64,000 bases of DNA from Squalus acanthias (Eukaryota): positions 372,001-436,000 of the forward strand of contig JASTWF010000329.1 in the NCBI GenBank assembly GCA_030390025.1. Direction: 5' to 3'. Positions within the stretch are counted from its first letter, which is position 1. Every line of letters begins with the position of its first letter. This document shows, piece by piece, positions 1 to 64,000 of this stretch. The notes under the pieces are model-generated. The model saw nothing but the letters and a program-made list of their open reading frames with translations, ran no database searches and had not been told where the DNA came from. The position numbers were made by a program, and so were the translations under genes.

Positions 1-1915
1 GCCGGGCGTGGAGGTGGTCCTCTCGGCTTACGCCGATGACGTGCTCCTCGCGGTCACGGATCCCGTCGACTTGCGGAGGATGCGAGAATGCCAGCAGATT
101 TACTCGGACGCATCCTCCGCCAAGATCAACTGGGAGAAATGTTCTGGACTCCTGGTGGGCCCATGGCAGGTGGACTCCCTGCCGGAGGAGTTCGGGCCTT
201 TCGCCTGGAGCACCACGCACCTCCTCTACCTGGGAGTCTACCTCAGCCCGGCCGAGGACGCCTGGCCGGCGAACTGGCAAGAGCTGGAGGCCAAAGTCAC
301 CGCTCGCCTAGGGCGCTGGACAGGACTGCTCCGAGTGCTGTCCTACAGGGGTCGAGCGCTGGTCATAAACCAGCTGGTGGCCGCCATGTTGTGGTACCGG
401 TTGGTCACTTTGATCCCTCCCCCTGCGTTTGTCGCCAAGATGCAGAAGAAGCTCGTCGACTTCTTCTGGGACAAAAGGAAGCACTGGGTCTCTGCCGCGG
501 TTTTGAGTCTCCCGCTTAGGGAGGGCGGTCAGGCGCTGGTGTGCCTTCGCACCCAGGCGGCGACTTTCCGTCTTCAGACGCTGCAGAGATACCTGTACGT
601 GGAGAATCCTCCTAGGTGGCGTGCGCTGGCGACGTATTTCTTCCGCCAGCTGCACGGCCTCAATTACGACACGCAGCTCCTGTTTGTGAGAGTGGGTGGC
701 ACGCGTGCCAGCCTGCGGGAGCTGCCTGTCTTCTACCAGGAACTGCTATGGGTTTGGAACAGCGTCGCCTCCGAGCGCAGTTCTCCCCCGTCAGGAGCGG
801 CGGCCGTCCTTCGGGAGCCGCTGTTCAGGAATCCGCACCTCCACGACCGCGGGTTCGGCTGGCTGGCGGAGGGCAGGGCTGTGCCCGGTAAGGTGACCAG
901 AGTCGGGGACCTGCTCGATGGCGGAGGAGCGGGCTGGATGGCGCCGGAGGAGTTGGCGAGGCGCATGTCCTGGGTCAACGTCCGGCTCGCGGTCAAAGCC
1001 ATCGAGTCGCTAAAAGTGGCACTGGGCCCCGTCTCCACTAGGTGTGTCGAGGAGGCTCAAGCACGTGGGGCGATCCCGTCCGAACTGACCCCCGTTCGGA
1101 CGGAATTCCTTATCGGCGCCCGGCCCCGAATCCTCCCTCGGGAGCCGCCGCCTCACCACTTGAGCCTTCTCGGAGAAATGCCCTCCGTGCCCTTTCAATC
1201 CGCACGGAGGCGTTTCCTGTACGGGCTGCTCCTGCACACTCTCCACTTTGCCATCTTCGTCTGCCGTCCGGACACGCCTTGGCGTACCATCCTGCCGTCC
1301 GGCGGAGGCGAAGGTCCCCATTGGAAGGCTCTCTACGCGGGAGTCTTCCCTTGTTCTATTGGGGACTTGGCCTGGAGGGTGTTGCACGGAGCAGTCCCGT
1401 GCAATAGGATTTTAAGTAGGTTTACGGACTCCCAGGCTGCTTGCCATTTCTGCGGCCTGGAGGAGTCCGTCTATCACATTTATATTGAGTGTGAGAGGTT
1501 GCAGCCCCTCTTTCATTATTTGAAGGGGCTGCTCCTCAATTTCTGGTTGCACTTCAGCCCCACGCTCCTGATCTACGGTCACCCGGTGCGGAGGGGAGCG
1601 GGTAGGTCGGAGGACCTCCTCGTAGGACTGCTCCTGGGCCTGGCCAAGAAAGCCATTAATTGGTCCAGGCAGCGGGCGGTCGAGGGGGTCGTTCGGCCCG
1701 ATTGCCTGCCTCTCTTCCGCGGCCATGTTCGCGCCCGGGTGGCCCTGGAGATGGAGCACGCGGTGTCCGCCGGCACGCTTGAGTTTTTCCGCGACCGGTG
1801 GGCGCCGCGGGGGCTGGAGTGCATCGTCACCCCGGACTTCCAAATTTTGATTTGATTTATTAAGTTTCATTTCAAGTTTTAATTGATTTACAGTAAATTT
1901 GGTTTTTTTTTTTGT
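1..1915 (+). mobile_element. Tx1-type (L1 clade) non-LTR retrotransposon, 3' part of ORF2 plus short T-rich 3' region; 5' end outside window
   Basis: Open frame to 1855 with RT motif YADD, 'KINWEK', 'YLGV', 'LSYRGRALVIN' and a C-terminal CCHC knuckle CHFCGLEESVYHIYIEC. Confidence 0.88.
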
Positions 1916-1930
1916 CCAACCAAAAAGAGG

Positions 1931-2078
1931 AACACCAGGTTATAGTCCAACAGTTTTCTTTGAAATCACAAGCTTTCGGAGCGCTGTTCCTTCGTCAGAC
2001 GAAGGAGCAGCGCTCCGAAAGCTTGTGATTTCAAATAAAACTGTTGGACTATAACCTGGTGTTGTGCAACTTCTTACC
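1931..2078. mobile_element. Fold-back mini-element derived from a Penelope terminal repeat
   Basis: Near-perfect palindrome (arms 1931-1996 and 1998-2063) that matches the termini of the Penelope at 55231-57399. Confidence 0.85.
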
Positions 2079-2379
2079 TTTATATAGCACCTTTAAAACG
2101 TCACAGTAGCGCAGTCAGACAATAATCAACACACATACTTTGTTTGTGGTCCAGTGCACTGACACAAAGTTCCTTCACAACTGTAACAATTTTATTGCGG
2201 TTGCTGTGAAGGCTGCGCTCACTCTGCTCGTACACCTGGTCTCCAAAGGAGGCAAAACAGGACTAATGCTGCCGAGCTCAGCTCGTTTTGATCAGAAAAT
2301 ATCAACTATTTCACCTCACCAGGAAATGCACAAAAGAGGCAGCAGTGTTCATTGGCTGCCCAGGAAAGTCCTATTTAGA

Positions 2380-2630
2380 TTAAACTCCTTCACCCAGAAT
2401 GTGCTGAGAATGTGGAACTTGCTGCCACAGGGAGTAGTTGAGGCGAAGAGCATGGATGTATTTAAGGGGAAGCTGGATAAGCACATGGGAGAAAGGAATA
2501 GAAGGAGATGCTGATAGGGTGAGATGAAGAGAGATGGGAGGAGGCTCGTGTGGAGCATAAACATCGGCATGGACCAGTTGGGCCGATTGGCCTGTTTCTG
2601 TGCTGTACAATCTATGTAATTCTATGTAAT
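2380..2630 (+). mobile_element. CR1 LINE 3' fragment
   Basis: Encodes FTQNVLRMWNLLPQGVVEA, followed by a CR1-type 3' UTR (gggccgattggcctgtttctgtgctgt). Confidence 0.85.
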
Positions 2631-2725
2631 AAGAGAGGAAAGAATGTTCCATCGAAACTAGAATTATCTGTTCTGCATTTTAATCCTCAACTTACAGTGA
2701 TGTCTTTTGTAAACTGCTTTTACAG

Positions 2726-4265
2726 GGAATATCATCGGCCTTTGAATGTGGAAGGAGAAATGTTTGCCTGTTCTGTCTGTGGGGAAAGATTTCAAACATC
2801 AGTGTGACTGGAAAAGCACCAAGACACACACACCCGAGTGAGAGTGTTCCAGTGCACTGACTGTGGAAAGAGCTTTAGCCAGTTACACAGCCTGAAAAAT
2901 CATCGCACCATTCACAGCGGGGAGAAACCGTACACGTGTTCTGTGTGTGAACGAGGCTTCAACTGATCGTCCAACCTGGAGAGACACAAGGACACCCGCA
3001 CCATGGAGAAACCGTGGAAATGTGGGGACTGTGGGAAGGGATTCAGCTCCCTGTACCGGCTGGAAACTCATCGGCGCAGTCACACCGGGGAGAGGCCGTT
3101 CACCTGCTCTGAGTGTGGGAAGGGATTCAGTCAGTCATCCCAGCTGGTGAGACACCAGCGAGTTCACACTGGGGAGAGGCCGTTCACCTGCACTCTGTGT
3201 GGGAAAGGATTTGCTCAATTAACCAACCTCACTGAACACCAACTTGTTCACACTGAAAAGAGACCCTTCAAATGTTCTGACTGTGGGAAGAGCTTTAAAA
3301 GCACAAGAGATCTGCTGACACACCAACACACTCACACTGGGGAGAGGCCGTTCACCTGCTCCGTGTGTGGGAAGGGATTCACTAATTCATCCCACCTGCT
3401 GAGACACCAGCGAGTTCACACTGGGGAGAGGCCGTTCACTTGCTCCATGTGTGGGAAGGGATTCAGTGATTCATCCACTCTGCTGAGACACCAGCGAGTT
3501 CACACTGAGGAGAGGCCGTTCACCTGCTACGTGTGTGGGAAGGGATTCAATCAGTCATCCAACCTGCTGAAGCAACAGCGACTTCACACTGGGGAGAGGC
3601 CGTTCACCTGCTCCGTGTGTGGGAAGGGATTTGCTCGATTAAGCAGTCTCACTAAACACCAACTTGTTCACACTGAAAAGAGACCCATCAAATGTTCTAA
3701 GTGTGAGAAGATCTTTAAAAGCACAAGAGATCTGCTGACACACCAACACACTCACAGCGGAGAGAGGCCGTTCACCTGCTCAGTGTGTGGGAAGGGATTC
3801 ACTGATTCATCCACCCTGCTGAGACACCAGTGAGTTCACACTGGGGAGAGGCCGTTCACCTGCTCGGTGTGTGGGAAGGGATTCACTCAGTCATCCCAAC
3901 TGCTGAGACACTAGCGAGTTCACACTGGGGAGAGGCCATTCACCTGCTCCATGTGTGGGAAGGGATTCATTGATTCATCCACTCTGCTGAGACACCAGCG
4001 AGTTCACACTGGGGAGAGGCCATTCACCTGCTCCATGTCTGGGAAGGGATTCATTGATTCATCCACTCTGCTGAGACACCAGCGAGTTCACACTGGGGAG
4101 AGGCCGTACACCTGCTCCATGTCTGGGAAGGGATTCATTGATTCATCCACTCTGCTGAGAAACCAGCGAGTTCACACTGGGGAGAGGCCATTCACCTGCT
4201 CGGTGTGTGGGAAGGGATTCACTCGGTCTTCCAACCTGCTGAAACACCAGCGAGTTCACAAGTGA
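2726..4265 (+). pseudogene. C2H2 zinc-finger exon A; longest ATG ORF 3003-3833 (about 9 fingers), array continues past in-frame stops
   Basis: Acceptor ttttacag at 2718-2725; tandem CxxC-x12-HxxxH repeats with TGERPF linkers; in-frame stops at 2805, 2964, 3831 and 3912. Could be a truncated but functional gene. Confidence 0.85.
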
Positions 4266-4642
4266 CTGCAGGGGTTGGATTCTGCTGTTTTTGCTGCTGT
4301 TAATCACATCCAGGACTGAACCATGTTCATTCTGACAGGTGAGGTTTGTTCCTGCTGATGAGAATACCTCCTGTAACTGGGCTGGAGTTTAATATTCTGG
4401 ATAAATGTCAAATACACAGTGTGTCGAGTATTTCTTTCCTCCAAGGTAAGAGGAGACTAATTGATGTCCTGTTACAGACTGCTCCATTTTTGGGCCTTTT
4501 CTCCTTTCTAACTCTGGATTATCTCAGTTCTAACACCTTCAGTTATTCTCAAGTCCCAGCTCCCCACACCTTCCAGAGAGCCTGTAATAGAAAATGACTG
4601 AAGATTTATCCCAGTATAACCATTGCTGTTATCCAAGGAAAA

Positions 4643-4822
4643 AGGCTTGTATTTCTATCGCACCTTTCACAACCTCAGGACGTCCCAAAGTGCTTTACAG
4701 ACAAGGAAGTACTTTTGAAGTGTAGTCACTGTTCTAATGTAGGAAATTAGCACAGCAAGCTCCCACAAACAGCAGTGGGATATTGACCAGATAATCTATT
4801 TTTCAATGACGTTGATTGAGGA
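4643..4822 (-). mobile_element. Deu-type SINE 3' fragment
   Basis: Reverse complement matches the 6960-7133 tail of the SINE at 6481-7133. Confidence 0.7.
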
Positions 4823-5024
4823 TGGAAGGGGATGTGTGAAGAGATGGTCTGTGTATGGAGATGTGAAAGAAGGAAACGGTGTGTGTGTGTGATAGTGACA
4901 CAGCCTTGTGGTCACAGTCAGAACAATGCACAGATATCCTTGTGGTTATGGTTTGGACAGGGCCAGGTCAATAATGTAGTAAACAAGTTAAATATAAATA
5001 TCGCCAGTGTAGTCGCAGCGAAGA

Positions 5025-6480
5025 AACATAGAGAAACATAGAAAAATAGGAGCAGGAGTAGGCCATTCGGCCCTTCGAGCCTGCTCCGCCATTCAATATG
5101 ATCATGGCTGATCCTCTATCTCAATACCATATTACCGGTCTCTCCCCATACACCTTGATGCCTTTTGTGTCTAGAAATCTATCTATCTCCTTCTTAAATA
5201 TATTCGTGACTTGGCCTCCATAGCCTTCTGTGGTAGAGAATTCCGCAGGTTCACCACCCTCTGAGTGAAGAAATTTCACCTCATCTCAGTCCTAAATGTC
5301 CTATCCCATCTCCTGAGACCCCTCGTTCTAGACCCCCCAGCCAGGGAAACATCCTCCCTGCATCCAGTCTGTCTAGCCCTGTCAGAATTTTATACGTTTC
5401 AATGAGATCCCCTCTCATTCTTCTAAACTCTAGTGAATACAGGCCTAATCTCTCCTCATACGACAGTCCTGCCATCCCAGGAATCAGTCTGGTGAACTTT
5501 CGCTGCACTCCCGCTGTGGGAAATATATCCTTTCTTAGATAAGGAGACCAAAACTGCACACAGTACTCCAGGTGTGGTCTCACCAAGGCCCTGTATAACT
5601 GTAGTAAGACATCCTTGTTCTTGTACTCAAATCCTCTTGCAATGAAGGCCAACATGCCATTTGCCTTCCTAACTGCTTGCTGCACCTGCATGTTTGCTTT
5701 CAGTGACTGGTGTACAAGGACACCCATGTCCCTCTGTACATCAACATTTCCCAATCTATCACCATTTAAATAATACTCTGCCTTTCTGTTTTTCCTACCG
5801 AAGTGGATAACTTCACATTTAGCCACATTATACTGCATCTGCCATGTATTTGCCCACTCACTCAACTTGTCTAAATCGCCTTGAAGCCTCTTTGCATCCT
5901 CCTCACAACTCCACCTCGTTTCGTTTCGTCAGCAAACTTGGAAATATTACATTTGGTTCCCTCATCCAAATCATTGATATATATTGTGAATAGCTGGGGC
6001 CCAAGCACTAGTCATCGCCTGCCACCCCGAAAAAGACCCATTTATTCCTACTCTCTTTCCTGTCTGTTAACCAATTTTCAATCCATGCCAGTATATTACC
6101 CCCAATCCCAGGTGCTTTAATTTTGCACACTAACCTCTTATGTGGGACTTTATCAAAGGCCTTCTAAAAATCCAAATACACTACATCCACTGGTTCTCCC
6201 TTATCTATTCTACCAGTTACATCCTCAAAAAACTCCAGTAGGTTTGTCAAACACGATTTCCCTTTCATAAATCCATGTTGACTTTGTCTAATCCCGTTGA
6301 TATTTTCTAATAATAATCCTTTATAATAGACTCTAGCATTTTCCCTACTACTGATGTTAGGCTAACCAGTCTGTAGTTCCCTGTTTTCTCTCTCCCTCCT
6401 TTTTTAAACAGTGGGGTTACATTTGCCACTCTCCAATCTGCAGGAACTGTTCCATAATCTGTAGAATTTTGGAAGATGAC
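5025..6480 (-). mobile_element. CR1 LINE, 5'-truncated and degenerate
   Basis: RT fragments [17 protein letters not shown] and RPHLEYCVQFWSP; 3' tail with (ttctatgt)-like repeats. Confidence 0.9.
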
Positions 6481-7133
6481 AGTTGGTAGCACTCTCGCCT
6501 CTGAGGCATAGGTTGTCAGTTCAAGTCCCACTCCAGAGACTTGAGCACAAAAATCCAGGCTGACACTCCAGTGCAGTGCTGAGGCACTGTCAGAGGTGGC
6601 GTCTTTCAGATGAGACATGAAACTGAGGCCCTGTCTGCTCTCTCAGGTGGATGTAAAAGATCCCATGGCACTATTTCGAGAAAGAAAGACTTGCATTTAT
6701 ACCGTGCTTTCATGACCACCAGACGTCCCAAAGTGCTTTACAGCCATTGAAGTACTTTTGAGGTGTAGTCACTGTTGTAATGTGGGAAAGAGCAGGGGAT
6801 TATCCCCGGTGTCCAAGCCAATGTTTATCCCTCAATCAACATAACAAAAGGATAATAGCAAAATACTGGGGATGCTGCAAATCTGAAATAACAACAGAAA
6901 ATGCTGGAAACACTCAGCAGGCCAGGCAGCATCCGTAGAGAGAGAAACAGAGTTAACAAAATGATTATCTGGTCATTATCAGATTGCTGTTTGTGGGAGC
7001 TTGCTGTGCGCTAATTAACTGCTGCGTTTCCTACATTACAACAATGACTACACTTCAAAAGTACTTAATTGGCTGTAAAGCGCTTTGGGACGTCCGGTGG
7101 TGGTGAAAGGCGCTATAGAAATGCAAATCTTTC
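6481..7133 (+). mobile_element. tRNA-headed Deu-domain SINE (SacSINE1-like) with two small nested inserts
   Basis: A/B-box-like head (agttggtagc...gttcaagtccc), Deu-like core gatgtaaaagatcccatggcactatttcg, tail gtaaagcgctttgggacgtcc; nested pieces at about 6680-6786 and 6850-6957. Family name is from recognition only. Confidence 0.7.
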
Positions 7134-7179
7134 TGTCTTCACTGGTCTCACCAGCGACCTCTTCTGGCTGATGGTTGAG

Positions 7180-7760
7180 AGTCCGCACATGCGCACGCGG
7201 GTCGGCGGTTTGGGCTGAGTCCGGCACAGCGACCCCTCCCGGTCACCAAGGGCAACAACCGCGCATGCCCAGAGGACACCAAACCCCCTCCCCCACTCGG
7301 AGCTGCGCCTGCGCGGTCGGATCCTGTCGGACGGAGTCGGCGCGGGGCATTCCGGGGAAAGGTCTTGGTGTCAGTTACAGAGTCGCGACCGGTGACGCAA
7401 AGTGAGTTTTCTCCGCTCGGGTGGTGAATCGCGCGGGGTGGGGGGGAGGGGTGGATCGGGAGAGAATAAAGAGAAATAGAAAAACCTCAGAGTCCGCGAG
7501 GCCCCGGACCGAGCGGAGTCAGTTGGACGGAGCACGTGATCTCCTCGGGGACACGTGACTCGGGCCCTGCCTGATTGACGGGAGCTTCCGACCAATAGGG
7601 AGCGAGTGGGGCGGGGCTGGAGGAGCGAACCGGCGGCGGGTCCTCCAACCAATCGGGGAGCCCGAGGGGCGGGACTAGCGCCGGCTGATTGTCTGATCCG
7701 CGGGGCAGCGAGTTTCTCCAGTCCCTTGTTCAGGGCCCGGGGCCAGGGGAGGCTGTGGGC
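7180..7760. promoter_or_regulatory. CpG-island promoter-like region
   Basis: CpG-rich, with NRF1-like GCGCATGC/GCGCCTGCGC, two CACGTG E-boxes (about 7533 and 7552), TGATTGACG, two CCAAT boxes and two GC boxes (7572-7673). Confidence 0.7.
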
Positions 7761-7892
7761 CTTTATTCCCCTTATTGGACACAAGGCTCTTTGTCTCACA
7801 ACACACTGGCTCAGATTTTAATAGACACTTTTTAAATTCATGAATAAAAGCAGATAACCCCGTGCTTCTCAGGCGCAATCTTTCTAATATCT

Positions 7893-10135
7893 TATAGAAT
7901 CATAGAATGGTTACAGCACAGAAGGAGGCCATTCAGCCCGTCGAGCCCGTGCCGGCTCTCTGCAAGAGCACTTCAGCTAGTCCCACTCCCCCGCCCTTTC
8001 CCCGTAGCCCTGCAAATTTCTTTCCTTCAGGTACTTATCCAATTCCCTTTTGAAAGCTGTGATTGAATCTGCCTCCACCACCCTTTCAGGCAGTGCATTC
8101 CAGATCCTAACCACTTGCTGCGTAAAAAAGTTTCCCCTCACGCCACTAATCTAGTCTCATACTCTCTCTTTGCCCCTCTTATTCCCTTTTAAATCTCCTC
8201 TGTACATTCTATATTCAGCTTGGTTCTCTACTGTATTCTGTCATAAGCTTCATTTTCTGTCTCATTTTAACCTCTCTATATCTTTTGTCATCGAGAGAGC
8301 TCTTGCTTTGGATGCACCTCCTTTCCCCCTTGTGGGAATGTGTTTACTCTGTACTCGAACTATGTCCTGGTTGAAGGCCTCCCATTGTGCAATTACTGTT
8401 TTGCCTACCAATTTTTGATTCCAATCCACCTGGGCCAGATCCCTTTTTAACTCCTTTAAGTTAGCCCTCCTTCGGTTAAGTATTTTTATGCTTGATTGTT
8501 CCTTGTTCTTTTCTGTAACTATTCTAAACCTGATGACATTATGATCAGTGTTCCTCAAATGCTCCCGCACTGAAACATGCTCCACTTGCCCCATTTCATT
8601 CCCCAGAACTAGATCCAGCACTGCTTCTTTCCTCGTTGGGCTGGAAACAGTGTTTAAGAAAGTTCTCTTGTACCCATTTCAGTAATTTCTCCACCTCTAT
8701 GTCCTTTACACTGTTACTATCCCAGTCTATATTAGGATAATTGAAGACTTCCATTATCACTACACCGTAGTTCCTGTATCTTACTGTAATTTGTCTGCAA
8801 ACTTGCTTCTCTCTCTCCTTCCCATTGTTTGGCGACCTACAGTATACACCCAGTAGCGTAATAGCTCCTCTATTGTTCCTTAAATCGAACCAAATAGATT
8901 CTGTTTTTGACCTCTCACATAGAATCATAGAATGGTTGCAGCACAGAAGGAGGCCATTTGGCCCATCGAGCCCATGCTGGCTCTGTGCAAGTGTACTTCA
9001 GTTAATCCCACTCCCCCGCCCTTTCCCCATAGCCCTGGAAAAATTTTTCCTTCAGGTACTTATCTAATTCCCTTTTGAAAGCCACGATTGAATCTGCCTC
9101 CACCACCCTTTCAGGCAGTGCATTCCAGATCATAACTACTCGCTGCGTAAAAAAGTTTTTCCTCATGTCGCCTTTGGTTCTTCTGCCAATTACCTTAAAT
9201 CTGTGTCCTCTGGTTCTCGACCTGTCCGCCAATGGGAACAGTTTCTCTTTATCTACTCCTACCAGACCCTCGTGATTTTGAACACCTCTAAAAATCTCCT
9301 CTCAACCTTCTCTGTTCTAAGGAGAACAACCCCAGCTTCTCCAGTCTATCCACGTAACTGAAGTCCCTCATCCCTGGAACCATTATTATAAATCTTTTCT
9401 GCACCATCTCCAAGGCCTTCACATCCTTCCTAAAGTACAGTGTCCAGAATTGGGCTCAATACTCCAGTTGAGGCAGAACCAGTGTTTTATAAAGGTTCAT
9501 CATAACTTCCTTGCTTTTGTACTCTATGCCACTATTTATGAAACCCAGGATCCTGTATGCTTTTTTAACTGCTTTCTCAACCTGCCCTGCCACCTTAATG
9601 ATTTGTGCACATATACCCCCAGGTCTCTCTGTTCATGCACCCCCTTTAGAATTGTACCCTTTAGTTTATATTGCCTCTCCTCATTCTTTCCACCAAAATG
9701 TATCAATTCGCATCTTTCTGCATTAAATTTCATCTGCCATGTGTCCGCCCATTCCACCAGCCTGTCTATGTCCTCTTGAAGTCTATCACTATCCTCCTCA
9801 CTGTTACCTATACTTCCAAGTTTTGTGTCATCTGCAAGTTTTGAAATTGTGCCCAAGTGCAAGTCATTAATATATATCCGGAAAAGCAGTGGTCCTAGTC
9901 CCTCTCCAGTGCTATAATAGTTTATTTGATCAATACTGCACCCCTCCTTTTTTCCTTTCCTATCTTTCCTGAATGCCTTGTAGCCAGGAATATCGAGTTC
10001 CCAATCCTCCCCTTGTTTGAGCCAGCTCTCTGTTATTGCCACTATATCATAGTCCCATGTGGGTACTTGTGCCTGCAGTTCACCAATGTTATGTACCATG
10101 CTCCGTGCATTTACACACATGCACTCCAACTCCAT
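7893..10135 (-). mobile_element. Nested degenerate CR1 fragments (3' ends at about 7893 and 8918; endonuclease-coding pieces)
   Basis: APE motifs NARS, AITESWL, LDLVLGNE, TDHN; RT motif KLADDTKL; two CR1 3' tails. Confidence 0.85.
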
Positions 10136-10229
10136 CGTAGAATGCCTCAAACCTGGCCCCTGTCTGATCCCTCCTATGTCTGAATATTAAAAATTCTTTA
10201 TATAGTGATTTTGTTTATTCCTCCTCCGG

Positions 10230-10720
10230 TCCCAACTTCAATGGGATGACAAAAGATCTGTCCACCAATTGGGGGTGTAAATGGTGGTGAATTAACCCAG
10301 AATCCTCCGCGAGGTGTAAAGTGCCCCATCAGTGACGACAGGAGCCCAGTGCGCCGGCGCAGTAACTGGGTGTGCTCTGAGCATGCGCAGTGCGTGTGGT
10401 GCTGTTGGATTAGGCGGGACAGCGGCCGGGAGGCGGGAGGAGATTGTGGTCGCAGATTATGGCCGCAGGGGATGGATTGGACCAGCGCGTGAGTTTAAAA
10501 GCTTTATAAACACTTGGTGTAGGCCTGAGGCCCCGAATAAGAGCCCACAGGCCCCGGTTTCCCCGGTTACAGGCCCGGTCAGTGACCGCCCGGGTGATCC
10601 GGGTCACTGGCCGCCATCTTGGACAAGACGGGTCTCACGGCGCATGCGCGGTACATTGGCCAGGAACAAAGAGTGGGCGGGGCTTCAGGGTCTCTGTCAG
10701 TTTGATTGGACCACATGTTT
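10230..10720 (+). promoter_or_regulatory. CpG-island promoter-like region upstream of ZNF exon B
   Basis: NRF1-like GCATGCGCA (10381) and GCGCATGCGC (10640), YY1 consensus GCCGCCATCTTG (10610), ATTGG boxes, GC box at about 10675. Confidence 0.65.
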
Positions 10721-11140
10721 CTCCCATATTAGTGGCCCCTGAAAGGGAGCCTTGTTGGGCTGATTCTTGTTTGGTGACCCTGGGGCAACCCAGTCTCACC
10801 CTATTGGTCCATCCAAAAAGGCCCAGTGACCAGGAGAGACAATCATTGACTCATTGATTTTATTCTCACTCTGCACACAGCGGGTGTGAACTGAACCCAA
10901 CCAGAGTAGAGGGAGGGGGAAAACTGGGAGTGGAGGAAAGAAATGTTGGAGATGGTGCGATGGGTTTGGATTTCAGCACAGGGAGGAGGGAGAGTGTGTG
11001 GGACGGGGATTTACAGCTTTGGGGGAACAAGAGAGGAAAGAATGTTCCATAGAAACTAGAATTGTCTGTTCTGAATTTCTAACCTGTACTTAGTGATGAT
11101 TTTGTAAATTCTTCTTACAGGGTATTAGAAGGGGAAAATA

Positions 11141-13369
11141 TGCAAACGGGAAACTCAAACCAAACATCATGTGAAGAGCTGACAGATTCACTCGATTGAT
11201 CAGGACCTGAATATCATCGCGCTTTGAATGTGGAAGGAGAAATGTTTGTTTGCTCTGTCTGTGGGAAAAGATTTCAAACATCAGTGTGACTGGAAAAGCA
11301 CCGAGACACACACACCCGAGTGAGAGTGTTCCAGTGCACTGACTGTGGAAAGAGCTTTAACCAGTTACACAGCCTGAAAAAACATCGCACCGTTCACAGC
11401 GGGGAGAAACCGTACACGTGTTCTGTGTGTGGACGAGGGTTCAACCGATCGTCCAACCTGGAGAGACACAAGGACACCCGCACCACGGAGAAACCGTGGA
11501 AATGTGGGGACTGTGGGAAGGGATTTAGTTAACAGTCCCAGCTGGAGACCGGGGATAGGCTGTTCACCTGCTCTCTCTCGGAAGGGATTTACTCAATTGT
11601 CCAGCATGCTGACACGCCAGCGAGCTCGCAATAGGGATAGGCCGTTCTCCTGCTCCGTGTGTGGGAAGGGATTCACTTGTTCATCCCACCTCACTGCATA
11701 CCAACTTGATCACGCTGATGAGAGACCTTTTAAATGCTCTGACTGTGGGAACAGCTTTAAAACCTCTGAGGAACTGATTGAACACCAGCGAGTTCACGCT
11801 GACGAGCGACCGTTCTGTTGCTCTCGCTGCGGGAAGAGGTTCCAGCAGTCATTCCGTCTGGCTGAACACCAGCTCCTTCACACTTATGAGAGTCCATTCA
11901 GTTGCTCTCACTGTGGGGAGAGGTTCACCCAGTCATTGCAACTCGCTGAACACCAGCAAGTTCACATCAAGGAGAGACCGTTCAACTGCTTCGTGTGTGG
12001 GAAGGGATTCACTCGTTTAGCCCACCTTATGTCACATGAGGACATTCACACTATGGAATGGCCGTTCTACTGCTCCGTGTGTGGGAAGGGATTCACTCGT
12101 TTCGTCCGCCTTTTGACACACCAGCGAGTTCACACAGGGGCGAGGCCGTTCCCATGTTCAGTGTGTGGGAAGAGATTTACTCGTTCAAGCCACCTTTTGG
12201 AGCACAAGCGAGTTCACACCGGGGAGAGGCCGTTCACCTGTTCTGTCTGTGGGAAGAGTTTCCCTTGTTCATCCCACCTCTTGATACACCAGCGAGTTCA
12301 CACCAGGGAGAGGCCGTTCACCTGTTCCGTGTGTGGGAAGAGATTCGCTCAGTCATCAACCCTGAAGGCACACCAGCAAGTTCACTCTGATAAGAGACCT
12401 TTTAAATGTTCTGACTGTGAGAAGAGCTTTAAAAGAAGTAATGATCTGCTGACACACCAACGCACTCACACTGGGGAGAATCTGTTCACCTGCTCTGTGT
12501 GTCAGAAGGGATTTACTGATTCATCCCACCTGCTGAGACACCAGCGAGTTCACACTGGGGAGAGGCCATTCACCTGCTCCGTGTGTGGGAAGAGATTCCT
12601 TGAATCATCCCACCTACTGAGACACCAGCGCAGTCACACTGAGGAGAGGTCATTCACCTGCTCCGAGTGTGGGAAGAGATTCACTCAGTCATCCAGCCTG
12701 CTGGTACACCGGTGAATTCACACTGGGGAGAAGCCGTTCACCTGCTCCGACTGTGGGAAGGGATTCACTCGTTCATCCCGCCTCACTACGCACCAGCGAG
12801 TTCACACTGGGGAGAAGCCGTTCACCTGCTCCGTGTGTGGGAAGGGATTCGGTCTGTCATCCAGCCACCAGAGACACCAACTCATTCACACTGGTGAGAG
12901 ACCGTTCACCTGCTCCGTGTGTGGGAAGGGATTCACTTCTTCATCCAGCCTCACTAGGCACCAGCGAGTTCACACTGGTGAGAAGCCATTCACCTGCTCC
13001 GTGTGTGGGAAGAGATTCGCTCATTCATCAACCCTGCTGAAACACCAGCAAGTTCACTCTGATAAGAGACCGTTTAAATGTTCTGACTGTGAGAAGACCT
13101 TTAAAAGAAGTAATGCTCTGCTGACATACCAACGCACTCACACTGGGGAGAATCTGTTCACCTGCTCTGTGTGTCAGAAAGGATTCACTGATTCATCCCA
13201 CCTAAAGATACACCAGCGAGTTCACACTGGGGAGAGGCCGTTCACCTGCTCCGTGTGTGGGAAGGGATTCATTCAGGCATCCAACCTGCGGACACACCAG
13301 CGAGTTCACACGTTACTGCCGAAATTGGATTCTGCTGTTATTGCTGCTGATAATCACATCCAGGACTGA
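11141..13369 (+). pseudogene. C2H2 zinc-finger exon B (more than 20 fingers), disrupted
   Basis: Acceptor ttacag at 11135-11140; stop at 11287; deletion/frameshift near 11525-11580; in-frame TGA at 12713; fingers continue to 13310. Confidence 0.85.
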
Positions 13370-14069
13370 ACCATGTTCATTCTGACAGTTGGGGTTTGTT
13401 TCTGTTGATGTTAATGACCCCTATAACTGGGCTGGAGATTAATATTCTGGATCAATGCCAAATAAATTGGCATTGTTTCAAACACACAGTGTGTCGAGTA
13501 TTTGTTTCCAACAAGATAAGAGATTAATTGATGTCCTGTTACCGACTGCTCCATTTTTGGGCCTTTTCTCCTTTCTAACTCTAGATTATTTCAGTTCTCA
13601 TACCTTTGGTTACTCTCATGGACAAGTCCCAGCTCCCCATACATTCCAGAGTGCCTCTCCCAGCCTTGGTATCCAGGGAAGGTATCGGTAACACGGCCGG
13701 GATCACTAAACACAAAACCCAGTCTGTTAATCACTGTCAGCTACTGGGCTTAGCGTGTGACCCACAGCATCTCTCTCACCTTCGATGTGTGAATAGAGCA
13801 TCACGCCTGCAAATCTGGTTTTAAATTTAAATGCACTCAGCAAATGTATTGAACAAGAGAAGAACAAGTAAACAGATCACGGCCCATCCTCCAGCTCTAT
13901 ATTGTCGGCCGATGAGACTCTGTTAAGGTGCCATGTGCTGCTGGACCGCTCTGCATTTTGCCTGTAATGGAAAATAACTGAAGATTAGTCCCAGTGTAAC
14001 CTTTGGTGTCATGAAATGAGTGTGTCTTTTAATGAGCCTCACGTACTTGCTCAAGTCGGCTGCAATTGT

Positions 14070-17000
14070 CAAATCTCAGAGGTGCCGTAATCGTGACCAT
14101 CTTCAAGAAAGGTGACAAGTCCGATTGCGGTAATTAAAGAGGAGTTTCCCTGCTGTCTGTCACAGGAAAAGTCATCGCAAGAATCCTCCTCAATCGCCTT
14201 CTCCCAGTGGCTGAAGAGCTCCTCCCAGAGTCGCGATGCGGATTCTGCCCACTAAGGGGCACAATGGCCCCACAAAGGCCTTCGACACTGTCAACTGTGT
14301 GGGATTATGGAGTGTCCTCCTCAAATTCGGCTGCCCTCAAAAGTTTGTCACCATCCTCTGCCGGCTTCACAATGATATGCAAGCTGTGATCCTGACCAAC
14401 GGATCCACCACAGACCCAAATCACGTATGGACCGGGGTCAAGCAAGGCTGTGTCATCGCACCAACACTCTTCTCGATCTTCCTGGCTGCAATGCTCCATC
14501 TCACCCTCAGTAAGCTCCCTGCTGGAGTGGAGCTAATCTACAGAACAAACGGGAAACTGTTCAACCTCCGTCGCCTCCAGTCCAGATCCAAGGTCGTCCC
14601 ATCCTCTGTCATCGAATTACAGTATGCAGATGACACTTGCGTCTGCGCACACTCGGAGTTCGAACTCCAAACCATCGTCAATACCTTCACCGAAGCGTAT
14701 GAGAGCATGGGCCTTACACTAAACATCCGTAAGACAAAGGTCCTCTACCAACCTGCCCCCACCACACAATACTGCCCCCCGATTATCAAAATCCACGACG
14801 AGGCCTTGGACAACGTGGACCACTTTCCATACCTCGGGAGCCAACTGTCATCAAGGGCAGAAGTCGATGACGAAGTCCAACACTCCCTTCAGTGTGCCAG
14901 TGCAGCCTTCGGTCGCTTGAGGAAGAGAGTGTTTGAAGACCAGGACCTCAAACCCGGCACCAAGCTCATGGTCTACAGAGCAGCAGTGATACCCGCCCTC
15001 CTGTATGCCTCAGAGACATGGACCATGTACAGCAGGCACCTCAAAGCACTGGAGAGGTACCACCAATGCTGCCTCCGCAAGATCCTGCAAATCCATTGTT
15101 GTCATGGTCCATGTTGGTACCAATGACATAGATAGGACAAGGAATGAGGTTCTGCTGAGGGAGTATGAGCAGCTAGGAGCCAAATTAAAAAACAGAACCT
15201 CTAGGGTAGTAATCTCTGGATTACTACCTGAGCCACGAGCAAATTTGGCTAGGGTAAATAAAATCAGAGAGTTAAATGCGTGGCTCAAAGACTGGTGTGG
15301 GAGAAATGGGTTTTGCTTCCTGGGACACTGGCAGCAGTACTGGGACAGGAGAGAGCTGTTCCGTTGGGACAGACTTCACTTGGCCAGTGCTGGGACTAGA
15401 GTCCTGGCGAATCGAATAACTAGGGCTGTAGAGAGGGCTTTAAACTAATTAGTGGGGGGGAGGTTTCAAGAGAGCAAAAAATAAAAATGACAGCGGAGAA
15501 GGCAATAGAGCAAAGTAGCAGTGGGGTAATTAAAAACCAGAGCGTGTCAGGAAGGGACAGAATATATAAAGATAAAGTTAAAGTAGTAAAGGGGGTAAAA
15601 GCAGGAATAAATTGTCACAAAACATATTTAAAAGTTCTTTATCTGAATGCACGCAGCATTCGTAACAAAATAGACGAGTTGACGGTACAAATAACTACGT
15701 ATGGGTATGATCTTGTGGCCATTACAGAAACATGGCTGCAGGGTGACAACGACTGGGAATTAAATATGCCAGGGTATTTACCAATCAGGAAGGACAGGCA
15801 GGAAAGAAGGGGAGGTGGGGTGGCTGTGTTAATAAAGGAAGGAATCACTGTAATACAGAGAAATGATATTGGGTCAAAGGATCAGGATAATGAAACAGTT
15901 TGGGTGGAGATAAGGAATAATAAGGGGAAAAAAACACTAGTGGGAGTAGTATATAGGCCTCCTAATAGTTGCAACTCTGCTGGAAGAAGTATTAATCAGG
16001 AAATAGTTGGGGCATGTAATAAGGGAACCTCTATAATTATGGGGGATTTTAACTATAATATTAACTGGACAAATCAAATTGGGCAGGGCAGCCTTGAGGA
16101 AGAGTTTATTGAGTGTATTAGGGATGGATTTCTTGAGCAGTATGTAACTGATCCTACAAGGGGGCAAGCAACCTTGGACCTGGTCCTGTGTAATGAGTCA
16201 GGATTAATTAATAATGTCCTAGTTAAGGATCCCCTTGGAATGAGTGACCATAACATGGTTGAATTCCATATCCAATTAGAGGGTGAATCTTTTATTCAAA
16301 CCAATAATACTCCAATTAGAGGGTGAAAAGGTTGGTTCTCAAACAAGCGTACTGAGCTTGAATAAAGGAGACTATGATGGTATGAGAGCGGAATTGATTA
16401 AAGTGGACTGGGAAAATAGATTAAAGGGTAAGACAGTACATGAGCAGTGGTGTTCATTTAAGGAGTTATTTTACAACTTTCAAAAAATATATATTCCACC
16501 GAGGAAAAAAGGGTGTAAAAGAAATGACAGCCATCCGTGGCTAAGTAAAGAAATTAAGGATAGTATCCAACTAAAAACAAGGACATATAAGGTAGCCAAA
16601 CTTAGTGGGAGGATAGAAGATTGGGAAGTCTTCAAAAGACAGCAAAAAGTAACTAAAGGATTGATTAAGAAAGGGAAGCTAGATTATGAAAATAAATTAG
16701 CAAAAAATATAAAGACAGATAGCAAGAGTTTCTATAGTTATATAAAAAGAAAAAGGGTGGCTAAGGCAAACGTAGGTCCCTTAGAGGATGAGACCGGGAA
16801 ATGAATGGTGGGAAACATGGAGATGGCAAAAATGCTGAACAAATATTTTGTTTCAGTCTTTATGGTAGAGGACACTAAGAATATCCCAACACTGGACAAA
16901 CAGGGGGCTCTAGGGGGGGAGGAGCTAAATACGATTAAAATCACTAAGGAATTGGTACTCAGTAAAATAATGGGACTCAAGGCGGATAAATCCCCTGGAC

Positions 17001-19091
17001 CTGATGGCTTACATCCTAGGGTCTTGAGGGAAGTGGCAGTAGGGATTGTGGATGCTTTGGTAATAATTTTCCAAAATTCCCTGGACTCAGCAAAGGTCCC
17101 GGCAGATTGGAAAACTGCTAATGTAACACCCTTATTTAAAAAGGGTTGTAGGCAGAAGGCTGGAAATTATAGACCAGTTAGCCTACCATCTGTGGTGGGT
17201 AAAATTTTGGAGTCTATTATTAAAGAGACAGTAACGGAACATTTAGATAAACATAATTTAATAGGACAAAGTCAGCATGGCTTTATGAAGGGGAAGTCAT
17301 GTCTGACAAATTTGCTTGAGTTCTTTGAGGACATAACGTACAGGGTGGATAAAGGGGAACCAGTGGACGTAGTGTATTTAGACTTCCAGAAGGCATTCGA
17401 CAAGGTGCCACATAAAAGATTATTGCTCAAGATAAAAAATCACTGGATTGGGGGTAATATTCTGGCATGGGTGGAGGATTGGTTATCTAACAGGAAGCAG
17501 AGAGTTGGGATAAATGGTTCATTCTCGGACTGGCAACCAGTAGCCAGTGGTGTTCCGCAGGGGTCGGTGCTGGGTCCCCAACTCTTTACAATCTATATTA
17601 ACGATTTGGAATAGGGGACCGAGTGTAACATATCAAAGTTTGCAGATGATACAAAGATGGGAGGGAAAGTAGAAAGTGAGGAGGACATAAAAAACCTACA
17701 AGGGGATATAGACAGGCTGGGTGAGTGGGCGGAGATTTGGCAGATGCAATACAATATTGGAAAATGTGAGGTTATGCACTTTGGCAGGAAAAATCAGAGA
17801 GCAAGTTATTATCTTAATGGCGAGAAACTGGAAAGTACTGCAGTACAAAGGGATCTGGGGGTCCTAGTGCAAGAAAATCAAAAGGTTAGTATGCCGGTGC
17901 AGCAGGTGATCAAGAAGGCCAACGGAATGTTGGCTTTTATTGCTAGGGGGATAGATTATAAAAACAGGGAGGTATTGCTGCAGTTATATAAGGTATTGGT
18001 GAGACCGCACCTGGAATACTGCGTACAGTTTTGGTGTCCATACTTAAGAAAAGACATACTTGCTCTCGAGGCAGTACAAAGAAGGTTCACTCGGTTAATC
18101 CCGGGGATGAGGGGGTGGACATATGAGGAGAGGTTGAGTAGATTGGGACTCTACTCATTGGAGTTCAGAAGAATGAGAGGCGATCTTATTGAAACATATA
18201 AGATTGTGAGGGGGCTTGATCGGGTGGATGCGGTAAGGATGTTCCCAAGGATGGGTGAAACTAGAACTAGGGGGCATAATCTTAGAATAAGGGGCTGCTC
18301 TTTCAAAACTGAGATGAGGAGAAACTTCTTCACTCAGAGGGTAGTAGGTCTGTGGAATTTGCTGCCCCAGGAAGCTGTGGAAGCTACATCAGTAAATAAA
18401 TTTGAAACAGAAATAGACCGTTTCCTAGAAGTAAAGGGAATTAGGGGTTACGGGGAGCGGGCAGGAAATTGGACATGAGGCTGAGTTTGGATCGGTCAAG
18501 GCCCTGTGGGTGGCGGAGCGGGCACAGGGGCTGAGTGGCCGGGTCCTGCTCCTACTTCTTGTGTTCTTTAGATTTCAGGTGAGGATCAGATCAGCCATGA
18601 TCTTATTGAATGGCGGAGCAGGCTCGAGGGGCCGATTGGCCTGCTCATGCTCCTATTTCTTATGTTCTTATAGGCGCACCAACGTCAGTGTTCTCGCTCA
18701 GGCCAACATACCCAGCATCGAAGCTTTGCGCACACTCGATCAGCTCCGATGGACGGGTCACACCATCCGCATGACCGATAGGAGACTCCCAAAACAAGCG
18801 CTCTACTCGGAGCTCCGACACGGCAAGAGAGCCCCAGGTGGGCAGAGGAAACGCTTCAAGGACACCCTCAAAGCCTCCTTGAAACATCCCCACCGACACC
18901 TGGGAATCCCTGGCCCAAGACCGCACGAAGTGGAGGAGAAGCATCCCACCCACCCGCCCCTTCAACCACCGTCTGCCCCACCTGTGACAGACCTGTAGGT
19001 CCCGCATTGGACTCATCAGTCACCTGAGAACTCATTGTTGGTGTGGAAGCAAGTCATCCTCGGTTCCCAGGGACTGCCTAAGAAGAAGATG
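14070..19091 (+). mobile_element. RTE-clade LINE, 5'-truncated, split by a CR1 insertion; flanked by 115-bp direct repeats
   Basis: GVKQGCVIAPTLF, QYADD and FPYLGS motifs; resumes at 18672 with RRTNVSVL...RLPKQALYSEL; (aag)n tail; direct repeats 13955-14069 and 19092-19206. Confidence 0.88.
15096..18671 (+). mobile_element. CR1 LINE (end of ORF1 esterase plus complete but disrupted ORF2)
   Basis: ORF1 VHVGTND motif; ORF2 15487-18478 with APE and RT domains, broken at about 16290, 16802 and 17612; (ttcttatg)n tail. Confidence 0.93.
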
Positions 19092-19782
19092 ATTTTGCCT
19101 GTAATGGAAAATAACTGAAGATTAGTCCCAGTGTAACCTTTGCTGTCATGAAATGAGTGTGTATTTTAATGAGCCTCGCGTCCTTGCTCATGTCGGCTGC
19201 AATTGTGTAGAAAGGGGATGTGTAAAGAGATGGTCTGTGTATGGCGATGTGAAAGAAGGAAACGGTGTGTGTGTGTGATAGTGACACAGCCTTGTGTTCA
19301 CAGTCAGAACAATGACAGATATCCTTGTGGTAATGGTTTGAGCAGGGCCAGATCAATAATGAAGTAAACAAGTTAAATATAAATATCGCCAGTGTAGTCG
19401 CAGCTTGTTAGAACAGACCTGGGGAGAAGAGAGCTCTGAATCCACTGTATTATTTCTGTTCTCCGGATCGGGTAACTATACTCTGTCTGTATCTTTGCAG
19501 TGCTGTTAATAAAGTCAGTGAAAGACAATCTGTTGTGAGCTTGATTATCTGGTGTCTGAAACCACAAGACTCAATCTTTAGACTCAACAAGATGAACAAG
19601 TAAACACATCACGGCCCAATACTCCAGCTCTATATTCACAGGAGAAATTCTGTTATCACACTCCTCGAGTGGACAGAATAAAGAAAGATCCCAACTCAGA
19701 ACCTCCAGATTCATTTGTAAATATCTTTCAAATCCTGACATATCAATTGTCATTGTACGTTCCATTGAAGAAGAAAAAGGGG

Positions 19783-20513
19783 CTGGAGAGTAGGGGTGAA
19801 AGAGGAGTTGGGGTGAGGGGGTTTGGGGAGTTGGGGTGAAAGAGGAGTTGGGGTGAGGGGGTTGGAGAGTAGGGGTGAAAGAGGAGTTGGGGTGAGGGGG
19901 GTTGGAGAGTAGGGGTGAAAGAGGAGTTGAGGTGAGGAGGTTGGAGAGTAGGGGTGAAAGGAGTTGGGGTGAGGGGGGTTGGAGAGTTGGGGTGAAAGAG
20001 GAGTTTGGGTGTGGGGGTTGGAGAGTAGGGGTGAAAGAGGAGTTGGGGTGAGGGGGGTTGGAGAGTAAGAGTGAAAGGAGTTGGGGTGAGGGGGGTTGGA
20101 GAGTAGGGGTGAAAGAGGAGTTGGGGTGAGGGGGGTTGGAGAGTAAGAGTGAAAGAGGAGTTGGGGTGAGGGGTTGGAGAGTAGGGGTGAAAGAGGAGTT
20201 GGGGTGAAAGAGGAGTTCGGGTGGGGGTGGTTGGAGAGTAGGGGTCAAAGAGGAGTTGGGGTGAGGGGGGTTGGAGAGTAGGGGTGAAAGAGGAGTTGGG
20301 GTGAGGGGGGTTGGAGGGTAGGGGTGAAAGAGGAGTTGGGGTGAGGGGTTGGAGAGTTGGGGTGAAAGAGGAGTTGGGGTGAGGGGAGTTGGTGAGTAGG
20401 GGTGAAAGAGGAGTTGGGGTGAGGGGGGTTGGTGAGTAGGGGTGAAAGAGGAGTTGGGGTGAGGGGGGTTGGAGAGTAGCGGTGAAAGAGGAGTTGGGGT
20501 GAGGGGCGTTGGA
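19783..20513 (+). repeat. G-rich minisatellite, about 40-bp unit
   Basis: Unit gaggagttggggtgaggggggttggagagtaggggtgaaa. Confidence 0.9.
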
Positions 20514-20537
20514 AGGTATGTGTGAAAAAGAACTTGG

Positions 20538-20755
20538 CCTTAAGCTCTGGAATTCCCTCCCTGAAACTCTCCGCCTCTCCCCCTTTCTCCCGACCTTTAA
20601 GATGCCCCTTAAAACCTACCTCTTTGATAAAGCTTTTGGTCATCTTTCCTGCTATCCCCTGTCGGTGTCAAACATGTTTTTTTTATATTGCTCTTGTTGA
20701 GCGCCTTCGGACGTTTTACCACATTAAATGTGCTGTATAAATGTAAGTTGCTGCT
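20538..20755 (+). mobile_element. L2-like LINE 3' fragment
   Basis: LWNSLP...FK..LKTYLF..AF followed by a gagcgccttcggacgttttac...tataaatgtaagttg tail. Confidence 0.65.
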
Positions 20756-20757
20756 GG

Positions 20758-21110
20758 TATCAAATCTAGGGACCACTTACAATGTGACACCAAATCCAGG
20801 GACCACTTACACCGTAATACCAAATCCAGGGACCAATGTTGTGTGACATCAAATCCAGGGTCCACTTACACAGAGACACCAAATCCGGGGACTACTTAAA
20901 TTGAGACATCAAATCCAGGGATCACTTACACTGTGAAAAAAACATCCAGGACCACTTACAGTGTGACACCAAATCCAGGGACCATTAACACTATGACACC
21001 AAAACCAGGGACCATTTACATTATTACGCCAAACCCAGGGCCAATTTATGATGGGACAACAAACCCAGGGACTATTTGCACTGTGACATGAAATGCAGGG
21101 ACCACATATA
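20758..21110 (+). repeat. Degenerate minisatellite, about 30-bp unit
   Basis: Unit approximately caaatccagggaccacttacactgtgacac. Confidence 0.8.
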
Positions 21111-23057
21111 CAATCCCAGAATTGGAATCCCCATGTAGAGATCCAGGGTTGGAATCCCCATGTACAGGCCCAGGGTTAGAATCCCCATGTACAGTCCCAG
21201 GGTTGGAATCCTCATGTACAGTCCCTGGGCTGAAATCCCCATGTACAGTCCCAGGGTTAGAATCCCCATGTACAGTCCCAGGGTAAGAATCCCCATGGTT
21301 GAACTGGTTGGCAGACAGGAAGCAAAGAGTTGGAATAAACGGGTCTTTTTCCGAGTGGCAGGCAGTGACTAGTGGGGTACCGCAGGGATCGGTGCTAGGA
21401 CCCCAGCTATTCACAATATATATTAATGATCTAGAAGAGGGAACTAGATGCAATATCTCTAAGTTTGCAGTCGACACAAAGCTGGGTGGGCGTGTGTGCT
21501 GTGAGGAGGATGCAGAGAAACTCCAGTATGATTTGGACAGGTTGGGTGATTGGGCAGATGTATGGCAGATGCAGTATAATGTGGATAAATGCAAGGTTAT
21601 CCACTTTGGTGGCAAAAACAGGAAGACAGATTATTATCTGAAGGGAAATAGATTGGGAAAAGGGGAAGTGCAACGAGATCTGGGAGTCCTTGTGCACCAG
21701 TCACTGAAGGTAAGCATGCAGGTGCAGCAGGCGGTTAAGCAGGCAAATGGTATGTTGGCCTTCATAGCGAGAGGATTCGAGAACAGGAGCAAGGATGTCT
21801 TGCTGCAGTTGTACAAGGCCTTGGTGAGACCACACCTTAAGTATTGTGTGCAGTTTTGGTCGCCTTATCTGAGGAAGGAGGTTCTTGCCATGGAGGGAGT
21901 GCAGCGAAGATTTACCAGACTGATACCTGGGATGGCAGGAATGATGTATGAAGAGAGATTGGGTCGATTAGGCTTATATTCGCTAGAGTTTAGCAGAATG
22001 AGAGGGGATCTCTTTGAAACTTATAAAATTCTAACAGGACTAGACAGACTAGATGCAGGAAGGATGTTCCCGATGGCGGGGGAGTCCAGAACCAGAGGTC
22101 ACAGTCTAAGGATAAGGAGTAAGCCATTTAGGACTGAGATGAGGAGGAATTTCTTCACCCAGAGAGTGGGGAACCTGTGGAATTCTCGACCACAGAAGGC
22201 AGTTGAGGCCAATTCATTAAATATATTCAAGAAGGAGCTAGATATATTTCTTAAGGCTAAAGGGATCAAGGGATATGGGGAGAAAGCAGGGACAGGGTAC
22301 TGAATTTGGATGATCAGCCATGATCTCATTAAATGGCGGAGCAGGCTCGAGGGGCCCAATGGCCTTCTCCTATCTTCTATGCTTCTATGTACAGTCCCAG
22401 GATTGGAATCCCCATGTACAGTCCCAGGGTCAGAATCCACAAGTACAGTCCCAGGGCTGGATTCCCCATGTACAGTCCCAGGGTTAGAATCCCCATGTAC
22501 AGTCCCAGGGTTAGAATCCCCATGTACAGTCCCAGGGTTAGAATCCCCATGTACAGTCCCAGGGTTGGAATCCCCATGTACAGTCCCAGGGTTAGACTCC
22601 CCATGTACAGTCCCAGGGTTAGAATCCCCATGTACAGTCCCAGAGTTAGAATCCCCATGTACAGTGCCAGGGCTGGAATCCCCATGTACAGTCCCAGGGT
22701 TAGAATCCCCATGTACAGCCCCAGGGTTAGAATCCCCATGTACAGTCCCAGGGTTAGAATCCCCATGTACAGCCCCAGGGTTGGAATCCCCATGTACAGT
22801 CCCAGGGTTAGAATCCCCATGTACAGTCCCAGGGTTGGAATCCCCATGTACAGCCCCAGGGTTGGAATCCCCATGTACAGTCCCAGGGTTAGAATCCCCA
22901 TGAACAGTCCCAGGGTTAGAATCCCCATGTACAGTCCCAGGGTTAAAATCCCCATGTACAGTCCCAGGGTTGGAATCCCCATGTACAGTCCCAGGGTTAG
23001 AATCCCCGTGTACAGTCCCAGGGTTAGAATCCCCATGTACAGTCCCAGGGTTGGAAT
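21110..23057 (+). repeat. 27-bp minisatellite interrupted by a CR1
   Basis: Unit tacagtcccagggttagaatccccatg, present at 21110-21297 and 22387-23057. Confidence 0.92.
21297..22387 (+). mobile_element. CR1 LINE, 5'-truncated
   Basis: ORF 21299-22303 with [10 protein letters not shown]; catalytic FADD degenerate to FAVD; CR1 3' tail. Confidence 0.92.
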
Positions 23058-23189
23058 GCATACGTTGGCAATGAGCTTGGGCCCCAGCACATGCTCACTG
23101 TAAAACCCAGGTCAAGGGCCGGCCCACTGTGCACTCTCTGAACCCGGTTTGCTGCTCCCTCTGTGCCCAGCACTGCCTGCACCCCCGGC

Positions 23190-23460
23190 GCACGGAAGTG
23201 GAATTTCAGCCTCAGTGTTACAAGTTTCATCGGTTACAGGCTGGAGAGAGGAATCATTCAAACTGACCCAGAGCTGTGTGATTGGTTCAGTCTGTGTATC
23301 ACCGACGGACCCTTTTAAATTTGAGTGGTCAGGTATTCAAATTCCCGTGAACTCTAATCCCGGATATAAAAGAGGGGAGAGCTGTGTTTAAATCAGAGTC
23401 CCCTTGGAGATTCTCAGTGAAGGAACTGGTCAGCTTGAAATTCGAATCAGAAAAATCAGT
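23190..23460 (+). promoter_or_regulatory. ETS/CCAAT/TATA promoter-like module (second, inverted copy at about 62440-62710)
   Basis: CGGAAGTG at about 23193, GATTGG at 23280, TATAAAA at 23365. Confidence 0.45.
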
Positions 23461-23488
23461 GAGAAATTTCCAATGAGCAGATTTTGAC

Positions 23489-23632
23489 CATAGAATCAAT
23501 GGTTCCAGCACAGAAGGAGGCCATTCGGCCCGTCGAGCCCGTGCCGAAACAGCGTAGCTCATCAGGGCGGGGATTGAACCCACGACGTTGGCGTTATTAG
23601 CACCATGCTCGAACCATCTGAGCAAACTGACC
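23489..23632 (-). mobile_element. SINE-like insertion: tRNA-Ile(AAT)-derived head fused to a CR1 3' tail
   Basis: Minus strand ggtcagtttgctcagatggttcgagcatggtgctaataacgccaacgtcgtgggttcaatcccc resembles vertebrate tRNA-Ile(AAU), then gggccgaatggcctccttctgtgctg...ttctatg. Absent from the paralogous site at about 62420. Confidence 0.82.
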
Positions 23633-24369
23633 AATATCAACTCCCACACGGATGGGGAATTCTAGAAGAAGGAGGAACCGGTCACGAATTGAAAGGTATT
23701 AAAGTATTCGAGGGGCCCTTACATTTGGGATCTTTCTTTATTTTGTCCACTCGAGGAGTTAGATAACAGACTTCCTCTTGTGAATGTAGAGCTGGATTAT
23801 TGGGCCGTGATGTGTTTCCTTGTTGATCTTCTGTTAAATACATTTCCTGAGTTAATTTAAATCTAAACCAGGTTTGCAGGCGTGATGCTCTATTCACACA
23901 TCGAAGGTGAGAGAGATGCTGTGGTTCACACGCTAAGTCCAGTCGCTGAAAGTGATTAATAGACTGGGTTTTGTGTTTAGTGATCCCGGGCGTGTTACCG
24001 AGACCTTCCCTGGATACCAAGGCTAGGAGAGGCACTCTGGAATGTTTGGGGAGCTGGGACTTGTCCATGAGAGTAACCGAAGGTATGAGAACTGAAATAA
24101 TCTAGAGTTAGAAAGGTGAAAAGGCCCAAAAATGGAGCAGGCGGTAACAGGACATCAATTAGTCTCCTCTTATCTTGGAGACGTCAAGGACTCGACACAC
24201 TGTGTGTTGGAAACATAGCTGATTTATTTGGCATATATCCAGAAGATTAAACTCCAGCCCAGTTAGGGAGTTATTAACATCAGAAACAAACCCCAACTAT
24301 CAGAATGAACATGGTTCAGTCCTGAATGTGATTAACAGCAGCAATAACAGCAGAATACAACCCCTGCAG

Positions 24370-25935
24370 TCACCTGTGAACTCGCTGGTGTTTCAGCAGA
24401 TCCCTTGTGCTTTTAAAGCTCTTCTCACATTCAGAACATTTAAATGATCTCTTATCAGTGTGAACAAGTTGGTGTGCAGTGAGGATGGCAGACTCTGTGA
24501 ATCTCTTCCCACACACGGAGCAGGTGAACATAAGAACATAAGAAATAGGAGCAGGAATAGGCCACTTGGCCCCTCGAGCCTGCTCCACCATTCAATAAGA
24601 TCATGGCTGATCTTGGGCTCAAAGCCACTTCCCAGCCCTCTCCCCATAACCCTTCACTCCCTTATCTTGCAAAAATTTGTCTATCTCCACCTTAAATGTA
24701 TTTAATGACCCAGCCTCCACAGCTCTCTGGGGCAGAGAATTCCACAGATTTACGACCCTCTGAGAGAAGAAATTCCTCCTCATCTCAGTTCTAAAACTGT
24801 GCCCCCGCGTTCTAGATTTCCCCACGAGGGGAAACATCCTCTCTGCATCTACCTTGGCGAGCCCCCTCAGTATCTTATATGTTTCAATAAGATCCCCTCT
24901 CATTCTTCTAAACTCCAATGAGTATAGGCCCAGCCTGCTCAACCTTTCCTCATAAGTCAAACCCCTCATCTCTGGAATTAACCTAGTGAATCGTCTCTGA
25001 ACTGCCTCCAATGCAAGTATGTCCTTCCTTAAATAAGGAGACCAAAACTGTACGCAGTACTCAAGGTGTGGTGTCACCAATACCCTGTACAGTTGTAGCA
25101 GGCCTTCCCTGCTTTTATACTCCAACCCCCTTGCAATAAAGGCCAACATTCCATTTGCCTTTTTGATTACTTGCTGTACCTGCATGCTAACTTTTTGTGT
25201 TTCATGCACAAGGACCCCCAGGTCCCTCTGAACTGTAGCATTTTGTAATCTCTCTCCATTTAAATAATAGTTTGCTTTTTTATTTTTCCTGCCGAAGTGG
25301 ATAACCTCACACTTTCCCACATTATACTCCATCGGCCTCTCCCCGGTGTGAGTGCGTTGGTGTCTCAGCAAGTGGGGTGAACGAATGAATCCCTTTCCAC
25401 ACACGGAGCAGGTGAACGGCCTCTCCCTGCTGTGAGTGCGTTGGTGTGCCAGCAAGTTAGATGAACGAGCAAATCCCTTCGCACACACGGAGCAGGTGAA
25501 TGGCCTTTCCCCTGTGTGAGTGCGTTGGTGTGCCAGCAAAGAATTTCTGCTTTTAAAGCTCTTCTCACAGTCAGAACATTTAAAAGATCTATCATCAGTG
25601 TGAACAAACTGGTGTGTAGTGAGGTGGGATGAAGAAATGAATCCCTTCCCACACACAGAGCAGGTGAATGGCCTCTCCCCAGTGTGAATGCGCTGGTGTT
25701 CAGTGAGGTTCCATGAACGAGTGAATCCCTTCCCACACACGGAGCAGGTGAACGGTCTCTCCCCGGTGTGACTGCGCCGATGAGTTTCCAGCTCAGATGG
25801 GCAAGAGAATCCCTTCCCACAGTCCCCACATTTGCACGGTTTCTCCATGGTGCGGGTGTCCTTGTGTCTCTACAGGTTGGACAATCGGTTGAAGCCTCGT
25901 CTAAACACAGAACACATATATGGTTACTCCCCAGT
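24370..25935 (-). pseudogene. C2H2 zinc-finger exon C interrupted by CR1; yields a 409-aa ZNF-CR1 fusion ORF (25848-24619)
   Basis: Six fingers from ATG 25848, CR1 at 25332-24529, two more fingers at 24528-24370. Confidence 0.85.
24529..25332 (-). mobile_element. CR1 LINE 3' fragment inside ZNF exon C
   Basis: MEYNVGKCEVIHFG...ERAGKW plus (ttcttatg)n tail, inserted between gagaggccg and ttcacctgc. Confidence 0.92.
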
Positions 25936-26058
25936 AATCTAATTTAATCATGACAATATTTTCATTTTGACAATATTTTCATTTTAATTCCGGACTTCTA
26001 AAACCCCCTTTCCCACACTCGGTCCTTCCCTATAAATTGTCCCCATGTAATATTTCTC

Positions 26059-26239
26059 CAGGTTATAGTCCAACAGTTTTATTTGAAATCACAAGCTTTC
26101 TGAGCGCTGCTCCTTCGTCAGGTGAAGGAGCAGCGCTCCGAAAGCTTGTGATTTCAAATAAAACTGTTGGACTATAACCTGGTATGGTGCGACTTCTCAC
26201 ATTTGTCCACCCCAGTCCAACACCGGCATCTCCACATCA
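26059..26239 (+). mobile_element. 181-bp fold-back Penelope mini-insertion with 11-bp TSD
   Basis: TSD taatatttctc at 26048-26058 and 26240-26250; palindromic body; 3' end ccaccccagtccaacaccggcatctccacatca shared with 57361-57393. Confidence 0.88.
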
Positions 26240-26261
26240 TAATATTTCTCAGTTTAGGTGA

Positions 26262-26782
26262 AGGACGCTCCCTGACTAGTCTCCACTTCTCCTTCATTGA
26301 CAGACGCTCCTGACCAGTCACCATTTCTCCTCCATTTACAGACGCTCCCTGACCAGTCACCATTTCTCCTCCATTTACAGATGCTCCCTGACCAGTCACC
26401 ATTTCTCCTCCATTTACAGACGCTCCCTGACCAGTCACCATTTCTCCTTCATTTACAGACGCTCCCTGACTAGTCTCCATTTCTCCTCCATTTACAGACG
26501 CTCCCTGACCAGTCACCATTTCTCCTCCATTTACAGACGCTCCCTGACCAGTCACCATTTCTCCTCCATTTACAGACGCTCCCTGACCAGTCACCATTTC
26601 TCCTCCATTTACAGACGCTCCCTGACCAGTCCCCATTTCTCCTCCATTTACAGACGCTCCCTGACCAGTCACCATTTCTCCTCCATTTACAGACGCTCCC
26701 TGACCAGTCACCATTTCTCCTCCATTTACAGACGCTCCCTGACCAGTCCCCATTTCTCCTCCATTTACAGACGCTCCCTGAC
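26262..26782 (-). repeat. 39-bp minisatellite
   Basis: Plus-strand unit cagacgctccctgaccagtcaccatttctcctccattta; related in reverse orientation to 63278-63616. Confidence 0.9.
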
Positions 26783-26846
26783 TCACTTCCTGTCTGTCCC
26801 GCGCTTTGTTGAGATTCGGGCCGGTGCGAAACGGGAACCCGCGGGT

Positions 26847-27266
26847 GGAGGCGGATAATGTTCACTGATCTTATAATGGGGCCTGGGGCCGCACTCGGGG
26901 TGTGTGCAGCCCGCGTCCCCCCGGGCTTTATTAACCCGCTCCCTGAGCTCTCTCACCTGATGTGTCAGCGGCTGCTGCCAAGGTCCGCGCATGCTCAGCT
27001 CACCTTCTGTTGTTCAGGTTTAAAGGTCAAGCCCCGCCCCTCACACACTCCGATTGGTTGGAGGACCCACCGCCCACTCGGTCCTCCAGGCCCGCCCCGC
27101 TCTTCCTATTGGTCCGGAGCTCCCGTCAATCACCCGGGCAGTGTGAGCTGAGAGAGGTGAGAGATCTCAGGGAGCAGGTTAATAAACCCCGGGGGGACGC
27201 GGGCTGCACACACCCCGAGTGCGGCCCCAGGCCCCATTATTAAAACACTCAACATTATCCGCCTCC
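26847..27266. promoter_or_regulatory. Palindromic bidirectional promoter-like cassette, copy 1
   Basis: Inverted arms about 26873-27003 and 27143-27240 (right arm has a deletion of about 31 bp) around a GC-box/CCAAT core; lies between divergent ZNF exons C and D. Confidence 0.7.
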
Positions 27267-27470
27267 CCACAAATACCCGCCAGTTTAAGACACAAACTCC
27301 GGGACAACCAGGAAGTGCTGGGAAATCCCCAGCGAGTCAGGGAGCCAGACTCTCGGGATGGCTCCACACCGCTGGCTGCTCGTGTGTCAGTGATCTCCCA
27401 TCAGATTAATGTGCGTCTGCTGTGTGTGTGTTTAACAAAGTGCCCGAAGTAGTTCATAAGGTGAGGAACG

Positions 27471-27883
27471 AGTGAGTGTCGAACTGAACCCAGTCAGAGT
27501 CAGCACCTTCAGGGGAGGAGAGGGAGGGGAAACCAGTGAGTGTAGAACTGAATCCAGCCAGAGTCAGCACCTTCAGGGGAGGAGAGGGAGGGGAACCAGT
27601 GAGTGTGGAACTGAACCCAGACAGAGTCAGCACCTTCAGGGGAGGAGAGGGAGAGGAACCAGTGAGTGTGGAACTGAACCCAGACAGAGTCAGCACCTTC
27701 AGGGGAGGAGAGGGAGAGGAACCAGTGAGTGTGGAACTGAACCCAGACAGAGTCAGCACCTTCAGGGGAGGAGAGGGAGAGGAACCAGTGAGTGTCGAAC
27801 TGAACCTAGCCAGAGTCAGCACCTTCAGGGGAGGAGAGGGAGGAGAACCAGTGAGTGTAGAACTGACCCCAGCCAGAGTCAGT
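27471..27883 (+). repeat. 63-bp minisatellite in the putative intron of ZNF D
   Basis: Unit gtgagtgtggaactgaacccagacagagtcagcaccttcaggggaggagagggagaggaacca, about 6.5 copies. Confidence 0.9.
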
Positions 27884-27953
27884 ACCTAGAATTGCCTGTT
27901 CTGAATTTCTATCCTGCACTCTCAGTCATGTCTTTTGTAAACTCCTTTTACAG

Positions 27954-28966
27954 GATATTAGAAGGGGAGGATTTGCAGATGGGAAACTCAAACCAAACAT
28001 CACGTCAAGATCTGACAGAGGCACTCGATACATCTGGACGTGAATATTATCGGCCTTTGAATGTGGACGGAGAAATGTTTTAACCAGTTACACAGCCTGA
28101 AAAATCATCGTACCATTCACAGCGGGGAGAAACGGTACACGTGTTCTGTGTGTGGACGAGGCTTCAACTGATCGTCCAACCTGGAGAGTCACAAGGACAC
28201 CCGCACCACGGAGAAACCGTGGAAATGTGGGGACTGTGGAAAGAGATTCACTTACCCGTCTGAGCTGAAAACCCATCGCTACCGGCACACCGGGGAGAGG
28301 CCGTTCACCTGCTCCATGTGTGGGAAGGGTTTCACTAATTCATCCCACCTTCTGAGACACCAGCGAGTTCACACTGACGAGAGACCTTTTAAATGCTCCA
28401 ACTGTGCGAACTGCTTTAAAAGCTCTGAGGAACTGATTCAACACCAGCGAGTTCACACTAGGGAGAGGCCGTTCACCTGCTCCGTGTGTGGGAAGGATTT
28501 CACTAATTCATCCGACCTTCTGAGACACCAGCGAGTTCACACTGACGAGAGACCTTTTAAATGCTCCAACTGTGCGAACTGCTTTAAAAGCTCTGAGGAA
28601 CTGATTCAACACCAGCGTGTTCACACTGACGATAAACCATTCAGTTGCTGTCAATGTGGGAAGAGATTCAGGCAGTCATCCAATCTCATTGTACACCAAC
28701 GCACTCACACTGGGGAGAGGCCGTTCACCTGCTCCATGTGTGAGAAGAGTTTCATTAAATCATCCAACCTGCTGACACACCAACGAATTCACACTGGGGA
28801 GAGGCCGTTCACCTGCTCCATGTGTGGGAAGAGATTCACTTGTTCATCCACCCTGCTGACACACCAGCGAGTTCACACTGGGGAGAGGCCGTTCATCTGC
28901 TCCGTGTGTGGGAAGGGATTCAATCAGTCATCCAACCTGCTGACACACCAGCGAGTTCACAAGTGA
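27954..28966 (+). CDS. C2H2 zinc-finger exon D, 9 fingers open from 28208 (ACG); first in-frame ATG at 28316
   Basis: Acceptor ttttacag at 27946-27953; leader carries a deletion at about 28080; uninterrupted finger array to TGA 28966. Confidence 0.75.
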
Positions 28967-29504
28967 CTGCATGGGTTGGATTCTGCTGTTAATCATATCC
29001 AGGACTGAACCATGTTCATTCTCAGAGTTGGGGTTTGTTTCTGCTGATGTTAATATCCCTATAACTGGGCTGGAGTTTAATATTCTGGATATATAGCTGA
29101 TTGAGTTGTCGGGGCTGCAGTGTCCCTTTAAGAACTGCTGTCTGTGAGCTTTTCCCCTTAATTCAGGGACTTTGATCAGAAATTGGTTGCAAAAAAATTA
29201 TGAATTTTACTTCAATCCTAAATTAATCTTTGGTACAAAATCTACAATTTGGTATCTGAAAAGTGCCAGTGATTATCATCTCCAATTAGAAAGTGCTGAT
29301 TAATCCTCGCTGACAATTCTTACTGACTTGCACATTACACACAGTGGCACCTCCATTATCCACCAGAAAGAATGGGAATGGGAATTGGTGGAGAATCGAG
29401 AATCCCCAAATGTTGCCCCTCCGGTCTGGTACAGCAGTCCCTGCGGGACGGGAATGGAGACAAGTCCAGTTATAGTAACGGGCTGAGTTTAATCTTTCTG
29501 GGCC

Positions 29505-31511
29505 TGTGGGGTTGGTTTATATCAGACAGGAGGAGATTGATGTCAGTGACTGTGGGGTTGGTTTATATCAGACAGGAGGAGATTGGTGTCAGTGACTGTG
29601 GGGTTGGTTTATATCAGACAGGAGGAGATTGATGTCAGTGACTGTGGGGATGGTTTATATCAGACAGGAGGAGATTGGTGTCAGTGACTGTGGGGTTGGT
29701 TTACATAAGAACATAACATAAGAAATAGGAGCAGGAGTCGGCCAATCGGCCCCTCGAGCCTGCTCTGCCATTCAATGAGATCATGGCTGATCTGATCCTA
29801 ACCTCAAATCTAAAGAACACAAGAAGTAGGAGCAGGACCCGGCCACTCAGCCCCTGGGCCCGCTACGCCACCCACAGGGCCTCGACCGATCCAAACTCAG
29901 CCTCATGTCCAATTTCCTGCCCGCTCACCGTAACCCCTAATTCCCTTTACCTCTCGGAAACTATCTATTTCTGTTTTAAATTTATTTAATGATGTAGCTT
30001 CCACAGCTTCCTGGGGCAACAAATTCCACAGACCTACTACCCTCTGAGTGAAGAAGTTTCTCCTCATCTCAGTTTTGAAAGAGCAGCCCCTTATTCTAAG
30101 ATTATGCCCCCTAGTTCTAGTTTCACCCATCCTTGGGAACATCCTTACCGCATCCACCTGATCAAGCCCCTTCACAATCTTATATGTTTCAATAAGATCG
30201 CCTCTCATTCTTCTGAACTCCAATGAGTAGAGTCCGAATCTACTCAACCTCTCCTCATATGTCCACCCCCTCATCCCCGGGATTAACCGAGTGAACCTTC
30301 TTTGTACTGCCTCGAGAGCAAGTATGTCTTTTCTTAAGTATGGACACCAAAACTGTATGCAGTATTCCAGGTGCGGTCTCACCAATACCTTATATAACTG
30401 CAGCAATACCTCCCTGTTTTTATAATCTATCCCCCTAGCAATAAAAGCCAACATTCCATTGGCCTTCTTGATCACCTGCTGCACCTGCATACTAACTTTT
30501 TGATTTTCTTGCACTAGGACCCCCAGATCCCTTTGTACTGCAGTACTTTCCAGTTTCTCGCCATTAAGATAATAACTTGCTCTCTGATTTTTCCTGCCAA
30601 AGTGCATAACCTCACATTTTCCAATATTGTATTGCATCTGCCAAATCTCCGCCCACTCACCCAGCCTGTCTATATCCCCTTGTAGGTTTTTTATGTCCTC
30701 CTCACTTTCTACTTTCCCTCCCATCTTTGTATCATCTGCAAACTTTGATATGTTACACTCGGTCCCCTCCTCCAAATCGTTAATATAGATTGTAAAGAGT
30801 TGGGGACCCAGCACCGACCCCTGCGGAACACCACTGGCTACTGGTTGCCAGTCCGAGAATGAACCATTTGTCCCAACTTTCTGCTTCCTGTTAGATAACC
30901 AATCCTCCACCCATGCCAGAATATTACCCCCAATCCAGTGATTTTTTATCTTGAGCAATGATCTTTTATGTGGCACCTTGTCGAATGCCTTCTGGAAGTC
31001 TAAATACACTATGTCCACTGGTTCCCCTTTATCCACCCTGTACGTTATGTCCTCAAAGAACTCAAGCAAATTTGTCAGACATGACTTCCCCTTCATAAAG
31101 CCATGCTGACTTTGTCCTATTAAATTATGTTTATCTAAATGTTCCGTTACTGTCTCCTTAATAATAGACTCCAAAATTTTACCCACCACAGATGTTAGGC
31201 TAACTGGTCTATAATTTCCAGCCTTCTGCCTACTACCCTTTTTAAACAAGGGTGTTACATTAGCAGTTTTCCAATCTGCCGGGACCTTTGCTGAGTCCAG
31301 GGAATTTTGGAAAATTATTACCAAAGCATCCACAAACCCTACTGCCACTTCCCTCAAGTTTATATCAGACAGGAGGAGATTGGCATCAGTAACTGTGGGG
31401 TTGGTTTATATCAGACAGGGGGAGATTGGTGTCAGTGACTGTGGGGTTGGTTTATATCAGACAGGAGGAGATTGGTGTCAGTGACTGTGGGGTTGGTTTA
31501 TATCAGACAGG
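29505..31511 (+). repeat. 46-bp minisatellite interrupted by a CR1
   Basis: Unit tgtggggttggtttatatcagacaggaggagattggtgtcagtgac, present at 29505-29703 and 31358-31511. Confidence 0.9.
29704..31357 (-). mobile_element. CR1 LINE, 5'-truncated, RT frame open (484 aa)
   Basis: [26 protein letters not shown] motifs; nearly identical to 17025-18671. Confidence 0.94.
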
Positions 31512-31896
31512 ATATACTAGTCAGAGTTGGAGATATATATTATATAATGTGTCAAGAAGTTGATTAACAGAGTGAGGCATCATCTCCCTTTGATTTCTAT
31601 TTCTGACGCCAGGCAACGGAAAAAGGTCATTACAACACGACAGAAACAGACTCTTCAGGTGTGAGACATCAGACTTCAGAACAACACGTCTGCCAGCTCT
31701 GGCCACAAACCTCAGTACAGTCAACCTTTCAGCAGCTGCAGCCCTGATTAAATAACTAGTAGTTTAACATGTCTAGTAGAGCTTTTGTATTTATATTCAA
31801 AATAAAAAAAAAACTGCTCATTGCTGCTCATCAATATCCAAACAATGGGAATAGACACCTTTAAATTCCAAGATATTTCACTGTTTTTTGAGGGTA

Positions 31897-34800
31897 GGTT
31901 CCCTCCAAGGAGGACACACACCCTCTTTGCCTGGTTCCCCTCCAAGGAGGACACTCGCCCTCTTTACCTGGTTCCCCTCCAGGGAGGACACTCGCCCTCT
32001 TTGCCTGGTTCCCCTCCAAGGAGGACACTCGCCCTCTTTACCTGGTTCCCCTCCAGGGAGGACACTCGCCCTCTTTACCTGGTTCCCCTCCAGGGAGGAC
32101 ACTCGCCCTCTTTACCTGGTTCCCCAAGGAGGACACACGCCCTCTTTGCCTGGTTCCCCAAGGAGGACACTCGCCCTCTTTACCTGGTTCCCCTCCAAGG
32201 AGGACACTCGCCCTCTTTGCCTGGTTCCCCTCCAAGGAGGACACTCGCCCTCTTTACCTGGTTCCCCTCCAGGGAGGACACTCGCCCTCTTTACCTGGTT
32301 CCCCAAGGAGGACACACGCCCTCTTTGCCTGGTTCCCCAAGGAGGACACTCGCCCTCTTTACCTGGTTCCCCTCCAAGGAGGACACTCGCCCTCTTTACC
32401 TGGTTCCCCAAGGAGGACACACGCCCTCTTTACCTGGTTCCCCACCAAGGAGGACACTCGCCCTCTTTGCCTGGTTCCCCTCCAAGGAGGACACTCGCCC
32501 TCTTTGCCTGGTTCCCCAAGGAGGACACTCGCCCTCTTTACCTGGTTCCCCTCCAAGGAGGACACACACCCTCTTTGCCTGGTTCCCCACCAAGGAGGAC
32601 ACACACCCTCTTTGCCTGGTTCCACTCCAAGGAGGACACACATCCTCTTTGCCTGGTTCCCCAAGGAGGACACTCGCCCTCTTTGCCTGGTTCCCCTCCA
32701 AGGAGGACACACACCCTCTTTGCCTGGTTCCCCTCCAAGTAGGACACACGCCCTCTTTGCCTGGTTCCCCTCCAAGGAGGACACTCGCCCTCTTTATCTG
32801 GTTCCCCAAGGAGGACACTCGCCCTCTTTGCCTGGTTCCCCTCCAAGGAGGACACACGCCCTCTTTATCTGGTTCCCCAAGGAGGACACTCGCCCTCTTT
32901 ACCTGGTTCCCCTCCAAGGAGGACACTCGCCCTCTTTACCTGGTTCCCCAAGGAGGACACACACCCTCTTTGCCTGGTTCCCCAAGGAGGACACTCGCCC
33001 TCTTTGCCTGGTTCCCCAAGGAGGACACTCGCCCTCTTTACCTGGTTCCCCAAGGAGGACACTCGCCCTCTTTACCTGGTTCTCCAAGGAGGACACACAC
33101 CCTCTTTACCTGGTTCCCCTCCAAGGAGGACACTCACCCTCTTTGCCTGGTTCCCCCAAGGAGGACACACACCCTCTTTGCCTGGTTCCCCTCCAAGGAG
33201 GACACACACCCTCTTTGCCTGGTTCCCCAAGGAGGACACTCGCCCTCTTTGCCTGGTTCCCCTCCAAGGAGGACACACACCCTCTTTACCTGGTTCCCCT
33301 CCAAGGAGGACACTCGCCCTCTTTGCCTGGTTCCCCTCCAAGGAGGACACACGCCCTCTTTACCTGGTTCCCCTCCAAGGAGGACACACACCCTCTTTAC
33401 CTGGTTCCCCACCAAGGAGGACACACGCCCTCTTTGCCTGGTTCCCCTCCAAGGAGGACACACGCCCTCTTTGCCTGGTTCCCCTCCAAGGAGGACACTC
33501 GCCCTCTTTACCTGGTTCCCCTCCAGGAGGACACTCGCCCTCTTTACCTGGTTCCCCAAGGAGGACACACGCCCTCTTTGCCTGGTTCCCCCAAGGAGGA
33601 CACTCGCCCTCTTTACCTGGTTCCCCTCCAAGGAGGACACTCGCCCTCTTTACCTGGTTCCCCAAGGAGGACACACGCCCTCTTTACCTGGTTCCCCACC
33701 AAGGAGGACACTCGCCCTCTTTGCCTGGTTCCCCTCCAAGGAGGACACTCGCCCTCTTTGCCTGGTTCCCCAAGGAGGACACACGCCCTCTTTACCTGGT
33801 TCCCCACCAAGGAGGACACACGCCCTCTTTACCTGGTTCCCCACCAAGGAGGACACTCGCCCTCTTTGCCTGGTTCCCCTCCAAGGAGGACACTCGCCCT
33901 CTTTGCCTGGTTCCCCAAGGAGGACACTCGCCCTCTTTACCTGGTTCCCCAAGGAGGACACACGCCCTCTTTACCTGGTTCCCCTCCAAGGAGGACACAC
34001 ACCCTCTTTGCCTGGTTCCCCAAGGAGGACACTCGCCCTCTTTGCCTGGTTCCCCAAGGAGGACACTCGCCCTCTTTACCTGGTTCCCCTCCAAGGAGGA
34101 CACTCGCCCTCTTTGCCTGGTTCCCCTCCAAGGAGGACACACACCCTCTTTGCCTGGTTCCCCTCCAAGGAGGACACACACCCTCTTTGCCTGGTTCCCC
34201 AAGGAGGACACTCGCCCTCTTTGCCTGGTTCCCCTCCAAGGAGGACACACACCCTCTTTGCCTGGTTCCCCTCCAAGGAGGACACACGCCCTCTTTGCCT
34301 GGTTCCCCAAGGAGGACACTCGCCCTCTTTGCCTGGTTCCCCTCCAAGGAGGACACTCGCCCTCTTTATCTGGTTCCCCAAGGAGGACACTCGCCCTCTT
34401 TGCCTGGTTCCCCTCCAAGGAGGACACACGCCCTCTTTATCTGGTTCCCCAAGGAGGACACACGCCCTCTTTACCTGGTTCCCCTCCAAGGAGGACACTC
34501 GCCCTCTTTACCTGGTTCCCCTCCAAGGAGGACACTCGCCCTCTTTGCCTGGTTCCCCAAGGAGGACACACACCCTCTTTGCCTGTTCCCCAAGGAGGAC
34601 ACTCGCCCTCTTTGCCTGGTTCCCCTCCAAGGAGGACACTCGCCCTCTTTACCTGGTTCCTCCAAGGAGGACACACACCCTCTTTACCTGGTTCCCCTCC
34701 AAGGAGGACACTCACCCTCTTTGCCTGGTTCCCCAAGGAGGACACACACCCTCTTTGCCTGGTTCCCCTCCAAGGAGGACACACACCCTCTTTGCCTGGT

Positions 34801-37800
34801 TCCCCAAGGAGGACACTCGCCCTCTTTACCTGGTTCCCCTCCAAGGAGGACACTCGCCCTCTTTGCCTGGTTCCCCTCCAAGGAGGACACACGCCCTCTT
34901 TACCTGGTTCCCCTCCAAGGAGGACACACACCCTCTTTACCTGGTTCCCCTCCAAGGAGGACACACGCCCTCTTTGCCTGGTTCCCCTCCAAGGAGGACA
35001 CACGCCCTCTTTACCTGGTTCCCCAAGGAGGACACACGCCCTCTTTGCCTGGTTCCCCAAGGAGGACACTCGCCCTCTTTACCTGGTTCCCCTCCAAGGA
35101 GGACACTCGCCCTCTTTACCTGGTTCCCCAAGGAGGACACACGCCCTCTTTACCTGGTTCCCCACCAAGGAGGACACTCGCCCTCTTTGCCTGGTTCCCC
35201 TCCAAGGAGGACACTCGCCCTCTTTGCCTGGTTCCCCAAGGAGGACACACACCCTCTTTACCTGGTTCCCCACCAAGGAGGACACACGCCCTCTTTACCT
35301 GGTTCCCCACCAAGGAGGACAATCGCCCTCTTTGCCTGGTTCCCCTCCAAGGAGGACACTCGCCCTCTTTGCCTGGTTCCCCAAGGAGGACACTCGCCCT
35401 CTTTACCTGGTTCCCCTCCAAGGAGGACACTCGCCCTCTTTGCCTGGTTCCCCAAGGAGGACACTCGCCCTCTTTACCTGGTTCCCCAAGGAGGACACAC
35501 GCCCTCTTTACCTGGTTCCCCTCCAAGGAGGACACTCACCCTCTTTGCCTGGTTCCCCAAGGAGGACACTCGCCCTCTTTGCCTGGTTCCCCAAGGAGGA
35601 CACTCACCCTCTTTACCTGGTTCCCCTCCAAGGAGGACACTCGCCCTCTTTGCCTGGTTCCCCTCCAAGGAGGACACACACCCTCTTTGCCTGGTTCCCC
35701 TCCAAGGAGGACACACATCCTCTTTGCCTGGTTCCCCAAGGAGGACACTCGCCCTCTTTGCCTGGTTCCCCTCCAAGGAGGACACTCGCCCTCTTTGCCT
35801 GGTTCCCCAAGGAGGACACTCGCCCTCTTTACCTGGTTCCCCAAGGAGGACACACGCCCTCTTTAGTTGGTTCCCCTCCAAGGAGGACACACACCCTCTT
35901 TGCCTGGTTCCCCAAGGAGGACACACACCCTCTTTGCCTGGTTCCCGTCCAAGGAGGACACACACCCTCTTTGCCTGGTTCCCCTCCAAGTAGGACACAC
36001 GCCCTCTTTGCCTGGTTCCCCTCCAAGGAGGACACTCGCCCTCTTTATCTGGTTCCCCAAGGAGGACACTCGCCCTCTTTGCCTGGTTCCCCTCCAAGGA
36101 GGACACACGCCCTCTTTATCTGGTTCCCCAAGGAGGACACTCGCCCTCTTTACCTGGTTCCCCTCCAAGGAGGACACTCGCCCTCTTTACCTGGTTCCCC
36201 AAGGAGGACACACACCCTCTTTGCCTGGTTCCCGAAGGAGGACACTCGCCCTCTTTGCCTGGTTCCCCAAGGAGGACACTCGCCCTCTTTACCTGGTTCC
36301 CCAAGGAGGACACTCGCCCTCTTTACCTGGTTCTCCAAGGAGGACACACACCCTCTTTACCTGGTTCCCCTCCAAGGAGGACACTCACCCTCTTTGCCTG
36401 GTTCCCCAAGGAGGACACACACCCTCTTTGCCTGGTTCCCCTCCAAGGAGGACACACACCCTCTTTGCCTGGTTCCCCAAGGAGGACACTCGCCCTCTTT
36501 ACCTGGTTCCCCTCCAAGGAGGACACTCGCCCTCTTTGCCTGGTTCCCCTCCAAGGAGGACACACGCCCTCTTTACCTGGTTCCCCTCCAAGGAGGACAC
36601 ACACCCTCTTTACCTGGTTCCCCACCAAGGAGGACACACGCCCTCTTTGCCTGGTTCCCCTCCAAGGAGGACACACGCCCTCTTTGCCTGGTTCCCCTCC
36701 AAGGAGGACACTCACCCTCTTTGCCTGGTTCCCCTCCAAGGAGGACACTCGCCCTCTTTACCTGGTTCCCCTCCAGGGAGGACACTCGCCCTCTTTACCT
36801 GGTTCCCCAAGGAGGACACACGCCCTCTTTGCCTGGTTCCCCAAGGAGGACACTCGCCCTCTTTACCTGGTTCCCCTCCAAGGAGGACACTCGCCCTCTT
36901 TACCTGGTTCCCCAAGGAGGACACACGCCCTCTTTACCTGGTTCCCCACCAAGGAGGACACTCGCCCTCTTTGCCTGGTTCCCCTCCAAGGAGGACACTC
37001 GCCCTCTTTGCCTGGTTCCCCAAGGAGGACACACGCCCTCTTTACCTGGTTCCCCACCAAGGAGGACACACGCCCTCTTTAACTGGTTCCCCACCAAGGA
37101 GGACACTCGCCCTCTTTGCCTGGTTCCCCTCCAAGGAGGACACTCGCCCTCTTTGCCTGGTTCCCCAAGGAGGACACTCGCCCTCTTTACCTGGTTCCCC
37201 CAAGGAGGACACACGCCCTCTTTACCTGGTTCCCCTCCAAGGAGGACACACACCCTCTTTGCCTGGTTCCCCAAGGAGGACACTCGCCCTCTTTGCCTGG
37301 TTCCCCAAGGAGGACACTCGCCCTCTTTACCTGGTTCCCCTCCAAGGAGGACACTCGCCCTCTTTGCCTGGTTCCCCTCCAAGGAGGACACACACCCTCT
37401 TTGCCTGGTTCCCCTCTAAGGAGGACGCACACCCTCTTTGCCTGGTTCCCCAAGGAGGACACTCGCCCTCTTTGCCTGGTTCCCCTCCAAGGAGGACACA
37501 CACCCTCTTTGCCTGGTTCCCCTCCAAGGAGGACACACGCCCTCTTTGCCTGGTTCCCCAAGGAGGACACTCGCCCTCTTTGCCTGGTTCCCCTCCAAGG
37601 AGGACACTCGCCCTCTTTATCTGGTTCCCCAAGGAGGACACACGCCCTCTTTACCTTGTTCCCCTCCAAGGAGGACACTCGCCCTCTTTACCTGGTTCCC
37701 CTCCAAGGAGGACACTCGCCCTCTTTGCCTGGTTCCCCAAGGAGGACACACACCCTCTTTGCCTGGTTCCCCAAGGAGGACACTCGCCCTCTTTGCCTGG

Positions 37801-40800
37801 TTCCCCTCCAAGGAGGACACTCGCCCTCTTTACCTGGTTCTCCAAGGAGGACACACACCCTCTTTACCTGGTTCCCCTCCAAGGAGGACACTCACCCTCT
37901 TTGCCTGGTTCCCCTCCAAGGAGGACACTCGCCCTCTTTGCCTGGTTCCCCAAGGAGGACACTCGCCCTCTTTACCTGGTTCCCCTCCAAGGAGGACACT
38001 CGCCCTCTTTGCCTGGTTCCCGTCCAAGGAGGACACACGCCCTCTTTACCTGGTTCCCCTCCAAGGAGGACACACACCCTCTTTACCTGGTTCCCCTCCA
38101 AGGAGGACACACGCCCTCTTTGCCTGGTTCCCCTCCAAGGAGGACACACGCCCTCTTTGCCTGGTTCCCCAAGGAGGACACTCGCCCTCTTTACCTGGTT
38201 CACCTCCAAGGAGGACACTCGCCCTCTTTACCTGGTTCCCCAAGGAGGACACTCGCCCTCTTTACCTGGTTCCCCAAGGAGGACACACGCCCTCTTTACC
38301 TGGTTCCCCACCAAGGAGGACACTCGCCCTCTTTGCCTGGTTCCCCTCCAAGGAGGACACTCGCCCTCTTTGCCTGGTTCCCCAAGGAGGACACACGCCC
38401 TCTTTACCTGGTTCCCCACATAGGAGGACACACGCCCTCTTTACCTGGTTCCCCACCAAGGAGGACAATCGCCCTCTTTGCCTGGTTCCCCTCCAAGGAG
38501 GACACTCGCCCTCTTTGCCTGGTTCCCCAAGGAGGACCCTCGCCCTCTTTACCTGGTTCCCCTCCAAGGAGGACACTCGCCCTCTTTGCCTGGTTCCCCA
38601 AGGAGGACACTCGCCCTCTTTGCCTGGTTCCCCAAGGAGGACACTCGCCCTCTTTGCCTGGTTCCCCTCCAAGGAGGACACACACCCTCTTTGCCTGGTT
38701 CCCCTCCAAGGAGGACACACATCCTCTTTGCCTGGTTCCCCAAGGAGGACACTCGCCCTCTTTACCTGGTTCCCCAAGGAGGACACTCGCCCTCTTTGCC
38801 TGGTTCCCCTCCAAGGAGGACACTCGCCCTCTTTGCCTGGTTCCCCAAGGAGGACACTCGCCCTCTTTACCTGGTTCCCCAAGGAGGACACACGCCCTCT
38901 TTAGTTGGTTCCCCTCCAAGGAGGACACACACCCTCTTTGCCTGGTTCCCCAAGGAGGACACTCGCCCTCTTTGCCTGGTTCCCCAAAGAGGACACTCGC
39001 CCTCTTTACCTGGTTCCCCTCCAAGGAGGACACACGCCCTCTTTGCCTGGTTCCCCTCCAAGGAGGACACACACCCTCTTTGCCTGGTTCCCCAAGGAGG
39101 ACACTCGCCCTCTTTGCCTGGTTCCCCAAGGAGGACACTCGCCCTCTTTGCCTGGTTCCCCTCCAAGGAGGACACACACCCTCTTTGCCTGGTTCCCCTC
39201 CAAGGAGGACACACACCCTCTTTGCCTGGTTCCCCAAGGAGGACACTCGCCCTCTTTGCCTGGTTCCCCTCCAAGGAGGACACACACCCTCTTTGCCTGG
39301 TTCCCCTCCAAGGAGGACACACACCCTCTTTGCCTGGTTCCCCAAGGAGGACACTCGCCCTCTTTGCCTGGTTCCCCTCCAAGGAGGACACACACCCTCT
39401 TTGCCTGGTTCCCCTCCAAGGAGGACACACGCCCTCTTTGCCTGGTTCCCAAGGAGGACACTCGCCCTCTTTGCCTGGTTCCCCTCCAAGGAGGACACTC
39501 GCCCTCTTTATCTGGTTCCCCAAGGAGGACACTCGCCCTCTTTGCCTGGTTCCCCTCCAAGGAGGACACACGCCCTCTTTATCTGGTTCCCCAAGGAGGA
39601 CACACGCCCTCTTTACCTTGTTCCCCTCCAAGGAGGACACTCGCCCTCTTTACCTGGTTCCCCTCCAAGGAGGACACTCGCCCTCTTTGCCTGGTTCTCC
39701 AAGGAGGACACTCGCCCTCTTTACCTGGTTCCCCTCCAAGGAGGACACTCGCCCTCTTTACCTGGTTCCCCAAGGAGGACACACACCCTCTTTGCCTGGT
39801 TCCCCAAGGAGGACACTCGCCCTCTTTGCCTGGTTCCCCAAGGAGGACACTCGCCCTCTTTACCTGGTTCCCCAAGGAGGACACTCGCCCTCTTTACCTG
39901 GTTCTCCAAGGAGGACACACACCCTCTTTACCTGGTTCCCCTCCAAGGAGGACACTCACCCTCTTTGCCTGGTTCCCCAAGGAGGACACTCGCCCTCTTT
40001 ACCTGGTTCCCCTCCAAGGAGGACACTCGCCCTCTTTGCCTGGTTCCCCTCCAAGGAGGACACACGCCCTCTTTACCTGGTTCCCCTCCAAGGAGGACAC
40101 ACACCCTCTTTACCTGGTTCCCCTCCAAGGAGGACACACGCCCTCTTTGCCTGGTTCCCCTCCAAGGAGGACACACGCCCTCTTTACCTGGTTCCCCTCC
40201 AAGAAGGACACACACCCTCTTTACCTGGTTCCCCTCCAAGGAGGACACTCGCCCTCTTTGCCTGGTTCCACTCCAAGGAGGTCACTCGCCCTCTTTGCCT
40301 GGTTCCCCAAGGAGGACACTCGCCCTCTTTACCTGGTTCCCCTCCAAGGAGGACACTCGCCCTCTTTACCTGGTTCCCCTCCAAGGAGGACACAGGCCCT
40401 CTTTGCCTGGTTCCCCTCCAAGGAGGACACACACCCTCTTTGCCTGGTATCCCTCCAAGGAGGACACTCGCCCTCTTTACCTGGTTCCCCTCCAAGGAGG
40501 ACACTCGCCCTCTTTACCTGGTTCCCCTCCAAGGAGGACACTCGCCCTCTTTGCCTGGTTCCCCAAGGAGGACCCACACCCTCTTTACCTGGTTCCCCTC
40601 CAAGGAGGACCCACACCCTCTTTACCTGGTTCCCCTCCAAGGAGGACACTCGCCCTCTTTACCTGGTTCCCCAAGGAGGACACACACGCTCTTTGCCTGG
40701 TTTCCCTCCAAGGAGGACACTCGCCCTCTTTACCTGGTTCCCCTCCAAGGAGGACACTCGCCCTCTTTACCTGGTTCCCCTCCAAGGAGGACACTCGCCC

Positions 40801-43504
40801 TCTTTACCTGGTTCCCCTCCAAGGAGGACACACACCCTCTTTACCTGGTTCCCCTCCAAGGAGGACACACATCCTCTTTGCCTGGTTTCCCTCCAAGGAG
40901 GGGACACACCCTCTTTGCCTGGTTCCCCAAGGAGGACACACACCGTCTTTGCCTGGTTCCCCAAGGAGGACACTCGCCCTCTTTACCTGGTTCCCCTCCA
41001 AGGAGGACACTCGCCCTCTTTACCTGGTTCCCCAAGGAGGACACTCGCCCTCTTTGCCTGGTTCCCCTCCAAGGAGGACACTCGCCCTCTTTGCCTGGTT
41101 CCCCTCCAAGGAGGACACTCGCCCTCTTTGCCTGGTTCCCCTCCAAGGAGGACACACACCCTCTTTACCTGGTTCCCCTCCAAGGAGGACACACGCCCTC
41201 TTTACCTGGTTCCCCTCCAGGGAGGACACTCGCCCTCTTTGCCTGGTTCCCCAAGGAGGACACTCGCCCTCTTTGCCTGGTTCCCCTCCAAGGAGGACAC
41301 TCGCCCTCTTTACCTGGTTCCCCTCCAGGGAGGACACTCGCCCTCTTTACCTGGTTCCCCTCCAGGGAGGACACTCGCCCTCTTTACCTGGTTCCCCAAG
41401 GAGGACACTCGCCCTCTTTACCTGGTTCCCCTCCAAGGAGGACACTCGCCCTCTTTCCCTGGTTCCCCTCCAAGGAGGACACACACCCTCTTTGCCTGGT
41501 TCCCCAAGGAGGACACTCGCCCTCTTTGCCTGGTTCCCCAAGGAGGACACAGGCCCTCTTTACCTGGTTCCCCAAGGAGGACACACGCCCTCTTTGCCTG
41601 GTTCCCCAAGGAGGACACTCGCCCTCTTTGCCTGGTTCCCCTCCAAGGAGGACACTCGCCCTCTTTACCTGGTTCCCCTCCAAGGAGGACACTCGCCCTC
41701 TTTACCTGGTTCCCCTCCAAGGAGGACACTCGCCCTCTTTGCCTGGTTCCCCTCCAAGGAGGACACACACCCTCTTTACCTGGTTCCCCTCCAAGGAGGA
41801 CACTCGCCCTCTTTGCCTGGTTCCCCAAGGAGGACACTCGCCCTCTTTGCCTGGTTCCCCTCCAAGGAGGACACTCGCCCTCTTTGCCTGGTTCCCCTCC
41901 AAGGAGGACACACGCCCTCTTTACCTGGTTCCCCTCCAAGGAGGACACACACCCTCTTTACCTGGTTCCCCTCCAAGGAGGACACTCGCCCTCTTTGCCT
42001 GGTTCCACTCCAAGGAGGACACTCGCCCTCTTTGCCTGGTTCCCCAAGGAGGACACTCGCCCTCTTTACCTGGTTCCCCAAGGAGGACACACGCCCTCTT
42101 TGCCTGGTTCCCCTCCAAGGAGGACACACGCCCTCTTTACCTGGTTCCCCTCCAAGGAGGACACACACCCTCTTTACCTGGTTCCCCTCCAAGGAGGACA
42201 CTCGCCCTCTTTGCCTGGTTCCACTCCAAGGAGGACACTCGCCCTCTTTGCCTGGTTCCCCAAGGAGGACACTCGCCCTCTTTACCTGGTTCCCCTCCAA
42301 GGAGGACACTCGCCCTCTTTGCCTGGTTCCCCTCCAAGGAGGACACACACCCTCTTTGCCTGGTTCCCCAAGGAGGACACTCGCCCTCTTTACCTGGTTC
42401 CCCTCCAAGGAGGACACTCGCCCTCTTTACCTGGTTCCCCTCCAAGGAGGACACACGCCCTCTTTGCCTGGTTCCCCTCCAAGGAGGACACACACCCTCT
42501 TTGCCTGGTATCCCTCCAAGGAGGACACTCGCCCTCTTTACCTGGTTCCCCTCCAAGGAGGACACTCGCCCTCTTTACCTGGTTCCCCTCCAAGGAGGAC
42601 ACTCGCCCTCTTTGCCTGGTTCCCCAAGGAGGACACACACCCTCTTTACCTGGTTCCCCTCCAAGGAGGACACACACCCTCTTTGCCTGGTTTCCCTCCA
42701 AGGAGGACACTCGCCCTCTTTACCTGGTTCCCCTCCAAGGAGGACACTCGCCCTCTTTGCCTGGTTCCCCAAGGAGGACACTCGCCCTCTTTACCTGGTT
42801 CCCCTCCAAGGAGGACACTCGCCCTCTTTGCCTGGTCCCCTCCAAGGAGGACACTCGCCCTCTTTGCCTGGTTCCCCTCCAAGGAGGACACACACCCTCT
42901 TTACCTGGTTCCCCTCCAAGGAGGACACACGCCCTCTTTGCCTGGTTCCCCAAGGAGGACACTCGCCCTCTTTACCTGGTTCCTCCAAGGAGGACACACA
43001 CCCTCTTTACCTGGTACCCCTCCAAGGAGGACACTCGCCCTCTTTACCTGGTTCCCCAAGGAGGACACTCGCCCTCTTTGCCTGGTTCCCCTCCAAGGAG
43101 GACACTCGCCCTCTTTACCTGGTTCCCCTCCAAGGAGGACACTCGCCCTCTTTGCCTGGTTCCCCAAGGAGGACACAGGCCCTCTTTACCTGGTTCCCCA
43201 AGGAGGACACTCGCCCTCTTTGCCTGGTTCCCCTCCAAGGAGGACACTCGCCCTCTTTACCTGGTTCCCCTCCAAGGAGGACACTCGCCCTCTTTGCCTG
43301 GTTCCCCAAGGAGGACACACACCCTCTTTACCTGGTTCCCCCAAGGAGGACACACGCCCTCTTTGCCTGGTTCCCCTCCAAGGAGGACACACTCCCTCTT
43401 TGCCTGGTTCCCTCCAAGGAGGACACTCGCCCTCTTCGCCTGGTTCCCCTCCAAGGAGGACACTCGCCCTCTTTACCTGGTTCCCCTCCAAGGAGGACAC
43501 ACAC
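31897..43504. repeat. 11.6-kb satellite of interspersed 37- and 34-bp units (roughly 320-330 units, estimated)
   Basis: Consensus cctggttccc(ctc)caaggaggacac[t/a]c[g/a]ccctcttt[g/a]. Confidence 0.97.
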
Positions 43505-43690
43505 CTCAGTCCGTCTCCACCACTCGCACTGCACATGCTCAGAGCACAGTCCAGTGATGAGCCGGCGCATTAGGATCGGGTTGTCATTGATGGGGCCCAT
43601 TCTGACGCGTCATGAATTCTGGGTAAAGAATTGAAACCCTGAATTGGTGAAGAGAAAATTCATTTATCTGTCGTCCGATTGAGATTGGGC
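43505..43690 (-). promoter_or_regulatory. Promoter/TSS-like segment homologous to 10230-10400, pointing into the satellite
   Basis: Minus strand tgcgccggctcatcactggactgtgctctgagcatgtgcagtgcgagtggtg versus plus 10349-10401 gtgcgccggcgcagtaactgggtgtgctctgagcatgcgcagtgcgtgtggtg. Confidence 0.55.
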
Positions 43691-43799
43691 CATTTTTCTC
43701 CACCTGTAGGGGTGACACTAAGTTACCCCAGTGACACCAGACGGGAGCAAAAACCATTAAGCCCAGTGCCCCAGTGCCCCACAGATATTAAACACACAA

Positions 43800-44435
43800 T
43801 AACGGGTTACTTGGGTTTATAAACAGAGGAATAGAATATAAAAGCAAAGAGATGATGCTGGAACTTCATCAATCACAGGTTAGGCCTCAGCTGGAGTGTT
43901 GTGGACAATTCTGGGCCCCACACTTGAGGAAAGGTGTAAAGGCCTTAGAAAGGGCCCAGAGGAGGTTTACCAGGATGATACCAGGGATGTGGGACTTCAG
44001 TTATGAGGAGAGGTTGGGAAAGTTAGGACTGTTCTCCTCGGAACAGAGAAGGTTCAGAGGTGACTTAATAGAGGTTTTCAGGATGATGAGAGATTTTGAC
44101 AGAATAAATAGGGAAAGAAACATTCCCTCTGGCGAGTGGGTCAATAACTAGAGGTCAAAGATTCAAAAATATTGTCAAAAGATCTGGAGGAGAGATGAGG
44201 AGAAATGTTTCCACTCAGAGAGTTGTGGGGATCTGGAACGCTCGACCTGAAAAGATGGTGGAAGCTGATTCCGTTAATAATTGTAAAGCAGAGTTGGACG
44301 GGAACTTGAGCAACTGACAGGGTTATGGACAGAAAGTGAGGATGTGGAACTAAACACGACGACTCTTTCAAAGAGCCGGCACAGGCACGACGGGCCGAAT
44401 GGCCTCCTTCTGTGCTGTAAGTTTCTATGAATCTA
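43800..44435 (+). mobile_element. Old CR1 3' fragment
   Basis: RPQLECCGQFWAPHL; CR1 3' tail. Confidence 0.85.
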
Positions 44436-44524
44436 TTCGATGAATAATAACTGTGAACAATACAGCGACACTCACCAATAATAATTCAATCATAATGTGA
44501 TTGTGAGGATCGATTATCGCCTCT

Positions 44525-45055
44525 TTAACCTTCCGTGCCCACCGGTCGAGGAAGGTATCAAGTGAACCGGTGGACACCGCCTGCTCCCTCTCCAGGGCCA
44601 CCCGGGCAGGGACAAGACCACGGGAGAGAGGCAGGCAGCCAGAGTGACCCCCCCATGGGCCCCGCCCATCCTGGGCCTACAAATTGCTGTTTTCGCCAGG
44701 CCCAAGAGCAGGTCCAGGAGAAGATCCTCCGACTTACCCACCCCCCTCCGCACCGGGCGGCCAAAGATCAGGAGCGTGGGGCTAAAGTGTAACCAAGAGT
44801 TGAGGAGCAGCCCCTTCAGGTAACTGTACAGGGGCTGCAACCTCTCACACTGAATATATACACGGCCCGTGGACTCCTCTAGGCCGCAAAAAACACATCT
44901 GGCCTTGGAGTCCGGAAAGGAGCTTAAAAACTGTTGCACACGACAGCTCCTTGCAACAGTCTCCACCCCAGATCCCCAATGGTGCAGGGAAGGACCCCCG
45001 CGTAGAGAGCCCTCCATTGGGGAACCTCGCCTCCGCCAGACAGCAAGATGACCCG
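44525..45055 (-). mobile_element. Degenerate Tx1-type fragment
   Basis: CVFCGLEES...CERLQPLYSYLKGLLLNSWLHFSPTLLI matches the C-terminus of ORF 8-1855. Confidence 0.85.
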
Positions 45056-45394
45056 CCAGTCTGATTGAGATTGGGCAATAAACTAAATTAATCAATAAAT
45101 GATACAGAAACCTGAGTCCCCGGGTCCTCAGCCCTGGTGTGAAGTACGCTGGCCGCCAATTTTCCGTTACTAACTCACACCTCAGGCCCCGCCCAGTCTG
45201 GTTTAATTACTAAATGTTTTCTAACTCGAGTTCAGGCCTGTCATTCTGACGGAAACTTACGAGGCCTCATTTTTGTGTGTGACCTACCTGAGAGGCTTTA
45301 ATAAACTGGCAATAAGATTTTATTTTAAAAGCAGGAAAGAGGTGAAAAACGCCACTGGCGATGCCTCAAAACTCACGGGACAGAGAAATCCACT

Positions 45395-46910
45395 TCATCA
45401 GCGCCCCTGCCACAGGACTCAATATCCACCCCCTCCACCACTGGTGCACTGTGTCTGCAGTATGTACGGTCCACAAGATGACCACGGTCAGGCCGTGTGG
45501 AGTCAAGGGCCAGGCAGCAGAATGGATGGAAAGATCACAACAAACTTCCCTTAACTCCAACCCTCTGATTTCTGTTTTGTAGCCAGCTTTCCATCCATTC
45601 TGCTGCCTGGCCCTTCACTCCACACGGCCTGACCTTGGTCATCTTCTAGATCATACAGACTGTTTATGGATAGCAAGCTGGTTACAAAACTGAAAACAGA
45701 GAGTAGGGGTTAAGACTGGGAAAAGGTGGGAAGTGGTGTTCTACAGGGATCGGTGCTGGGACCACTGTTATTCATCATTTACAGAAACGATTTGGACTCG
45801 GGAATCAGAAGTACAATTTCAAAATTTGTCGATGACACCAAATTGGGAGGAAGAGTTAATATTGAGGAAGACTGTGACAAAATCATGGGTTAAACTCCCT
45901 CCCTAACAGCACTGTGGGAGCACCTTCACCACACGGACTGCAGCGGTTCAAGAAGGCGGCTCACCACCACCTTCTCAAAGGCAACTAGGGATGGGCAATA
46001 AATGCTGGGCTTGCCAGCGACGCCCAGATCGAATATTAAAAAAATGCAAGAAGACATTAATAAGCTTCCAGAATGGGAGGGTAATTAGAAAATGAATTTT
46101 AAGATAGGTGGTGCATTTTGGTAGGAAGAATAAGGAGGCCACACACTACTGGGAAAATAAGAATCTAAATGGGGTCGAGGAGCAAAGTGATCTCGGGGTC
46201 CAGATACAGAAATCACTAAAAGTAGCGACGCAGGTTAATGAGGCCATAACAGGAGCAAACAATGGACTGGGGCTCATTTCTAGAGGGGTAGAATTGAAAA
46301 GCAGAGAAGTTATGTTAAACTTGTATCGAACCTTGGTTAGACCACACTTGGCGTACAGTGAACAGTTCTGGTCTCCATATTATAAAAAGGATATAGAGGC
46401 ACTGGAGAAGATGGAAAAAGGCTTTGCAAGGATGACCCGAGAACTGAGAGGATATATTTATCAGGAAAGGCTGAACAGGCTGGGGCTCTTTTCTCTAGAA
46501 TAAAGAGAAGGCCGATGGGTGACCTGATCGAAGTCTTTAAGATTATGAAAAGGTTATAGAGGGTGGACCTGGAGAAAATGTTTCCACTTGTGGGGGAGTC
46601 CAAAACTACAGGTCATAAATATAACACAGTCTCTAATAAATCCAATGGGGAATTCAGGAGAAACTTCTTTACCCAAAGAGAGGTAAGAATGTGGAACGTG
46701 CTACCACAAGGAGTAGTTGAGGCGAATAGCACAGCTGCATTCATGGGGAAGGTAGATAAGCACATGAGGGAGAAAGGAATAGAAGGATATGCTAATAGGG
46801 TTCGATGAAGAGTGGTGGGAGGAGACTCGTGTGGAGCAGAAACACCGGCATTGACCAGTTGGGCCGAATGGCCTGTTCCTGTGCTGTAGACTCTGTAATT
46901 CGATGTAACT
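45395..46910 (+). mobile_element. Degenerate CR1 with rearranged 5' end and a nested second-family LINE tail (about 45886-46045)
   Basis: RT remnants, RPHLAYSEQFWSP, CR1 3' UTR; local inversions at 45475-45715. Confidence 0.75.
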
Positions 46911-48229
46911 CTGTGTAACTATGTCTTCTGACTCCTGACACAGCTGGAAAAGCTTTTACTATTATTACCACAATTGTGCATCATCTTCATTTACAAATAT
47001 CTCTGAGCTTCTCTAATGGCTGCTTTTGTCTCCCTCAATTCTGGGTGATATTTGTCCCGATTCTTCTGTAAACTGAATTAATCTTGTTACAAACTGGATT
47101 CAATGTAAGACAGTTCGGGGAGTCAGGAATCATTCACCCCGAGACCTACGCTGGCCGGTAAAACCCCAGACGGTTCCTCAGTAAGGATTCCTCTGGTTCC
47201 TCAGCGTATATTTGTCAGGATAACGAAACCCAGCTTTGTTACAGTCCACTCCTGGAGGCCCCACTCCCTGAGCCTACAACCTTCAGCAGGTTCAGTGGTG
47301 GAGTTCCGCAGCGGGAGTGATCCCAGAGTAACTGTCGGGATCGCACCCCCGTGGATGTTCCGGGTCGTGTATTTTTAGTTATCCTGGTGTCTAACACACG
47401 CACATCAATAAAACAGGGAATTCCTGGAAACACGCTGCAGGTCCTTCTTTATCTGGAGATCAAATGTCTGTTGTATAATTGTACCAGCAGTTAACAGGCT
47501 CCTGTGAACTCCTCCCTCTGCTATTTTAATGCAGACTTTAACCAATTTATATTAAATGGGTTTATTTTAAATGAGTTAATGCCTGCCTTAAAATGGTAGA
47601 CTCAGGATTGTCAGACAAACATGTTAAATCTTCATAGAATAATTACCAGTCATTTTTTGACTGGAAACTTAAACCTGCCATTTCACTTTCAGTCAGGAAC
47701 AGATCGCAGTTTGACACCAATCTCTGATTTGACAGCATGTTTCCAGCATTCACCGTTGTTCTTCCTGACTCTAAACACAGTTGTAAAGGAGCCTTCTGTT
47801 CCGTGCCCAGGAGCTCTGAACCATGGCAGAGAGCGGCTGGGACACATTTCTTACAGGCCTCGAGATTAACCCGCACGGGGACTTTGCTGTCAGTGAAGAG
47901 AGACGAGAAAGACCAAAGTGCCGTTTGCCCCTCTCAGTGTGGCCCTGAAGGACTGTGTCCAGGCTGAAGTTCTGTTCCCGCCGTACGATCCTCCCCCAGA
48001 TTGTCCTTTCTGAGCTCCAGCCAGGTGATGCTAAACACGCAGGTGGGAACGACAAAAATCTACAACAATGTGTTTAAAACAAAGCTGACACATATCCAGA
48101 ATATTAAACTCCAGCCTAGTTATAGGGTTATTAACATCAGCAGAAACAAAGTCAAACTGTCGGAATGAACATGGTTCAGTCCTGGATGTGATTAACAGCA
48201 GCAACAACAGCAGAATCCAACCCCTACAG

Positions 48230-49021
48230 TCACTTGTGAACTCGCTGGTGTGTCAGCAGGTGGGATGAGCGAGTGAATCCCTTCCCACAGTCAGAGCAGG
48301 TGAACGGCCTCTCCCCAGTGTGAACTCGCTGGTGTGTCAGGAGGTCAGATGACTGAGTGAATCCCTTCCCACACACGGAGCAGGTGAATGGCCTCTCCCC
48401 AGTGTGAACTCGCTGGTGTGTCACCAGAGTGGATGACTGAGTGAATCCCTTCCCACACACAGAGCAGGTGAACGGCCTCTCCCCAGTGTGAACTCGCTGG
48501 TGTCTCAGCAGGTGCGATGAACAAGTGAATCCCTTCCCACACACAGAGCAGGTGAACGGAATCTCCCCAGTGTGTGTGTGTTGGTGTGTCAGCAGAGTGG
48601 ATGACTGAGTGAATCCCTGCCCACACACGGAGCAGGTGAATGGCCTCTCCCCAGTGTGAACTCGCTGGTGTCTCAGCAGATCCTTTTTGCTTTTAAATCT
48701 CTTCTCACAGTCAGAACATTTAAAGGGTCTCATGTCAGTGTGAACATGCTGGTGTGTCCGCAGGTTGGATGACTGAGTGAACCTCTTCTCACACACGGGG
48801 CAGGTGAACGGCCTCTCCCCAGTGTGAACACGCTGGTGTCTCAGTAGGTGGGATGAATTAGTGAAGCACTTCCCACACTCAGAGCAGGTGAATGGCCTCT
48901 CCCCGGTGTGACTGCGCTTGTGTCTCGATAGGCCAGAGCAGCAGCTGAAGCCTCGTCCACACACAGAGCACATGTACGGTTTCTCCCCGCTGTGAACGGT
49001 GCTTTTTGCTTCCATGTGCAA
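48230..49021 (-). CDS. C2H2 zinc-finger protein E, 263 aa, 9 fingers, apparently intact
   Basis: ATG-initiated uninterrupted array; family acceptor tttacag|ggtattag at 49115/49116. Confidence 0.85.
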
Positions 49022-49288
49022 AGGCCGATGATATTCAGGTCATGATGAAGCAAGTTACTCTTGATGTGATGTTTGGTTTGAGCTTCCTGTCTGCAAATCC
49101 TCCCCTTCTAATACCCTGTAAAATGGATTCAAAACAGGAAAAAGGGAGGGTGAGAGAGAACCCACAAAAAAAGAAAGGCAGTTTGTGAAATTGTGCTCAA
49201 TGAATCTGGTCAGTTGTGGGGCCGGCACCAGAAACAAGTGACCGTGAAAGCTGCCGGATTGTCATAAAAACCCAACTGGTTCACTAAT

Positions 49289-50477
49289 AAGAACATTAGA
49301 AATAGGAGCAGGAGTCGGCCATTTGGCCCCTCGAGCCTGCTCCGCCATTCAATGAGATCATGGCTGATCTGATCTTGGGCTCAGCTCCATTTCCCTGCCC
49401 GCTCCCCATAATCCTTCACTCCCTTATTGTTCAAAAATCTGTCTATCTCCATCTTAAATGTATTTAATGACCCAGCCTCCACAGCCCTCTGGGGCAGAGA
49501 ATTCCACAGATTTACGACCCTCTGAGAGAAGAAATTCCTCCTCACCTCAGTTCTAAAAGGGCGACCCTTTATTCTGAAACTATGCCCCCTAGTTCTAGAT
49601 TCCCCCATGAGGAGAAACATCTTCTTTGCATCTACCTTGTCGAGCCGCTCAGAATCTTATATGTTTCAATAAGACCACCTCTCATTCTTCTAAACTCCAA
49701 TGAGTATAGGCCCAACCTGCTCAACCTTTCTTCATAAGTCAACCCCTTCATCTCAGGAATCAACCTCGTGAACCTTCTCTGAACTGCCTCCAATGCAAGT
49801 ATATCCCTCCTTAAATAAGGAGACCAAAACTGTACGCAGTACTCAAGGTGTGGTGTCACCAATACCCTGTACAGTTGTAGCAGGACTTCCCTGCTTTTAT
49901 ACTCCAACCCCCTTGCAATAAAGGCCAACATTCCATTTGCCTTCCTGATTACTTGCTGTACCTGCATGCTAACTTTTTGTGTTTCATGCACAAGGACCCC
50001 CAGGTCCCTCTGTACTGCAGCATTTTGTAATCTCTCTCCATTTAAATAATAATTTGCTTTTTTATTTTTCCTACCAAAGTGGATAACCTCACACTTTCCC
50101 ACATTATACTCCATCTGCCAAATGTTTGCCCACTCACCTAGCCTGTCTACATCCCTTTGCAGATTCTTTGAGTCCTCTTCACAACTTGCTTTCCCACCCA
50201 TCTTTGTATCATCAGCAAATTTGGTTACATTACACTTGGTCCCTTCATCCAAGTCATTAATATAGATTGTAAATAGTTGAGGCCCCAGCACTGATCCCTG
50301 TGGCACCCCACTAGTTACCGTTTGCCAACCGGAAAATGACCCATTTATCCCGACTCTCTGTTTTCTGTTAGTTAGCCAATCCGCTGTCCATGCTAATATA
50401 TTACCCCCAACCACGTGAGCTCTTGTGCAGTAACCTTTTATGTGGCACCTTATCGAATGCCTTCTGGAAATCCAAAT
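49289..50477 (-). mobile_element. CR1 LINE, 5'-truncated
   Basis: KFADDTK motif, frameshift near 49640, CR1 3' tail. Confidence 0.92.
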
Positions 50478-50861
50478 GTCCTTCAGGGAAGGGAACCTGC
50501 CTACACAAGACTCTGGCCTCTATGGGAGGAGAGAGAGATGGGGGAGAAGGAGAGGGGCTTTATACATCTGCAACTTGACAAGTCTCCTTTGACAGAACCT
50601 CCCAAGCCCACGACCTCCACCACCTAGAAGGACAAGGGAAACTGGTGCATGGGAGCACCATCACCTCCCAGTTTACCAGCAAGCCACACACCATCCTGAC
50701 TTGGACATATATCGCCGTTCCTTCACCAATCCTGGTTGGGAATCATGTAACTCCTTACCTAACAGCATTGTGGGAGTACTTTCACCACATGGACTGCAGC
50801 GGTTGAAGAAGGCGGCCCATCATCACCTTCTCAACGGGAAACTGAGGATTGGCAATATATG

Positions 50862-52720
50862 ATGGGTAGTGGCGTTCCACAAGGATCAGTGCTGAGACCA
50901 CTGCTGTTCACAATTTACATTAACAATTTAGACATTGGAATCAAAAACTCAATTTCTAAATTTGCGCATGACACTAAATTGGGGGGTTAGTCAATACTGA
51001 GGAGACTGCAACAAAGGGGGCGGGGCTAGTCAATACCGAGGAGACTGCAACAAAGGGGGCGGGGATAGTCAATACTGAGGAGACTGCAACAAAGGGGGCG
51101 GGGCTAGTCAATACTGAGGAGACTGCAACAAAGGGGGCGGGGCTAGTCAATACTGAGGAGACTGCAACAAAGGGGGCGGGGCTAGTCAATACTGAGGAGA
51201 CTGCAACAAAGGGGGCGGGGCTAGTCAATACTGAGGAGGACTGCAACAAAGGGGGCGGGGCTAGTCAATACTGAGGAGACTGCAACAAAGGGGGCGGGGC
51301 TAGTCAATACTGAGGAGGCTGCAACAAAGGGGGCGGGGCTAGTCAATACTGAGGAGACTGCAACAAAGGGGGCGGGGCTAGTCAATACTGAGGAGGCTGC
51401 AACAAAGGGGGCAGGGCTAGTCAACACGAGACTGCAACAAAGGGGGCGGGGCTAGTCAATACTGAGGAGGCTGCAACAAAGGGGGCGGGGCTAGTCAATA
51501 CTGAGGAGACTGCAACAAAGGGGGCGGGGCTAGTCAACACGAGACTGCAACAAAGGGGGCGGGGCTAGTCAATACTGAGGAGACTGCAACAAAGGGGGCG
51601 GGGCTAGTCAATACTGAGGAGGCTGCAACAAAGGGGGCGGGGCTAGTCAATACTGAGGAGACTGCAACAAAGGGGGCGGGGCTAGTCAATACTGAGGAGA
51701 CTGCAACAAAGGGGGCGGGGCTAGTCAATACTGAGGAGGCTGCAACAAAGGGGGCGGGGCTAGTCAATACTGAGGAGGACTGCAACAAAGGGGGCGGGGC
51801 TAGTCAATACTGAGGAGGCTGCAACAAAGGGGGCGGGGCTAGTCAATACTGAGGAGACTGCAACAAATTACAGGAGGACATTAATAAACTTGCAGAATGG
51901 GCATATAATTGGCAAATGAAGTTCAACACAGATAAATGTGAGGTATTACATTTTGGTAGGAAGAATAAGGAGGTCACTTATCACTTGGAGGGTGCGAGTC
52001 TAGGTAGGGTAGAGGAACAAAGGGATCTCGGAGTACAAATACACAAATCACTAAAAGTTGCGACACAGTTTAGCAAGGCCATAAAAAAAGCAAACCAAGC
52101 ACCAAGGTTTATTTCTAGAGGGATAAAATTGAAAAGTAGGGAAGTTATGCTAAACCTGTATCGAACCTCGGTTAGACCACACTTGGAGGACTGCGTACAG
52201 TTCTGGACGCCATATTATAAAAAGGATATAGAGGCACTGGAAAGGGTGCAGTGAAAATTTACAACGATGATAGCAGAAATGCGAGGGTATACATATCCGG
52301 AAAGGATGAACAGGCTGGGTCTCTTTTCTCTTGTAAAAAGGCTGAGGGGTGACCTAATAGAGGTCTTTAAAATTCTGAAAGGTTTTGATAGAGTGGATAC
52401 AGAGAGAATAACTAGAGGCCATCAATATAAGATAGTCACCAAGAAATCCAATAGGGAATTCAGAAGAAACTTCTTTACCCAGAGAGTGGTGAGAATGTGG
52501 AACTTGCTACCACAGGGAGTGGTTGAAGCGAATAGTATAGATGCATTTAACGGGAGGCTGGACAAGCAGATGATGGAGAAGGGAATAGAGGGTTATGGTG
52601 ATAGATTTAGATGAGGAAAGGCTGGAGGAGGCTCGAGTGGAGCATAAACGCTAGCATGGACTGGTTGGGCCGAATGGCCTGTTTCTGTGCCGTATATCCT
52701 ACGTATGGACGTAATATATG
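50862..52720 (+). mobile_element. CR1 3' part containing an internal minisatellite, inserted in a second-family LINE tail (about 50480-50861 and 52722-52765)
   Basis: [12 protein letters not shown] start, MKFNTDKCEVLHFG, CR1 3' UTR. Confidence 0.8.
50981..51866 (+). repeat. 39-bp minisatellite expanded from CR1 RT sequence, one GC box per unit
   Basis: Unit gggggcggggctagtcaatactgaggagactgcaacaaa, about 22 copies. Confidence 0.92.
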
Positions 52721-52958
52721 TTGGCCTTGCTAGTGACGCCCACATCCCAAGAATGAATTAAAATAAAGCTGTCTATGCAAAATGGATTAAAAGCCTCCAC
52801 AAAAATACTTGTTCCTAAAACAATAATCTTTTACATTGTATGGACATTGTCTGTTTAGCAACCTAATCTCCCCCAGAATCTAGCTCCCTTGACAGTCTCA
52901 CATTGGAAATTGTTGGGTCCTCCTGGGCTCAGAAGTACTGGGGGTTAAACCCAGCAGC

Positions 52959-53640
52959 ATCAAACACAGCCAGGGCAGGTACTGCACGGGTTAGATACAG
53001 AGTAAAGCTCCCTCTACACTGTCCCATCAAACACTCCCGGGGCAGGTTGAGCACGGGTTAGATACAGAGTAAAGCTCCCTCTACACTGTCCCATCAAACA
53101 CTCCCAGGGCAGGTACAGCACAGGTTAGATACAGAGTAAAGCTCCCTCTACACTGTCCCATCAAACACTCCCAGGGCAGGTACAGCACGAGTTAGATACA
53201 GAGTAAAGCTCCCTCTGCACTGTCCCATCAAACACTCCCAGGGCAGGTACATCACGGGTTAGATACAGAGTAAAGCTCTCTCTACACTGTCCCATCAAAC
53301 ACTCCAGGGCAGGTACAGCACAGGTTAGATACAGAGTAAAGCTCCCTCTACACTGTCCCATCAAACACTCCCAGGGCAGGTACAGCACAGGTTAGATACA
53401 GAGTAAAGCTCCCTCTACACTGTCCCATCAAACACTCCCAGGGCAGGTACAGCACAGGTTAGATACAGAGTAAAGCTCCCTCTACACTGTCCCATCAAAC
53501 ACTCCCAGGGCAGGTACAGCACGGGTTAGATACAGAGTAAAGCTCCCTCTGCACTGTCCCATCAAACACTCCCAGGGCAGGTACATCACGGGTTAGATAC
53601 AGAGTAAAGCTCCCTCTACACTGTCCCATCAAACACTCCA
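52959..53640 (+). repeat. 67-bp tandem repeat, about 10 copies
   Basis: Unit catcaaacactcccagggcaggtacagcacgggttagatacagagtaaagctccctctacactgtcc. Confidence 0.92.
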
Positions 53641-55412
53641 GTGCAGTGCTGAGGGACATAAGAACATAAGAAATAGGAGCAGGAGTAGGCCAATTGGCCC
53701 CTCGAGCCTGCTCCGCCATTCAATAAGATCATGGCTGATCTGATCCTAACCGCCAATCTACTATCACAGAACCATCTCCTGAACCTAACAGAATTGGACA
53801 CACGAAATAGGAGCAGGATCAGGCTACACGCCCCTGGGCCCGCTATGCTACCCACAGGGCCATGACCAATCCGAACCTAGACTCATGTCCAAATTCCTGC
53901 CCGCTCCCCGTAACCCTTAATGCCCTTTACTTCTAGGAAACTGTCTATTTCTGTTTTAAATTTATTTAATGATGTAGCTTCTACAGCTTTTTGGGGCAGC
54001 ATATTCCATGGACCTACCACCCTCTGAGTGAAGTAGTTCCTTCTCATCTCAGTTTTGAAAGAGCAGCCCCTTATTCTAAGACTATGCCCCCTAGTTCTAG
54101 TTTCACCCATCATCGGGAACATCCTCCCCGCATCCACCCGATCCAACCCCTTTACAATCTTAAATGTTTCAATAAGATCGCCTCTCATTCTTCTGAACTC
54201 CAATGAGTAGAGTCCCAATCTACCCAACCTCTCCTCATATGTCCATCCCCTCATCCCCGGGATTAACCGAGTGAACCTTCTTTGTACTGATTCGAGAGCA
54301 AGTATGTCTTTTCTTAAGTATGGACACCAAAACTGTATGCAGTATTCCAGGTGCGGTCTCACCAATACCTTGTACAACTGAAGCAATACCTCCCTATTTT
54401 TATATTCTATCCCCCTAGCAATAAAAGCCAACATTCCATTGGCCTTCTTAATCACTTGCTGCACCTGCATACTAACCTTTTGAGTTTCGTGCACCAGGAC
54501 CCCCAGATCCCTTTGTACTTCAGTACTTTCCAGTTTCTTGCCATTAAGATAATAACTTGTTCTACTATTTTTCCTGCCAAAGTGCATAACCTCACACTTT
54601 CCAGTATTGTATTCCATCTGCCAAATCTCTGCCCACTTACTTAGCCTGTCTATGTCCCCTTGCAGATTTTTTATGTCCTCCTCACTCACTACTTTCCCTC
54701 CCATCTTAGTATCATCTGCAAAACTTTGATATGTTACACTCGGTCCCCTCCTCCAAATCGTTAATATAGATTGTAAAGAGTTGGGGACCCAGCACTGACC
54801 CCTGCGGAACACCACTAGTTACTGACTGCCAGTCTGAGAATGAACCATTTATCCCAACTCTCTGCCTTCTGTTAGATAGCCAATCCTCTATCCATGCCAG
54901 AATATTACCCCCAATCCCGTGATTTTTTATCTTAAGCAATAATCTTTTGTGTGGCACCTTGTCAAATGCCCTTTGGAAGTCTAAATACACCACATCCACT
55001 GGTTCCCCTTTATCCACCCTGTATGTGACTTCCTCAAAGAACTCCAGCAAATTTGTCAAACATGACTTCCCCTTCATAAAACCATGCTGACTTTGTCCTA
55101 TTAAATTATGATTATCCAAATGTCCCGTTACTGTCTCCTTAATAATGGACTCCAAAATTTTACCTACCACAGATGTTAGGCTAACCGGTCTATAGTTTCC
55201 AGCCTTCTGTCTACTGCCCTTTTTAAATAAAAATGAGAAGTCGCACAACACCAGGTTATAGTCCAACAGATTTATTTAATTTTACAAGCTTTCGGAGCTG
55301 TCGCTCCTTCGTCAGGTAAGTTAGCAATGAGAGAATCTCCCAGAATTCACAATTTAAACCCAGACAAAATCTATTCACATTATTCGCTACAACAAAGAGC
55401 ACAGCCAAGACA

Positions 55413-57038
55413 ATGAGATGTGTCCCAGGGGGTCCAACATGTCAAACCACCTGCTGGCTGCATATCCTGTCAATTTGTGTTCTTGTGTTAGCCTTTTTAA
55501 AAAAAAAACCAGGCAACGGAACCCTGTGTGAGAACCTCTCTGGGTACGTCGAGGGCATCCTGAAACCCATCGTACAGGGAACCCCCAGCTTCTGTCGCGA
55601 CACTGCAGATTTCTTGCAGAAACTCAGCACCCATGGACCAGTTGAACCAGGAACACTCCTCGTCACAATGGACGTATCGGCACTCTACACCAATATCCCC
55701 CACAATGACGGCATCGCTGCGACAGCCTCAGTACTCAACACAAACAACAGCCAATCTCCGGACGCCATCTTACAACTCATCCGCTTCATCCTTGACCACA
55801 ATGTCTTCACCTTCGACAACCATTTTTTCACCCAAACACACGGAACAGCCATGGGGACCAAATTCGCACCCCAATACGCCAACATCTTCATGCACAAGTT
55901 CGAGCAAGACTTCTTCGCTGCACAGGACCTCCAACCAACGCTGTACACCAGATACATCGACGACATCTTCTTCCTTTGGACCCACGGCGAAGGATCACTG
56001 AAAGGACTACACGATAGCATCAACAGGTTCCATCCCACCATCAAACTCACCATGGACTACTCCTCAGAATCGGTTTCATTCTTGGACACACGAATCTCCA
56101 TCAAAGACGGACGCCTCAGCACTTCACTCTACCGCAAGCCCACGGACAACCTCACGATGCTCCACTTCTCCAGCTTCCACCCTAACCACGTTAAAGAAGC
56201 CATCCCCTATGGACAAGCCCTGCGAATACACAGGATCTGCTCAGACGAGGAGGAACGCGATGGACACCTACGGACACTGAAAGACGCTCTCGTAAGAACA
56301 GGATATGACGCTCGACTCGTCGATCGACAGTTCCGACGGGCCACAGCGAAAAACCGCATAGACCTCCTCAGAAGACGAACACGGGACACAACCAACAGAG
56401 TACCCTACGTCGTCCAGTACTTCCCCGGAGCGGAAAAACTACGCCATGTTCTTCGCAGCCTTCAACATGTCATCGATGACGACGAACACCTTGCTAAGGC
56501 CATCCCCACGCCTCCACTACTCGCCTTCAAGCAGCCGCCTAACCTCAAAAGTACCATCGTTCGCAGCAGATTACCCATCTTTCAGGAGAACAGCAACCAA
56601 GACACCACACAACCCTGCCACGGCAACCTCTGCAAGACATGCCAAATCATGGACACAGATACCATCATTACACGTGAGGACACTACCCACCAGGTACACG
56701 GTACATACTCATGTGACTCGGCCAACGTTGTCTACCTGATACGTTGCAGTAAAGGATGCTCCAGAGCATGGTACATCGGCGAGACCATGCAGACACTGAG
56801 ACAACGTATGAACGGACACCGCGCAACAATCGCCAGGCAGGAGGGTTGCCTCCCAGTCGGGGAACACTTCAGCAGCCAGGGGCATTCAGCCTCGGATCTG
56901 CGGGTAAGCGTTCTCCAAGGCGGCCTTCGAGATACACGACAGCGCAAAATCATAGAGCAGAAACTGATAGCCAAGTTCCGCACTCATGAGGATGGCCTCA
57001 ATCGCGATATCGGGTTCATGTCACGATACAGAACGTGA
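55413..57038 (+). CDS. Penelope RT plus GIY-YIG endonuclease; about 33 N-terminal residues come from the inverted repeat
   Basis: MDVSALYTNI, GTAMG, YIDD; Cys linker PCHGNLCKTC; NVVYLIRC...YIGET...RMNGH. Confidence 0.85.
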   Translation: MRCVPGGPTCQTTCWLHILSICVLVLAFLKKKPGNGTLCENLSGYVEGILKPIVQGTPSFCRDTADFLQKLSTHGPVEPGTLLVTMDVSALYTNIPHNDGIAATASVLNTNNSQSPDAILQLIRFILDHNVFTFDNHFFTQTHGTAMGTKFAPQYANIFMHKFEQDFFAAQDLQPTLYTRYIDDIFFLWTHGEGSLKGLHDSINRFHPTIKLTMDYSSESVSFLDTRISIKDGRLSTSLYRKPTDNLTMLHFSSFHPNHVKEAIPYGQALRIHRICSDEEERDGHLRTLKDALVRTGYDARLVDRQFRRATAKNRIDLLRRRTRDTTNRVPYVVQYFPGAEKLRHVLRSLQHVIDDDEHLAKAIPTPPLLAFKQPPNLKSTIVRSRLPIFQENSNQDTTQPCHGNLCKTCQIMDTDTIITREDTTHQVHGTYSCDSANVVYLIRCSKGCSRAWYIGETMQTLRQRMNGHRATIARQEGCLPVGEHFSSQGHSASDLRVSVLQGGLRDTRQRKIIEQKLIAKFRTHEDGLNRDIGFMSRYRT

Positions 57039-57267
57039 CTTGACATCATGGCCGGTCTTCCCAGGTGTTTTTTTTGGTTTTTTTTTTTAAAAAGGCTAAC
57101 ACAAGAACACAAATTGACAGGATATGCAGCCAGCAGGTGGTTTGACACGTTGGACCCCCTGGGACACATCTCATTGTCTTGGCTGTGCTCTTTGTTGTAG
57201 CGAATAATGTGAATAGATTTTGTCTGGGTTTAAATTGTGAATTCTGGGAGATTCTCTCATTGCTAAC

Positions 57268-57305
57268 TTACCTGACGAAGGAGCGACAGCTCCGAAAGCT
57301 TGTAA
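57268..57305 (+). ncRNA. Minimal type I hammerhead ribozyme motif (mirror copy on the minus strand at 55282-55319)
   Basis: UUAC-CUGACGA-A-GGAGC-GACA-GCUCC-GAAA-GC-UU-GUAA: core boxes, 5-bp helix II, palindromic AGCU helix III, helix I UUAC/GUAA. Confidence 0.75.
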
Positions 57306-59051
57306 AATTAAATAAATCTGTTGGACTATAACCTGGTGTTGTGCGACTTCTCATTTTTGTCCACCCCAGTCCAACGCCGGCATCTCCACATCATGACCTC
57401 TTTTTAAATAAGGGTGTTACATTAGCAGTTTTCCAATCTGCCGGGATCTTTGCTGAGTCCAGGGAGTTTTGGAAAATTATCAATGCATCCACAATCCCTA
57501 CCGCCACTTCCCTCAAGACCCTAGGATGTAAGCCATCAGGTGCAGGTGATTTATCCGCCTTGAGTCCCATTATTTTACCGAGTACCACTTCCTTAGTGAT
57601 TTTGATCGTGTTTAGCTCCTCACCCCCTATAGCCCCCTGTTTGTCCAGTGTTGGGATATTCTTAGTGTCCTCTACTGTAAAGACTGATACAAAATATTCA
57701 TTCAGTGTATTTGCCATCTCCATATTTCCCACCATTAATTTCCAGGTCTCATCCTCTAGGGGACCAACATTTACTTTAGCCACCCTTTTTCTTTTTATAT
57801 AACTATAAAAACTCTTACTGTCTGTTTTTATATTTTTTGCTAATTTACTTTCATAATCTATCTTCCCTTTCTTAATCAATCTTTTTGTTATTTTTTGCTG
57901 TCTTTTAAAGTTTTCCCAATCCTCTATCCTCCCACTAGATTTGGCTACCTTATAAGCCCTTGTTTTTAGTCGAAAACTATCCTTAATTTCTTCACTTAGC
58001 CACGGATGACTGTCTTTTCTTTTACACCCTTTTCTTCTCAGTGGAATATATATTTTTTGGAAGTTGTAAAATAACTCCTTAAATGTACACCACTGATCAT
58101 GTATCGTCTTACGCTTTAATCTATTTTCCCAATCCACTCTACTCAATTCCGCTCGCATACCTTCATAGTCTCCTTTATTCAAGCTTAGCACGCTTGTTTG
58201 AGATCCAACCTTCTCACTCTCTAATTGAATATGGAATTCAACCATGTTATGGTCACTCATTCCAAGGGGATCCTTTACTAGGACATTTTTAATTAATCCT
58301 GTCTCGTTACGCAGGACCAGATCTAAGGTTGCTTGCCCCCTGGTCGGTTCAGTTACATACTGCTCAAGAAACCCATCCCTAATACACTCAATGAACTCAT
58401 CCTCAAGGCAGCCCTGCCCAATTTGATTTGTCCAATTAATATGATAGTTAAAATCCCCCATAATTATAGATGTTCCCTTATTACAAGCCTCAACTATTTC
58501 CTGATTGATACTCCGTCCAACAGAGTTGCAACTGTTCGGAGGCCTATAGACTACGCCCACTAGTGTTTTTTTCCCCTTATTATTCCTTATCTCCACCCAA
58601 ACTGTTTCATTATCCTGATCTTTTGACCCAATATCATTTCTCTGTATTACAGTGATTCCTTCCTTTATTAACATAGCCACCCCACCTCCCCTTCCTTCCT
58701 GCCTGTCCTTCCTGATCGTTAAATAACCTGGTATGTTTAATTCCCAGGCATTGTCACCCTGCAGCCATGTTTCTGTAATGGCCACAAGATCATACCCATA
58801 TGTAGTTATTTGTGCCATTAACTTGTCTATTTTGTTACGAATGCTACGTGCATTCAGATAGAGAACTTTCAAATATGTTTTGTGACACTTAGTTCCTGCT
58901 TTTGCCCTTTTTATTACTTTACCTTTTACTCCATACTTTCTGCCCCTTCCTGACACACTCTGGTTTTTAATTTCCCCACTGCTACCTAAGTCTATGACCT
59001 TCTCTGTTGTCATTTTTATTATTTGCTCTCTAGGAACCTCCCCCTCACTAG

Positions 59052-60005
59052 TTAGTTTAAAGCCCTCTCTACAGCCCTAGTTATATGATCCGCCAGGACT
59101 CTAGTCCCAGCACTGGCCAAGTGAAGCCCGTCCCAACGGAACAGCTCCCTCCTGCCCCAGTACAGGTGCCAGTGTCCCAGGAAGCAAAACCCATTTCTCC
59201 CACACCAGTCTTTGAGCCACTCATTTAACTCTTTAATTTTATTTGTCCTAGCCAAATTCGCTCGTGGCTCAGGTAATAATCCAGAGATTATTACCCTTGA
59301 GGTTCTGTTTTTTAATTTGACCCCTAGCTGCTCATACTCCTTTAACAGAACCGGCTTCCTTGTCCTATCTACGTCATTTGTACCAACATGGACCACGACA
59401 ACTGGATCCAACCCCTCCCACTGCAAGTTTCTTTCCAGCCCAGAGGAGATGTCCTTAACCCTGGCACCGGGCAGGCAACACAGCCTACGGGACTCTCGCT
59501 CTCGGCTGCAGAGAACTCGATCTATCCCCCTAATAATACTATCCCCTACCACTACAACATTTCTATTTACTCCCCCCTCTTGAATGGCCCCCCGTTCCAT
59601 GGTGCTGTGGCCAGGTTGCTCATCCTCCCTGCAGTCCCTGCTCCTGTCCCCACAGGGAGTAAGAACCTCGAACCTGTTGGACAAGAGCAAGGGCTGCGGC
59701 TCCTCCAACACTGCCTCCTGGATCCTCGTACCTGCCTCACTCGTAGTCACACCGTCCTGTCCCTGACCATGGGCTACATCTGAATTAATTAACTTCATAG
59801 GTGTGACCACCTCCTGAAACACAGAGTCCAGGTACTTCTCCCCCTCCCTGATGTGTCGCAGTGTCTGAAGCTCAGACACCAGCTCATCAACACGGAGCTG
59901 GAGTTCCTGTAGCAGCAGACACTTGTCACAGATGTAATCACCGTGAGCCTCAATCGGGTCCACCGGCTCCCACATCTCACAACAGTAACACATCACCTGC
60001 TCCAT
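59052..60005 (-). CDS. CR1 ORF1 protein (N-terminal Cys finger/leucine zipper plus SGNH-type esterase), intact frame
   Basis: CYCC...CDKC followed by heptad leucines; VVGDSI, HVGTND and DGLHL motifs. Confidence 0.88.
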   Translation of the reverse strand: MEQVMCYCCEMWEPVDPIEAHGDYICDKCLLLQELQLRVDELVSELQTLRHIREGEKYLDSVFQEVVTPMKLINSDVAHGQGQDGVTTSEAGTRIQEAVLEEPQPLLLSNRFEVLTPCGDRSRDCREDEQPGHSTMERGAIQEGGVNRNVVVVGDSIIRGIDRVLCSRERESRRLCCLPGARVKDISSGLERNLQWEGLDPVVVVHVGTNDVDRTRKPVLLKEYEQLGVKLKNRTSRVIISGLLPEPRANLARTNKIKELNEWLKDWCGRNGFCFLGHWHLYWGRRELFRWDGLHLASAGTRVLADHITRAVERALN

Positions 60006-60735
60006 TCTATGTAATTAATTAAATGTTTTTGTTAGTTATGGACACTCTCTGCCCGATTATAGACGCTAGTATCCCCTCTAATTAATTGGATTTAAATTAA
60101 ATCAATCCCTCTACATTACACCAGTTAAATGGTTTACCAACAGTCACTCTGCACCAGAAAGGCCTTATTAACTACAACCCACAGAGTTAAAGTTTGAAAA
60201 GAGCACCCTACACCCCACTCACCCGAACTCACACTTACCCAAACTCAGCACTCTCTGCTGACTCGCACTAGCACTGGTCTTTTTATACTGTTTGTTTGTT
60301 TACAGCCAAATGAGTCACCCCTGCTGATTGATTAGAAAACTGGTTTCCACTGCCTGCTGTGCCAATTTACTCCTACTGCAGTGTAACCTTGTTTTACTCT
60401 TCTTAAACCAACAGAATCCCAAATATTTAACTTTTCCCCTTCACTTAAACTGCTTAAGTACTCTTATCAAGAATGATTTAAAGAGAACTAACATTTACAG
60501 AACTCTCACACTTACCCAAACTCAGCACTCTCTGCTGGCTCGCACTAGCACTGGTCTTTTTATACTGTTGGGACACTGCAGCCCCAACAAGTCAATCAGC
60601 TATATATCCAGAATATTAACTCGATAACTGGGATGGGGTTTATTGACATCAGCAGAAACAAATGCCAACTGTCAGAATGATTTCAGTCCTGGATGTGATT
60701 ACAGCAGCAATAACATCAGAATCCAACTCCTGCAG

Positions 60736-61940
60736 TCACTTGTGAACTCGCTGGTGTCTCAGCAGGTTGGATGATCGAAAGAAACCCTTCCCACACTCGG
60801 AGCAGGTAAACGGCCTCTCCCCAGTGTGAATTCGTTGGTGTGTCAGTAGGCTGTACGATCGAGAGAAACCCTTCCCACACACGGAGCAGGTGAACGAGCT
60901 CCCCCCAGTGTGAATTTGTTGGTGTGTCAGCAGGGTGGATGAACAAGTGAATCCCTTCCCACACACGGAGCAGGTGAATGGCCTCTCCCCAGTGTGAATT
61001 CGTTGGTGTGTCAGCAGGCTGGACGATCGAGAGAAACCCTTCCCACACACGGAGCAGGTGAACGGCCTCTCCCCAGTGTGAACTCTCTGGTGTGTCACCA
61101 AATGGAATGACTGAGTGAATCCCTTCCCACACACGGAGCAGGTGAACGGTCTCTCCCCAGTGTGAGTGCGTTGGTGTAAAATGAGATTGAATGACTGCCT
61201 GAACCTTTTCCCACAGTGAGAGCAACTGAATGGTTTATTGTCAGTGTGAACTCGCTGGTGTTGAATCAGTTCCTCAGAGCTTTTAAAGCAGTTCGCACAG
61301 TCAGAGCATTTAAAAGGTCTCTCCTCAGTGTGAACTCGCTGGTGTCTCAGAAGGTGGGCTGAATTAGTGAACCCCTTCCCACACACGGAGCAGGTGAACG
61401 GCCTCTCCCCAGTGTGAACTCGCCGGTGTCTCAGCAGGTTGGATGACTGAGCGAATCCCTTCCCACACACGGAGCAGGTGAATGGCCTCTCCCCGGTGTG
61501 AGTGCGTCGATGAGTTTCCAGGTGGGATGGGGAACTGAATCCCTTCCCACAGTCCCCACATTTCCACAGTTTCTCCGTGGTGTGGGTGTCCTTGTGTCTC
61601 TCCAGGTTGGACGATCAGTTGAAGTCTCGTCCACACACAGAACACGTGTACGGTTTCTCCCCGCTGTGAACGGTGCGATGTTTTTTCAGGCTGTGTAACT
61701 GGTGAAAGCTCTTTCCACAGTCAGTGCACTGGAACACTCTCACTCGGGTGTGTGTGACTCGGTGCTTTTCCAGTCACACTGATGTTTGAAATCTTTTCCC
61801 ACAGACAGAACAGACAAACATTTCTCCTTCCACATTCAAAGGCCGATGATATTCAGGTCCTGATGAATTGAGTGACTCTCAGATCTTGACGTGATGTTTG
61901 GTTTGAGTTTCCCGGCTGCAAATCCTCCCCTTCTAATACC
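60736..61940 (-). CDS. C2H2 zinc-finger exon F, 10 fingers open from 61578 (ACG); no in-frame ATG after the leader stops
   Basis: Acceptor at 61940/61941; leader stops at 61776 and 61617; uninterrupted array to 60736; closest to exon D ([15 protein letters not shown]). Confidence 0.7.
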
Positions 61941-62773
61941 CTGTAAAAGGAGTTTACAAAAGTCATCACTGTAAGTACAGGATAGAAATTCAGAACAGAC
62001 AATTCTAGTTTCTATACAATGTTCCTTCACACGTGGGGATTCTAACCCTGGGACTGTACATGGTGATCACTAAACACAAAACCCAGGCTGTTAAACATTT
62101 TCAGCTACTGGACTTAGCATGTGTCCCATAGTATCTCTCTCACTTTTAATGTGTGAATAGAGCATCACACCTGCGAACCTGGTTTTAAATTTAAATTCAC
62201 TCACCAAATGTATTTAACAAAAGATGAACAAGTAAACCCGTCACAGCCCACTAATCCAGCTCTACATTCACAGGAGGAAGCCTGTTATCGAACTCCTCGA
62301 GTGGATGAAACAAAGAAAGATCCCAAATGGGAGAGTCCCTCGAATCCTTTGTAAAGACCTTTCAAATCCTGACCGGTTCCTTCCTTATTCGAGAATTCCC
62401 CATCCCTGTGGGAGTCGATATTGGTCAAAAACTGCTAATTGGACATTTTAACCGATTTTTCAGCTGTTTCAAGCTGACCAGGTCCTTCACTCAGAGAATC
62501 TCCAAGGAGACTCTTTGATTTAAACACAGCTCTCCCCTCTTTTATATCCGGGATTAGATTACTGGGAATTTGAATACCTGACCACTCAAATTTAAAAGGG
62601 CCCGTCAGTGATCCACAGACTGAACCAATCACACAGCTCTGGGTCAGTTTGAATGATTCCTCTCTCCAGCCTGTAACCGATGAAACTTGTAACACTGAGG
62701 CTGAAATTCCACTTCCGGGTGCCGGATTCCAGCCCTGGGACTGTACATGGGGATTCCAACCCTGGAACCCTGG

Positions 62774-63190
62774 GTGTTTTAATAATGGGGCCTGGGGCCG
62801 CACTCGGGGTGTGTGCAGCCCGCGTCCCCCCGGGGTTTATTAACCCGCTCCCTGAGCTCTCTCACCTGATGTGTCAGCGGCTGCTGCCAAGGTCCGCGCA
62901 TGCTCAGCTCACCTTCTGTTGTTCAGGTTCAAGGGTCAAGCCCCGCCCCTCACACACTCCGATTGGTTGGAGGACCCGCCGCCCGCTTGGTCCTCCAGCC
63001 CCGCCCCGCTCTTCCTATTGGTCCGGAGCTCCCGTCAATCACCCGGGCAGTGTGAGCTGAGCATGCGCGGACCTTGGCAGCAGCCGCTGACACATCAGGT
63101 GAGAGAGCTCAGGGAGCGGGTTAATAAACCCCGGGGGGACGCGGGCTGCACACACCCCGAGTGCGGCCCCAGGCCCCATTATTAAAACAC
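62774..63190. promoter_or_regulatory. Palindromic bidirectional promoter-like cassette, copy 2 (perfect arms)
   Basis: 62774-62912 is the exact reverse complement of 63052-63190; the spacer has two GC boxes, two ATTGG and CGTCAATCA; each arm has GCATGCGC and CAG|GTGAGA. Confidence 0.75.
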
Positions 63191-63277
63191 TCAACATTAT
63201 CCGCCCGCCGGTTTAAGGTTTCGCTCCGTCCGAAAAAGCGGCCATTGCGCATGCGCATCGTCAGCATCAGACTCCGT

Positions 63278-63616
63278 CAGGGAGCGTCTGTAAATAAAAG
63301 AGGAATGGAGACTGAGCAGGGAGCGTCTGTAAATAAAAGGAATGGTGACTGAGCAGGGAGCGTCTGTAAATAAAAGAGGAATGGTGACTGAGCAGGGAGT
63401 GTCTGTAAATAAAAGAGGAATGGAGACTGAGCAGGGAGCGTCTGTAAATAAAAGAGGAATGGTGACTGAGCAGGGAGTGTCTGTAAATAAAAGAGGAATG
63501 GTGAGTGAGCAGGGAGTGTCTGTAAATAAAAGAGGAATGGTGGCTGAGCAGGGAGTGTCTGTAAATAAAAGAGGAATGGTGACTGAGCAGGGAGTGTCTG
63601 TAAAAAGAGGAATGGT
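63278..63616 (+). repeat. 39-bp minisatellite with AATAAA in nearly every unit
   Basis: Unit cagggagcgtctgtaaataaaagaggaatggtgactgag. Confidence 0.9.
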
Positions 63617-64000
63617 GTCTCTCTCTCTCTCTGTCTCCCAGGTGTCTCCTTGATTCATCCTGAAATCCTCTACTCCTGAAATCCTCTACAATTTGTGGGT
63701 ATAGGAACCCGAACCCGAACCCTTCCTATACCCTTACTCTCATTCAAAACCGATGGAGTCCTCCTGAACCAATCACTGTCCGACACCCAAACGCAGCACC
63801 CTGGCTTACGCGGGTTTTTGGTCTGATGACACTCTTACATCATCTGTTTTTGACCATCAAGTCTCATATCTGGGGTAGTTATGGCAGCACAGAAGGAAGC
63901 TGTCTCATTGGTTGAGACACGGCCCCTGCTCTCGGCCTGTGTGTTTGTTCACTGCGGATTTATAACATTCCACACAGTGGCAGACTCGCCTGGCCTTGCT

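Follow-up and report, generated by a model that had tools for sequence, protein, structure and literature searches.

Probable exchange of flanks around two copies of a palindromic putative promoter in a zinc-finger gene cluster of Squalus acanthias

In the window, a 64-kb stretch of DNA from Squalus acanthias, two copies of an arm-core-arm cassette carry their cores in the same absolute orientation while related flanks lie at opposite core ends. From its sequence, the cassette has the look of a two-way, CpG-rich promoter serving C2H2 zinc-finger genes placed head to head. With moderate confidence, we attribute the arrangement to a rare germline event that used the near-identical arms, either an in-place inversion or a conversion or crossover between copies, and that belongs to the history of the locus rather than to a regulated switch. 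The evidence for a swap of the flanks is less strong than the initial annotation of this DNA held.

Anatomy and contig cover of the cassettes

In copy 2, a 139-bp core (62913–63051, plus strand) sits between a left arm (62771–62912, minus strand), whose outer end is truncated by a 27-bp unit, and a right arm (63052–63205, plus strand), whose perfect part reaches 63193. Between 62771–62912 and 63052–63193 the arms are complementary at 141 of 142 positions, and the computed hairpin has an energy of −230.6 kcal/mol (z −28.5), a fold equalled by 0 of 100 shuffled sequences. In copy 1, the left arm (26847–27003, minus strand) is near-identical to these over 26873–27003: its inner 131 bp match each copy 2 arm at 130 positions, and its outer 26 bp match the copy 2 right arm at 19. 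The copy 1 right arm (27143–27266, plus strand) bears a 33-bp deletion close to its inner end. The core between them (27004–27142, plus strand) matches that of copy 2 at 133 of 139 positions on the same strand versus about 58% on opposite strands, which confirms the shared orientation given in the initial annotation.

Overall, the cassettes are identical at 382 of 391 positions (97.7%), far closer than the flanks and genes around them: genes D and F agree at 90–92%, the units of the flanking minisatellites at about 84% and a patch beside copy 2 at 87–91% with its counterpart. A diverged copy of the core without arms lies in a CpG-rich stretch at 7572–7676 (minus strand; 83–85% identity over 105 bp). 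An Rfam scan placed the cassettes in no family, the only match in the window at gathering score being a tRNA-like stretch at 23559–23632, and scans with arm and core patterns gave 0 matches in metagenome contigs and viral contigs.

We also compared the window with sequences from 4 of the 23 listed sequencing runs, as contigs only and with strand and start information absent. Contig cover of the module was broad, and beyond 63228 the summed cover fell from 63,269 to 342 in run X1 and from 203,620 to 7.5 in run X10, where depth does not equal copy number. Over arms and core, 37 variant contigs under organism label A and 89 under label C had a different letter at 62988. In other runs, too, arm sequence adjoins the core at both of its ends (X10, record 16; X6, records 22 and 23; X8, record 32). 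Because many variant contigs cover the arms and core and end just past the right arm, the comparison points to a multicopy module. Flank, arm and core together were spanned by none of the contig pieces listed (32 of 23,582), and none of the four runs has the letters that the window shows at 62095 and 62311.

Putative promoter character and the zinc-finger genes

The cassettes have a GC content of 0.59–0.61 and a CpG observed/expected ratio of 0.69–0.73. The copy 1 core contains two motifs that we take to be CCAAT boxes (27053 and 27108) and three that we take to be GC boxes (27034, 27070 and 27092), every one facing the same way; those of copy 2 are at 62962 and 63017, and at 62943, 62979 and 63001, respectively. 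NRF1-like and ETS-like motifs accompany them, as motif calls made without a shuffle control. Judged by PMC10887517, this set fits the factors enriched at bidirectional promoters, and the cassette resembles the vertebrate CpG-island promoters described there in being GC- and CpG-rich, in its motifs of NF-Y, SP1, NRF1 and GABPA type and probably in having genes that lead outward on both sides. Unlike in those promoters, the two sides of this putative promoter mirror each other almost perfectly for 142 bp, and the unit is apparently multicopy. A sigma-70 scan, whose model is not meaningful for vertebrate promoters, returned no promoter.

Six C2H2 zinc-finger paralogues (A–F) occur in the 64 kb, with finger-level mosaicism, broken copies, minisatellites and LINE insertions. 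Lineage-specific tandem poly-C2H2 clusters evolve by birth and death, and this cluster resembles them in all of these features. It differs in its added palindromic, putatively common promoter and in that a family scan of the D and F frames found no KRAB, SCAN or BTB match. At copy 1, gene C (24030–25932, minus strand) lies to the left and gene D (plus strand) to the right. C is broken: its 5′ part, including the family acceptor, is absent, and a LINE piece (about 24530–25332), presumably CR1-type, splits its finger array. D has a putative exon 2 (27954–28966) with an open frame at 28172–28966 that encodes nine C2H2 fingers, its first ATG being codon 49. At copy 2, gene F lies on the left (putative exon 2, 60736–61940, minus strand), and the right side runs out of the window. 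The open frame of F (61614–60736, ten fingers) is without ATG, and two of its leader fingers contain TGA.

Donor-like sites in the arms score 8/9, and donor and acceptor consensus are both present. The core boundaries are asymmetric, with a donor-like score of 8/9 on the left versus 6/9 on the right. The left arm of copy 2 begins precisely at the GT of AAG/GTGAGC (62912) and has a second donor, CAG/GTGAGA, with its GT at 62865; the same donor recurs in the right arm (GT at 63099), and the copy 1 right arm retains a donor-like GAG/GTGAGA (GT at 27157). The splice donors that the arms carry make it probable that the arms arose by duplication of gene 5′ ends. They would comprise the end of the first exon and the start of intron 1 of both genes, and each cassette would be the promoter common to one head-to-head zinc-finger pair. 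Among the contigs of other runs, one from X8 terminates at 63098, the base preceding the donor GT, and at the F acceptor three contigs of presumed-RNA runs end at 61941–61943, but as one from X10 also ends there, this is a weak hint of splicing; an arm-to-acceptor splice joint was absent from the joints listed (15 of 103).

Flanks of the two copies and their history

Two markers agree on a swap, a 39-bp minisatellite and the D/F pair. The minisatellite lies to the left of copy 1 (26264–26782, minus strand, 13.3 units) and to the right of copy 2 (63278–63617, plus strand, 8.8 units), with no gene beyond the latter within the window. The two arrays are related, as had been claimed: their score was reached by 0 of 2000 shuffles, and one pair of units is alike at 32 of 38 positions. 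When each is followed away from its core, the left half of copy 1 and the right half of copy 2 are 80.8% identical over 571 bp. A third 39-bp array (50983–51867) was considered as kin of these and rejected, since 526 to 1714 of 2000 shuffles reached its scores. Between C and the copy 1 array lies a hairpin with 59-bp arms (26058–26182), found a second time at 1931–2063, that is probably a retroelement end, presumably Penelope-type.

D and F are, as previously proposed, each other's closest genes within the window: F is the best outside match for 6.0 of the 9 fingers of D (ties split), and fingers D3 and F7 are 97% identical. The 3′ flank described as common to them holds up for a distinctive stretch about 110–150 bp beyond the stop; over the first 170 bp, D is equally near to A, B, C and E (85–90%) and to F (86%). 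On the other side, their linkage starts only about 70 bp upstream of the acceptor. The putative intron 1 of D (27267–27953, plus strand) holds an ETS-like box at 27309 and a lone head of a 39-bp unit at 27336 and has its acceptor end at 27953. BLAST found no match between the D and F introns, and the D–F intron score was reached by 5 of 300 shuffles, compared with 0 of 300 for D–B; a 63-bp array in the D intron (27463–27887) is also related to sequence upstream of B. Gene F joins its arm through a patch (62037–62770, plus strand) that has 27-bp minisatellite units at either end and is an 87–91% copy of the downstream flank of C (23985–23185). In each copy, D or F does lie on the side without the array, but this marker was joined secondarily because the F intron differs from the D intron.

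In the history we favor, conversion or constraint would hold the arms near-identical across a multicopy family. With all arms so alike, a flank could land to the left or to the right of the core, and at least one germline event would have left the lineage of the 39-bp-array flank at the left core end in copy 1 and at the right core end in copy 2. Inversion in place would be one route; a second would be conversion of the core by another copy that had paired with it in the opposite register, and a third would be crossover between copies. The earlier proposal that recombination between the arms inverted the core thus survives in part: a past exchange via the arms is the most economical account, but in-place inversion is only one of several routes, since in a multicopy module inter-copy conversion or crossover yields the same picture without it.

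Arm homogenisation coupled with spacer inversion, through template switching, is a mutational process described for yeast in PMC8604942, and the cassette shares with it near-perfect arms and a spacer whose orientation varies between related copies. Those cases have arms of about 7–16 bp and inverted spacers of 2–5 bp in coding DNA, in contrast to the 142-bp arms and 139-bp spacer here, and the copies compared here are paralogues, hence exchange between copies is also possible. PMC3961182 indicates for human inversion polymorphisms that DNA between homologous arms can be inverted with no dedicated enzyme, and a tract of ~400 bp fits its conversion tract sizes. Those inversions are kilobase-scale and were shown by genotyping to be polymorphic, whereas the comparison here is between two paralogous copies in the window.

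A history without any flip is distinctly less probable, though it is the chief rival. It starts from a symmetric palindromic ancestor, flanked on each side by one and the same intron and array seed; the two copies are direct duplicates, after which the right array was lost from copy 1 and other sequence took the place of the left flank in copy 2. For this speaks the right flank of copy 1, which holds a 39-bp array head and an ETS-like box, both common with the left flank. The 10-mer of the array head has its sole site outside the arrays there, at 27336, and the ETS-like block CAGGAAGT beyond the left arm (26784–26809, minus strand) is 81% complementary to 27292–27317. The likeness between the right and left flanks of copy 1 beyond the arms has a score reached by 1 of 2000 shuffles; for the left flank of copy 1 against the right flank of copy 2, the likeness is less clear (28 of 2000). 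By sequence, both copy 1 flanks appear to preserve traces of a single ancestral intron. Between the two right arms, likeness covers the outer arm up to CCGCC and continues with 11 of 12 matching positions (weak, 104 of 2000 shuffles), and to the left of copy 2 lies the patch; these too suit such an ancestor. The initial annotation had cautioned that homology beyond the arms on both sides allows other histories, and the array head and ETS-like box shared by the copy 1 flanks lend this caveat real support. However, the symmetric ancestor requires more events, namely two reciprocal losses and the replacement of a D/F-type gene by a C-type gene to the left of copy 1, and D and F both lie on the array-free side.

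Switching, mobility and significance

Recurrent germline flips of the core, with both orientations segregating at single loci, are improbable. The copy 2 arms, complementary at all but one position around their spacer, would suit them, as would the recurrence of 11 of 16 human inversions between inverted repeats and the reversibility of yeast spacer flips, as given in PMC3961182 and PMC8604942, respectively. But the recurrent human cases span 5.6–37.6 kb, and PMC3961182 ties recurrence to large repeats. Exchange at copy 1 appears infrequent because its arms bear private differences and the 33-bp deletion, and the joints listed (15 of 103) include no strand change, in contigs that are unable to phase the core.

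We give little credence to separate insertions of the arm-core-arm unit, as a MITE or some other mobile element, at the two sites. The unit is about 420 bp long, has long inverted arms, is apparently multicopy and is conserved more strongly than its flanks, but three choices of boundary revealed no target-site duplication, the termini differ between copies, homology continues beyond the arms, one core (7572–7676) is armless, and the donor-like sites face outward to gene acceptors. Very improbable, too, is that an assembler mis-oriented one core, with arms exceeding the read length. The 142-bp arms are about one short read, and short-word contigs break inside them; however, the absence of N from the window and the resolution of an 11.6-kb array of 37-bp units suggest a long-read assembly, and the copy 1 arms are distinguishable.

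A programmed, enzyme-driven somatic switch that chooses which zinc-finger gene is driven is scarcely credible: the core is asymmetric in its donor-like boundaries and in its one-directional CCAAT and GC boxes, but of 70 listed open frames the 7 that were scanned belong only to zinc-finger, reverse-transcriptase, endonuclease and esterase families and include no recombinase (one elsewhere is conceivable), RSS-like scores of 10/16 do not exceed background (76 of 90 tiles score at least 10), C is broken and F is without ATG. RAG-type signals at the cassette were rejected because those scores do not exceed background. With no listed contig that phases core against flank, the suggestion in the initial annotation of an invertible promoter biasing which gene is driven is unsupported. 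Bacterial invertible promoters (fimS/FimBE, Hin/hix and the Bacteroides invertons) have short sites, a site-specific recombinase and both states in one population. The cassette resembles them in its segment bounded by inverted repeats, a putative promoter by its motifs, and differs in that neither short sites, a recombinase nor both states were seen.

In mainly open-access literature, at the level of titles and abstracts, neither this cassette nor an invertible promoter of a vertebrate was the subject of any paper. It is improbable that the module is a family-wide adaptor, whose arms allow repeated core flips and swaps of zinc-finger units to either side, and whose orientations both segregate among individuals, possibly cells, altering the first exon and level of partner genes. 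If true, a vertebrate gene family would have an invertible promoter that works without a recombinase.

On the favored reading, the window presents a clear example of a large zinc-finger family being rebuilt, in which a palindromic putative promoter stays near-constant while introns, minisatellites and coding exons exchange around it. This is relevant to cartilaginous-fish genomes and to gene-family turnover, by processes that are already known. It would carry much greater weight if both orientations occur at one locus and alter expression, because to our knowledge no invertible promoter is known in vertebrates.

Two cassettes with like-oriented cores

Six C2H2 zinc-finger genes form a vertebrate-type cluster in the window, amid LINE fragments and minisatellites: A (~2.7–4.3 kb, plus strand), B (11.1–13.3 kb, plus), C (25.9–24.0 kb, minus), D (28.0–29.0 kb, plus), E (49.1–48.2 kb, minus) and F (61.9–60.7 kb, minus). 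Two cassettes, each an asymmetric core between inverted arms, lie among them: copy 1 between C and D, and copy 2 to the right of F. The arms of copy 2 (62771–62912 and 63052–63193) are complementary at 141 of 142 positions and flank a 139-bp core; in copy 1 (26847–27003 and 27143–27266) the right arm carries a 33-bp deletion. As the initial annotation had proposed, both cores share one orientation (133/139 identical on the same strand versus ~58% on opposite strands) while their flanks are exchanged, with a 39-bp minisatellite to the left of copy 1 (26264–26782) and to the right of copy 2 (63278–63617). Taken in the direction away from the core, copy 1's left half and copy 2's right half align over 571 bp (80.8%), an alignment that crosses the arm and enters the 39-bp array; the similarity of the two arrays was reached by 0 of 2000 shuffles. 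D and F are indeed close paralogues: F is the best match outside D for 6.0 of 9 D fingers. The two share an acceptor, ending at 27953 in D and 61941 in F.

Among the 7 frames scanned of 70 listed, those of D and F gave strong Pfam matches to zinc-finger families only, and the other five matched reverse transcriptase, endonuclease and esterase families. In gene C the acceptor region has been lost and a LINE piece interrupts the gene. The first ATG of D is codon 49, and the 292-codon frame of F has none, reflecting either the loss of a start codon or initiation at a non-AUG codon. At the MEKPWKC position (e.g. ~28208 in D, 61585 in F), the codon is ATG in A and C and ACG in B, D and F, all five in a common ACC-xxx-G context. 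The leader fingers of A, B and F (2770–2970, 11250–11330, 61640–61810) contain an in-frame TGA at matching positions.

Other repeats include an 11.6-kb array at 31897–43500 (~324 copies of 34–37-bp units, open in several plus-strand frames) and an imperfect inverted repeat at 45458–45662 (87-bp arms, 87%, 31-nt spacer). A 280-bp inverted repeat (55229–55508 and 57079–57358, 99.6%) surrounds a 572-codon reverse-transcriptase frame (55320–57038); we take this element to be probably a young Penelope-type one.

Flanks of the cassettes

Three points make the evidence for the swap weaker than it seems at first sight. First, the sequence that runs from the F acceptor to the left arm of copy 2 is an 87–91% copy of the C downstream flank (23985–23185), which also occurs behind B, and not the D intron. 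Both ends of this patch (62037–62770) carry units of a 27-bp minisatellite, one of which cuts the arm at 62770; further units lie at 21105–21297 and 22387–23057, and the unit may be a recombination point. The D intron is closer to sequence upstream of B (score reached by 0 of 300 shuffles) than to that upstream of F (5 of 300). The patch also exists outside the window: in contig sets from other sequencing runs, the 27-bp unit runs on into the arm in X1 record 6, and sequence upstream of F is continuous with the patch in X6 record 19. Several contigs of run X10 join 62061–62067 straight to 62724–62733, as expected of array contigs. The C flank itself bears a short insertion at 23490–23632, probably a SINE, with a tRNA-like head (23559–23632), which is missing from the copy at 62065–62725.

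Second, both flanks of copy 1 appear, from their sequence, to go back to a single ancestral intron. They have an ETS-like block in common (1/2000 shuffles), and 27336, in the right flank, is the one place in the window outside the arrays where the 10-mer at the head of the 39-bp array is found. This bears out the earlier caveat that homology extends beyond the arms, and it counts towards descent from a symmetric ancestor, which we regard as a real but minority possibility. Third, the gene expected after the 39-bp array of copy 2 falls outside the window.

A probable multicopy module with a predicted two-way promoter

We compared 61800–63300 with contigs of four runs (of 23 listed) under three organism labels, covering ~55% of X1. 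Arms and core were covered in all four, in many variants (at 62988, another letter in 37 contigs of X1 and 89 of X10), and cover collapsed directly beyond the right arm. Although summed contig depth is not copy number, this contrast points to a cassette present in many copies, probably a family module. Both core ends were joined to arm sequence in X10 record 16, X6 records 22 and 23, and X8 record 32. At fixed places, e.g. 62095 and 62311, each of the four runs departs from the window sequence; the window's own copy is therefore in none of them.

Two CCAAT boxes and three GC boxes lie in each core, all facing the same way, and NRF1-like and ETS-like words occur in arms and flanks. CpG observed/expected is ~0.7 in the cassette versus 0.2–0.5 across most of the window. 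According to a review, NF-Y, SP1, NRF1 and GABPA are among the motifs enriched at bidirectional promoters (PMC10887517). Each intact arm contains an outward-pointing CAG/GTGAGA (8/9 to the donor consensus), and the left arm begins right at the GT of another donor-like site, AAG/GTGAGC, whose right-boundary counterpart scores 6/9. These features suggest that the arms arose by duplication of gene 5′ ends, with the core as their shared putative promoter. One contig, from a run guessed to be RNA, spans 62994–63098 and stops on the base that precedes the donor GT, a weak hint of splicing; no arm-to-acceptor joint occurred among 15 joints listed of 103.

An armless, diverged core copy (7572–7676, 83–85%) lies in a CpG-rich promoter-like stretch (7140–7720) that also contains a donor-like GTGAGT at 7402 and an NRF1-like word and has no zinc-finger exon clearly linked. 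Two further promoter-like stretches, 10231–10401 preceding B and 43518–43689 directly after the 37-bp array, are 69% alike in opposite orientation.

Origin of the core orientation

In direct register the cassettes are identical at 382 of 391 positions (inner arms 130/131), above the D/F blocks (90–92%), array units (~84%) and patch. It follows that the cassettes became alike, or were kept so, after divergence of their flanks. As inverted copies of one another, the arms allow a donor cassette to align in either of two registers, and conversion or crossover between copies can thus reset core orientation without in-place inversion. Both routes have the same outcome, and the window is compatible with each.

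Recurrent flipping as a polymorphism is improbable: the asymmetric core and nearly perfect arms of copy 2 keep it in consideration, but private changes and the deletion in the copy 1 arms argue against frequent exchange there. A mobile element is very unlikely, as no target-site duplication was found, and assembly error slightly more so. Least credible is a programmed promoter switch. For the earlier suggestion of an invertible promoter that biases which gene is driven we found no supporting evidence, with no recombinase family in the scanned frames and no RSS-like signal above background, and its payoff is doubtful given the state of C, D and F. Flank, arm and core, which together would show orientation at a locus, are spanned by 0 of 32 contig pieces listed of 23,582.

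Our search found no published description of the cassette, whose components are known kinds of thing. Template switching that homogenises arms and inverts the spacer is described in yeast, at far smaller scale (PMC8604942), and human recurrent inversions occur between repeats larger than these arms, with conversion tracts put at a few hundred bases there (PMC3961182). We somewhat favour a rare germline event that acted by way of the arms of a probably multicopy, two-way promoter, by in-place inversion or by conversion or crossover with a donor in the other register. The proposal that recombination through the arms inverted the core is partly supported, as a past event via the arms, and its in-place form is indistinguishable from exchange between copies. 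Because the core is asymmetric, a flip could change first-exon choice.
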